DNA of 62,824 bases, filler included, from Kipferlia bialata (taxonomy: Eukaryota): NCBI GenBank assembly GCA_003568945.1. It is 4 parts of 3 records of this genome, joined end to end, with 100 filler letters (N's around TTAATTAATTAA, not from the genome) between each part and the next. Parts side by side here need not be neighbours in the genome. Positions count along the whole stretch, not along the records: positions 1 to 12,110 come from BDIP01000180.1; 3 more parts are not named here. The stretch is one strand, 5' to 3'. Position 1 is the first letter of the stretch. The number at the start of each line of letters is the position of its first letter. A program made the translations under genes and the position numbers. The notes under the pieces were generated by a model. The model saw only the letters and a list, made by a program, of their open reading frames with translations. It made no database searches and was not told the origin of the DNA. Positions 1 to 62,824 of this stretch are shown piece by piece.

Positions 1-50
<50 letters not shown>

Positions 51-82
51 CATAATATGTATCGCTGTTGTCTAATGTCCAG

Positions 83-911
83 ATCTGACAGAGAGGCCCT
101 TCTCAGTGCCTGCCTTGGCCTGAGTGATGTGTCCAACCCATTCAGACCACTGTCTGTGGCCATAAAGTGCGAGGGGGCACTCTTTAGGTATGTACATACC
201 CATTTATATAGATATATATAGGTTAAAACACACATAAAAATATAGGTATTGTTCTGTCAGTACCCATCAAGTGCGAGGGGGCACTGTTCAGGTGTGTGTA
301 CATATGCATATATGTATAGAGAGAGAGATAGAGGAATGCCCCTGTCTGTGGCCCTCAAGTGCGAGGGGTATATAGATAGATATATATACACATGTTATAT
401 GTATGTATATGTATATATTTGTACACATGTGTGCCTGTTCTAATGATATAGTTACTGTCCCTATTCTAATGATTCCTTATGCTTATTCTAATGATTCATT
501 TGCTTATTCTAATGATTCCTATGCTTATTCTAATGATCCAGCGAGCAGTGCAGGGCAGCAGCCACCAGAGAGCTATTCACGCCACCCGCTCCTGAGGGAG
601 AGAGAGAGATGCCTACGAAGGAGAAGGGAGAGAGAGAGAGAGAGTACAGCAGAGCCAAGGGCAACATTTGGTTCCTCTCCCACTTTGCTGAACCCCTTTT
701 CAAGGGTCTCTCTCCCATTCTCTCTCTCGCAGAAGAGGGTATTGAGGGTGTAGAGGGAGAGAGAGAGGGAGATGGTAGTCTCCTTCAGTGGCTGGGTGAT
801 AACCTCACCAACTCAACTGAGTACTGGACGTCTAGACGTCTGGAACTAGAGTCAGAGAGAGAGAGGGAGACTCAGGGTGTTGTCTCCCCGGGCGTTGTGT
901 ATACCCCTTAG
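83..911 (+). CDS. 3',5'-cyclic nucleotide phosphodiesterase-like protein, C-terminal part (5' truncated; exons 83-187, 542-911)
   Basis: Spliced translation SDREALLSACLGLSDVSNPFRPLSVAIKCEGALFSEQ...SRAKGNIWFLSHFAEPLFKGL...LGDNLTNSTEYW follows the class I PDE C-terminal pattern (aDlSNPxRP...xQigFixxxxxPLF...NxxxW). Splice sites are canonical GT/AG and in phase. Confidence 0.7.
461..541 (+). repeat. ~21-bp tandem repeat x4 (TATTCTAATGATTCCTATGCT-like) at the 3' end of an intron
   Basis: Directly visible; the last unit ends in the CAG acceptor at 539-541. Confidence 0.85.
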
Positions 912-1476
912 ACGGGCCTGACGCCCTAGACGCCCTAGACGCCCTAGACGCTCACATTATGCGTACGTTATCTGGAAGAGTTTAGTCACATTCCTTTTGA
1001 CTCATTCTCTTTCCCTTCAATCTTTCCTTCTCTAGAAGCAGTACACTTGATCTACTTGTACAAATACCTTTCTACTGGGCTTATTATGCGCCCCATACCC
1101 ATCGAATAGATGACTCTTTGTACTTGAAGTGGTATCCGACGCCTCAAATATCATACATCTGCTTAAGATACCAAGTAGTACTGGAGAGTCACGCCACAAA
1201 TACTAGAAACCAATCTATTATTGAAATGACTGAAGCAGTATATATCCATCGTAACCATGACATAATCGCTATGATAGTCATTGAACGACCCATTCCATAA
1301 CGTGAAATGAGTCATTACTTGATGGACTGAACACACAAACACATGAAAACGTATGGAAACGTAAAAGAATGGAGAATCCCGTTAACAACCGAAGATTCTG
1401 AAAACTTCCTGAACCTTAGGAGCCGTAGTGATAGCCCTAGGTGTCTAGGCGTCTAGGCGTCTAGGCGTCTTTGCGT

Positions 1477-1781
1477 CTATGCGTCTCCTGTGATGACTCC
1501 CATGACTGACATGATGGTGTTGAGGATGCCTAAGGGGTTAGAGGAGAGGATTCATAGAATCAAAGACATAAAGGTAGTAAGGGAGTATATGAAAAAGTTG
1601 ACATTGAATATACATGCGAGCATGATGGTGATGAGGATGCCTGAATAGTTAGATGAACAGAACAACAACTGTTACTGAGTCCCTTTCAGTATATAATATA
1701 TACAATACTCTCCCACTTCCTACCTGTGACAGTCAGCACGAACCCTGTGAAGGACCAGTGCCACCTGACAATAAGGGTGCA

Positions 1782-1819
<38 letters not shown>

Positions 1820-3581
1820 GGGTACCTGATCTCATAGTTCTTCTCGAGTGCCTCTCTCTCATGCTCCAGGGCTAGCTCACGCATCCTCTCGGCCTAAGGG
1901 GTCAGTGTATAGACTGACAGAAACACGGTATTGTAACTATATGTATATATATACCTCAGCCTCTGCCTCTGCCTCTGCCTCTGAGTCCTCTTGTATACAT
2001 TACTATATATATATATGAACCTATAGTATATGTATAGACTACAACATAAATATTGCAACACTATGCATATATACAACAGATGAACAGGTATACATATATA
2101 CCTCAGCCTCCGCCTTTGCCTCTGCCTCTGAGTCCTCATATATGTATGTATAGATACATGTATACACTAATGCACTGTCTCATTATACAATATATACTAT
2201 ATATATACAGTGAAATATAGTAGATTCGCACCTCTGCCGCTGCCTTTGCCTCTGCCTCCGAGTCCTCGTGTATATACATAGAGTAATATCTAGTAGATGG
2301 TAGAGTATCTAATGTATACGCATATATGGTATATATATAGTATGTAGACATGTATACACAAACCTCTGCCTCTGCCTTTGCCTCTGCCTCTGAGTCCTCT
2401 ATGGCCCCATAGTCACTGGACTCCACATCAATCTGGTTGACGGCAGTAGCTATTGTTAGTCTAATGAAGTCATTAGAATAAGAAATAGTATATATGTATT
2501 CCTATATACTATAGTCACTGGACTCAACGTCAATCTGGTTGACACCAGTGGCTATTGTTAGTCTAATGACTCATTAGAATTTCAAATATGTATACTTATC
2601 CTATAGGATACTGGACTCACTAATACATCCACATATAATTGTAGCAGTATAGAGTATATATAGAGAAACGCATACCTTCTCCACTGAGCATTGAGTCGAA
2701 TGGCATACTATATATATAGTGTATACATATATATGTAAGATGTAGTATATACCTTCTCCGCTAAGCATTGAGTCGAATGGCCCCCTCACTGTGGCCAGGG
2801 AGTGTGCACGCTCACGGCCCATGACCCTGCTGCCAGTCTCCCTGGGGGGTTAAGGTACATAAATAAATGTACAGAGAGAGAATGTATATGTATATATATA
2901 TATAGAGAGAGAGAGAGAGATGGTCCATGACCCTGATGCCAGTCTCCCTGGGGGGTTAAGATACACTACTCTATATATATATACTATACTATATGCACAT
3001 ACATATAGTGATATATGTATGTATATATATATAGAGAGAGATGGTCCATGACCCTGCTGCCAGTCTCCCTTTGGGGTTAGTGAATACGTATATACCTTTA
3101 CTGTGAAGTTACGAGTAAACCACAAATATTCATTGAATGTCCATAATGAACCAGTCAATAGCAATGTATGTATACATATGACTATGTAGACTGCGTATAT
3201 CGATACCTTGCAATGTTCGCCAGGATGTTCCTTCTGCCAGTACCTTCACAATATATATATATATATACTAGCTATGTATACATAACATATATATAGTATA
3301 TACGTAGTATATATACCTTGCGATGTCCGCCAGGATGTTCCTCCTGCCAGTACCTTCACTATACATGTATATATACATATACTATGAGGTATATATATAA
3401 ATATATATATTGCATATACATACTTAGTATCTATATACCTAGCAATTTCTGCCAGGATGTTCCTCCTGCCAGTACCTCCACTATACATTGCAATGTCTGC
3501 CAGGATGTTCCTCCTGCCCAGTCTCCTAGGCTCATCAACCAGGGGGGCCTCGCTGGGGTGAGTGTATGTACATGTGTATAC

Positions 3582-3620
<39 letters not shown>

Positions 3621-5624
3621 CTGCCTGGCCTCCTTGGCTCATCTACCAGAGGGGCCTCACTGGAGTTAGTATATACATTGAATGTATATATATATATATA
3701 TATATATATAGTGTGTGTGAGAGAGAGAGAGAGTGAGACCATAATAACATACCTCCCGTGTGTATCCTCGTCTGAGTTCTCATCCAGGAAGTCAGCCATG
3801 TGCTTCTGCCTGAGGGTAAGGATACATGCACTAAATATAGGCATCCATTTATATGTATATGTGTATATATAAGTTCTGTACAGGAGGTCCGACATGTGCT
3901 CCAGCCAGGTATGGGATATATATACTGTACACTGTGCAATTAAACAAAACAAAAGAGTCATTAGTAGATCTAATGGGAATATCAGATAATGATATATATG
4001 CATACCTAGTCTTCTCGAGACCCGTGACGTCTGGCTGGGTCAGAGAGGCAGACATGCACCTGAGGGTAAGGAAGATATACCTAAAAATAGTATATATACA
4101 TATACATACATGTAACAGTATAGAAGAGAGAGGGAGACACACGTACAAATATTATATATATATATTATAGGTTCATGTCAACACACCTAGCTCTGCTGCC
4201 CCTCCTCCCGCTGTGGTCCCTCTCTGACACACTGGCCCTGCGCCTGGCAAACACACTGTCTGGCAATTAGGGGCTAGGGGGGGGGGAGAGATACACAGTT
4301 CATATATTTACTCAAGTATAGAGAATATAAAATTATAGATATATGCTATATAGTATAACATGTATACCCCCTCTCTGCCTCTCTGACACACTGCCTCTGT
4401 GCAAGTGGGAGATATATACACCAGTCTATATAGAATATATAGTTATAGATATATACTATATAGTATAGACTAGTACCTCCTCTCTGCCTCTCTGACACAC
4501 TGCCCCTGTGCAAGTGGGAGATGGAGTCCTCCACACACATATATATATTAGTATATATATACTATTTGCATACAATACATATGTGTGTATACCCCCTCTT
4601 TGTCTTTCAGAGACACTGCCCCTGTGCAAGTGGGAGATGGAGTCCTCGACACTGTCAATGGCATCCCTGGGAATAAGGGGCTAGAGGGAGAGAGAGAGAG
4701 AGAGAGGAAGGGAGCGAGAGGGAGATGGAGGCCTCGACACAATCAATTACGATGAGAAGGATGAGAGAGAAAGAAGAAGCAAGTGACTAGGACTGTACTG
4801 TACCGATACTTACTTGACCATTCCGTATCTGTCGGCACCGGCAAGGACAGACCTGGGAATAAGGGTGCAGTAGAAAGCAACAGATAGAGACACCATCGGT
4901 AGTATTAGAAAAAGTATGTTAGGTATGAAAGGACGAAGACGTACACTGTAGCAGCGAACACGTCCTCCCCCTCTGTGTTCTCATGGGTGTCTGAGAGAAG
5001 GTGGTGCGTGGACTCGCCGGCATCGGCACCCTCCCTGATCACAAACCTAGGCAATTAGGGGGCTAGAGAGAGAAAGAGAGAGAGAGAGAGCATCGGCACC
5101 CTCCCTGATCACAAACCTATGTATTAGAGGGCTAGAGGGAGAGAGAGAGAGAGAGAGAGAGCATCGGCACCCTCCCTGATCACAAACCTAGGCAATTAGG
5201 GGGCTAGAGAGAGAGAGAGAGAGAGAGAGAAGGTTAGATATATAGAAATTTATATATAGAGAGAGAGGGAGGATGATGGAGCCAAAGGTGGCCAAAGGCA
5301 GCGGAGAAGACTGGAGAAGTAAATGGGTCCTTGCAAAGCGTATTTGTGGTATGCTTACAGAGACGGATCACGCCAAACCCTCACACTTAGAATATCGTGT
5401 AAAACTAATTGAATATGGATGTGTGAAAGACGCATAACCATACAAAATATACATAATGTATATATAATAATTGAATACAAATCAAACAGTACTATACCAC
5501 AATTACCTAGCACTGTGCTGATGCTGGGCACCACAGCTGCTATGGTGACACTCAGGATGTATATCACAATGGTGCAGCCCAGCTCGAGACGTCCAAGGTC
5601 ATGGGTACGGGCTAAGATAAGGGT

Positions 5625-5660
<36 letters not shown>

Positions 5661-7116
5661 GGCCAAGGTCATGGGTACGGGCTGGAATAAGGGTGTAGAG
5701 AGAGAAACAGATGGGGTAACCCTGACACAGAGGATTCATATGAAGAGGGCATATATTCTATATATATATATATATATATGCACACTCACATGTGATGAGT
5801 GACACTGCTGCGTCTCTGGAGCAGTGATCCACAAGGGGGTAGCAACAGGTGACAACAGTGGCCATGAGGACCTGGCATAAAGGGGTGTAGAGGGGGAGAG
5901 AGAGAGAGAGAGAAAAAATGGTCCACAAGGGGGTAGCAACAGGTGACAACAGTAGCCATGAGGACCCAGTATATAAGGGGTGGGAGAGGGAGAGAGAGAG
6001 ATCGGTCACCGATCGAGGAAATGGTCACTCCAAACTGGTGTTATGGGTACCGAGAGAGAGAGAGAGAGACTCTGTATACCTTGAGTCCGATGGCCAGAGA
6101 ACTGTCAATAAAAAGGGGTGTAGAGGGCGGGAGAGAGAGAGAGACACTTCTAAGTGACAGAATATACCTTGAGTCCGATGGCCAGAGTACTGTCAGCCAT
6201 AAAAGGGTGTAGAGGGCGGGAGAGAGAGATAGATAGAGAGAGAGAGAGACTTTATACCTTGAGACCGATGGCCAGAGTACTGTCAGCCTTGAAGTTGAGC
6301 AGGATATCATCCCTGGGATAAAAGGGTGTAGGGGACCACATTGAGGGTCTAGGAGTCTTGTATTCATTGAAATTTGTAGTGTCGTTCACCACAGTACTAT
6401 TAGTCTACCACACCTAGTGTAGGCACATATATGGGTATAATATACAATATGTGATATATACCTAGTGTCTGTTCCAAAGACGGAGCTACCAACAAGGGCA
6501 AACACGACCTCCATGACAAGGGTCAGAGAGAGACCTGGGGTCAATCGGAGACAAGATAAGATGACAAAAGAATCAATCAGACACAACGCGTGATGAGACA
6601 TATATATTGTGATAATAATAATATGTGTTATATCCATGACAAGGGTCAGAGAGAGGCCTGTGGTCACGATAACAACAAGATAGCAGAGGAATATCGTGTG
6701 TGGATACATAATTGTGATGAAATATCATGTCAATATCCATGACAAGGTCAGAGAGAGACCTGGGGTCAATCGGAGAGTATTTCGTAGAATGTGAATACAC
6801 CAATCAATATGAAATTCATACCGTAGTCAATTCCCTTAGTGCAATGATGTCCCTCTGCTTACATGTATATACCCATATATATATATATATATCTATGTAT
6901 ACTTACCAGATAAAAATTATATATATATACTACTACTATACATATACATACCATAATTTATCCCCTTTGTCACAATGATGCCCCTCTGCTTGTGGGTGCC
7001 ACCCACATACACATCTCTCTCTCTCCCTATATACATATACTACTATACATATCATACCATAGTTGATCCCTTTAGTCACTATGACCCCCCTCTGCTTGTG
7101 GGTGCCACCCAAATAC

Positions 7117-7151
<35 letters not shown>

Positions 7152-7258
7152 CACACTATTACACTTACCATAATTAATGCCTTTAGTCACTATGACCCCC
7201 CTCTGCTTGTGTGTGCCACCCACACTGTTGTAGAGGGAGGAGATGGCAAACTGGGCAC
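1477..7258 (-). CDS. Amino-acid transporter (Aa_trans / SLC36-SLC38-like), C-terminal half, many short exons; 5' part probably lost in the N gap at 7392-7491
   Basis: Exon translations GAQFAISSLYNSVGG..KGINY / GLSLTLVMEVVFALVGSSVFGTDTR / DDILLNFKADSTLAIGLK / VLMATVVTCCYPLV..CSRDAAVSLI / CTIVIYILSVTIAAVVPSISTVL / ...WHWSFTGFVLTVTG / ILNTIMSVMGVITGDA* match the order of the last transmembrane helices of Aa_trans proteins (GxxxFG..ILLNF; YPL). Confidence 0.7.
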
Positions 7259-7495
7259 CTATTATGAGGACATATCAATATATATATATACTATATTAAG
7301 AGAGAGAGAGAGAGAGAGATAGAGAGAGAGACCCACACTGTTGTACAGGGAGGAGATGGCAAACTGGGCGCCTGGCATAAAGATATATACANNNNNNNNN
7401 NNNNNNNNNNNNNNNNNNNNNNNNNNNNNNNNNNNNNNNNNNNNNNNNNNNNNNNNNNNNNNNNNNNNNNNNNNNNNNNNNNNNNNNNNNNCTAG

Positions 7496-7551
<56 letters not shown>

Positions 7552-7704
7552 GCAATGCTAATGGGCCTGATAGTGGCTGTGATAAGCGAGGGTGCAAGAA
7601 ATATGAAGATTATGTGCATTTGAGTAAGGAGCGGTGTCCGTTATGTGTGAAGTGGGGTATGTGAGGCAGTATGATGGTGACAGATGAACGGACACTCAAT
7701 ATCA

Positions 7705-8038
7705 GTCATTCACTTCGGGCCATCTGGCAGGACTACCACCACTCTTACGCCATCACCTACACCAGTACATCCTAACGCTTACCAACTATATATGAATGGA
7801 CGCTGCAAGCACTATGTATGTGTGTATGGGTGTATATACCTAGGTGGTCATTGGCGGCTGAAATGGCAGAGTTCAGGTCGCCAGCCACCAGGAATGCATG
7901 TGCCTGGGCCATCGTGACCATTGTCCCCACGGCCCTGAGCGTGTGAATCCTGGTCCGGGTAGACATGTACGTAGTATGGACTCGTACTGTGAGGAGCCAG
8001 TCTGGGGTGGGTTGGGGCCAAGGTCGGAGAATCATCAT
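7705..8038 (-). CDS. Hypothetical protein, 5' exon(s); may or may not belong to the transporter gene across the gap
   Basis: ATG at 8038, GC-rich open frame to a GT donor near 7840 (MMILRPW...NSAISAANDHL), plausible second exon GDGVRVVVVLPDGP; head-to-head with PRP39. Confidence 0.35.
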
Positions 8039-8097
8039 TTTAGCATCAATTCAAGCACTCCAGAAAAAAGAGCAAAACCACCTCTTCTGACCCATCG
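8039..8097. promoter_or_regulatory. Putative compact bidirectional promoter
   Basis: Only 59 bp between divergent ATGs at 8038(-) and 8098(+); A-rich. Confidence 0.4.
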
Positions 8098-11000
8098 ATG
8101 ACAGCCGAGACCCCAGCTGTTCGTACTCTTGAGGACCTCCAGGTGTGTTGTGGTGGTGTTGTGCTGTTGGAGGGTTTTTCGGGGTCGTGACACCCGGTGT
8201 GTGGGGTTGTGTGGACAATACTTGTATTTTCGTTGTTTCTTTGTCATTCAGACTCTTTGCAGAGCTCCTGTGCAGGGATTACTTGGTTTGTGTGCTTCCT
8301 ACTTCATTAAGCCTCGTTATATTAACCACAGGCCGCCCTCGAGACCAACCCATACGATCTGGGTTCCTGGGACATTCTGCTGCAGGTGAGACCCTCTGGG
8401 TAATGTCTGCGTCGTTGTGGTTGGGGGCGCCGGCCCAGAGATGGGGGTGGGGGTGGTATGCGGAGGTGGTGGGGGCGAGGCTGGTCTTGTTTGGGTGTTC
8501 GGCGCGCGTTTCCCTAGTTCCTCCCAGAATCAAGAGTCTTACCTTTCAGAACCACGCCGACACTAGCGAGGACCTTGAGTTTGTGACCAAGTGTTACGAG
8601 GACTTCCTTACCGTATACCCTCTGTGCTTCTACTACTGGAGGCGTTACGCCAACAACCTTCACAGGCTCTCTGGTACGTTGCCAGTGTCTGAATCAATTT
8701 GTCACGTCATCAATCTATTGTACCCTAATACACATAGTATAGCTATTGTTATCTGATTTTTACCTGTATTCTAAGTGTTCCTAGGTAAATATATCCCTAA
8801 ACGGGGGTTGAAGGTTGTGTGGGAGGTGTTGCTGTACTCTTCGTTTCTGGTTATCTTCTATTTGTGATTTATGGTTGTATATATGGGTGTAATCTTAGCC
8901 TCTGGTGGGTGACCGAGAAAGTGAGGGGGAGTGTGCGTGCATGTTTGTGTATTATTAAGTCACCTACCTCTCAACCTCACTTATCATACAGCAACGAGTT
9001 CTTGACACAGTTGAGACTCACATATTTATGTTTATTATATTCTATTATGCCACAGTTATGATACTATTGTGTTCTAAGCATATGTCTGAGCTTTTGTGAT
9101 TATTATATCACTCTTAATATTGTAATTATTGTTCTTGTGATACCTCTCTCTTTACCATGCAGCGCCCGGCTCCAGCCTCTGATCTACATCGATAGCCTTT
9201 GCAAGAAGTAATGTATGTTATGTGGGAGTGGGAGAGCAGTTGTGTCAGTTGTGTTATGATATAGTTATGTATAATCAGTGTAGGTATTCATCTCTATAGT
9301 ATATATGTGTGGTGGCCACAAGAAATAGTGTATAGATACTATTGTGTGTTGCTTTATGTACAGTGTTCATGATATATTATACATATGTATATATACTTTG
9401 TGTATATCGTATGTATCATGTAGGTGTGATCCTTCACTATATATGTATGTAATATTGTGTTCTCTCATAACGGGTCGATATATATATACTTCTTGTATTA
9501 ATGTATAATATATATCTATGTCTTATATAATTTGTCTCTATCTATTCTACTAGTTCTATGTAGTGTGACCACCGCTTGTGATATTCGCATCTCTCTATCT
9601 CTCTGATCCCACATCTATCTCTCCCACTCCTCACCCGCAAGGAGTACCACGGCTGAATCCTCTTCTATCCATCATGCTTATTGTGTCGTATACTGTGTGT
9701 ATACTATTTACATATATACCCCTTCTCACCCCCCAGGCGAGGGTGCCTATGAGGCTGCCCTGGGCGTGTACCTGAAGGGCGTGGCCCTGCTCCCATCCCT
9801 CTTTGACCTCTGGAACGAGCTCTTTGCATTCCTCATCAAGGAGGAGGAGGGCGAGGGCGGTACGTTCTATTGGTAGTCTCTCTCTCTTTTCCTATCCGTC
9901 GTCTGCTCTCTTTGGCGAGGTCACCTCCCTCCCCCCCCCCTCTTCTCTCCCTCTCTCTATATGTATATTTCTAACCCCCAGAGAATGTGACTGCCGAGGT
10001 TGTCCTCGAGCACATGGAGAAGGGACTGTGCCTGGCCGGAAACGACTGGAGGGCAGGTATGTACATTAATATACTTCCATACTATACCCCCTCCATCCCC
10101 CCACCCTCCTCGGCTCCACCGCCAGCCTCCGTCTCTCTCTCTCTCTCCCTGTGCCCCCCCACCCCCGTCTATCCCTAACCCCTTAGGCCCCATGTGGATC
10201 AAGTACATCGAGTACGCCACCAAGACTGGCCAGGAGGAGATCATCATGAAGGCCTACCAGGTATATATGGTTAAATATGTATATATATATGCCAATACTG
10301 TGTATTTGTGTATGTCTCTCCCTCACCCCCAGCTTGCCTCCGAGCGCGTCTACGCCTCCATCGTTGAGGTCAAGACCCAGTTCGAGGCATACGTTGCCCA
10401 GGCTGGTACGGTCCATCCCTCTATCTCTATATATATGTATAGCTGTACCATGCTTACCGTCAGTGGACGCCAACCCCATGGGCGCCTCCATCATTGCCTC
10501 CTTCGACCACTCCATCGAGACAGCCACTAGGTATGCATATATATATGTATATATGCATATGTATATCTGTGTATATATGTATATATATATGGTATTTATA
10601 TGGGACCTCACCCCCAGGGTTGTCGAGGACGAGAAGCGCGTGGCCACCCGCACCTTCTTCCACCCCTCCCCCCCCGACGCCCCCTTCGTCTCTGCCTGGA
10701 GGAAGTACCTCACCAGGGAGAGCAACCCCAAGGTATATATACAATATACATATAACCCTCTCTCTCTGTGTGTGTGTGAGTCTTGATGATATACTCACTC
10801 CCTAGGCTGTCGTGAAGGCACCCGTCGTTGCTGCCCCCGCCCCCGTTGAGGCCCCTGCCCCTGTCCCTGTGCAGCCACCCGCCGGCATTGTGGCTGGTGC
10901 ACCAGGTATATATATGTGTATATATGTATTTATATTCTCTTTCTTTCTCTTTGGTTTTCAATATGAAGTGTTCTCGTGCTTACCCCCCAGGTGAGGTTGC

Positions 11001-12029
11001 TGAGGAGGAGGCCCCCGCCGCTGAGGCTGAGGCTGAGGTTGAGGTGTGTACACCACTATTAACCACATTTATATATATATATGTATACATGTGTGTCTAA
11101 CCCCAGGCTGAGGGTGACGCCACCATGGAGACCGAGGAGGCAGGCGAGGCAGAGGCCCTGGCAGCCGCCCTCAAGGTATATATATAACCACACCCCCACA
11201 CACATATATATATGTATATATATATATATACTAGATGCAATGTACTTATATATCAGGAGAGGGACCAGGCCTGGGTCCAGTTCCTCTTTGAGCGTGCTCT
11301 TGTCCCCCTGTCCAAGCACACTGACTTCTGGTACCTCTACCAGGCATACCTCGCCAGGTACCCACACCCCCACTTCTCTCTGTTATATATCTATCTATGG
11401 GTTCGCTCACCCCCAGGGTCCAGGGATCTGAGGCTGCCTACGCCACCCTGTCCCGCTCCCTCCCCCTCCACATGCACAAGGTATGGACACCATGTATACG
11501 TACCACTATATGCACATTGATATATATATGTGTGTGTTTGTTAGATACTGATGCCAGGTGACCCTCCCCGCCCCCTACCTGCTCATGTCCGACGCTGCCA
11601 GGTCCGCTGGCAACCAGGTACCCACTCGCTTGCTCTCTCTCTATATATATAAAGAATTATGTATATGAATATTTACTCTGCTGTATCTTTCTAACCCCTA
11701 GGAGGATGCCGAGAAGTGGCTCCGCCAGGGACTCGAGATGTGCCCCAAGTCCGCCGACATCAGGTACAACATGCATATATATATATATGGTATATAGTAT
11801 ACAGTTCTTATATATACTTACCCCCAGGTGTGCACTTGCCGCTGTGCTCGCCCCCACCAACGCCCTCGAGGGACTCAACGTACGACATTAGCTGTTTCTC
11901 TCTGTCATATATGTATGTATTGATGTATAGAAAGATACATTGCCTCACCCCCCAGATTGTGAAGGAGGGCCTCGAGACCCTGCCCCCCTCCAACAGGAGC
12001 CACCTGGCCATGGTGGACTCTGTCACAAG
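8098..12029 (+). CDS. PRP39: Pre-mRNA-processing factor 39-like HAT-repeat protein (U1 snRNP), about 18 exons, 3' truncated by scaffold end
   Basis: MTAETPAVRTLEDLQ|AALETNPYDLGSWDILLQ|NHADTSEDLEFVTKCYEDFLTVYPLCFYYWRRYANN..|GEGAYEAALGVYLKGVALLPSLFDLWNE..; later FFHPSP...AWRKYL and VQFLFERALVPLSKHTDFWYLY, typical of Prp39 HAT repeats. Confidence 0.8.
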
Positions 12030-12068
12030 GTATAATATACATACACACTCTCTCTGTCTCCCTCTTAC

Positions 12069-12105
<37 letters not shown>

Positions 12106-12110
12106 CCCCC

Positions 12111-12210
12111 NNNNNNNNNNNNNNNNNNNNNNNNNNNNNNNNNNNNNNNNNNNNTTAATTAATTAANNNNNNNNNNNNNNNNNNNNNNNNNNNNNNNNNN
12201 NNNNNNNNNN
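12111..12210. other. Artificial scaffold linker N44-TTAATTAATTAA-N44
   Basis: All-frame stop linker inside an N run, flanked by poly-C/poly-G contig ends; identical linkers at 25224-25323 and 52062-52161. Confidence 0.95.
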
Positions 12211-12222
12211 GGAGGGGAGAAA

Positions 12223-12261
<39 letters not shown>

Positions 12262-12310
12262 AAGGTACTCCCAATATACACAGATCACACATACAGCCAC
12301 CATCACCCAC

Positions 12311-14670
12311 CTGCACGAAGAATGCGTACTGGGCAGAGCCGTCGAGCCTGGCGTGCATGTAGTAGGCCTCTCCATCGAGGATCTCCTCCACGGTGGCGCC
12401 GGATATCTCGTAGATACAGTTCTGGGGCAGGTTGAGGGGCTTGACCTGGACGTAGATGTCGCCTCCGATGGGGGTGTCGAACTGCACAAAGCCTCTGGTG
12501 GCGGTGTGGTCGAGGGTGAATCCCCTGTTGACAGCGCCGAGGTTGTTGGTGCCAGAGACCATGGGAGAGTCAGAGACAGTCACCAGGATCTGGGTGCCCT
12601 CCATGGGGGCGTCTCCCTGCCACTTGACAGAGATGAAGGAGTGGGAGGGGATCACGTCGTAGAAGGAGGTGGCGGTGGGGTGGAAGATGAAGTTGTGGAG
12701 GTCGGTGGCGGTCACAAACTCCATCTCGTTGTAGATACCGTCGTAGAGCTCCTCGGCAACAGTGCCGATGCGGCCTGCAACAACATCGAAGGAGCCAGAC
12801 ACGGCACCCTCGATGGTGATGTACACTGGCTTGTTGGCCACGAGGTCATCGGTGGAGACGAGGAGGTGCTCCGAGGTGCCCTCGCTGATGGAGATCCAGT
12901 CGTAGTTGGCGCCGGTGGGGATGTAGAGGGTCTGGGAGGCGTAGATCTTGACGTTGGACACGGCGGTGGTGTAGACGGGGTCGACACGGACCTCGATACC
13001 ATCGGCGTAGTCGGCAAGGAACTCGTAGTGAGACAGCATCATCCCGTCCTCCAGCTGGAAGGTCACGGGCTGGTTCTCCATGAGCTCCACCTGGGGGGCG
13101 GCATACACCTGGCCAGAGACAGCGGCACTGGCGGCAGTGTCATGGGGCATGGCGGAGAGGGCGGCAAAGTACATGCCGTACTCGACGATGTTGGTGTCCT
13201 CCATGCTGATCCGGAGCTGCTTGCCCTGGTAGCCCATGTAGTCCACCTCATTGGCGTGCCAGGCGATGGAGTGGGAGTCGCGGTGGTTCTGCTCGGGCTC
13301 CAGGAAGACGGCAAAGTCGAAGGAGTCGCCGGACATGTTTCTGTCCTGAGTAGCGGCAAACACATAGTCGATGTTGACGGGGGTGCTCTCGGACTGGGGG
13401 ATGACCTCGTTGGCCTGCCTCATAGGGATGGCAAGGTGCACGTCGCCGTAGGTGCCGTCGGCACTGGCGTATGTGGCGGCCCATGTGCTCTGTGTGGAGG
13501 GCATCATGACGGAGGTGTCCTGGGAGGCAAGAATCTTGTAGGGCACGGTGGCCACGTCGCCGATGGGCCAGTGCTTCTGGTAGTGGGAGGCGGCCATGAC
13601 GTAGATGTTGTCCCCTGCGTTGTAGAAGTTGCCTGGGAATGTGATGATGCCCTCGGCACTCTCAAAGTCACAGTCCTCGGGGTCGACGGGGTTGGTGGTG
13701 CTGGACCACAGGGACACGTCGGGCTCGTCGATCACAGTCACACCGGTGGAATAGTCGATGTAGGAGATGATGGTGGTGGGGCGGGTGGAGTCGAAGTCGA
13801 GGATGGCGTACTCCTCCTCGCAGTACTCGTACTGGCACACGGTGTCAGACATCACCACGCCCATCTCCAGCTGGCGGGAGGTCTCCCCTGACACCATGAG
13901 CTGGATGTCCTTGCCCTCGAGGGACTGGGTGCTGTACACAGAGATGTAGTAGTAGGCAGGGGTCACAACATCAGCAGAGTCGATCTTGACAAAGGAATCG
14001 TCAGACTCAACACCTGGGGTGGTGCTGCTGGGCCTACCAGTGTCGGTGGACACGTAAAGCTTCTGTCCAGCAACAGCATCATTGAGGAGGCTAATCTGGA
14101 TAGCGTCCTTGTTGTCACAGGAGAAGAAGCTGAAGTAACGCACGTTACCGTTGAAGTTAGACACAGTTCCCACGGAGTTCCAGGGAGCGTTGTCCTCCAG
14201 GTGGATGTGGGACTCAGCAGTGAGGGTCACCATGGTGTTGGTGGATGCCATGACGGCAATACCGTATGTGCCAACCTGGGCAATACCATCACCTGGCTTG
14301 ATCTCAGCCCAGGAGTTGGCAAACACCATGTCCTGGTAGTTCTCGATACACTCAGTAGAACTGTCGTACTCACCCACACAGACGTAGGCAGAACCGTATC
14401 CACCAGTGGTCTGGAGAGTGAAGGAGGTGGTTGCTTAGGTTAGTCGAGTCATACCAACACACGACATCACCTAGAAAAGAAACCATAATCCTCAAATGAC
14501 TTCATATAGAGAAAATACCACATACCGAGGTCATCAACGGTGGTAAAGGAGTAGTACTTCACCACTTCTGGTCCTGTGGACTTAAACTGCACAGCGATAG
14601 CGTCCTGCATCACCACAGGTGCAGAAAATGCCAGCGCAACTGCGCACAGCAATGCAATCAGCATCTGCAT
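12311..14670 (-). CDS. Large secreted or cell-surface protein with repeated beta-sandwich (PPC-like) domains (exons 14670-14526, 14433-12311; 3' truncated)
   Basis: Signal peptide MQMLIALLCAVALAFSA; a 2.1-kb exon with strong GC3 bias; recurring YFxF...lxisl...lYvS...P...YYisV pattern. Confidence 0.65.
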
Positions 14671-14884
14671 CCCTCTCTTGCTGACGATCTGCTTAGAAAA
14701 CGATCCGAAGGTTCCGGTCCTGGACGACTAGTCTGGTCCCGACCCCAATTATTTTTCAATTGATGTTTCTGCACCCTTGAGTCAGTGTGAAGAATAATCA
14801 AAATTTCGAAGGGTGTAGACCTAGGGAGGATGTCAGGGCACACATCACAGTCTTTCTAGCTCTCAGCATCACACTGAAGGCAAT

Positions 14885-17800
14885 ATGTCATCTAAAGACA
14901 ATATTGAGAATGCCAAGGTGCTGCGAAACAAGTTGAGAGGTTGGCCGTCCCATATTGGGAGAGGGCGACCTGGAATGTCAGGAGAGGCGAGTAAGACTAG
15001 TGTGATGAAGGGACTGTCCCAGTGCCTTCTGAACTCATCTCTCCCCAAGTCCCTCGTGACAGAGATTGTTGAGGAGCTAAGGCATATCCTGCTGATGAAG
15101 CAGCGGCCGTCAGATGTGCTCACCTCCGAGATTCTGAGGGCTTTGGGGAACGCCCTCCCTCAGTCACCGGCACTTGACCACGACGTCATGCGGCACGTGG
15201 AGGGAAGCCTGGTGACTCTGTTGCAGGAGACCCTGGACGCCCACTCTGCCCCCCAGGTCACACCCACCCCTGATGCCCCCACTATTATGTACAACTGTCT
15301 GTCTGCCGCTGCCAACCTGGCCTTCAACGCCAGCAGGCACAAGAAGTACCCCTTCGATGGACCTGGCCTCATTGCCCTGGCACTTAGGGCCCTGGAGTGC
15401 CGCCACGACACCCCGTCTGTGACGCAGCAGAGCGTGTCTGTGAGGAAGAATGCCTCTCTGCTGATCGGGGCATGTGCCGGCGCAGACGCCAGGGGCACCA
15501 TCAGCATGTGGGAGGCCCTGCTCTCCCCCCCACCCCACATGGGCCTCTCCCTCACCCTGGCCCAGGGACTGCTGGACCCCAGCCCCCTGGTGCGGGGTGC
15601 CGTGTGTGAGGCCCTGGCCAAGGTGCTGGTCACCCTCAGAGACACCCTGTGGCACTGCGGCGGAGGGGGGGGGCAGATGTGCCGCATCTTCCAGACGCAC
15701 GGCCATCTGCTGCAGTTTGTGCACTCTCTGCTGCTGTCTGAGTCTGACCCTGCTGTCCTGCCCGGCCTCTGCTGGTGTGCCAGACAGCTGTTTGAGGCCT
15801 CATCTGCACAGACCCTGGGCCTCACACCCACAGACTTCTACCCCTCTCTCCTGGCGCAGATAGGGCCAGTCTCTGACCCTACTGCCCGTCTCAAGACCTC
15901 AGCCATTCTGTCTGCCCTGGCAGGAGCCGCCGGTGCCTTCCAGAGGCTGAAGGGGTGCAACCCGGCATATGCTGCTGTGATGGGGCAGCGTGTGGTGCCT
16001 GCCCTGACCCAGGGTGTGGCCATGGCAGTGGACATCCTGGGGGCAGAGGCCCAGACGCCCCGAGCCCGACCCGACCCAGCCTCCCCCAACACCCCCTCTC
16101 TTCTGTGTCTGCAGTACATCCAGGCCATTGGGTCTGCCCAGCCCTCACTGCTGGTGGGACCGGCAGACAGGCTGCTGCGCCAGTTTGGGGTTGCTGTGCA
16201 GACCGACCCCTTCTCCAAGGAGTGTGCCAGGTGGGCACTTGTCCTGTCCACCATAGCACAGGCCCCCGAGGCAGACACACCTGGGCCCAGGGGGGTGAGG
16301 TCGGCCACGCACCAGGACCCCCTGGCCCACCCTGAGCTGGCCATGCCCCCTCCCCCATCCCGCAGGTCCAGACCCCCCTCCCCCACGGAGACTGCCCCTG
16401 CCATGTCGCCTGTGCTGGCCGTGGTCATTCCCTCTCTCTCCCTGCTGCTCTCCGTCACCCCCACCCTCCCTTCCCCCTTCGCCCATGCCATTGCAGCCAT
16501 CCTCACCTCTCTCTCCCCCGAGGTACCGCGTATGAATTATTATGGTTACTGTCCACTACTAATTTGAAGCCGTATCCCCCTCACCCCAGACTGTGTCTGC
16601 CCACATTGACGGCACCACCACCCTGCCCATGCTCCTCACTGTGTGCATAGGGGCAGGGGAGGGCGAGCAGGTGGCGGCTGTGCGTGCTGCGCTGTGCAGT
16701 GCCCTGGGCACCCTCCTTCAGTACAGGGCCATCTACACCGACATTGCGGCACTCACAGAGGCCACTGCCTTCCTGGTCAAGTGTGCCCAGAAGAGCCCCC
16801 CTGTCTCCACCGCCAACAGACAGAGACCCAACCTCATGAGGGGCCGGCCTCTAAGGGGCAAGGCGAGGGCATCCCCTGCCAAGGCACAGGCCAAGGTGCA
16901 GCACAACAGGAACACGGTGGATGTGAGGTTTGGGGCCCTGCAGTCTCTGTCGGGCCTTGCCCAGCTTGTGCACTCCCTGCCGAAGGGGGAGGGGCAGGCC
17001 ATCCTGGACCTGCTCATGGAGGAGACAGACGGGGAGGGCAAGACGCCCCTGGACAGGATACTCCACACGATGGAGGGGGCAGTGCACGACAGCAACAGGT
17101 ACCCCACCGTATTTAGTACCTCTGGTTTGATTGCTCTATTGATAAATGATGTCTGTATTCCCCCTCCCCCCTCACCCTAGGGTGCAGCCCCCTGCCCTCC
17201 AGGGTATCGGGTGCTTCTGTGCCAGTCTGGGCCCCACCTCTGCCCTGGGCAGAAGGCTTGTAGCCTGTCTGTGCAACTCCATTGACAGAAGGGAGCAGCG
17301 CAAGGCCAGCCCCAAGGCGGTGTGGACCTCCTGCCGTGCCCTGGGTATGGTGCTGTCCATGGTCAAGCAGATACTGGAGGCACAGCCCCGCACCCCTCCC
17401 TCGCCATCCACCGTGTCTACTGGTGAGGCCGCCCTAGCCTGTGACGTGATTGCCTCTCTGTGCAGTGTACTCACAGACGGGTCCCACTACAAGACCCGCA
17501 TCCAGGCTGCCTATGCCCTGGCCGAGACGTCTCCCTACGCCCTCCCCCTGCATCCCTCTCTCTTTGGCACCCTTCTCTCCGGGGTGTCCCACGCCCTCGA
17601 TGCCCTGGAGGCTGAGAAGGCAGGGGGGGCAGACTCGTTCGAGACAGTCACCTACCGCAACACCCTGCAGATAGCCCTGGCCAGGCTGGTGCGCACCTGT
17701 CTGCGCGTGACCCTTGCCAACCCTTCTATCGAGCACTCCCCCCAGTTTGGCAGGGAGGTGGCAAAGCACGGCGCATTCCTGCTGGCCTTCAACGCCAGGG

Positions 17801-18045
17801 ACGTCGAGGTGTGCGGTAAGGCCTCTGCGCGCAAGGCCCAGGCCGTGGTGTCTGCCTCCTCCTTCTGCACATCCCTCGATATATCATATCTCGAGGGGGC
17901 AGAGGCAGACCTCAATGCCTCCAACGACGCCCTCTACCTCAGGGAGATGCAGCAGAGCGCCGAGAAGGCAGCCAGGAAGCACGCTAGTGTGGTGCAGCGG
18001 CAGGCGAGGCTTGTAGCCATGATTGCCAACGGGAATTCGGCTTGA
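14885..18045 (+). CDS. HEAT-repeat protein, HEATR6-like (exons 14885-16522, 16590-17098, 17181-18045)
   Basis: Three long ORFs joined in phase by short GT..AG introns; LLDPSPLVRGAVCEAL, KAVWTSCRALG and HYKTRIQAAYAL resemble HEATR6 motifs (DPsxkVR, KVrWNACyAlG, nFKVRinAaxAL). Confidence 0.65.
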
Positions 18046-18531
18046 GTGTAGTATCCCAGTATTGTGTCCCATTTCTATATTGTTTTGTGTGTTCTTGCTC
18101 ATAAATGGTGTCATATACTTGGCCTATTATGATGTATGAGTATCGAAGTCATTCTCAGCCACAATGTATATTGCATCAGTCGCTCTGTGAGATATAACCA
18201 ACCGAATGGATCCCAAATCTCCGGACGTGAGTGAGGCTCTGTGTCTTTGAAGGTTGTCTTCAGGAATCAGTAGACTATCTACGTGACAAACCACACACTA
18301 TTAAGGTGACTCCACATATCACGGTCACTCGCTGGGACTATGTGATGGGATATGCATATACATATGGTCCTGGGCTTACATGAGGGCACATAGTACCACA
18401 AAAGGCCAACACCACTAGTATCCCAAGTCATTCAAGCACAGCGGCTGTTGACCAAGGCTTGGGAGGCGTCGGAAGCGCATCACTTCCGGTACCGCGGTAT
18501 CCTGCGAGTAATGACACCATGCACCCATCCC

Positions 18532-19200
18532 CTATGACTGTGAGTGTTCCTGACTGGCAGGAGTATCCACCCTGTGCTCAGGGTTGTCGTCCACTGATAC
18601 CTCCACCACCTCCTCTCCCATGACAACATCTCCAGCCGCATCCACATCCACCACATCTCCTGATCCCTCCTCAGGGGTATCAGCCGCATCAGGGGGGTGA
18701 GGGACCTCTGGGAACCGGGGGGGTTCCGGGGCAGTCAGATAGCACTCGTCCTCCACTGCGTCACACACAGGCCCCACCTGGGGGGCAAAGAAGGGGCCGG
18801 GGAGGGGGGGTGCGAAGGGGACCCTGGGGTCTCTGGCCCTGTCATCCAGTGCCAAGGGAGGGGGTTCGGTGTGCACAAGGGCTGGCTGGGTCACGGGGAA
18901 GTGGGGTAGTCTGAAGGGGAAAGGTGCCTCTACACTATCCAGAATAAATCTCGCGAGGTCCCATGTCCCATAGCCACACGTATCTGCAGCGTGCAGCACA
19001 CCCGAGAACGACACTGGCCCCCCTCTGGCCTCAGAGGCAGAGGCTGCGATCCCGGCCAGCTTGCGCAGGTAGTGCTCTCCAACCGTGATCAGAAGGTGGG
19101 CGGCGTTGGCATCGATGGTCTTGACCCTGCCGTGGGTCTGACACAGACTGGCCACTGCCACCTGCATCAGCCGATACTCAAAGGCCTCCCGGGCACTCAT
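18532..19200 (-). CDS. TAF8-like bromodomain-associated histone-fold protein
   Basis: MSAREAFEYRLMQVAVASLCQTHG...AAHLLITVGEHYLRKLA...ASEARGG is histone-fold-like, followed by PFPFRLPHFPV and VPFAPPLP as in TAF8. Start chosen at the ATG at 19200. Confidence 0.6.
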   Translation of the reverse strand: MSAREAFEYRLMQVAVASLCQTHGRVKTIDANAAHLLITVGEHYLRKLAGIAASASEARGGPVSFSGVLHAADTCGYGTWDLARFILDSVEAPFPFRLPHFPVTQPALVHTEPPPLALDDRARDPRVPFAPPLPGPFFAPQVGPVCDAVEDECYLTAPEPPRFPEVPHPPDAADTPEEGSGDVVDVDAAGDVVMGEEVVEVSVDDNPEHRVDTPASQEHSQS

Positions 19201-19417
19201 ACTGTCAGGACAAGAGAGGATGGAGTCTGCTCTCTCAGTGGGAACGTCGCCAAAAAAGAAAGAGGGACCAGTCCGGCAAATAAGTTGGACCATACAAGTC
19301 ATCCTCTCCTTGATCTTCACGTGTTAGGGACCAGAGGCAGCTGTATCCAGTTGTATCTCAGTCAGTGTGTCCTTGTGTGAGCGACGAGCGTGTGTCGAGA
19401 GACATATAGATATAGAT

Positions 19418-20257
19418 ATGGCTGAACCCGGCACTACCACTGAGGCCGGGGTCGCGAGGGTGCTCGAGGCCCTGGATGTGGCATTTGAGAATGACCCTCT
19501 CGCCCAGTTTTTCGCAGCAGAGAAGATGCGGAGCACTCGGGCTGTCAGTGCCCGCCGAGCCGAGACCGAGCTGACCCAGGATGTGTTCAGGTATAGAACT
19601 CCACGTTGATCCCAGTCTATCGAGAGTCTCTCCCTCTCTCTCTCTCTCTCTGGGACTGTTGCGTCTCGCTGGCGAGCTGGTATCGAGAATAACTCCCACT
19701 TCCTTCCCAGGATCCCCCGCAACTTCCCCGACGTGCTGCCTCCCCCCATGTACCTGTATCTGAGTGCCGCCCCGTCCATCTCCCACCTCGTGTCCCTGGT
19801 GCCCGTCTCTGCGCAGGGCCTGGGGGGGTCGGACTGGGACGGGGTCCCTGTCGAGCCCACCACTGGCAGACAGGCAGCTGCGGCCATCCTCAACGCCCGC
19901 AACTTCAAGAAGTTTGCGTCTGCACTTTCTCCGGCCTCTGCCCCCCCCTCGCCCTCTGGGTCAGGCAGGCTGGGTAGACAGGACATGGGTGACAGGTGCA
20001 TGGCACTCAAGGACATGGACGTGCCCTACTACACGTGTGACCTCAGCTGGGACAGACTCAGGACTGCCATGGGGTATGAGTGCTCCAAGCCGGGTCTGTC
20101 CCGCAGTGGCCTGCTCAATGTAGGGCCAGGTATGGAGGTGCCAGTCACCCAGGACTTCACGGTGGGGGATCTTGCCAGGGCCATCCTAGGCGGGGTGGGG
20201 TCGAGGAGGGAGAGGAGTGGGGAGGACGAGGCGGGGGGGAGGAAGAGAGTCAGGTGA
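19418..20257 (+). CDS. Hypothetical protein (exons 19418-19590, 19711-20257)
   Basis: Two GC-rich frames joined in phase by a GT..CCCAG intron; no family recognised with confidence. Confidence 0.6.
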
Positions 20258-20597
20258 TGTATCAACCTAATGTAGATAGTCCTGTGTCGTTGACAGATGG
20301 GAGATGTTCATACTAGTATCACAGTCATACATACAGCACACAAAGGTTGGTAACACCACTGTACAATATCTATTGAATGCACTCGTCCATCAGAATACTA
20401 TTGGCATACATCCACACATAGTACTGGCTTGGAATGACAGGGACATCAAAAGGGATGAGCCCAATTGACAATCCAACACAAGGGAAGCCCACAGAGGTGA
20501 CTGCTACCCGTAGTTATGGCATCCACCTGGGTCAAGTTACACCCATTGACAGTCAATATAGAAACACACTGGCGAGAGTGACCAGAAGGGAATGGCC

Positions 20598-21494
20598 TCA
20601 GATGGAGACACTCTTTCTGCGCCTCTGCCTGCGCCTCTCTCTCTTGGCCTCGAGGGCCTCGTCCACCTCCTGAGGCTTGTTTCTCTCCCTGACGCCCTTG
20701 AGCATGGGGAGGACTGTGTTGACGAGGTAGTAGATGCCGTAGAGAGGGATGAGGAGGTCCAGCAGGAAGAACCAGGTTGAGATAGGGGAGAGGCAGAACG
20801 CAAACATGCAGAGCAGGATGCAGTCGACAGCCGGGGAGGTGACCTTGGTGGTCTTGAGATCACAGGGCACATTCACAAGGCGGCCTCTAGGGGTAAGAGG
20901 GGGGGGGGGGGGATAGGGATAGACACAATACTCGCGCAATACGGAGGCTATAGACTCAGAGGAGCACACAAGAAAGTAGAAGCACTTGACATGGAATATC
21001 AGTCACTGGTATAGAGGGAACACAATGAGTTAACAATATTGATACCGGTACCGGTACCGCTATTGCCGAATACTGAACCACGAAACCACACTGCTCCCCC
21101 ACCTCAATTATACATTAGTGATCTTGATCACGACATATAACCACAGATGTGATGGGAAACCTAATCAATTGAGAGTCTAAAGGCAACGGTCCCACTCTCT
21201 ACATAAGACACACCTCTGATCGTACTCGGGCCTACATATCTTGTTGAGGAACCGGTAGAGCGCCCTAACCAGGAAGAGGTGGATACCCAGCACCACACAC
21301 CGGGAAACCAGCTTGAGGTCGTCCCTCCTCAGCAGCAGAGTCAGCACAACATAGATGCCAGTGCAGACACCGGAGTATATGGACAGAAACCTCAGCAGGG
21401 CGCTGTTGGACTCCAACAACTTCTTGGCAGATGCTCCAGCCTGTGGTTAGAGGTCACAATGGATCAGAGGAGTATACGGCAAGGTCCCTACCAT
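20598..21494 (-). CDS. TMEM208: TMEM208/SND2 (DUF788) ER-targeting membrane protein (exons 21494-21492, 21440-21214, 20886-20598)
   Basis: M|AGASAKKLLESNSALLRFL...ICRPEYDQR|GRLVNVPCDL...FFLLDLLIPLYGIY... with a basic KRERRR tail, matching the family layout. Confidence 0.75.
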
Positions 21495-21613
21495 CCTGTG
21501 TGTAAGGAAGACATGCACATGTCGTCAACTCGAAATGGTCGCCTCTACACCCTTGATTCATCAAGAAATGACACTCACACTGACCCCATGCTTCAACAAG
21601 GCCTAGACAGGTC

Positions 21614-23853
21614 ATGGTGTTGGGCTTTGGGAAGAGGCGCAAGAGTGATGCGGAGCCCCTTGCTCCAGAACTGACTGTGTCGAGCCCTGTGATATCGGGC
21701 CCCATTCCGGCCTCCCTCCCCACCGACCCGTCCGAGAGGGAGAGAGACACCCCCATCAGTGGACCTGCCGGGTTCCAGAGGGGCATCCACGTGGAGTACG
21801 ACCCCACCACAGGCACCCTCAGGGGGCTGCCCAAGGAGTGGCGGGAGCACAACTTCATGCCCTCCTCTGAGGGTGAGGCCACGCCTGTGCAGCAGTCACC
21901 CGATGGGGCGGTACCCCAGCACCTGAGGCCCAGCAGGTGGGGAGAGCGGTGGGATTGTGTGAGGGCTGGTATACCCTTGTAGGAGTGTCCATACTGTTCT
22001 ATATATGCCCGCAGGGTGTCCTGTTTCCCTGTCTATAAATATCCCATTCCCTGACCCCTCTCACCCCTAGGCTCACCAAGCGCCAGGCCGACAAGCTCAA
22101 GAGAGAGCTGCCCTTCTTCATATCGCGGCCTGTCACCTTCGAGCACACTATCCACGTGGACTTCAACTCCACCCTGGGTATGGGTCATCTGCTGTACATT
22201 GGATGGACTAATACTGTCCCATCCCCATCTCCCCCCTCTCTCTCTTACCCCATGCTTCAGCGGTCTCCCCGAGGGCTGGGATGAGCAGCTGGCCAACTCC
22301 GGCATATCCAAGGAAGAGGCCGTGGCCAACCCCGACCTGGTGGTGAGTGGCCCACATGCAGTGTATATAGGGACCGTTCCCCTCGCCTCTCATGTTGACA
22401 CCTAACATACAGATCCACGCTCTGGAGGCCTTTAACAACGACGGCGGCTTTGGGTTCCAGACCCCTGCCCTCCCCTCTCTGCCCAAGTCCTCCCAGGTAC
22501 TGACAGTGACATTGACACTTCTATTATCCCGTTGTCGTCTCTTTGCCGGTCAAGCCCCCCCCCCCCATCACACCCTCACCCCCCAGGTCGAGGCCCTCTC
22601 TGCCGCCATGCGTGCCCAGTTTGTAGAGACACGCACACCCACAGACAGGTATATGTATAGTGCCGGACTCGTTGTCTTGGGATGGACAATAGCACAGTCA
22701 CGTGTGTCTCACTACCCCTTGAACTCACCCCAGATACACCCTCAGACAGCTGGTGGGCCAGGGGGCAAGTGGCAGGGTGTACAGGGCTACGGAGTGCACG
22801 ACAGGAAGGTGAGTGGCTGTGTTGCTTCGTGTTGTCTGCTTCCACCTCTCCTCCCTGTCCCACCCCAGAGAGGTTGCCGTGAAGGTAGCTGCCGTGGGTG
22901 ATGGCGACATGCCCGCCCTCCTCAACGAGATTGCCCTCATGAGGGTGTCCCAGCACGCAGGTGCGGCACACTCTTTATACACCCACAGTATGCATCTCGT
23001 AGATGCCCCCCCCCCCCTCCTTACCGTTAGGCATTGTGAAGCTGCTGGACGTGCTGTACGACAAGGGTCGGTGCGAGGTGTGGATAGTCATGGAGTACAT
23101 GAGGGCAGGGTCCCTGGCAGACGTCCTCCAGAACCAGGTGGGTTGGCAGCTGGGTATTCCCATTGTATATTGGATTGTTATAGTACTGTTCCATTAGGCA
23201 CTAGCATGTGTCTGACTGCAGGGCACCCTGGACGAGGCTGCCATTGCGTCTGTGGCCAAGTCGGTGCTGCAGGTGCTGGCCTTCCTCCACAAGAACAGCC
23301 GCATCCACAGGGACATCAAGAGCGACAACCTCCTCCTCTCCAACCAGGTATATAGACATATGGACCCACCACATCCATGTTCTCTCTCTCTCTATATATA
23401 AGTATATATCTGATCCCCTCACCCCAGGGCGATGTGAAGCTGTCCGACTTTGGCTTCTGTGTGCAGCTGGCCGTTGAGCAGACCACGCGTCGGTCTGTGG
23501 TGGGCACTCCCTACTGGATGAGTCCTGAGCTGATCAGGGGCAGTGACTACACCACCTCCACAGACATCTGGAGCCTGGGTATCCTGCTGCTGGAGCTGGC
23601 CGAGTCTGAGCCCCCCTACATGCAGCTGCCCCCCCTGCGTGCTGTGTTCCTGATTGCCACCAGGCCTGCCCCCTCACTGAGGGACAGGGCAGAGCACTCC
23701 TACCCCTTCAGAGACTTCCTCAGGCGCTGTCTCCAGAAGCAGCCTGGGTCCAGGGCCACGGCAGAGGAGCTTCTGCAGCACCCTTTCATCACAAACGCCC
23801 AGCAGGATACAGTGACTCTCAGGCGGTATGCAGAGAGGGAGATGGACGCCTGA
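21614..23853 (+). CDS. p21-activated (PAK/STE20) Ser/Thr kinase with two CRIB domains, about 10 exons
   Basis: Kinase motifs [30 protein letters not shown] and EPPY..PPLRA; CRIB motifs ISGP..F.RGIHV..D and ISRP..FEHTIHV.F. Confidence 0.92.
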
Positions 23854-24218
23854 TACCAACCCGGCCTTGTGTGGCATTGTAGTCAATGTGTGAGTGGAGG
23901 ATGTTGTTTGTGTCAGTGATTTGTGTACCAGGATATGATTTGTGTCAGTGATTTGATATGAGTTCGGCGTTAATTCATTACCAACAATAGTATGCTAGCA
24001 ATAGAGTGTACGAGCAAGTTCCGGCTTTTCAAAAGCCGCTTTTGTCACCAATAAGTCCAGAGTGTGTAGGGGCAGCATACGTTCAACCGTTTGAGGTCTA
24101 TACTTTATTGCCGCTTCGACCAAAACTCGCTACCCAGATACCGTAGCATATCTCACAGCTTCTGTTTTGCAGTCAGTTCGATTGACCAGACTGAGTCTTG
24201 ACTGGAATAGCAGTACAG

Positions 24219-24970
24219 ATGAGTGAGGCTGACGTTCCTGCTGATGCAGGTTCGTTTGTCGAGGAACCGGAGAATGTAGAGGAGGGTTTTGAGGCTGATT
24301 CTGTTGAAGAGATCAGCCAGGAGACTGCAGAGAGGCTTGAGAGGTCCCAGAGAGTGTGTTCTCTTATTGCATCGGAGTTTGACGTTCATGAGCCAGTGTG
24401 CGGACCTGAGATGTCCACAACAGAGACAAACCCCAACTACCACAGAGACTTCACCTCAACCAACCTGCCATTCTACCCCAATGGAGCCACAGACCCAATG
24501 AGGCGTCTTGTGCGTCCCCATGTGGAGTCTTTCAACTTCTTCCTGAGGGAGGGTGTTCAGAATGTGCTTACTCACCTTGAGCCAGTTGTGGTAGTGACCC
24601 CCCAGGGCTCGGTTGCCATCAGCGTGGAGGACCTAGAGATCGGTACACCCTCCCACAAGGGTCGCAAGATCTACCCCTCGGAGTGTAGGGAGGGAGGTCT
24701 GTCATACAACGCTCCCATGCGCATGAACGTGTCTTGGAACGTGCACGGGGAGGAGCACAGCGTGTCTGTGCCAGCTGGCAACATGACCATGATGCTCAGG
24801 TCGGCCAACTGCCACCTCCGGAACCTGCAGCCCACAGAGCTGGAGCTGCACGGGGAGGACAGCAGAGAGGCCGGTGGGTACTTCATCCACAACGGCAATG
24901 AGCGTCTGCTGCGTATGGTGATTCTGCCCCGGCGGCACTACCCCATGGGCATGGATAGGAGTGCATACAA
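24219..24970 (+). CDS. RPA2: RNA polymerase I second-largest subunit, first exon (3' truncated)
   Basis: PHVESFN, IYPSECRE, MLRSANCHL and HGEDSREAGGYFIHNGNERLLRMVILPRRHYPM; the last motif is the Pol I-type variant. Confidence 0.85.
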
Positions 24971-25172
24971 GTGAGTGACACCCTATGTGGATATGTGTAT
25001 GTAGCTGCATCCAGTTTCATGTTGTTTGTGCCACCTGTATACTTTCACTACCTATATCATATCTCGAGGCATATCTACTACATATATCCGCATCTACACT
25101 CTGGAAGTGATTGTCAATCTTTCCTCATCCTCATTGTCTCTTTCGTCTATTTTGCCACCTGTCCCTCTCTCG

Positions 25173-25223
<51 letters not shown>

Positions 25224-25323
25224 NNNNNNNNNNNNNNNNNNNNNNNNNNNNNNNNNNNNNNNNNNNNTTAATTAATTAANNNNNNNNNNNNNNNNNNNNN
25301 NNNNNNNNNNNNNNNNNNNNNNN
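25224..25323. other. Artificial scaffold linker
   Basis: N44-TTAATTAATTAA-N44. Confidence 0.95.
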
Positions 25324-25378
<55 letters not shown>

Positions 25379-25468
25379 TGATATTCTCTTCTTGATACCC
25401 AATGCTCCTTTAGGGACCCACACTAATATATATATATACTGCACACGCTTATGATACTCCCTGTGCCA

Positions 25469-25711
25469 CCTTGACTCCCAGTCCCGCCTAGGCTCTGAGG
25501 TGTATGAGACCAGACACTCTCTAGTGGAACAGGTGCGGGGGAATACTTGTATATAGTTGTATGGATATGTACATGTAACATGCCCAATCACACCCATACG
25601 TGTCCTTACCCTTTAGGTTCGACAGGCCCAGGAGGAAGAGGCAGAGTGCGACAGGAGGGAGAGGGGGTTTGAGGCAAGGAGAGACTCGGCTCTGCACACA
25701 TCTCCTGGATA
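25469..25711 (+). CDS. 3' end of a hypothetical gene (two exons)
   Basis: ..LDSQSRLGSEVYETRHSLVEQ|gt...ttaccctttag|VRQAQEEEAECDRRERGFEARRDSALHTSPG*. Confidence 0.35.
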
Positions 25712-26463
25712 GATGGTACAGTGTCCAACTCAATATATACTAGTAGGTCAATGTATAAGTCAATCTATGCCCAATAGCAATGAAATCATTGTATGTGCAA
25801 AGAGGCACCGATAGAGTGTTGACGGCCCCACTTCCTACACTCCTGTTGTACAACAATCATCATCGAAATTGGGAGGTACATGGGCACTCATGTAATGGAA
25901 GGCAACGGCACAAAATGGCATCATTTACAGGTACTACTTTGAATATGTAAAGCTACATTTATGATATAGACAATCACTGTCCCTGACCACTGTGTAACAT
26001 ATATATATATATACATATATATATACAGACACAGGTATTAGTAGTACTAATAGACCCTCAGAGGCAGCTAAATACCCCAACCACATAGCCGAAGATTATA
26101 GCCTGGTTCCGGCTATGTGTATGAGGGTCTGCCACTAAGATACCCCGGGGACTCTCCCTATCAATGGTATCTACATGTCAGCTACACACTCCACTGCATA
26201 GCAGGTCATCAGACACAGTCAGATAGACAGTCTGATGGGACAGATGTCAGTCTCAGACCCAGACATCACGGTATACACGGTCTCATCGGTCTGTGACACA
26301 CGCACTCGATACATGGGATGGATGGCAGCATAGACATAGACAGGATCTGTACTAGGCACCTTACCCCAGACCCCCTCAGACACCATGCCCCAGAACCCAT
26401 GGGCCTCAGCAGCATATGCACTGGCATGCCTAGGCAGGACACACTCCCCCCTCCCCCTCCCCC

Positions 26464-27507
26464 TCAGCTGTCTGTCAGGGGTAGTATGCGTGTCTCAATC
26501 AGGGCCGACCCCCCGGCATGGCCCTCGTGTCCCGAGGACGTGGCCCTGACTAGCGATGTGACACACAGGATGCCCTGCTCCGACACACGCACCAGGGCCT
26601 CCTGGGAGTGGGAGGGGCACACAATGCATTGTACCATATATATAGACATAATCTCATGAAGAGCGTTGGATAGAGACGTACTCTATACCCACCTTGCTGC
26701 CCTTGAGAGATGGCAGCAGGGCACGCAGCCCCTCGACAGGGTACGGGTGGGCCACACGCCTCGAGACCAGAGACCTGACCGTTAGGGACATAAGGTGAAC
26801 AAACAGTGAATTGAGAAATACAAAAGTGTACGTGTATACCCATACACTATACATACGTATACATATAGAATCATACCTCCTACATATACATCCATATACA
26901 TTCACCCCCATACCTGTCAGGGACGGTCCAGTTCTGTCCAGGGGTGCCTGACACAGCGAGCTTGACCCTCGTGTACCCTGGGGGTCAGCATGGCAGTTCA
27001 TCCCTCGCACCCCCACTCCACACCATGTATCCTATACACCCAGTGTGCCTTCTGACCACACTGACACTGACACTGACACTGACACTGACACTGACACTGA
27101 TACCTGACGATGTCGGGGCATGGAGGTACAGATAGTAGCCCCCAGGGCTGTCCTGACCCCTGGCCACAGGCTGACACCCCAGCGTCACAGAGCCCACCTG
27201 GGGGTCAGTATCAGTATCAGTATCATATATTTATAGTTGTATATACTGTCAGGCCACAGGCATCACGAATGTGTATATATATATTAGTACATACATAGGA
27301 GGTGCACACCCAGGAGTAGTCAGAAGAGGTACAGCTGGGTAGATAATGAACAGAACATGTAGGGAGAGGGTACACTACCTTGGAGGCTAGCACTGCCTGC
27401 AGGGCATCGTGTATGGGTCGGGGCTTGACCACAATGCGAACAGGAACCTGGGTTAGGGGGTGTTCCATATGTAACTACCATCCCATTAGTAGGCAGAAGC
27501 ATCACAC

Positions 27508-27542
<35 letters not shown>

Positions 27543-28405
27543 CCTGTGGGGGCATTGGGATGCGCCTTGCCTCTGCGTCCCCCCCATCCAGCACGGCCAG
27601 GGTGGCCCGCATGAACTGGTCCTGGGCATTGACCAGCACGTCCAGGGAGCAGACAGGGGAGGACGAGGCACAGATGCTGACGGACTGGGGGTGGGTATGG
27701 GGTGGGGGGGGGGGGGTCACATATAGAATTACTATTACATGCAACGCAGGGTACCAGGGCCCCACTCTTCAATCACACATATATATAGAGTTATACAGTT
27801 TTGCTATCACATGCATACACATGCATACACATGGGTACCTGGGCCACACTCTTCTCACTACATGTGGTGAGGACATGGGACAGCATGTCGAGTCGGAATG
27901 ATATGGCACGAGAGGTGGGGCGGAACACGGTGAGGGGGGTATAGAGGGCTGACTCCTCTCTGAGATCATCTCTGAGTGAGGAACCATCGGTCCTGGGTTC
28001 AGTGGACAGTGTAATATGAGATATGAACCAAAGCCTCCCCGTTTGTGCTGTGTCATCTCAGTATCAGTATCAGTATATAGTATACTATATAACACTCTAT
28101 GTCCCCACCTAGTGTGCTGTGTCATCTCGCCCTGGGTCATGAGGGAGTGCACGTCTGTGAGGCCTCCCCCCCTGTCGATGGTGGCCGTGGCCTCATAGGT
28201 GCGGGTGGCACCCACGGCATGCAGCACAAAGGCAGAGTGGGAGGGGAGCAGGGTGGCAGTCTGCTGTGACTGCAGCAGCAGGGCATGGCACACCTGGGCA
28301 CATCAGGGTGTGTGTGTATATATATATACATCTGTCTACACATACACCCACCTTGGACAGGAGGCCCAGGCTCTTGGTCTCCAGGTAGAAACCCTCCTCT
28401 GCCAT
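26464..28405 (-). CDS. PCNA-fold checkpoint clamp subunit, most like Rad1/Rec1 of the 9-1-1 complex, about 8 exons
   Basis: N-terminus MAEEGFYLETKSLGLLSK|VCHALL; C-terminus HPYPVEGLRALLPSLKGSK|EALVRVSEQGILCVTSLV...ALIETRILP, resembling Rad1 YxxxxLxxxxxAlxxsxkvxiRxxxxGxLsxq...fvefxxxP. Confidence 0.5.
27058..27100 (+). repeat. (ACACTG)n intronic hexamer repeat
   Basis: About 7 units visible; similar short arrays are (CCATAC)n at 27509-27542 and (GTCTAAT)n at 29128-29157. Confidence 0.9.
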
Positions 28406-28612
28406 CACCGATCGATATTATATCGACACGGAGATACGGAGATATGGCGGTGTGTTGATGAACACTGGCTATGTAGAGAGACCATAAGTGCCTTCTAAGC
28501 TCAATCCGGAAGGAAGACATAAATCTCAGTCAAGAAGGGGTCAGGTGTCAATCGAACCGATAATCGGTACTGGACCGAGTACTCTCTCTACCAGTCGCAT
28601 TCGGGATATCCC

Positions 28613-30248
28613 ATGCCTAATCCACCACCTCCCCCTCCCCGCCGCCCCATAGGTGGGTCGGTCCCGTTGGCACCCAGTGGATATGTGTCTAACCAAGGGA
28701 AGAGGGTGTCTAGTGGCTTCCCTGCCCCTGTGCGTGGCAACCCCATACCTGTGCCTATGGCTGTGCCTATGCCTGTACATAGGCCAGGGGTTAGCCCTTC
28801 CGCTAGTGGGGGACATGGAGTGGGTGTCAAGGCCCGCCCCCACCCGCCCCCTCCCTCCTCCCACATCACAGCAGGGCAGGTCGGGGCCTCACTCATCGGG
28901 GATACCTATAGGTAACGCGGTCTTGTGCTATCTACCACTGTCACACCTACTGATACTGATACTGATACAGCAGAGAACATCCCTGCCTCGTTTTGTATTC
29001 GATTACTCTAGCTCCCTATACCGTCTTCCAGTCTATATCAGTGTACTCCCTCCCTGTCCCTTCTGATACTGATACTGATACTCAGGGGCATGTCCAAGGC
29101 AGACCAGGCAGCGGTCAGGTGGGCTCATGTCTAATGTCTAATGTCTAATGTCTAATGGGGTGGGGTTGGCCACCAATGGCAGATGATACTATATTCTCCC
29201 TACGAACAGTCCATTCTAGGCTACTAGGCCTAGTAGCAAGTACATTTGTCAACTCGATTCATGATCATCTATAATTGTGTGTCTTGGTAGACGCGCGCAC
29301 ATGTCACAGTGTGTCAGTATATGTTAGTTGGTGTCTGGGAGTGTCTAGCCCCTGACCCCCAGGGGAGCTGCTGTGCAGAGTGTGGTGCAGGGGGGGGTGA
29401 CGTCTGAGGCTGTGGCCGGGGTGGACGGGGGGGCTGTGGTGGGGGCTGTGGGGAGGGCCATCTCTCACCAGGTGGATAGTGCATGTGCATACGTATACAT
29501 ACCTATATACATAGCCTTCCGAGAGATGTCATTCATTGCTATGGCATGACCTCTTTGTGAGGTCTTCTTCAGTCTAGCCCCCCCCCCCCCTCCCCTCTGT
29601 GTCTCATGTCAGGTCATGGAGGAGGACAGTGCCCTGAGGCGAGGCACAAGGTAGCAGTGCATGTATATATACTGATACATGTATGTGTATATATTGTGAC
29701 ACTCTGGCTGGGCATGATGTAGCGATGGTATGTAACGTGTACTGGTATATGTACTGGCACTGACCCCAGGGCCCTTGGTAGAGCCACCCTTCACCAGCTC
29801 ACAGACGAGTCCAGTGCATTCAGAAGGGGTGCGGTGACATTGATGTGGGTTTACTACCATCGTTTGCTCTAATAATCGTATAGATTATCTATGTCTTTGG
29901 TCTCTCTCCTTATATCTGATGTTATGTAGAATACATGTCTCACCCTAGGGGCCAGGAGTGTCGGGGCTGCCGCCCAGAACCAGGTATGCCTTCAGTAGTA
30001 TATATGTGTGTGTGGATGCGATCATACCTAGGTATTATGGCTCAGTTGTATGTAGTGTCCTTATCGCGTACTGTTATCCCTACTGCCAGGTGACACATGC
30101 CGACTCTGCCCTCTGGACTGGTGTCAGGGCCGTGGGGAGGGGGATAGCAGGGGGTGTCAAGACAGGGGCACAGGCAGTGAGGAAGGGCGTCATGGAGGGC
30201 AACGATGGGTCCTACCAGGCACAGGAGGTCAAGAGGCAGGGCCTGTGA
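28613..30248 (+). CDS. Hypothetical protein with Pro-rich N-terminus, about 7 exons
   Basis: ATG at 28613; short GC-rich exons bounded by CAG/GT (GMSKADQAAVR, GAAVQSVVQGG.., VMEEDSALRRGTR, VTHADSALWTGVRAVGRG..QGL*). Confidence 0.5.
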
Positions 30249-31015
30249 TACCTGGCTAGGATTCCAACCACATCTGACCACATGTGTCTCAGTGGTGGCC
30301 ATGGCCTATCTTGCACTGTGCGGCGGTGGTCCGGCATAACCAGAAGAGAGTCCCTGGGTGTATGGGGTTCAGGTAGCCTTTAGGGTCCGGCACCAGTTCT
30401 CTAGGAGGGTGTGTGGAGGTACCCATTTCCCATGTATTATGTATGGACGGGTGTTCATATAGCACCTTACCTAGGAGGGGCCGTGTCCCAATGTCCATGG
30501 CCACCATTCACCATTCATTATAGGGATGGTCATTCACCATTCATTATAGGGATGGTCCCAAGAGCATTGCGGGTTGTGAAGATGAGTCAATAGAACTATA
30601 TCCATTTCTGTCACTCTCCTGGTACTGATATAGAAGTATAACACTCAGGCTCATTCAGTTAACCTTGACGGTCTATTCAATGTGTGTAAATATCGATAGA
30701 TGACTGTTGTCCAGAAGTTCTGGACCAGAACGCGTCAGTGAGTAGCTGAGATTCATTGGAAATATGGGTCCAAAAACGGATCCCAACACCCAGACACTAG
30801 ATGGTTGATTGATATAGAAATCTGTGACAGGCCACCGGCCCTGGTTAATAGCCTGGGACAGTGGAACGAGACTCTACACCCAGTTTCATGCCATCGCGTC
30901 GAACTGACTCCGAATCTAACACGAATGAAAGGGTTGATCTCTAGATGAAGCAAAAATCAGGGTGTTGATCCACCTTGGTCATCCAAGACTGCCTCTCTCC
31001 TCTAGCACAGGTGTG

Positions 31016-32431
31016 ATGGAGACGTTGGAAGAACAGTCTGGCGACCGCGTGGGGGCTAGGCTGGAGGTGGTGGAGGAGGGCCTGGCCGAGGTGCTGCGTC
31101 TCCTACAGATGCAGCAGAAGCCAAGCAAGGTATGCAGACTGTTCATTGTAGAGGGAGCGTCTAATCTCACCTAGGTGGAGCGGACAAAGGCGTACTATGA
31201 GTCTCAGCGGCTACTGAATGCCCGTGTTTTCAGAAGAGGCCACCCTCGGGTCCAGGCCACGTTGGAGTACCTCTTTCGCACCAGTTGCATCCTGGTGTCC
31301 TTGATTGACGAGGTTCCACAGTGTCATGTGACATATACATATTCACCCAAGCCATCTTAGTTGTATTTGTATTCTGGGTCTGGTGGTTCTTATGATACAG
31401 TCGGCGTGTTCTGATGTATATATGATATATACACAATCCTCTGGGATGATGTATCTATTGTATCTGTCTGTGATGTCCCCTACAACACCAATTACGGACA
31501 TTCTTGTAATCGTATCTCATACATTTCCTTCTATACCTATGTTTATACTATTTTCCATATTCTCCCTCTATACATACATTCTTATCCTGATCATGATATA
31601 TATTCATGTATATACACACTCATGTATACATCTCCTTGTACCCATACCCAGGTCATCCTGCTCATCCTGCTCTGTATCATGGATGTCCTCCACCCAGACT
31701 CCAGGCTCTACATGTCCATTCTCTTTGTGTCCATTGCCATGCAGGTGGGTGGTCTGACACCCTCTGTATTTGCATAGGGGTTGCACTACAGTGTGCCACG
31801 GCACTATATGCCCCACCCCCCTCTCTCTGACCCATGTTATCCTCTTCCACCACCCCTCTCTCCCTCCCTCCCTCTCTGACCCAGGTTGTGCATCTGCTCT
31901 TCCTCACCATCGTCACCATCGAGATGGTCAAGCAGCTCATGTTCCGGGTGGCATCCATAGCAGACATGCTCAGCGTATATGTCTCCATTGTGCTACTCTA
32001 TGCAGGTCTCTACACAGTGCTGGCCTATGTCGACCCCACCTGCTTCAGCGGTCTCAATGCCGAGGACTTCGAGGGGCCCACCAAGGCCCTGTCGGTGTTT
32101 GGCAACTTCATCTACTTCTCCAACGTGGCCATGGCCAGCGTGGGATTCGGGGACATCTTCCCCTCCTCTGGGGTGGCCAGGAGCATCGTGTTCACCGAGA
32201 CCCTCATGTCTGTGGGCTTCCTGTGCATCCTGTTTGGTTCGGGCAGTATATATATATCAGTGGGTGGGTATCATACCTAGCACACTTCCTCTAACCCCAG
32301 GCAACATCGAGTACAAGGACCCCACCGAGATGGAGGACCCCACCCCCTCCCTCGACATGGGCATGGGACCTGATAGACACGGCACACACGTGCCACTCCT
32401 GTCAGTCGGCCACGAGGACACCAGTATGTAA
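31016..32431 (+). CDS. Potassium-channel-family protein (Ion_trans_2 pore), 5 exons
   Basis: Several transmembrane segments, then pore helix and filter FIYFSNVAMASVGFGDIFP and inner helix ARSIVFTETLMSVGFLCILF. Confidence 0.8.
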
Positions 32432-32678
32432 CATCGACCGAAAGTAAATTGTACCAAATTGTCTTTGTATGTCCATTGTACGGGCTAATATAATTATGTC
32501 TGTGGAGTTCACAGAGGGTGCATAGATCTTTTGACTCATTCAATGTATCTAACACCACATGAAGGCTTCATTGAAGTAACACTACACCCTTGAATAGAAT
32601 TTGCAGAAACCATTATTTTAAGCTTAGTCATACTGATAGTGCAACACCTTCTCAAGCAAGGCTCGAGAGAAGGCCGCG

Positions 32679-33557
32679 ATGTCTAGTGAGATGTGTCCGG
32701 TTACAAGCTCGTTCTACGCTTACCTTGGCGTAGCTGCCGCCACTGCGTTCAGTTGCATTGGCAGTGCATACGGCACAGCCAAGGCAGGCACCGGTGTCGT
32801 TGCCTCAGGTGGGGTCACCTTGTGTATGAGCTGTTCTCACAATGACTATCCCAATATCAACTTCTGCATACAGTCATATCGTATATATGTATCTATTTTT
32901 CCTGGCATGGTGCCTATATGATAGCTGCAACTCTGGTATGTCTCTCGTCCCTTATCATCAGGCCTTGTCAAGCCCTCCGGTGTTGTGCGTAATCTGCTGC
33001 CCGTTATTATGGCAGGTATGGGCCGTTAGGACCGAGGGTGTGTACTGTTGTGGTGGTTGTATACATACTCATCATCCAGGTATCCTTGGTATCTATGGCC
33101 TGCTGACTGTCGTGAGTCTTACAGGTGCCATTGGTGATGTGTCCCTGGGTCTTCCCCTCTTCAACAGGTATGGCCGGGGTGTACATGACAGATGCATAGG
33201 ATGCAATGGTCTGATACCGCCGTCTAGTGACCCAGTATCAGTGTCAGTATCTGACCCAAGCTATGCATACCTTGCCTCCGGACTCGTCACTGGCACCACC
33301 GCCCTGTGTGCAGGCATTGCCATCGGCGTGGCCGGAGAGGCTGCAGCCAAGGCAGTGGCCTACAAGGGGAAGCTGTACGTACATCAGATTGAGTGTCTGT
33401 CTTCTCTAGTCTCTATAGTATATGCGTGGGTCTCACCCCTAGGTTTGTGGTCATGCTCCTGAACCTTGTCTTTGGAGAGGCCCTGGCCATTTACGGCCTC
33501 ATTGTGTCCCTCATCCTTGCCCTCAAGGGTGTGTCCCCCTCCGACGCAGGGTGTTAG
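32679..33557 (+). CDS. VMA3: V-type H+-ATPase 16-kDa proteolipid subunit c, 5 exons
   Basis: CIGSAYGTAKAG, LLPVIMAG|ILGIYGL, YAYLASGL..G...LCAGIAIG and LVFGEALAIYGLIVSLIL with the conserved Glu. Could be the c' paralogue. Confidence 0.92.
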
Positions 33558-34439
33558 TGATGGTACCAGGCTAGAATAGAATAGATATACTTGAATGGTT
33601 GCATGCTAGGGTTCATTCAATGTGCAACACACATTGGTGCTGGTCTGAGTAGTATGGATACATTGATGTATGCAGCGAGTCGTAGTCGTATATTCATACG
33701 TATTGCGCATCGTGAACTGCTGCTGGGGCCTGACTCCATTGTCAACACTGATACGATCAGTATCATACTGAGTCAGAAGGGGGGAGGGGCAGTTTTTGTG
33801 CCCTCTGGCAGAGAGAGAGTGTCTTTCTACCTCACACCAAGGCCTGGCAGTGTCTTCTCGGTGTCACTGCATAGTCGCCTAGTCCACGCGGGTCAGGAGA
33901 GTGTAACCCATGGAGGTCAAGGGCAATGTGTGTGTCACCACCTTGGTCGATGACTCTCCGTGTCTCAAGGGCACACTGGACTTCAGATCAGGGTTATTCG
34001 TGTTGGCCAGGTACACTCTCTCTCTGTATACACATCACACAATAGATGTAGTGACGGTGGAACTAGTTCAACCCGCCCCCCCCCCCCCCCCTTATCCCCC
34101 CCCCCCCCCCCCCCCCCCCCCTGTATACATGTCTACCTACGGTACGATTCATTGATGATGTGACTCCGACGACACCGTAATTAATACATTGTTGTACATA
34201 TATATTCAATATGTTGACATTCTATTGTATACGAAGACAAGCGTCCTCTCTTTAACCAGTCGGTATCAGAACATTGTAACAGTAAATTTGCAACACATAT
34301 CCCCTCAGCCACTGACCCTCAATGAAATTACATTCCATTCGTCTATTCTCACACACCTGTAACCTACACTCCAACCCCTCATCACTATGCTCAGAGTACA
34401 GTATGATTCGACTCTCTCCACTCCTCTAGACTAGACCCT

Positions 34440-34650
34440 CTAGTCACTGTCCTCACTGGACTCGTACCCAGCCATCATGCCAGCCAGGGTGGTGGGGGCA
34501 GAGACCTGGTGTCAATACATATGTAGCACATTTATATATGTATATATATATATATATGATATGATATAGAGAGAGAGAGAGATGCCATCATGCCGACCAG
34601 GGTGGTGGGGGCGGAGGCCTGATATAGGAGAACTATTGGAATATATATAT

Positions 34651-34681
<31 letters not shown>

Positions 34682-35929
34682 TCAAGGGTGGTGGAGGCAG
34701 AGAGCTCGACGAGTGTAACCACATATATATATATATATATATATATATACTACACACCTTAGGGGCAGCTGAGAACACGTCCAGGCCGACATGCTTCACA
34801 GGCTCAGGGGCGGGGGGGGCCTCGGGCTCAACAGGGGCCTGGGGGTTAAGGGAGAGAGAGAGAGAGAGAGAGAGGAGTGGGGTGGGGGGGCTCGGGATAA
34901 ACATGACCCTTGATCGTTAAGAGAAGGTATACTCATATACCTCCTTAGCCTCTGCCACCTCTCTCTCTCTCTCCTTCTGCTTCTTCAGGATGGCCTGCCT
35001 CTGGGCCTCCCTCTCGGCCTCAAGGGCATCGCGGCTGGGTATGAGAGGAAAGGTATGTAGAGTAAGAGAGGCAGAGGGAGACATCAACTAAAAGGGAGCT
35101 GGACCTGGGAAGACTATACAGAGGCGGGGGTGGTGCTAAATACTTGATCCTTCTAATCACTCATACTCACCGCCTGTCCTTCTTCGTCTTGGCAGCACCC
35201 TTGCCGTGGAACCTGGCAATGGCCTTTGCCTCCTTGGCCTTGGCGGCCTTGAGCTTCTCGGCAATGTCCTGGGGGTTAGATATATACAATTCAACATGTG
35301 TATATACNNNNNNNNNNNNNNNNNNNNNNNNNNNNNNNNNNNNNNNNNNNNNNNNNNNNNNNNNNNNNNNNNNNNNNTAAAGTAGTATGAGAGAGGATTC
35401 TGCTTCTCGGCAATGTCCTTGGGGTTAGATATTTTCAGTTATATAGGTATGTATATGTAGTATACGGGAGAGAGTATGGCTTACAGAGTATAGTGAATAC
35501 TGTACCTTGCCCTGCTCGTCCTCCTCGTCCTCGGCGGCATCCAGGATGGCCTGCTGCAGCACAAGACTGACATGAGAACAGGTATATACTTATAATAAGT
35601 ATATAGTATATATGGGAGAGGATGATAGAGGATCACAACCACTAGAGATGAGAGGCATACTCACCGTGTCTCCTGGCGTACTTGGACAGGGTAATGGAGA
35701 TATATATGGTATATAGGTACATACTCATATAGAAGGGAGGAGGGGGGGGGGGGGGGGGGGGGGGCTCAAGCGATATACACAACAGTAATATATATGTGAC
35801 GGGTACTTGTACAATATATGCGTAGGAGTAATGGAGAGAGCGATGTGAGAGTATGATACAGAGTGAATAGAATGTGGGGGCAAGAGACACGCACTGATAC
35901 CCTTGTATAGCCACTCCCACCTTAGACAT
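34440..35929 (-). CDS. Small charged coiled-coil hypothetical protein; 5' exon structure unresolved
   Basis: In-phase exons QAILDAAEDEEDEQGK|DIAEKLKAAKAKEAKAIARFHGKG..|RDALEAEREAQRQAILKKQ..|APVEPEAPP..|VSAPTTLAGMMAGYESSEDSD*. Confidence 0.55.
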
Positions 35930-36269
35930 GCTGCCCTATCTCCTTCTGGCCTCTCTTCCTTGGTGTGTGTCACTCTAGTAGTCTCAGAGGTGGGTAATGG
36001 GTATGTTAAGTAGAGTGTACATGCTCACTGGGTTGAGGGGTGTGTTTGCCAAAAGGGTTCTGATGATGTCGAGTTGCTATGGATGTCCTCTCATGTCATA
36101 CTCATTACTACTGTATCCTACTGTGTCTATCTATTAGCGTTCCATATTATCATATCTACTCTGTCTCCTCCTCTGACGAGTCCATCTCCTCTGTCAGTGG
36201 TGTATCGATGTATATACACTAAGCGTATACATATAAGCGTATACAATCAGTCCTAGTCATTATTAGTAT

Positions 36270-37040
36270 CTACTCTGTCTCCTCCTCAGATGAGTCCATC
36301 TCCTCTGTCAGAGGTGTGTGCATGACAGGGGTGGAGAGAGATGAGACAGACACACCCCCTGCACCCTCTCCCTCTCTCTCTCCCTCTCTCTCCATGGCTG
36401 TCAGAGGTCTGTGGGGCTGTGACACCTCAGCCTCCCTCTCCCTCTCCCTCCTACCCACATATCCATCTGCCTCCGCCTCGCTGTCGGTGTAGACCTGACA
36501 GTGAATTGTGACAGAGAATGGGATACAATACATGCACAGGTGTCTTTCGCCACATAGTATTCCAAACATTTACACCAAACCAGACAGTGCAATGCACCTA
36601 ATTCTTTAATACAATAAATACATGTGCATACATACACTATACCTGACAGTGCATGGTCTCTGCCTCACTGTCCTGTCTGGACCCAAGGGCCAGGGACCCA
36701 GTCAGTCTGGCATTAGGTAGAGATAAGAGAGAGGGAGGGGAAACTAAAAAATGAAACACAAGTAGACACCCCAGTATTTCCATATACCCCCCACCTGTCC
36801 GATATGTACCTTGATGATATCCATGCATGGGTATATATATATATGAATGTATATATACACATACACCCACCTGTCCGATATACCCTGGCTGTGTTCATTG
36901 ATGTATCTACATCTTTATATATATATATATGTATACCTGTCCGATATGCCCCTGGCACTGGGCAGGGCACTGCTCCTGCGTCTAGGCACAGCAGACTCAG
37001 GCCTGGGGGTAAGGGATACACACACACACACACACACATG

Positions 37041-37071
<31 letters not shown>

Positions 37072-37641
37072 CTACAGTAATGATGACATTTGTTAATGTA
37101 TACAATATACACTTTTATAATGTTCTCATCAAAGACTCTCTCACCTGCTGTAGAACGGTATTCCCTCGACCTCTGCCTCTCCCTCCTCAACACACTGCAC
37201 ATCCTCTACACCCTCAATGCCATGACCCTCGGAGTCAGAGGGAATGCAGGAGGAGACCTAAAGGTGAGGCTATACTATATACAGTATAAGAACACAGTGG
37301 GTGAGAGGGTATGTAACCATACACAGTCAAGGGAGTTGTGAGTACAAATGTATCGGTAAAACGATATATATATACATACGATATATATACACAGTCCCAG
37401 GAGGAGAGCTAGGGGTGAGCCTATACTATATACAGTCTAGAGACTGGGAGAGAGAGACTATTACTCTGTATACATACACACCTGGTGCATGTGGCTGAGC
37501 AGGAAGGCAGACAAGGGGGTATAACACATAGTGTAGACTACATACTCACACACTATACACACACCTGGTGCATGTTGCTGGGCAATGGGGGCAGGCTGGT
37601 CTCTGACACTACTACATACTGTATGCATACACATCCCCCCT

Positions 37642-37682
<41 letters not shown>

Positions 37683-39085
37683 TGTACCTGGTGCATGTTG
37701 CTGGGTAGTGGTGGCAGGCTGGTCTCAGAGACTAGGATAGGGGTGCTGTACTCACTCACAGGCACTCCCTCCCCCTCTACACCCTCTACCCCCTCTATGG
37801 ATGAGTGCACTATGTCGATGCTCTCCCAGGCACCGGAATCAGACACCTCTACCTCTCCCTCTCTCTCTGACTCTACCTCTGCCCCTACCACAGATACACT
37901 GGGTGGGTACGGTCTAGCAGGACCTGAACCCTCACCCTCTGTATCACTGTCTGTGTCTGTATCACTCTGTCTCTCAGGCGATGGCTCACCTAGATACCTA
38001 GGGGTGCCTGTGATGCTCATGGATGAGGTAGTGGTGGAGGCCTCTCCCCCTTCCCTTCTTTCCCTCTCTCCCTCTACCACAGCAGGTGTTGCAGTACTGG
38101 ATGCAGTGGGTGTTGGTGCAGGTGCTGTGAACCAGTCATCAGCCACAGCATCCTCCTCCTCCCTCTCCCTCTCCCCCTCTACTGCACCCTGTCCACCCTG
38201 GGCTCTCTCCAACTCTGCAAACTGCCTCTCTATCATAGCAATCTCTGCATCCTCTGCATCCTCATCAGTTAGGGGGGCAGGGGTGGGCTGGGGATTAGTA
38301 ACCATTATCCATGCATACACATATTGATATATAAGTACCTATCTCACACCTGTCTAGCTGCCTGTGCCCTGTGCAGTGTCAGTATCAGTATGCATCAGCT
38401 GTGCATATTGGTATATTACATATATATAAAAATATACCCCCACCTGTCTAGCTGCCTGTGCCCTGTGTAGTGCCCTCCTAGCCCTGCCAGTGCACATCAG
38501 CTTGCATAGCCTGGGGTTAGTAGGCATATAGATACGTCATATATATATATAAATAGTAGTACCAGTGCACATCTTCCTGCCCAGCCTGGGGGAAGAGAGG
38601 CATACAATAACACTGTAACCGGTACACAGTACCAAGAGTATACATGCATATATGCACATATGTAATAATAATAGTATTGGCATACCTGATACTACACCCC
38701 ACGCATATCCAGCCCAGTCTGACTGTGCACAGTGCCATCAGTGACACAAGCACAAGGAGACAGGGGGTGGACAGAGAGGTTAGGTACAGACCGGTCCTAA
38801 GGTCAGATAGAAATGTGAATAGAAATATTTATAGGTAGACAGATAGTGTGAATAGAAATATATATAGGTAGACAGATAGTGTATACACTATAGAAGAGGG
38901 GTGGGCAGAGAGGTCAGGTACAGACCGGTCCTGAGGTTAGGCGGAGATAGTAATATGTATTAGTATATATAGAGAGAGATATATAGATAGCATATATCAC
39001 AATATAAGAGGGGTGGACAGAGAGGTCAGGTACAGACCGGTCCTGAGGTGAGATAGTTATACATACATATTAGTACAAATATAAC

Positions 39086-39116
<31 letters not shown>

Positions 39117-42100
39117 TATACACACTATGTCACAATATCCGATACCCAATCACCCCTGTCACCAGCATGTACTCCTGGGTGTGGTAGGAGGACAGGTGTA
39201 TATATCCACATATATATACACATATATATGTATATAGTATATCATGTATCACTATNNNNNNNNNNNNNNNNNNNNNNNNNNNNNNNNNNNNNNNNNNNNN
39301 NNATCACTATATATACCGTATGACCCCTGTCACCAGCATGTACTCCTGGGTGTGGTATGACATGTGGTAGAAGGACAGGTGTGTGATGAGGGCAGAAAGC
39401 TCGGGGGGGCGGTTGAGGACAAGGGAGAGCTGAGGGTGAGACGGAGAAGTATATATATAGAGAGCAAGACACACAAATACATGCACTCACATAGTTAGTA
39501 CAGTGCCAATGTATATTAGAATATACCTTCACCATCCAAGCTGGTAGACCACTCTCCACTATGCCCCACATGGCATCAGACACATATGCATATATACACA
39601 TACTATAAATACAATATATATATATATATAGTATCTATACACATACTACACACACCTTAACCATCCAAGCAGGTAGACCACTCTCCACTATGCCCCACAT
39701 GGCATCAGAGACATATGCATATATACTCATATATATACACTATAAATATTATATATATATACTCATACTATACACACCTTAATCATCCAGTGAGGCATGC
39801 CACTCTCCACTATGCCCCACATGGCATCAGACACCTCGTACCCAGTCACGTCAGAGTACCTTAAGGTGAGTGTATATATGTGTATACTATGCTATAGGAA
39901 TCTATAACTATATACATGGCATCAGACACCTCGTACCCAGTGACGTCAGAGTATCTATGGTGAGTGGGGGGTAGTACTTGTATATACCCATACAAATATA
40001 TCTCTTGAGAAACGTACTCAAGGAACGGTGTTGAGGTGGGATAATTCCACATATAAGCACCCATTATCAAACGTGAATATCAAGTATATATACATACACC
40101 TACAATGAACTAGATTGTAGTAGGTCAGTACCTCTCTATGGGGTACATCTCGCTGTCCATCAATACCCTCCACGGGGTGTATGTCAGAAGGAGGCCAAGG
40201 TACAGGGCGCTGAAGGGGTCGCCTGGGGATAAGACCAGTGAGACATATTACTAACACATATTTAGCGTACACAACCACCCACCGTTGTATGCCCCAGCTG
40301 ACAGCAGGACCCCGACCATCTCTCTCTCCCTCTCAATCACACCGGGCAGAGAGCCAGAGGCCTAACATGGTGAGCAAGGCAAAGATGTCCATAATATATA
40401 TGTACTTTATTCATACACACATATATATACATGCAGAAATATACCTTCATATGTTGCTTAGCGTCACTAAGTGTCACAGTGGGTATGGCATGGCTGTCAG
40501 TGTCATCATCCTCTGCACTGGCTGAACCCTCAAGGGCCTCCAGCCACGTGACATCGTTGCCTGGGGGGAGACGGTGGAAGGTATTTACACACACTAAATT
40601 GCTTCATTCAGCCTGCATATATATATACACATTTCAGATAATGCACCATACGGATTATAAATATACCTTGCACCACAGCACTTAGCAGAGGGTCCTTCTC
40701 CACACTGAGTGCCAGTCTGTATGGGCTGTGGGTGGTGAGGGACAGGGCATCCAGGTGCATCCCAAGGGCTAGGTGTTAGTATGATAGTATGATAGTATAT
40801 ATATAGTAGGTATATATATATATGTATATATATTGATGTATATGGGTGGACAGAGACAGGGCATCCAGGTGCATCCCAAGGGCTACTAGTTAGTGTCAGA
40901 GAACTATGAATACAAGAGTATACATGTGTGTGTATGTAAAGGTACATGACGCCCAGGTGCATCCCAAGGGCTGGGGGTGAGGAAGAAGAGGCGTCGTTAT
41001 GTATCTGTACCCACCCCAGGTATATATACACATCACTACGATAATGTGGGTGGGTATATACAAACATAAACATGTACACACTGTACCTGTCCTTGCCTCC
41101 TGTCCCGTCAGTGCTAGCTGGTGGTGACCATTCCTAGGGTAAGTATTGAGATGAAACATAGGCATATACAATGTATACAATGATTAAGTATGTTAGTGCT
41201 GATCATTCCTATGGGGGTGAGGGATATATAGGAGTATTAGTATACATCAAGGGGATAAATGTAGTATAAACTATAATCTATAGCTAGTGGTGGCCATTCC
41301 TAGGGGGTGAGGGGTATGTAATGATATGGAATAGAGATGCATTTACACTACAAACATATACTCGTAACCATATGAATACCCGTCCGAACAACACTCATAG
41401 AAATGTAATTAACAACCCGATGGCCATCTCCATGCCTGTGCTGACTAATGCAGAGTATTATGCAATACATACGTATGTGTATATATGTGCACCCACTGTA
41501 CACACCTATCCCCGATGGCCATTTGCATGTCTGTGCTGACCAGGGCAGAGTGTCATATGTAACGCGTCATTATACATACATAAATATACATATGAAAATG
41601 TTTGCAAGTACATTGGATATAATGCCCTGGGGGATAAGGGGGTGAGGCAAAGGATATATGGATACATATACTAGAATATATAGATATATCGATAGAAATA
41701 CAAATAGATATAGATACATCCATACCTTGTGAGCCACCACCCTGAGAGCTGTGTCCAGGAGCATGTCCACACCGTCCATCTGAACAGCTGGGGGTGAGAT
41801 AGTGTAATGTATACACTATATATGTACCAATACATAGATATATAACACATATATCAATAATGTCACCATCCATCTGCACAGCTGGGGGTGGGGAGACAGA
41901 GTACTGTACACACTGTGTGTAGCAATAGAAATGAATATACATCCATAATATAATACACAATTCAAAAATGTCCACACCGTCCATCTGCACAGCTGGGGCT
42001 GAGGGGGATAAATACACAAAAACAAACATATACTAATAGAATTGCATATATCTTCTGACTTGGGTCATCACTGGAGAGTGTATCAGCAATATAACTCATA

Positions 42101-45100
42101 CACTGTGGTATAGGTACAACAATACCCCATAGGTATAGGTACAACAATACCCCATATATATATATATATATACCTGGGTCATCACTGGTGAGTGAGAGAT
42201 AGGCATGCACCGCCAGACCACCCAGATGGCCACCCTGCTGGTGAGAAAACAACAATAATACATGTACACACTATAACACAGTTGTACAATTAAAACATAT
42301 GACCACCATTGGGGAGACATGGGATAAGAATATGTAAGGTATAATATGTTGGAGTGAGTAGAGTATATATACCTGCGCTGCCTGCTTGGCTGTGGCTGTT
42401 GCTATCACCCTCAGCATAGGTATGTCATATACATGGTGGACCAAGGGGTTGGAGGGGGAGTAGAGAGAGCGGAGGTCGGCCAGGGGGAGGAACAGGTCCA
42501 TTCTGGGGGTGAGTTTAACACGGATATACATATATAAATGGAAACATATATGTTTGTATGTTAACACACACATCCATGGGACGAACTGGCCCATTCTAGA
42601 GAGTGAGGGAGAATTATGTTCTATATTGACACTATGTCTCCGCACCTGTGCCTGGTAAGTGCACTCGGGTAGAACATGGACTCATACTATATATATATAT
42701 ATATGAGTGTACTGTATATATAAGTATTCATAAGTGCTACTGTACCTATGACTAGTCAAAGCACTCAAGTAGAACATGGACTCACTGGACCCACTCAGAG
42801 TGGCCACAGACAGAGGGGCAATGGCCTGGCTGGCATGTTAATAATACATATATACATATATATGTGTGGATATAATATGACATAACATGTATACTATGTA
42901 TCCACTCAGAGTGGCCACGGACAGAGGGGCTATGGCCTGGCTGGGGTGTTAGAGTACACACACCTACACAAAACCATTTCCACACACCTAGCTCTTGGCT
43001 GCACTGTCCCTCCCGGTCTATGTATCAAATAGTACTATGTGCAATATGTACTCATTCACTGTACATGCATGTAGTGCATACCTAGCCCTTGGCTGCACCG
43101 TCCCCCCCGGCCTGTACCCTATCAGGGACAGGTAGCCCATGCCAGTCAGACCCATGTGGCACCTGGGGTGAGGGGTATGTGTTACATAACATATATAGAG
43201 TCTATCTACTGATGATATGCCAGTCAGACCCATGTGGCACCTGGGGTTAGTATAGTATAGAATGTATACCTGGGGTGGGCATTGCACTATTACACATACA
43301 CATACACTTATACTCACCCTGCACTGGCACTGGCCAGGTACATGACCCTGGCGTGTGCCAGGTCCTTGTCCATGCCCAGTCCCTCCAGGTACATGTGGCC
43401 CAGCATGCCAAACACAACACCCTCCTCAGTGCACTCGACCTAGGTGTTGGAATAGCATATAGTACATGGTATAAGTATATATATATAGTATATAGTATAT
43501 ACACTCTGAATGCCAAACACCCTCCTCAGTGCACTCAACCTGTGTATTAGATGTAGTAGAAAAGTTATATATAGTAAATAGTAAAGTTTAGTGGAAGGTG
43601 TATACTCGTGTAGAACATAGTATTTACGTTCAGTGTGGTCCCACAAGTAGTATAGTAATATACAGAATAGTCTCACCTCTCCCTCCATTCCACCCAGGGC
43701 TGCCACTCCACTGAACAGTGCCTCATGGGTACCCCCAGGCACACTCTATGGTGAGGCATATATACAAGGAGTATATACATGTGTTTGTGTATATGAATGT
43801 ATAGATAGATAGATAGGACATGCCTCATGGGCACCCTCGGGCACACTCTATGGTGAGGCATACACAATACAATTAGACTATTACATATATACATTAACAC
43901 ACATAAGCAAATACACATAAGTATATTCACATATATATATGTTAATATAATGAATGCCAATGGCTGACAGTTTTTCTCTCCTATCTGCTCATATATTTAC
44001 ACATACACATATATATATACATAATGAAACTACTACTATGTATCGACCTATACAATACCAATACCAACCTGCGTGTATGCCTTTCTGCTCATATATATAT
44101 ATATATATATATATAGGTAGTGCGTGTGTGTTAAAGGAAATACTTTTAAAGAGTTACTCATAACCCACCTGCGTGTATGCGTCCCCTATCTGCTCGTATG
44201 TGTAGTAGCGCATGTGACCTGGGACAAGGGGGTGGGGGTCCTGCTTGTAAGGGAATACACGTATACACGTATACATATACATATGTATATATATATTTTC
44301 AATTATATAGGGACAGAGGCTGCATCGTGCACTGTTAGTGTCTACTCCTATTCATACAAGTAATGATTAGAGCATACTAATTACTATATATACATAACCA
44401 CTTAGACCATACCTCGTGCACCGTGAGTGTCTCTGGGGGCACCCCATCCACAGAGGCCAGGACCTGGGCCAGGACCTGGGGGTGGACAATCTGAATCTAT
44501 ATAACAAACTATACTATCATACATAGATGCAAAACACTTGGGCCAGGACCTGGTGGTGGACTATCTATAGATACATACACGGTGTATATATATACCCCAA
44601 TACCTCATCGTATCCGTGCATGTGCCACGGCATCAACCGAGGCATATACACCTACATTTCTATCAAGAGATATATACAAGTATTCATATATATCAATGTA
44701 TATGTATATACCTCATCGTATCCGTGCATGTGCCAGGGCATGAACTGTCCCAGGTGCGAGGTGGCATGGGCATACAGGTCAACTGCTTCGCTGATATGAG
44801 ACATGTACACTATATGAGTATGGTATATCATGGATGTATTGATATATATAATGAGTGGGAGGTGCAATGGGCATACAGATCAACGGCCTCACTGGCTGGT
44901 AAGAGGAGTACACTATACCCATACACACAACGACTACAAAACATATAATATATATAACTAATACTATATATAACTTATATTATATTCTATATTATAACAT
45001 ATATTATATATAACTTATATCATATATCTAGGCGGATGAGCCGAACGATGCATATAATGTGCCAGTTGAGATGTTTACATGTTCTCACTGAGGGAAACAC

Positions 45101-45736
45101 ATGCACAATGTACGAATGATATTTACACATGTGATTTCTTTATCAAAATGTACATAAGCTAGGTTACCCTTACCGTGTGAGTGGGTCCTTTGCCTCCTCG
45201 TACCCCTCTGGCATGGTCCAGCCTGCCAGGGAGGAGCGGGACTCAATCCACCTGGGGGTGGTGTATGAGAGTGTATATATATGGAGAGATGTTATATGGC
45301 ATGACATTGGTGACATCTAGACCCTTATACATGTATTATATAACTACTCACAGTACCTATGTGCCTGTGCCAGTGACACCTCCTCCACCTGGTCCATCTC
45401 TGGCATACACTATATACTAAGTACACACATATATATAGATATATAGATACATACANNNNNNNNNNNNNNNNNNNNNNNCACACATATATATAGATATATA
45501 GATACATACAATAACACACCTATGTGCCTGCTGCAGTGACACCTCCTCCACCATGTCCATCTCTGGCATAGACAACATATACACATATATATACATATAC
45601 TTTTATAGTAACTGTAGTATACCTATGAGCTTGTGCCAGGGACACCTCCTGCACCTGGTCCATCTCTGGCATGGGGTGGGGGGAGGCACCAAGGGCCACA
45701 GTCATCCACTGGGCAGCGGCCTGGGGGTGAGGCACT

Positions 45737-45773
<37 letters not shown>

Positions 45774-46365
45774 AGAATATACAATATGAGAGGAAGAGGG
45801 AGAGATGCACCAAGGGTATCACCCATACCTCCACTGTTGCACCACTTAACAAAGCACAATCTATATCAATCCTATCCTATATGCAACCCATATCACTTAT
45901 GTACACCTCGTGGTCTCTCGTTGCCTAAAAATGCTAGAGAGACAGACCAGTCTCAGCATATACATCAGTATACCCCTACCTCGTGTTCCACTGTTGCCCC
46001 CTTCTTGTATACTTATGCACTTATACATAGATGCATATATATATGTATATATACCTCGTGGTCCACCGTGGCCCCCTTGTACCCAACCAGGGAGGAGTAG
46101 CCTAGGAACCTAGTGGGTAAGCGCATTATCGAATGCAACAAAAAGAAATATATACTAATAAAAAGGTATATGCCCATATATATACTACCCAACCAGGGAG
46201 GAGCCAATGAACCTGGGGGTAGGTGGTCAACTAGTACTAATGATCATTGAATATATAACACAAATATTAGAATTCTCTATACACATTAAACACCTAAAGA
46301 AAATACGATATATATACATACCTGGCCGATGCCCCCTTCATGACCATCTCTGTCAGGTACTGTCA

Positions 46366-46398
<33 letters not shown>

Positions 46399-46471
46399 CT
46401 ATATATACACACACACATATACATATATACCATACATATATACCTTGCTGATGCCTTGTCTCCCTTCATGA

Positions 46472-46511
<40 letters not shown>

Positions 46512-46600
46512 TAATATATATATGTACACATACATATATATATACTATATACATACCTAGCCGATGCCTTGTCTCCCTTCATGGCCATCTCTGTCAGGTA

Positions 46601-46641
<41 letters not shown>

Positions 46642-48711
46642 CATACCTAGCCGATGCCTTGTCTCCCTTCATGGCCATCTCTGTCAGATAGTGACTGCGG
46701 CTGGTGTCATCCAGGGACTCGGCCCTGGGTTAGAAGTATGTAATGTCTATATAGTATGCAAAGTATTAAAACGTATATATTACTGACATATGTGGCTGGT
46801 GTCATCCAGGGACTCGGCCCTGGGTGTGTTAGAAGTATACAATGTTATGATAATATAAACAGAAGAAGAAGAATACTCTCGAAGAGTACGGGGGTCATCG
46901 AGATACTTGGCCATGAAGGGTAAGACGCATATATGTAATACTGTAACAGGTACACTGCCTGCAGAAATACACACACTCGCTTGTGCATTGGTATCTCCAA
47001 TGTATCAATGCATTATGCAATATCATGAATCATGAATGTACATATATCTACACACACCCACTCACTTGTGCATTGGAATCTCCTCCAGCAGCAGCGGCTT
47101 GTCATGCTCAAAGTAGGGGGCGGTGATCTGGGTATTAGATATATACCCTACAGTATATAGAATAGGTGATCTATGGGTGATCAAAGAAGCAGAATGTGAC
47201 AGGGAGCCAGTGATATACTATAAAACCTGGAATTTACATATGACCCACATTTTCAGTCTCCCCTTGAATCCGCTATCACTATACCATCATTGACATAACA
47301 TTGTCTAACCCACTATCACCATGCGTTTCCCGCCTACTGCTACTCACCTGTCTCTCCTTGAATATCCAGTCGTTGATGTCATTCAGATACATGGTCGCAA
47401 CGGAAGGGACCTGGGAGTGAGAGAGAATATAGGTATATGTAACACACGCACTCAATAATTTGTAGACAGAGAGTAAATTAGGATACAGGAGGAAAACTTA
47501 CAACAAACACCATACACACTAGCCATCCACTGCTGTATCCCATTACCACCCACACAAGTGATAAACACAAATATTGAATGTATATACATATACAACAATA
47601 TATACTTGTCACCCACCGTTGTAGCCCCGTACCACCTACATCGATATAGCAATATCATACTAATATATATCATGATGTTAAAATTGGAATAGTAAGAACT
47701 TCCGTACCGTTGTAGCCCCGTACCACCCATAGAGATGAGATGCGGCCAGGGAGAGAGAGGCCAGGTCATGGCCTAGTCTAGTAGGGTAAGAGAGAGAGAT
47801 ACACGCATATATGAATATATAACTATGAGTATAGAGTGAGAGGCCAGGTCATGGCCTAGTATGGCCGGGTAAGATAGAGGAGGACCATATATACATCAAT
47901 ACGTATATATGGGTGTATGTGGGTACAAAGGGGAAAAGGCATGGTAATGGTCCAAGATATGGTTAAACAGTCGAGTATACACTCTTATTCAAACAATAAT
48001 AACACACAGATATACAACATGTACCTGTGCGCCGATGTGAGGTGGGTTAGACCCAGGGACACGTCCTGTACATCACCTGGGGTGGGAAACAGAGACATAG
48101 TCAATACAGAGGCAAAGAGGTAATAGTACACACATGGGATGGGAAACAGAGACAGAGTAGGAGTGTGCGAGAGAAAGAAATAGAGATAGACTAACAACAT
48201 ACCCTGTCCCAGTGTATATAGCAGAGAGAGAAGTATATATATGTATACATACACATGACGCACCCAGTCCCAGTGTATACATCAACCCCAGCAGCATGTG
48301 CAGCTCTGGTATACATACATACATATAGAGTATACACATGAATATAGACACATACATACCTAGCCCTAGTGTGTACATCAGGCCCAGCAGCATGTGGAGC
48401 TCTGCCCTGTCGGACACACTCAGAGGGAGGGGGAGAGGGGCATCAGAGACATCAGTACTGATTGCACTCAGGGGGAGGGGGAGAGGGGTATCAGAGACAT
48501 CAGAGACAGTGTCAGTGTCAGTAGTGACAGTGCTGACATCAACCTCTGTCTCCACATCCATGGGGGCATCAGCATCAGAAGAGGGGTCGTCACTATCTGC
48601 CTCTACGCCTGTATTGGCCTCAGTATCTGTTTGCCTGTCCTGTCTGTACTGGTCTAGCAGGGACTCGGCTAGGTGTCTGGGGGTCAATATACCTGAACAA
48701 TATACCTAAAC

Positions 48712-48744
<33 letters not shown>

Positions 48745-49470
48745 TAGTAAGGATTCGGCTAGGTGTCTTGGGGTCAATATACGTACATAGAGAGAGAGAG
48801 AGACATAGAGGGATACAGGTGGTGACTCAGCAAGGTGTCTGGGGGTCACTGATACATATACAGAGAGGTATACTACCTTTACATACTATATGGTGGTCCC
48901 ATGCCTATATCACTAATGTGTGTATATATATACAGATGTATATATTGTGTATATATACACTACCTACAGTCAGTGTGTCTCATGCTGTCCCATGTATCTG
49001 ACATAGCTATATGTGTCTATACATACCCTAGTATATATAATGTGTACATACCTACACTCTGTGTGCCTCATGCTGTCCCATGCCTCTGTCACGGGGAGTA
49101 TGGGGGAGGGGGGAGGGGGAGGGACATCCTCCTCGGCCTCCTCCAGCTCTGCCTTGGTGTCAATATCAGCCTCAGCCTCTGACACACTCTCCCCCTCATC
49201 ACTGGTCTCTCCTTCTGTCCCCTCCGTCTCATACACAGCATGCTCCTCAGCAACACCCTCAACACCCACGATATCGTCTGTCTCTCCCTCAGTAGGGTAC
49301 GCCGGCTCCTCTCTCTCAACCAGACCCTCCCCCTTTCTCTCTCCCTCTGTGTTGGAGTGAGGGTCATTCACCATGATCTGGGACACATCCTGTCCATATA
49401 CACTGCCACACAGACACAGCAGCAGTCCTACTAACACTACAAGCGGCAGTAGCCGCATAGAGGCCCTCAT
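36270..49470 (-). CDS. SEL1L/Hrd3-like Sel1-repeat type I membrane protein (ERAD), about 30 short exons
   Basis: Signal peptide MRLLPLVVLVGLLLCLCGSVYG, acidic N-terminus, Sel1 repeats (AELHMLLGLMYTLGLG; HYLTEMAMKGDKASAR|FLGYSSLVGYKGATVDHE; FGMLGHMYLEGLGMDKDLAHARVMYLASASAG|CHMGLTGMGYLSLIG), a hydrophobic segment near 38700-38760 and an acidic tail ending EEMDSSEEETE*. That this is one gene over the whole span is inferred. Confidence 0.65.
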
Positions 49471-49660
49471 CCTAGCCTCAACACACGGCGCTAAATAGGA
49501 TACAAGTGACGAGTAGGAAGGGACTTACACCCCTATTCCGTTTTTGCGAGATAATTCCTAGACCCCTTGATGAAAATGTGTTTTTGCAGAGAGTGACCAA
49601 GAGAGACTCGTTGCGATCCGTGATGGATCAGCCTTTAAGAGCCATTATCACCCACTAGAG

Positions 49661-51942
49661 ATGCTTACCAACGCCGCCAGAGCTTTTGGAACCGTCAGGC
49701 CCACCTTCAAGCACCCCTACCTGCCCCACACCGCCGAGTCGAGGGCCAAGGCCATGGCTGTGATTGGATGCAACCGTGACGAGGGCTGTGACCTTTTCAT
49801 GGACATCCCCGGGGAGCTGAGGTGGGTTCAGGCACTGTATAACCGATATTGAGTAATAATGATGGTTATTGACCCCCAGGTGTGACTCTCTGGAGCTTGG
49901 GGAGGCCATGTCTGAGTCCCAGGTCAGTGGTCTCTCTCTCCTGCTCTCAGTCACTCTCTCTCAGTGCTGGTGTAGTCACAGTCACTGTTGTCATATGCTA
50001 GGCCTGTGCTATATTGCTGGATGACATATCAATGACTATATCATACCTCTCTCTCTCTCTCTCTATCTACATGTCATACCAGTACACCCTCTCTATCTCC
50101 CCCCCACCCCAGGTCCATGCCCACTTTGAGGCCATCTCCAACAAGAACATGAAGGCATCGGAGGGACCATTCTTCCTGGGTAGGGATACACATTTATATA
50201 TGTAGTGACATTCATGATTGTTAGTCTCCACTTGTCATGCCGTGTCAATTGTGTCGGTGTCGGTTTGTTTCTACCATATATTGAATATTAGTTACCTTCT
50301 CTCACCCCCCAGGCGCTGGTCTGTACCGCCACCACATCCCCACGCCATTTGTATGTATATATGTATGTATGTAATGCATGTGTATTACTCTCCCTCACCC
50401 CAGGCGCTGGTCTGTACCGCCACCACATCCCCACTGTTGTGGACCATGTGTTCCAGAGGTCAGAGTTCATGACTGCCTACACACCCTACCAGCCAGAGGT
50501 ACATAGCATGAGTGTATATATATGTATGTATAATTGTATATTCATACATATACCATGTGTATACTATCACTATATGTACTACCTCAATATTATATGCATA
50601 TATACATACCCTCACTGCCAGGTCTCCCAGGGCACTCTCCAGGCCACTCTATACATATATGTGTATATGTCAACTGATGCATCTTTGTTCTATGTCTACT
50701 ACCCTCCAGGTGTCCCAGGGCACCCTCCAGGCCCTCTTTGAGTACCAGTCCCTCGTGGCATCCCTCACAGGTATGTACACATAGGGGGATAGAAGTATAC
50801 ATTTATAGTGGGTGTACACTCCCTCTTCGTTGACTCTCTCCCTTCTCTCTCTCTCCCTCCCCCCCACCCCAGGCTGCGATGTGTCCAATGCCTCCATGTA
50901 CGATGGAGCCACATCCACAGTCGAGGTACACATTACTGTTATACCTATATCTGTTTAGATAGACATTCCCTGCCTTCCCCCAGGCAGCCCTCATGGCTGC
51001 CCATACCGTGTGCTTGAATACATAGTATATATTAGTTAGTTCTATTTGTATATATATATTCAATTAGTATGTATACCTTCCCACTTCCCCCAGGCCGCCC
51101 TCATGGCTGCCCGTATCTCCAGGAGGAAGAACGTGCTCATGTCCCCCTCCCTGCACCCCCAGTACTCTGAGGTATATATGTACTATATATTTGTATATTC
51201 ATGACATTTGTGTGTATGTGAAACAGTTGTGTATATATGATGCCTCCCCCTCACCCCCAGGTTGTGAAGACCTTTGTATACATTTTACTTACACTGACAT
51301 ATATATGTATATATTAATGATTGTCTCCCCCTGACCCCCAGGTTGTGAACACCTATGCCCAGGCCTCAGGTGCCATTGTGCCCACCACAGTGGACAGCAA
51401 GGGGTGCACAGACGCAGGTCTCAGTATGTATATACATACTATATATAATGTATATGTATATATAATGTGTGTGCCCAGTAGTATTTTGGATATATATTAT
51501 TATAGTATCCAATATCCTTACCCCCAGGCTTCGATGCGCTGATTGACGCCGTTGACAAGAAGACTGCCTGTGTCGTTGTGCAGAACCCAGACGTATACGG
51601 CAATGTGCACGACATCTCAGCCCTCGCAGACAAGTGAGTGTGTGTGGATTATACTGCATTCATTTGTATATGTATCATCTTGAGTCCCTCTCACCCCCAG
51701 GTGCCACGAGAACAAGGCCCTGCTCGTTGTCACAGTCCCAGACATGGCATCCCTCGGTACGGGTGGTAATGTATATGTATGCATATATATATATATACCT
51801 ATACCTAACCCCCAGGCCTCCTCGCCTCCCCCGGCTCCAAGGGTGCCGACATTGTTGTGGGTGAGGGCGGCTCCCTGGCCTCCCCCATGTCCTTTGGAGG
51901 GCCCCAGCTCGGGTGCTTTGCCACAAAGGCTAAGTATGCCAG
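49661..51942 (+). CDS. gcvPA: Glycine cleavage system P protein subunit 1 (split, GcvPA type), 11 exons visible, 3' truncated
   Basis: YLPHT...[68 protein letters not shown] and [19 protein letters not shown]. Exons 49661-49821, 49880-49922, 50113-50179, 50404-50498, 50710-50770, 50873-50925, 51094-51171, 51342-51417, 51528-51633, 51701-51756, 51816-51942. Confidence 0.93.
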
Positions 51943-51963
51943 GTATACATAGGGTAATATTAT

Positions 51964-51994
<31 letters not shown>

Positions 51995-52018
51995 ATACAC
52001 TATCTATCTCTCTCTTTC

Positions 52019-52061
<43 letters not shown>

Positions 52062-52161
52062 NNNNNNNNNNNNNNNNNNNNNNNNNNNNNNNNNNNNNNN
52101 NNNNNTTAATTAATTAANNNNNNNNNNNNNNNNNNNNNNNNNNNNNNNNNNNNNNNNNNNN
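52062..52161. other. Artificial scaffold linker
   Basis: N44-TTAATTAATTAA-N44. Confidence 0.95.
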
Positions 52162-52632
52162 GGAAAAGTGGAGGGGGGGGGGGGGGGGGGGGGGGGGGCA
52201 GAGAGACTGATTGCAGGAAGAAGGTTGTGTGTGTCAGACCCAATAGTGTGTCTGATACGGTTCCTGATTGTATGTGTCGTGGGGGAGGGGGGGGGGGGAT
52301 GTACCTACTGATTCAGTACTAGAGCCCTTGGGCTTCCGATTATCTTGGTCAAGTGTCTGTCTACTATCCAATACGGAGCAAAGAAACAGGGTAATAAGAA
52401 GAGAGGCATTATATGAACTCATATCTTCATTAAGTGTCCGTTTTGTCATTGAACCCTTTTTCATTCACCGAGAGGTAGATCCACGGGATCTACCTCATTG
52501 TGTGACAACTCGCTTTGTATCTATATCATATATTTTGTTTTTCCACACTTCATTATGAGTTGCATCTATTCTGGTGGTCTTCCGCCTACCTATGATGTCT
52601 TTCACATGAGTATCACCCCGGGGTCCTTATCT

Positions 52633-55600
52633 TTACTCACTAGACTCTAGCACACTCTCCAGCATATCCCTGATGGCTATCCCAAAGAACTCATACCCGT
52701 AGATGATGTGGGGGATGGTCAGAAGGTTGGGTTTGGCGTCAATTCGTCTCCTCATCCAGTCCCCCTTCTCCCTCTCTCTCTCTAGATACTGCTCTACTAG
52801 AGGTCTTCTGGACTCAGGTTTTGTCCATACCCACTGAGTGTCACTATCTCCATGGACATGTTCCTCCCTAGCATGTGCAGTGGGTCGCTCATACTCTAGG
52901 TAGGCAGGAAGGACACTCAGGATGATGTCCGGAGTTGGTAAGGCAAGTGCACAGTGTAGATATGCACCAACATGTCCATGAATAGAAGTGGAAGCGCCGC
53001 AGTGTATGGCCACCACTCTGTTCAGGGACCTCAGCATAAGGGGGCAGTGTACCCCTCCAATGGGGTTGTAGGACACACCGAATGGTAGTGGCTCTCCCAT
53101 GAGGTCGTCACTCTCCTCAGTGAGACACTCACTCTCACTATCAGGGTGTGGGAGGGACTGCCTTGTACTCCCCAGCATCACTGCAGGTGTGTATCCCCCT
53201 AGTCCAACTAGAGAGGGTGCAACCATAGAGGGCAGACACATGCCCGGGTACGAGGGGAGTGACTCTGGTATGCTCAACAAGCACGGTTCGAAGTGCCTGG
53301 TTGAGATGTCCCCCTGACAAGCCAGGCTGTTACACCACTGGGAACCAAACAGATACGCTAGTGAGACTGTTACATGGCTAGTGTCACCGAGTCTCGCTGG
53401 CCGCTCCCCTTTGATGCGCTGATACTTGGCGATTGCGATGGACAGCCGGGTAGCAAGGGTGTTTGCCACACACTCTACAAACAGAGAGTCAGGTACCTCT
53501 AGACTGGGGTCTGCCGCTAGTGCCACTAGGCGATGGAAGGTGTCTACAAAGGGGGCCCATACTCTCACTGTTGACGGGGGATAGGAGTATGTGTTCCTCG
53601 TCACAGCCGTGTCCCGCTGCTTCCGCTGTGTCGTGCCTGGCAGTAAGGTATTGCAGTTAATTACTAATAGAAACAACACACTACAGTAATACACTACCAC
53701 ATCCCTTTACCTCATCAGCAATGCTGATTTAGCATATAGTCTGTTGATTCAAACCTCACCTGGCAACGACTGAGAGACTACGTACTGGTAGGGCCAGTGC
53801 TAACAGTCGTGGGTACTGCTGGGGAAGTGATGTGAGTCGGTCCATGTAGCACCCCCCCTTGGCGGAGTCGGGAGAGAGCAGTGCCCCGGGGGGTGGCTGC
53901 ATGTAGGATGATATCTGATAGCCAGAGAGGGACATGTGGGTGAGCAGATCCTGGTCCCACTCTACACTGTCGGGTCTCAGTGGATGTACACTCCAGTCAA
54001 ATGGCCCTTCGTCTCCATCTTGTACATGCCTACTATATGCTTCCATGACAGAGACCATGGTCCTAGGGTGTCCACAGCACCTGAGCAGAGCAGCCACAGC
54101 ACGAGGCATATCCTCTCTAGGGACCTCGCATCTCTCACCCCCTGGGCTGGGTGTGTACCCCTGTGCCGCAAATGCACGAACTGCAGAGACCTTGGTGATC
54201 CCATGTATGTAGTAGTCCACTGGTATGATGGGTGCATTCCCAGAGTCCCACATCTTGGCGGCGTCATCCCTGCATCTATGTGAGATATATACTACTATTA
54301 CTCTTATACAGATTATTACTATCAATACTTACGTACATTCCCATGGTAGTCAATGCGAAGGAGTCTCCCTCCCACCGTCTCAGCATGTGTTCTCCTCCCT
54401 GTAATATCAGTATCAATATAAGTATTGTATGTATACATTGTATATATTCAAATTGAGGTATATCAAGAGATGGTTACAGGATCAGTAAAACACAGAGTCA
54501 CATATGTAGTCGACATATATATATTTGTATTCTATGCATACCTTCAGTGTGGCCCTTGGATCTGCCATGAAGTCGTGGATGTAGATTATGTATGGTATGT
54601 GGCTGCACTTGGCCCATGGATGCTTTCGCATCAGAGAGAGCGCTGTAGCGTCATCTGGGTACATTGCCATGACGGCAGTCATGTTATGGGCGAGTACAGC
54701 AGGATCCTCTCTGTCTGTGTACAGTCCACTCTCTGTTGGATATGACAGACACACAGGCATGTGCGGGGTTGGAGTGTACTCTGTTCGCCCTATCTGGAGA
54801 ACACGATGACGTTGAAAGAGAAAGTGTCTCCTCTCCATCTCCCACAAGAATGTGTCGTACATGGAAGGACAGGTCTGCTGCACGATAGACCTGTATATGT
54901 GGTCGGTGTCTGTGTGCTTGGCTATGTTGACAGAGCGCCCAGAGAGATGTATGTACATGAGGAAGTAGACATGGCTCCTAGCGTGACTTAGCCTCACTGC
55001 ACGTTCTCTGAGATTGTGCGGGTCAGTCCTCTGCCAAGATTGAGGTGTGTAGTGGTGCGAGACCCTCTCTATAACAGCCTCCAGGAAGCCCTTCCTTAGG
55101 AGTACGGTGTCCAGTACACCACATGCAAACTCTGCCTTACCAGAGCCAGGAGTACACTGTGTACTACACAGTCTTGTCACCCCTCCGAACTCCGGCCAGT
55201 CTAAGGGCCAGACCACAAGTGTATGTCACTACGAGTGTGTCCATACCAAGGAGGGGGCGCCTCCGCTGACCGTTGAAGGGGGGCAGCGTGTTTGCATGGA
55301 GTGCTGCTTTGGTCCAAGCCTTGTAGGTGAGATGTGGATTCGATATACAATGGTCGTATATCATAGTGTCTTGTACCCAGAGATTGGCATGTACTACTCC
55401 GTGAGGTCTCTCACCTATACACACACATATACACATATCATTGCATGTACATATATACACACCTCGTATGATCTCTCAGCCTCAGCCTCTGCACTGAGCT
55501 CCTGTATCAATGCCAGAGAGTCAGTCAGAGAGTGAATGCCTCTAGACAGACACTCACTCTTAGGTAGTAACACACACGGCACACACATGGGTGCATACTG

Positions 55601-57598
55601 TACCCACCCCTCCTCCCCCACACACTCAGCTGGGTCGAAGCGCCTCAGGGGGGTGAGGCAGGGGTCTAGCTCCAGTTCAGTGTGGAGAGGTATGTCAGGC
55701 ACAGGGTAGATGCCGACAACAGGTACACCGACCAGTACTATATCACCAGCCGCGGGTGACTCTTTTGGCTTGAACCCCCTACACAGCTTGTTGCGTGTGT
55801 CACTTAGGTAGCAAGGGTCCCCTCTCTCGAGTCTTGCGAAGAGGAGCTCTCTATCCTTCATTGAGGGGAGAGCACCCGTGTATAGCTCTCCACGCACTGA
55901 GCTCGTCGTAGTGGGTAGGGCAGACTGTGGCAAGTCACAGTGTGACAAGTCAGAGAGTGCGTAACTGTCCTCTGCCAGTCTAGTGGAGTAGTGCCAGTGT
56001 GTCATGCTGTCAATGCTAGAGAGGGCAGGGATATCCTAGGATCAAAGACGTATAGTGTATATATCATAAGTAATGGTATTTACATACTAAAGAATATGGT
56101 ACGGTTTATGGTATATGGTCCATACAGTGACTGGTAGAGAGGGCAGGGATATCCTAAGGGGGTGAGAGACTATATAGTAGACAGTATATATATATATATT
56201 ATATAGTATATATTATATGGTATATAGTATATAGTATATAGTATATGGAGAGGGCAGGGATATCCTAAGGGGGTGAGAGGTGTATGATGTATAATGTGTT
56301 ATATGTAGGACGTACCATATTGTATACAGTATGCAATATATTATTCATTTGCCAATATATAGTGTATAGAATATTTCATATCATATTGTCAATGATATGC
56401 CCTTCTCTATTCCGATCCGCAATAGACTGATACCTCAGTATAACCAAATGCCTGCACTTTGTAGCCGGCGGCTGGTGCGGCTATGTTTCGGATAGTGCGG
56501 ATGCCACTGGTATTAATACTCAATGATAGAATGAGAATGGATTACTTCTCATTCTTTCATTACTTTGTTATTTGTACTTAGTGTTAACAGTATTCAATAT
56601 CACTGGACTCCTGGGGGGGGAGATGGGAGGTAACGTGGTATGTGCCACTCATTGCATAGTATATACCTAAGGAGTTTCTGTGTCACCTCCCCGTCGTACC
56701 TGTTAATACATATTGATGCACATATTACACTGTGTAAATGTATAAATGTATATGATACAAATATTATTCACTGAATACCTAATGAACAGGTGTGTCACCT
56801 CCCCGTCATACATGTTGATACACATACCTAAACATATTACATTGTGTATATATGTAATATATACATTGTATATGATGTGTAATATATACCTGATGAACAG
56901 CTGTGTCACCTCCCCATCATACATGTTGTGCTTCACACACACTGTCACAAGGGACTGACCCGATGCAGAGTAGGGGTAGAGGGGGCAGACCTAATAGTGA
57001 ATGTATGTATACTATATATGATATATACTATGTACAATATATATCAATACACAAACTATATGTACTGACCCGATGCAGAATAGGGAGAGAGGGGACATAC
57101 CTGGGGTCAGTATTAGAACCAATACAGTAGCTAGTGAATATGAGAAGAGAGAGAGTGGCAGCTGTCCGCTACGACAGTTGTATAGGTGCATGTAGATACA
57201 AGTATACGGAGAGAGGCACTAGAGACAGGCCAGAGGTAGTATCTGGGTAGAGACAGCAGAGTTAGAGTGTGTGGGACAATACATAGAGAGAGAGATATGA
57301 TACGCGGAGACTCCTGGGAGATCTATATTATAGGAAGAGATAGGAGGAGAGGACAGGTCTTGCGTGACCTTAGATTGACAAATACACATACTTACTCACA
57401 CACACTTATATCAATGTATAGTATATCTATATTGTGATACATATTGGACAGATATACTTTGAATATGTAGATGTGCACCACATCACCATGCAGTGCCAGG
57501 GTGGTGGGGGGGCAGATCAAAGACAGAATTAGCAACAAGTATACCTGCAGGGGATCTTCAAGAGTGGTGGCTGGGACTTGAGAGACATCTACTTCCAT
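52633..57598 (-). CDS. Large hypothetical protein with a degenerate P-loop-like motif; 5' exons uncertain
   Basis: Four long colinear minus-strand frames (about 56035-55463, 55216-54542, 54275-53760, 53640-52633) bounded by splice sites; CTPGSGKA and IIYIHD motifs; candidate first exon MEVDVSQVPATTLEDPLQ at 57598. Confidence 0.5.
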
Positions 57599-57999
57599 TT
57601 AGAGCTGTCTAAAGGCCAGATGTGATATGAACTAGGTCAACCCTTCCAATTTTTGGTGAATCGGATTTTCGGTTGATGTCTGCAAGATAGACAGTCCCTA
57701 TATTCCATTGACGTGCGTTGATTATCGTCATCTCTATGAGAACTTCTCTGTTGGCTGCATATTGAAGACACTCATTTCAATGTGATGACTCAAGAATAGT
57801 ATCCATTGTAGTGAGATGCAATACTAGTAATATGTATCAGATAATCACTAATAGCATCTTGATACTTCATAATCAATGTCTCTATTCTCCTGTTGAGGAT
57901 TGACGATGACATGGCATCTACATTAGGTGTGTGTCTAGGGCCTATACTCTAGGCCCTCTATCTCAGGTGAGCAATGGGTAGTCTACACCAGGTATATAC

Positions 58000-60900
58000 C
58001 TAGGCCCTCTGCCCCAGGTATGTATCTACTGGGACGACAGGCACTCCAAGGGCAGAGGCAACAGGGGGGAAGGCTAGGGGTATTAGATATGGCACACATA
58101 TATACATGTATACTATATATATATAGGGAACATCTCTATGTGAGGACAGGTACTCCAAGGGCAACAGGGGGGAAAGCTAGGTGATTAGACATCGACTGAT
58201 AAGCATGCATATGCAGTTGTGGCTGTCAAGCAACATAATGGGGAACAAGATGGTATACAGGCGTGACTATTGACGTTCGTGTATGCATATATATATGTAT
58301 ATATGTATGTATGTGTTTAAAATGTGCAGTAACTTACAGTATGTTTACCAGGCACCAGCCAAAGAAGTATGGTAAGTAGTCGTTCTGAAAGATAGTATGC
58401 AATGTAGACATGCACTGAAGATGAACACTAATAGCATACCGAGGAAGTAGCCCATCTCGTCCTGCAGTCTCTCTCTCTTGGCCTGTGAGTGCTTCAGCTC
58501 ACGGACCTAGATTGTCAGTGTCAGTAGTACTATAAGACGAGAGAGGGAACAAGGACATGTGGTAAGATATCCATAATGAGATCTTCTCACCTTCTTCTGG
58601 TACCTCTCGACCTGTGTCACTGCCTCTGTCTTCTGATCCTCTCTCCTCATCCTGGGATGAAGGTGGAGTATACTGCATATAGTAGTCATTATTCAATTAA
58701 TATGTATATAGGGCTTCCCGAAGCAAACGGTCGCTATGATCATGTCAGATACTACAATGTGATACCTTGGGTTCTTGGCTGCTACCTCAGCCACAAGGAC
58801 ATCATACTCTGCGCACTCAATGTCAGAGTCTGAGACAGTGGGAGTGGCCTGGGGGTTAATGATACTTCCAATATATTAAGCCATATCCAATCGCTGTCTA
58901 CAATGTATATGTATTACATAGTAAACGTACGCCGCACATACATATGTGTACATACACACACACATATATATATATATTTAAGTATGTATATGCAGATCTA
59001 TACATATACGTATATGAGTATATACACCCACCTTGTACTCCTCCAGCCGCTGCAGTCCCTGCTTCTGCAGAGGTGCCAGCTTGGCAAGTGTCTTTAGGAG
59101 AGAATCACTCTGGTCCCGCACCCTCTCCCACTCAGTCATGTTCACCCCACGCTGTGAGTGGTTGTTGCAGGTCCCTCCTCTTACACCTATACAGTGCTGG
59201 ATGCGGTCACAGCATGCAATGAGAGGGGTCGCCAGACGCAGTACCCCCCTCACATCATCGTTGTAGTCCTCCACCACGACGTACTTGACCTTGTCGGGGA
59301 GGGAGAGACTCATAGTGTCACGGGGGAGGGGGATGAGGCCAATGCTGTCGAGGCTAGCCACTAGCCCCTGAGCCTCAACGATAGAGGACGGTGCCTCGGA
59401 ATGGTCACGCTGAGAAATGAAGGCCTGACGTAAACATTTGACTCTGCCAGTCTAAAACTATACGCTAGAGGACTAATACCTGCAGAGAGGCGTGGAACTC
59501 CGTGCAGAGACCGGACAGCGAGGCGACCAGGGCTCCGCAGTCCTCCGAGACCACCTAGGGGGTTAGAAGTGGGAGAGAGAGCAATGCACTAAAAATGGAG
59601 AGGAGGTGGGGGTTTGGAGGTGGTGTATTTGAAATGTAGTGGATAGTGTACCTTCTCCAGTGTGTGCTCAGACATGAATGTCTGAAGGGCTGCCAGCTGA
59701 AAGGTGAAACATTATGGGGGGGAGGTATAGTAGGTGGACCATACTACATTGTGAGGTTGTGTTATCCAAATAATCACGTTGGTATAGGGGTACAAAATGT
59801 ACCCCATTACCAAACATACATGCCCCTCAATCACACTCTGTCTCTATGACATAGTCATATCTCATGTAAACACTATAGCAACCATATAGAAGCCACACTC
59901 ATATGGATACACAAAACAATTAGTACACATACAGCCTTCTCCTGAAGGCCTGTCCCTCTGGATACCTCGCTCTCTCTCACTCTACATATATATATAGATG
60001 TGTGTACTTGTTACCGTCTTCTGGAGGGCGGTCTCTCTCTCTATATATACATAATGTATACGTATATATATATATATGCACATGCAACAAGCTACCTTCT
60101 CCTGGAGGGCTGTCTGACTGCATGCCTCCAGGGAATCCAGAGCAGAGGACAGGGCTGGAGGGTAAGTGATGACAGTATACCAATCTGTAAATGCCTATTG
60201 TACCCCATATACCCTATAATTAATATAGTCTATATAAACATATACTATATGTTATATGTGTACATCCTGTAAACAGGGGCGAGTGAGGGACTGACCCAAT
60301 TCACAACACCATAATATTATGCCTACTCAGCATCCAGTCCCGACTCTAGGAATGAATGAACAGTCATTACCCATACTCCAGTGTATCTATATAGTATATA
60401 CGGTATGAGTCACACATACCCTCGATATCCATGGCCTTGACCCTCTCCGTGAGAGCCTTTACTCTCTCACTGGGAGTGAGAGGCATACTACTAATGTATA
60501 TTTCCGTACTATCATAGTGGACATACATACCGTAGAGAGGGTATATATACTATTATATACAACAGCTCTATGCAGGTACCTCATCTCTGGGTTGAAGTGT
60601 GCAAAGTGCTGCATCGGTGTCTGTTCCTCAGCCTATGGGTCAGACTATACTACATAGTATAAGGATACAGTGTATCAGTATCTCAGTATGATATGTTGTG
60701 TATCATTCACAAAATATGGATACTGTTCCTCAGCCTATGGGTCAGACTCTACTACATCTGGATAAGGATACACTACATAAGGATATGTATACTAATACTG
60801 ATACTTATTCAACAACATTATACATATATATACATGGAGAGACATACATTAGAAGGCGAGAATACAAATATATGGATACAGATATATACATACATACATA

Positions 60901-62134
60901 TATATATATATGTGTATATACCTGAGAGGCACGCTGTACGAGAGACAAATGAGAGGGCGAGTGAGGAGCTACATAAAGATCTATATACATTATATATATA
61001 CATATATATACATATGTATGTATATATATACAAACCTCAGAGGCACTCTGTATGAGCGACATATGAGAGGGCGAGTGAGGACCTATACATAGATACATAT
61101 GCACTATATACACATATATATATACATACCTCAGAGGCACCCTCTCTCTCTGGTTAGAAGGCGAGAGTTCATATATTATATATATAAGAGGTATATATAT
61201 AATATATAATATACATATGTATACATATACCTCAGCACCCTCTCTCTTGGGGTCACTGCACTCTGCAGAGATGGATGCACACTCTGCCAGAGTATCTGTC
61301 TCCTGTTCCCCTGCAAGTCTGCGGGTTACATCATCGTGAAAGAGGGCGTCCAGCTCCTCTTTCAGAGCCTCCTCGTTGGGACCCTCACAGTCGCTGAGAC
61401 GGAATGGACTTATGGGCCGAGGTCTTGACTTGTGACGGCCCTCCTCAGTAGCTACCTTCCTAGCCGCACTCTGAGTGGGAAGGCCATCAAGAGAGAGGCC
61501 ACCCCATCTGGTGTCGTCCTCGATGAGGGCCTCAATCTTCTCAATGAAACTATCGCTGAGGATGGCATCAAGCTCATCGATAGGGGTAGAGAGGGAAAAT
61601 GGGACAGCACCCTTCTTCTCGCTGTGAGGCAGAGAGCGAGGCCCGGTGGCAGTCTCTGGCGAGGGAGGGACTGTTACACCAGTGACATCAGTGACACCAC
61701 TAGCAGTGGTGGTAATGCTGGGAATGAATCCCTCACGGGCCCTGGTCCTCTTGACCTCGGCCTCGTAACGGGCCAGGTGCTCTCTGGCCACAGAGTTGGT
61801 GACACGGATGTGGTGCTTTCTACACTCCCTGGTGGATAAGACAACAAATATAGAGTATTTGTGTGAACACAGTGTATTATATACTGAGTATAAATGCCCG
61901 ACTACAATGCTGTATCGCACTGGAGGACAGTATGATTATCCTACATTCTCATTCCAGTATATATACATACTACTGGCTATATTACTATGTAGAGTATCAT
62001 ACATATACCGTATAGTATAGTGGGTGATAGTAGGAGAGTGCATACTATCAATAATGTACACAGTACCTGGTGTGTGTCACCAGCTCAGTGGTAGGGATCA
62101 GTTCACTGCAGAACATGCACTGGATAGGTTCCAT
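58000..62134 (-). CDS. Hypothetical protein with N-terminal CCHC zinc finger and C-terminal coiled coil
   Basis: MEPIQCMFCSELIPTTELVTHTR|ECRKHH (C-x2-C-x11-H-x3-C), long exon 61830-61231, later helical exons WERVRDQSDSLLKTLAKLAPLQKQGLQRLEEYK and ELKHSQAKRERLQDEMGYFL. Confidence 0.55.
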
Positions 62135-62438
62135 ATTGATCTAGGCTCAGCTTAGTGTGTCGAGAGAGAGAGAGAGTGAGGCCAGCCGCAGCCGAGCTCG
62201 GCCATATCTTCCGAATCGGAGATTTTTGGCAATAAGGGTTCCATTCGGAGGCCATGAAATGTCGTTTCAACTGCTATCGACCTCTACAAGACATACTGAC
62301 CTGGATAACGATTCTATTTTCTCACTGCCTGCTCACGAAACACTTATAAAAACACTGGTGGCCAACGACCAACCATCACTAGGCACTATTATCAAAGACT
62401 CGTATATATGTGTCACACACACACACTCTCTAGGCCCT

Positions 62439-62682
62439 TTAGTCACTCTCCTCCATAGAGACATCGCCCTGCTCCCCCTCACTCTCAGCCTCACTCTCAG
62501 GCTCTGGCACTGGCTCCTTGTCCTTGGCAGAGAGGGTGTTGCCCCCGAACATACGGGACATCACAGCAGCCCTGGGGTGAGATACTATTTTTATACGTAA
62601 ATATACATAAGATAGTGAGTAACAATACTAACCTGGACTCTGGGGCAACATAGAACCTGGGCTCCACAAACCCAACCAGCTC
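62439..62682 (-). CDS. 3' end of a hypothetical gene (two exons, acidic tail)
   Basis: ELVGFVEPRFYVAPESR|AAVMSRMFGGNTLSAKDKEPVPEPESEAESEGEQGDVSMEESD*. Confidence 0.5.
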
Positions 62683-62774
62683 CTGAGGGTAAGAGAGGCA
62701 TCTAGAGAGAGAGAGAGAGAGAGAGAGACAGCTAGAGACAGCTAGAGAGAGAGAGAGAGGGAGAGAGAGACAGC

Positions 62775-62824
<50 letters not shown>

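Follow-up and report, generated by a model that had tools for sequence, protein, structure and literature searches.

Genes and Half-Copies in the Window

The window, the whole stretch of 62,824 nucleotides of Kipferlia bialata DNA that was analysed, contains 99 exons in nine modelled genes. The introns of eight of these genes hold copies of one end of a neighbouring exon, referred to here as 5′ or 3′ half-copies. The first gene is represented by a predicted AG..GT exon (83..187, + strand), the parent of two 3′ half-copies (254..368, + strand) at 254–291, with a GT donor, and at 339–368. On the – strand, a predicted gene part of 11 exons (from 5046 to 1724; predicted frames, chain in phase) carries 16 half-copies in its introns (1955..5187), including three stacked 3′ copies at 1955–1991, 2102–2137 and 2232–2267. 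Exons 4666 and 4259 cross-align with each other and are old in-frame exon repeats. A predicted membrane protein gene (5657..7369, – strand) has nine half-copies about five of its exons. The labels “PDE” for the first gene and “Aa_trans” for the membrane protein gene remain those of the original prediction, as Pfam searches with seven single exons confirmed no gene name and the exon at 83..187 had no match.

Four 5′ half-copies lie in the 34.4-kb gene (34584..35417, – strand). It is followed by the Sel1-like gene (36273..49470, – strand), whose 35 exons, placed by exact spliced mapping, encode P0002 (1,345 amino acids); the Sel1 repeat match of this protein (E = 1.7e-5) is under Pfam’s cut-off. 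Its exons are surrounded by 44 half-copies (36159..49003, – strand). These include two 50-nt 3′ copies of exon 45720–45623 (45357..45569, – strand), which have silent changes and whole-codon replacements in common and no stop. Three stacked 3′ copies of exon 46724–46647 (46322..46600, – strand) are each preceded by a (GA)n run, and one has an in-frame 6-nt gap.

The glycine cleavage P-protein gene part (49661..51949, + strand; P0001, 11 exons, Pfam GDC-P E = 1.5e-75) has three 5′ half-copies with acceptors (50313..51005, + strand), at 50313–50343, 50622–50650 and 50984–51005. A fourth, shorter one is seen near 51261, below threshold. Both P0001 and P0002 match database proteins labelled Kipferlia bialata. 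Two – strand genes with predicted frames follow, the 56-kb gene with five half-copies (56121..57100) and the 58–62 kb gene with four (58139..61149); in the latter, further copies are discernible near 60950–61050, below threshold. A gene at 9737..12029 (+ strand; 15 exons, mean intron 81 nt, GC3 0.82, weak PRP39 HAT match, E = 0.011) is free of half-copies and served as a control.

Layout of the Half-Copies

Each modelled exon was aligned to its own flanking introns. Alignment scores of at least 24 gave 95 matches, of which 89 scored at least 26 and were not of low complexity. Two cross-hits between two internally repeated exons were dropped, so that the half-copy set comprises 87 and the matches left out before counting are these two and the six that scored below 26 or were of low complexity. 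Among 1,997 control alignments to the introns of other genes, 0.75% scored at least 26. Rows with N or short of the splice site are excluded from the tallies of flanks, units and introns.

Intronic copies of exon ends were thereby confirmed at 48 of the 99 exons and in 44 of the 87 complete N-free introns. They are 13–60 nt long (median 31) with a mean identity to the exon of 91%, and are present once at 41 exon ends, twice at 20 and three times at two. The claimed length of 15–60 nt and number of one to four copies hold to this extent, with no set of four at the threshold used. The claimed layout is strict. Of the 89 matches, 41 are 5′ ends upstream of the exon, 41 are 3′ ends downstream and none has the opposite layout; the rest are four downstream internal matches, two upstream internal ones (the dropped cross-hits) and one near-whole copy. 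GT or AG is retained in 70 of the 78 half-copies that reach the splice site.

The repeat unit measures 67–166 nt (median 102), and introns with half-copies are 102–634 nt long, against 45–265 nt for those without. A dinucleotide run of at least 8 nt is found at 28 of 76 junctions, compared with a background of 15%. Junction microhomology, in the form of a filler-like tetramer, shows no clear enrichment (16/87 versus 11%) at these aged junctions. “Window-wide” proved an overstatement: repeats occupy 38 of 147 50-nt bins at 1–7390, 71 of 355 at 34300–52061 and 14 of 148 at 55400–62824, but only 7 of 595 elsewhere, and the PRP39-like gene has no half-copy at any of its 15 exons. Several half-copies were called as exons by the gene predictor used here, and such copies lead gene prediction astray.

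DNA and Transcript Contigs

Read contigs were checked within 42000–44930 (2.9 kb of the Sel1-like gene) using run X1 for DNA and run X2, presumed to be RNA, whose contig is taken as a transcript solely since it is joined at GT-AG introns. DNA contigs do not cover 9 of the 30 bins of this stretch, and contigs drop rare variants. One X1 contig (42181..43168, depth 398) shows no differences from the window and spans exon 42746–42829 with its 5′ copy (42884–42940) and 3′ copy (42661–42684), as well as exon 43082–43162 with its 3′ copy (42988–43019). A 5′ copy at 43217..43240 (– strand) is identical to the start of exon 43162–43082 and has a different branch motif; the 31-mer common to the two has a depth of 850 against about 400, i.e., twofold. 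Exon, filler and copy are bridged by X1 contigs at an even depth of 395–417. In this stretch, the depths contradict haplotype mis-assembly. The half-copies are real tandem duplicates of exon ends, now decaying.

In the X2 contig, eight exons are spliced together (42372..44791, – strand). The full exon is used in 8/8, and the 12 half-copies that flank these exons, with 35 aligned differences from them, are skipped.

Coding-Like Divergence

Mismatches between exon and half-copy are mostly synonymous, as originally predicted, and fall on the three codon positions as 48/47/170, or as 24/21/83 for the two genes whose protein models are in the database. With one copy per family, dN/dS is 0.16 (95% CI 0.10–0.25; dS 0.30, dN 0.049) and its highest value among 5,000 bootstraps is 0.32, where the decay of an identical copy predicts at least 0.5. 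The premise that a neutral copy mutates equally at all codon positions set too lenient a null, because the real exon goes on gaining silent changes. Simulations of decay in which the exon keeps acquiring such changes place 42–47% of mismatches at third positions, and at most 56% in 4 × 300 runs, against 64% observed. Past selection at the protein level is therefore still concluded. Copy-versus-copy mismatches (19/19/36) are likewise enriched at third positions (P = 0.0045) but do not fall “mostly” on them. The amino acid changes, described as conservative, are weakly so (mean BLOSUM62 −0.11 versus −0.54 expected, P = 0.08). In P0001, the copied motifs are conserved columns among the best 80 of 549 metagenome matches.

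The further suggestion that the copies are still under selection found no support. The exon is what the spliced contig uses, changes private to one copy are non-synonymous or stops in 36 cases and silent in 25, and the half-copies contain two stops and six frameshifting gaps. Third-position divergence fits a single constant level (dispersion P = 0.10; lnL −131.7 versus −136.1 for exponential ages), while divergence at first and second positions is over-dispersed (P = 0.0002) and the two are uncorrelated (rho 0.06). Silent divergence rises toward the splice site over all copies (0/10,000 permutations); in 3′ copies pS is 0.43 close to the donor and drops to 0.10 more than 30 nt away from it, and pN stays near 0.04. 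Third-position differences are balanced between GC-to-AT (61) and AT-to-GC (61). A silent divergence that is uniform and peaks at the splice site, together with an uneven amino-acid-changing divergence with stops and frameshifts, indicates that the copies were once shaped as working exon ends and are decaying now.

Splice Signals of the Copies

The intron flanks of the copies are diverged and yet retain the quality of splice signals. At positions −14 to −3, copy acceptors differ from the parent at 42% of sites, the same value as between copies (8 pairs). Their score is 4.1 bits, compared with 4.8 for the parent and −1.6 after an equal number of random changes, and none of 5,000 simulations reached the copy value. 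A branch-like motif is present in 27 of 39 copies and 65 of 98 real acceptors, against 10% of intron background; in 10 copies it is a motif other than that of the parent. Copy donors differ at 49% of positions +3 to +6 and score 0.88, versus −1.15. The identities of the exon part and the intron flank are weakly correlated (rho 0.19, P = 0.11). As a second measure of decay, only about 5% of the splice dinucleotide positions of the copies have changed; two sequences that started identical should therefore differ by about 0.10, not 0.30.

Origin of the Half-Copies

The copies observed are laid out one way in units of about 100 nt, are left out of one transcript and diverge in a coding-like and splice-like manner. 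Probably, if by a narrow balance, they derive from homologous repair off a divergent working allele that was aborted and closed by end joining. Of the four mechanisms first suggested, exchange between divergent alleles is the best fit to this allele-like divergence. The alleles would have common exon cores and deeply diverged introns. Following a DNA break, the broken end would invade the other allele within exon homology and copy about 100 nt, past one splice site and on into the intron of that allele, in many cases halting at a (TA)n, (GA)n or (CT)n run. The copied strand would then fail to re-anneal and be joined straight to the other end. This would result in a chromosome with the full exon and a half exon that bears one splice site of the other allele. 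Products that form a second complete exon would be purged, and half exons would persist, as recognition by the spliceosome would call for a 3′ site as well as a 5′ site flanking the exon. The inserted copy would then decay neutrally. Either the exon or the half-copy may be older, and the allelic difference may have entered at duplication or through later conversion of the exon. A duplication that spans one splice site in a single step demands the observed layout of 82 to 0, and this layout and the DNA contigs that bridge the units reveal a head-to-tail direct duplication with one junction. The available text of PMC8654963 describes tandem duplications from about 100 bp that arise via failed SDSA and polymerase-theta joining. 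Excerpts of PMC8516963 report that metamonads are without NHEJ and that Rad51A is missing from fornicates, which carry two Dmc1 paralogs; alternative end joining is described as full in some metamonads but only partial in other members of the group.

A number of points count against repair from another allele. It requires very high allelic divergence and outcrossing in Kipferlia. Run X1 contigs, which drop variants, contain no second exon version, no other letters and no loose ends at exon edges within 42000–44930. Two metagenome scans yielded no related eukaryotic locus and no donor allele or second strain: the 21 pattern matches to P0002 were not confirmed, and the best 80 of 549 matches to P0001 were all 40–52% identical, had no intron breaks and were not from this lineage. 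Frames are predicted for 40 of the 87 half-copies, which are concentrated in three stretches, a clustering that repair from another allele does not account for. In 5′ copies the silent gradient is not clear (pS 0.15, 0.16, 0.30) and dN/dS is 0.31. The silent share of copy-private changes is only 41% (25/61), which differs from an expectation of 25–30% (P = 0.004–0.04) and less so from 33% (P = 0.12).

A minor share of the probability goes to identical duplicates templated by the sister, after which the working exon edge and its splice site evolved much faster than the copy, through selection to outcompete the decoy site or local hypermutation; the copy would be a snapshot of an older state. 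No sex is required, silent divergence is indeed highest beside the splice site, and 19 of the 23 changes by which an exon differs from all its copies are silent. However, this requires a rate of change at the working intron edge about 8 times that of neutral sequence located 100 nt from it (42–49% versus 5%). Nor does silent divergence scale with decay, divergence does not grow with a copy’s distance from the exon (55 mismatches in far copies versus 53 in near ones), and acceptors differ as much from copy to copy as from copy to parent. It is also conceivable, though unlikely, that whole exons, such as mutually exclusive ones, or a second gene set from hybridization or genome doubling, once functioned side by side and were later truncated. 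Coding-like divergence and working splice signals would follow directly, old in-frame exon repeats do exist (exons 4666 and 4259), and a lost homeolog acting as repair template would resemble an allele. Against this, random loss of splice sites from a full tandem pair predicts all four layouts, near-whole copies number at most one, and stacks of up to three versions call for several rounds. P0001 and P0002 each match one protein in a database search covering longer proteins only; thus, no living paralog was seen. Copies with both splice sites and an open frame, as expected of mutually exclusive tandem exons, are nearly absent: one of 89 matches is near-whole, and 3 of the 78 copies that reach a splice site (3/43 with a good site) can be closed into a cassette exon.

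Present use of the copies, by low-level splicing, a DNA loop-out swap or frequent copy-to-exon conversion, is improbable. Minor forms would be hidden by contigs, GT or AG is mostly intact, and the scores of 23/39 acceptors and 20/39 donors lie above the lowest quarter of real sites; however, the one spliced contig uses the exon throughout, and the stops and frameshifts do not fit. Unusual splicing also fails the recursive-splicing and cassette tests: GT begins 8/39 5′ copies, no more than exons (29/99), and AG ends 24/29 of the exons that have 3′ copies versus 50/70 of the others, but the copies have no acceptor there. For loop-out, run X1 contigs within 42000–44930, which drop rare forms, contain no joints lacking the inter-repeat stretch, and filler depth equals exon depth. 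Conversion is weak on population-genetic grounds, since a rate fast enough for selection would be expected to wipe out a dS of 0.3. An assembly artefact, in which haplotypes, or strains sharing the culture, were placed one after the other at microsatellites, is very improbable. The allele-like divergence and the junctions near dinucleotide runs would suit it, the contig check covers 2.9 kb with gaps, and run X1 is possibly the source of this DNA and therefore no independent sample. Nonetheless, separately assembled contigs continue from exon across filler into copy with an even depth, whereas stacked haplotypes predict half depth in fillers, no stops or broken splice sites and no layout rule. 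Plain neutral decay of identical partial duplicates, with a silent excess from the evolution of the exon itself, accounts for the layout, stops and frameshifts, and pN/pS beyond 30 nt from the donor (about 0.4) is near the 0.5 of the model. It is scarcely tenable, as it predicts at most 47% third-position mismatches and cannot yield splice signals that are diverged yet of working grade.

Implications

If aborted repair from a divergent allele is the origin, several alleles of each splice site are preserved in a single genome, and silent diversity, outcrossing and splice-site turnover become measurable from it. Half-copies would also be a concrete route to intron lengthening. A broader and distinctly more doubtful idea is that this lineage routinely exchanges whole introns and their exon edges among alleles that have diverged deeply, such swapping being its principal break repair without NHEJ or Rad51A. 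Each failed swap would leave a displaced splice site, and introns would therefore lengthen in steps of about 100 nt into a stacked archive of extinct alleles. If true, introns would here evolve in a new way, and the sequence would provide evidence for cryptic sex in a free-living relative of Giardia; to our knowledge, sex is unobserved in this lineage. In this short-intron genome, the spliceosome ignores good decoy sites at a distance of about 100 nt from the real ones, a behaviour relevant to the question of exon or intron definition.

Comparison with Known Systems

A search of the literature found no description of such intronic half-exon copies. In recursive splicing, ratchet points are intronic acceptors that are absent from the final mRNA and require AG/GT. 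The Kipferlia copies also provide intronic acceptors, but AG/GT is lacking in 31 of the 39 5′ copies. The silent cassettes of antigenic variation are unexpressed sequence with a coding signature, and the pointer-guided DNA elimination of ciliates involves direct repeats that could loop out. In contrast to both, the Kipferlia copies lie in housekeeping genes, e.g., that of the glycine cleavage P protein, and, unlike in ciliate elimination, no DNA joints or depth loss were seen in contigs across 42000–44930, where rare forms are dropped.

Intron gain by tandem genomic duplication, in the portions available of PMC3443670 and PMC3265369, similarly leaves exon-like direct repeats in introns beside the source exon. 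In that process it is an exonic AGGT that is copied, with repeats that start at the new donor or stop at the new acceptor, whereas the unit duplicated in Kipferlia holds an existing splice site and intron flank and creates no new intron. This origin was rejected, the copies bearing an acceptor and branch motif or a donor and intron flank, with few GT starts. Tandem exons, such as SCN exon 5, are also exon-like intronic copies with coding-like divergence (bioRxiv 10.1101/2025.08.16.670673, in part). As far as that portion of the preprint goes, tandem and mutually exclusive exons are whole, have both splice sites and occur in single genes, and partial exon duplication is named in Ciona. The Kipferlia copies are halves with one site and a fixed orientation, in 8/9 modelled genes.

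The duplications attributed to failed SDSA in helq-1 mutant C. elegans are likewise direct and head-to-tail, start from about 100 bp and involve a copied strand that remains unannealed, according to the accessible sections of PMC8654963. Those sections describe new copies in repair mutants with a median of about 1 kb, a size that counts against the same reading here. In Kipferlia, the units are 67–166 nt, the genome is a natural one in which up to half of the introns of some genes are affected, and the two copies differ like working alleles. By analogy, end joining after failed SDSA is proposed as the chemistry that may have produced the Kipferlia half-copies.

Exon Models and Half-Copies

Exon 51818-51940 is a 100% match to one protein, which carries the label glycine cleavage system P protein, Kipferlia bialata (P0001), and exon 49051-49470 matches a hypothetical protein of 1,345 aa labelled Kipferlia bialata (P0002). 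Exact spliced mapping onto the window gives 11 exons for the P-protein gene part (49661..51949, plus strand) and 35 for the Sel1-like P0002 gene (36273..49470, minus strand). These two served to train a small predictor, by which seven further genes were modelled; phases of the seven were checked by hand, and their reading frames are predictions. The exon set examined numbers 99.

Every exon was aligned to both flanking introns, yielding 95 matches, 87 of which remained after filters; 0.75% of 1,997 control alignments reached the same threshold. The original observation of intronic copies of exon ends with their splice sites is borne out. These half-copies are 13-60 nt long with a mean identity of 91%. 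Before the last filter (89 matches), 41 were 5′ ends upstream of the exon, 41 were 3′ ends downstream, and none had the opposite layout. One tandem duplication spanning a single splice site gives this pattern. The duplicated unit, from splice site to copy, spans 67-166 nt (median 102; 84 units). The copies had been thought to occur window-wide; they are instead clustered in three stretches, with almost none in the remainder, and a PRP39-like control gene with high GC3 (9737..12029, plus strand) has no copies around its 15 exons.

Three minus-strand sites are atypical. At 36159-36203, a downstream copy of the end of the last coding exon has a stop codon in place of the donor, so copies form at gene ends too. 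At 41416-41556 there are two mutually different 40-nt copies resembling a 3′ exon end, with no full parent exon nearby, and in its place the database model puts a 47-nt exon that looks like intron (41626-41580). The assembly may lack the true exon, or the model may be in error. At 61126-61149, a 3′ copy is preceded by a complete acceptor and was called by the predictor as a 24-nt in-frame exon; it may have become spliced in.

Divergence of the Half-Copies

Exon-copy mismatches fall 48/47/170 by codon position (24/21/83 in the two database-modelled genes; 47/44/149 counting each variant once per family). Across the 99 exons, the coding-like divergence first proposed is thus upheld. When each family is represented by a single copy, dS comes to 0.30 and dN to 0.049, a ratio of 0.16 (95% CI 0.10-0.25). 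A fair null starts from an identical copy and lets it decay as its exon accumulates silent changes. The ratio would then be 0.5 or more, and simulation under the same alignment filter puts 42-47% of mismatches at third positions, against 64% seen. Between copies the mismatches fall 19/19/36: the third-position enrichment claimed for such pairs is present, but not as strong as stated.

Third-position divergence sits at a single level across all copies, whereas first- and second-position divergence varies between copies as age would. The two are uncorrelated, in a test weakened by short copies and the score filter. Silent divergence in 3′ copies falls from the splice site to the exon interior (0.43, 0.29, 0.10) with pN flat; no such gradient is seen in 5′ copies.

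The splice signals of the copies differ from those of the parent exons, yet are of working grade. At acceptor positions -14 to -3, copy differs from parent at 42% (59% for unrelated acceptors), a branch-like motif is kept in 27 of 39 copy acceptors, and copy acceptors as a set score 4.1 bits against -1.6 under random change. Copy donors behave in the same way. About 5% of the GT and AG positions in copies are altered, the same level as dN. Taken together, the splice signals, the uniform third-position level and the silent gradient lead us to conclude that each copy was already different from its exon at the outset, when both its exon edge and its splice site were working ones, and has since taken about 5% neutral damage.

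The copies also decay. Of the changes found in a single copy only, 35 alter the amino acid, 25 are silent and 1 creates a stop; where the exon stands apart from every one of its copies, 4 changes alter the amino acid and 19 are silent. Over 877 copy codons, stops number 2, and 6 of 8 gaps are frameshifting.

DNA and Transcript Contigs

Contigs of a DNA run (X1) and of a run guessed to be RNA (X2) were compared with 42000-44930. An X1 contig spans 42181-43168 with zero differences at depth 398, crossing two exons and three of their copies unbroken and with no sign of the single-copy mis-assembly that had been a concern; adjoining contigs have depths of 417, 395 and 401. A 31-mer exactly common to an exon and its copy has a depth of 850. 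Within this region, the copies are not an assembly artefact. As X1 may be the source of the window's DNA, it is a separate assembly and not a separate sample. DNA lacking the inter-repeat segment had been suggested; the X1 matches listed include no such joint, nor any exon in a second version, with 9 of 30 bins of the region free of DNA cover.

An X2 contig of 2,807 nt covers eight exons with no letter differing, and all seven joints listed for it are GT-AG introns. The eight exons are flanked by twelve copies, with 35 aligned exon-copy differences. As the contig matches the exons despite these differences, the main mRNA uses full exons and skips the copies, in this one transcript and within the limits of contigs, which cannot show minor forms. 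On the question of which copy appears in RNA, the answer is the full exon in all eight cases and none of the twelve copies.

Other Features of the Window

The window consists of four pieces of intron-rich eukaryotic DNA, with N-flanked linkers between them. The linkers (12111-12210, 25224-25323, 52062-52161) are identical (44 N, 12 bases, 44 N), with long C and G runs on either side. An intronless 2.1-kb open frame lies at 12300-14430 (minus strand), the rest being intron-rich. At 3439-4666 (minus strand) there are old in-frame protein repeats: exon 4666 aligns with exon 4259, and a further repeat lies within exon 3552. A gene for a predicted membrane protein (7258-5507) finishes in phase 1, and exon 5046, the next clear one, begins in phase 2, with what resembles a broken or frameshifted exon between them (5310-5250, minus strand); these may be two genes or one damaged gene. 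At 4593-7390 (minus strand), many introns finish with a near-identical motif, (CT)n, a short C-rich and T-rich tract and AG, which differs from introns in the rest of the window and hints at copying among introns. Short 10-nt tandem repeats at 900-950 and 1430-1490, the two sets mutually complementary, bracket a 500-nt stretch and may mark the two termini of a small mobile element.

Origin of the Half-Copies

The half-copies are a real, strange feature. Tandem duplication over a splice site is a mutation of a known type; here it occurs at very high density and bears the signature of divergent working alleles. A literature search, with most subscription papers outside its scope, found no description of the pattern. 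The main text of the genome paper on this species, which reports 124,912 introns, contains none of "tandem", "duplicat", "heterozyg" or "ploid" (PMC5874029). Elsewhere, 87 of 174 spliceosomal proteins, and no snRNA candidates, are reported for this species (PMC6679479).

Several other origins were weighed. That a working exon edge simply turns over fast is doubtful. Slightly more doubtful still are whole duplicates that were later truncated, or a second gene set since lost, as opposite layouts are wholly missing from the 89 matches. Present-day use of the copies is improbable given the full exons of the X2 contig, in which minor forms would be invisible. The continuous X1 contig and the doubled depth of the shared 31-mer, both within 42000-44930, make an assembly artefact very improbable, and plain decay of identical copies, which misses both the observed ratio and the third-position share, is scarcely credible.

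The account that we consider somewhat probable is aborted repair off a divergent allele followed by direct end joining. The simplest source of a different, working exon edge would be another allele with a deeply diverged intron. Break repair would invade that allele within exon homology, and synthesis would pass one splice site and halt within the other allele's intron, in many cases at a dinucleotide run; such a run is found at 28 of 76 junctions, against a 15% background. In general, mismatched annealing is rejected, and diversity is raised beside non-pairing DNA. Re-annealing across 15-60 mismatched bases would fail, and the ends would be joined directly. A product carrying both splice sites would amount to an extra exon and be purged; among the 43 copies whose site is good, only 3 have a good partner site. 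The account is weakest in that no donor allele was found in the X1 contigs over 42000-44930 or in two metagenome scans.

NHEJ is reported to be missing from metamonads, and fornicates are reported to have two Dmc1 paralogs and no Rad51A (PMC8516963). In C. elegans, failed SDSA is reported to be closed by polymerase theta, leaving tandem duplications of ~100 bp to 10 kb (PMC8654963), as compared with the 67-166 nt units of the window.

Follow-up and report, generated by a model that had tools for sequence, protein, structure and literature searches.

Copies of exon edges with mostly silent differences lie in introns of Kipferlia bialata genes

In a 62,824-nucleotide stretch of Kipferlia bialata DNA (the window), to which all copy counts given here refer, we found that many introns contain a partial copy of a flanking exon together with its splice site and that these copies differ from the live exons predominantly at silent positions. 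The copies are a real feature of whole genes and probably of the genome. The sequence-only reading had singled out one locus, the exon at 4666-4593 with two intronic copies; this locus is not a special case, as the same arrangement recurs about 70 times across five genes in the window. The account that we favor, with somewhat more confidence than doubt, is that the copies are harmless duplications, that the two versions go back to separate alleles in a recombining population of very high diversity, and that the copies are decaying.

Half-exon copies in the window

In a self-comparison of the window, near repeats fell at 0-7.4, 34-52, and 56-61 kb, and the stretch from 7.4 to 34 kb had none. 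We compared each intron of five gene models with its two flanking exons. These models come from copy-rich regions, the genes having been selected for being copy-rich; two were taken from annotated proteins, and three were built by hand. The proteins matching window queries were KIPB_001295, KIPB_001293, and KIPB_001308 (100%, 98%, and 100% identity, respectively), and exact mapping onto the window gave 18 GT-AG exons for KIPB_001293 and 35 for KIPB_001308. Exons at 34-52 kb were defined by the annotated protein P0003 and by open hand-built chains. A sixth gene model, at 55.4-57.0 kb, was left out before counting because its frame was not open.

1480..7258, minus: host gene KIPB_001293, amino-acid transporter (Aa_trans); 24 anchored copies, 12 of 17 modeled introns
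36273..49470, minus: SEL1-repeat gene KIPB_001308; 39 anchored copies, 26 of 34 introns
49661..51942, plus: hand-built gene model; 3 copies, 3 of 10 introns

The last of these is a candidate glycine cleavage P subunit, which it resembles. KIPB_001293 matched PF01490 (Aa_trans) over residues 66-185 with 31.4 bits, above the curated cutoff of 25.6, the match being limited to profile positions 228-357 of 410.

The comparison returned 80 matches, of which 71 were anchored at a splice site to within 3 nt (35 on the acceptor side and 36 on the donor side), while the nine unanchored matches were excluded from the main counts. Copies were present in 44 of the 75 introns of the five gene models, and none of the 80 matches touched both exon ends, as a whole-exon copy would. 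5' halves with an AG lie upstream of the exon, and 3' halves with a GT lie downstream. The repeat unit consists of one exon edge, one splice site, and adjacent intron (median 100 nt), and there are one to three copies per exon edge, not many homogeneous units as in a minisatellite. This polarity is expected if tandem duplication occurred once and one of the breaks fell within the exon; one match among the hits had the wrong polarity and looks like a cross-match to a copy of a neighboring exon. An exon edge with three copies is found in KIPB_001293.

6822..7111, minus: 3' end of exon 7258-7169, copied three times in succession; sequence comparison

The mutual differences of these three copies are mostly silent, and the farthest copy has a 1-nt deletion. 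Over the anchored set, microsatellites at the breakpoints were mildly enriched (26 of 71 versus 18-20%), and the tendency of the nearest copy to be the most alike was weak (11 versus 5, with 3 ties).

When the same search was run with non-adjacent exons, it gave 0.7 matches per set, none of them anchored at a splice site, and chance matches are therefore negligible. Two control genes had no copies in 22 introns of about 80 nt; their boundaries are off by a few bases, and only the zero count was used. The multi-exon genes at 9700-12030 and 22070-23850 (both plus strand, one a protein kinase) have introns of about 80 nt and no copies. Because such short-intron genes lack copies, copy density differs sharply between neighboring genes. 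Median intron length was 300 nt with copies versus 110 nt without, and the copies account for the great intron length in some genes. For K. bialata, the available text of the genome paper gives 124,912 introns in 51 Mb (PMC5874029).

More exon-edge copies occur at 55400-57100 and 60600-61250 (minus), in genes with incompletely modeled frames, and at 147-410, outside the modeled genes, a 70-nt segment is present in three near copies with a period of about 90-100 nt. Gene models appear to be misled by half-exon copies. At 3439-3552 (minus), the KIPB_001293 model runs through one (LGRRNILADIAMYSGGTGRRNILAEIAR), and either the model is wrong there, with the exon ending near 3487, or one copy has been absorbed into the protein. 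An RNA contig has 1020 nt upstream of 5048 versus 560 coding nt in the KIPB_001293 model; several exons of this gene are probably hidden in the gap at 7392-7491, and its modeled first exon (7966-7840) may be wrong. The N runs at 12111-12210 and 25224-25323, with a TTAATTAATTAA spacer, are artificial contig joins, and gene order across them is unreliable; the N layout at 52062-52161 is similar.

The exon at 4666-4593 and its two copies

A search of public sequencing runs gave two runs of one sample, neither recorded as RNA, which were examined here as contigs and not as raw reads. Run X1 is DNA, and run X2 was treated as RNA because of its GT-AG joints. The features of the locus are as follows.

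5090..5187, minus: two copies of the acceptor and 5' part of exon 5046-4945; spliced contig and sequence comparison
4714..4747, minus: decayed upstream copy of the 5' part of exon 4666-4593; 5 differences, 4 of them amino-acid changing
4593..4666, minus: live exon of KIPB_001293, 74 nt, encoding DAIDSVEDSISHLHRGSVSERQRG; 0 differences from the spliced X2 contig
4260..4592, minus: intron of 333 nt containing both copies; spliced from the first donor, joint 4259-4593
4477..4536, minus: copy 1, 3' part of the exon and an unused GT donor, 60 nt; 7 silent differences
4368..4413, minus: copy 2, 3' part of the exon and an unused GT donor, 46 nt; 6 silent differences
4187..4259, minus: next live exon, with an internal repeat (RRASVSER); spliced contig and sequence comparison

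The X2 contig (2067 nt) has four GT-AG joints, which lie on both sides of the exon at 4593..4666 and include 4593-4259; the spliced match of P0002 to this exon is exact. The joint 4259-4593 skips 333 nt (CT..AC on the plus strand), and as to which codon set is in the mRNA, the contig has that of the exon and skips both copies. Exon 5046-4945, two upstream of 4666-4593, begins in the same contig at the last of three acceptors. Thus, only the outermost true splice site is used in the mRNA, as judged from one contig of one gene, and copies are absent from the one RNA contig, contigs being prone to lose rare forms. As proposed in the sequence-only reading, each copy has a donor and neither has an acceptor: a GT follows directly, and no branch point and AG stand in front. 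The offset of copy 1 from the exon is 116 nt, and read-through would be out of frame.

Over the full length of both copies, there are eight distinct exon-copy differences, at exon positions 4648, 4621, 4612, 4609, 4606, 4603, 4600, and 4594, with 4648 sitting on the junction edge. All eight are third-position and synonymous, and the claim of zero amino-acid differences therefore stands; the claim of six silent differences in the last seven codons is correct for copy 1, while copy 2 has five. Because five changes are common to copies 1 and 2, the two were taken as one comparison. The silent changes are concentrated in five adjacent codons, immediately preceded by a 35-nt tract that is identical in the exon and copy 1. 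In a simulated dead-copy model, 36-38% of changed codons were silent, and by our own arithmetic seven silent changes in a row would therefore have a chance near 0.001. The sequence-only observation is confirmed, and the silent-only pattern goes beyond the expectation for a dead duplicate.

The intron parts of copies 1 and 2 are identical to each other at 52 of 59 positions and to that of the exon at 42 of 52 (score, 12.5 versus 3.6 ± 3.2 for shuffled sequence). Two codons of the exon are rare (GAA, 0.03; CAA, 0.06), and the next exon, 4187..4259, contains, inside an RxSVSER repeat, a 16-nt exact match to the codons of the copies and not to those of exon 4666-4593. The clustered silent changes, the rare codons, and the alignable intron fit a change in the live exon and an allelic difference equally well. 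An internal RxxSV-type repeat (HRGSVSER, RRASVSER) is present at 4187-4259 and 4593-4666 (minus), in a long polar loop preceding the last helices; these motifs resemble kinase sites, which could explain constraint on the loop.

It is extremely improbable that the arrangement is an assembly artifact in which exon ends of alleles or paralogs were stacked in tandem at microsatellites. The window is a short-read draft with a repeat unit near 100 nt and many microsatellites, X1 is possibly the source data of its assembly, and the X1 contigs lead from the exon through both copies to the next exons with no single listed piece covering this whole arrangement. However, a separate contig assembly repeats the junctions with 0 differences. 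The X1 contig 3900-4526 (depth 393) contains all of copy 2 and 50 nt of copy 1 and so places two copies on one stretch, at the level of contigs rather than raw reads; the X1 contig 4502-4642 (depth 436) connects the exon end with copy 1. Because these depths are ordinary (379-453 in the remaining listed X1 contigs), stacked alleles are an unlikely origin of the locus. Moreover, one DNA contig only (X1) lies over the neighboring exons, and neither a second allele or paralog nor a second RNA contig was found there at 80% likeness. Exon-only bins have the depth of a single contig, which likewise argues against a second allele or paralog at 80% likeness. Because there is one DNA contig only, the sampled K. 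bialata looks haploid or homozygous at this locus.

Silent-site bias and splice signals across the set

Mismatches between exons and copies numbered 45 of 754, 40 of 762, and 137 of 753 at first, second, and third codon positions, respectively, giving a third-position share of 137/222 (0.62; cluster bootstrap, 0.53-0.70). In simulations in which the exon takes silent changes only and the copy takes all, this share was 0.44-0.45, with a maximum of 0.55 in 300. Divergence rose from 81/1483 (5.5%) at non-degenerate sites to 48/371 (12.9%) at two-fold and 87/388 (22.4%) at four-fold sites. The corrected ratio of four-fold to non-degenerate divergence was 4.7 (3.2-7.4 by cluster bootstrap, with none of 3000 resamples as low as 2), while a dead copy would give about 2 at most, and both versions must therefore once have been under coding selection. 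Non-degenerate, two-fold, four-fold, and intron sites rank here as they do in two long-separated working versions of a gene. As for the claim that the differences are too dense for ordinary alleles, it is fair for the tract of five adjacent codons at 4666-4593; over the whole set, the four-fold excess of about 15% would be compatible with great diversity of the species.

Neutral duplication followed by decay, with the silent bias arising by chance, edge effects, or uneven mutation rates, is quite unlikely. It is consistent with the copy-versus-copy third-position share of 28/61 (0.46), which has little silent bias and is near the neutral range, with the choice of copy-rich genes, and with the presence of copies that are heavily decayed and others that are identical. 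It does not account for the ratio of 4.7, the lower bootstrap bound of which is 3.2 versus a ceiling of 2, and the third-position excess survives edge trimming (117/186) and a count of nearest copies only (97/147). The ratio is still 4.2 without the 4666-4593 locus and one doubtful exon.

Because copy-copy differences are only weakly silent biased, most of the excess belongs to the lineage of the live exon. Over the three codon positions, changes unique to that lineage were distributed 6/4/20 and those private to copies 15/15/24. This asymmetry favors a second alternative, which we regard as possible but unlikely: duplication on the same chromosome, followed by selection for silent substitutions in the live exon and in its flank at the splice site, e.g., gain of an enhancer close to the true donor that lets it outcompete the decoy, with the copy staying ancestral. 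Donor-side third-position changes crowd toward the donor, as this would predict (39, 25, 10, and 18 by quarter, pooled; 38 versus 20 in nearest copies), and exon 4666-4593 gained rare A-ending codons while its copies match the internal repeat of the next exon. By exon, however, the gradient is inconsistent (9 versus 7 exons), and there is no shared direction of change: strong/weak swaps are balanced (32 versus 33), and the codons of the copies are no rarer than those of the exons (44 versus 52; P = 0.23). Selection of this kind would also need silent sites to change at about four times the neutral rate (our own arithmetic), and if dissimilarity was favored, changes in the copy would serve equally, without silent bias. 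Across copies, third-position differences did not increase with first/second-position differences (Spearman, -0.25 and +0.18, both nonsignificant), as expected if the silent changes predate decay. A bias toward conservative amino-acid changes was not significant (BLOSUM, -0.44 versus simulated -0.64 and -0.59).

The splice signals of the copies are largely kept. The unused GT is retained in 30 of 35 copies and lost in 5, the unused AG is retained in 31 of 34 and lost in 3, and loss per site is similar to the rate at non-degenerate positions. Unused and live acceptors differ at 5.4 of 14 positions, yet the unused ones keep the consensus (score, 5.65 versus 6.47), while random change gave a mean of 0.40 and a maximum of 2.85 in 2000, a control that scores small shifts as mismatches and so overstates the contrast. 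The branch motif is retained in 27 of 35 unused acceptors; among all modeled introns, 93 of 97 acceptors have a YYNAY branch-point-like motif no more than about 6 nt from the AG. Intron before unused acceptors is partly alike to its live counterpart, and intron after unused donors shows only random similarity (4.97 versus 4.52 for unrelated introns).

The kept splice consensus would also suit copies maintained as spare exon ends, used via repeat collapse or rare splicing, with amino-acid-changing copies purged. This is very unlikely, and we assign a similarly low probability to the variant in which codon-conserving spare ends are never spliced in but are swapped in by recombination, with selection on amino acids and consensus. 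Some neighboring copies do differ from each other almost only silently, and pseudo-sites of the human F7 gene work once the true site is lost, as described in the available text of PMC1557585. Protection today, which the sequence-only reading implied, is contradicted by the set, which carries 2 stops, a frameshift in one aligned copy, and lost GT and AG dinucleotides at about the non-degenerate rate. Copy offsets modulo 3 are 25/26/20, i.e., without frame bias, only 9 of 68 copies are in frame and stop-free, and the single spliced contig skips the copies. Given the stops, the frameshift, and the lack of frame bias, the copies are not translated now, and read-through translation was rejected.

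Proposed origin and relation to known systems

The origin that we favor, in which exon and copy come from different alleles, would involve three steps. First, break repair or template switching would often produce small duplications, with dinucleotide repeats as an aid, and only units of half an exon would persist, since these cannot be defined as an exon. Second, the live exon and the copy would derive from different alleles, either because the copy was pasted from the diverged homolog during repair or because a later crossover or conversion put the sequence of another allele in place of the live exon. Processes confined to one chromosome yield identical or homogenized copies, and we therefore infer that both versions were once live on different chromosomes. 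Translation of both versions for most of their divergence would give silent differences, splice sites that keep the consensus, and scrambled intron flanks. Third, neutral decay of the copy since then would amount to about 5% per site. With this decay counted twice and subtracted (0.27 - 0.11, our own arithmetic), silent-site diversity would be near 15%.

For K. bialata, the available text of PMC8516963 lists Dmc1, Spo11, Msh2, and polymerase theta and no Ku70; metamonads are described there as lacking Ku-type joining and fornicates as lacking Rad51A but having Dmc1. Dmc1 has been proposed, in the available text of PMC6719624, to tolerate adjacent mismatched triplets. This gene content is compatible with recombination between alleles and is no proof of it. 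The donor alleles are hypothetical, as no second allele was found at the locus at 80% likeness. Scans of metagenomes for other strains with P0003 and P0002 gave 21 and 64 pattern matches, respectively, none of them confirmed, and no relative. An expressed paralog as donor was rejected, with none found at 80% likeness among the contigs.

Mutually exclusive tandem exons are adjacent copies of whole exons, with both splice sites, that are used in mRNA, e.g., SCN exon 5. The Kipferlia copies share with them the adjacency of exon copies and the silent-biased differences; unlike them, none of the 80 matches is a whole exon, and the single mRNA contig skips the copies. Like introns created by segmental duplication, as far as described in the available text of PMC3265369, the copies are small intragenic duplications hidden by splicing that leave the protein unchanged, but there a new intron is made inside an exon, whereas the Kipferlia copies lengthen an existing intron.

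The closest layout is that of human junction-spanning minisatellites, for which the available text of PMC1557585 names F7 intron 7 (37 bp), 6-16 intron 2, CBS intron 13, LAMIN B2 (100 bp), and PDGF (81 bp). In these, too, a tandem unit over an exon-intron boundary repeats the splice site in the intron, and the most upstream donor is used while the others are silent. They are single loci with 5-25 repeats and donor sites described as identical, whereas Kipferlia has one to three diverged copies per edge, at donors and acceptors, with mostly silent differences and with over half of the introns affected in some genes. The Kipferlia copies are 22% diverged at four-fold sites, and their donor flanks are unalignable on average. 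Literature searches turned up neither these Kipferlia copies nor half-exon copies with a silent bias, and neither such a density nor the use of both exon edges; in the main text of PMC5874029, the genome paper, "tandem," "duplicat," and "heterozyg" do not occur. The layout is thus a variant of one known from human genes.

In the genome, true and decoy splice sites form numerous natural pairs, which make splice-site choice directly testable in a species whose spliceosome is reduced (87 of the 174 proteins searched for, according to the available text of PMC6679479). If the copies were spare exon ends, there would be coding selection on untranslated DNA across much of the genome. If instead exon and copy have their origin in different alleles, a single genome keeps former alleles of its exons, which would offer a route to estimating diversity and to detecting sex or inter-homolog repair in a free-living fornicate without Ku and Rad51A but with Dmc1. 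This origin would imply recombination in K. bialata, a species without sex reported in the literature examined.
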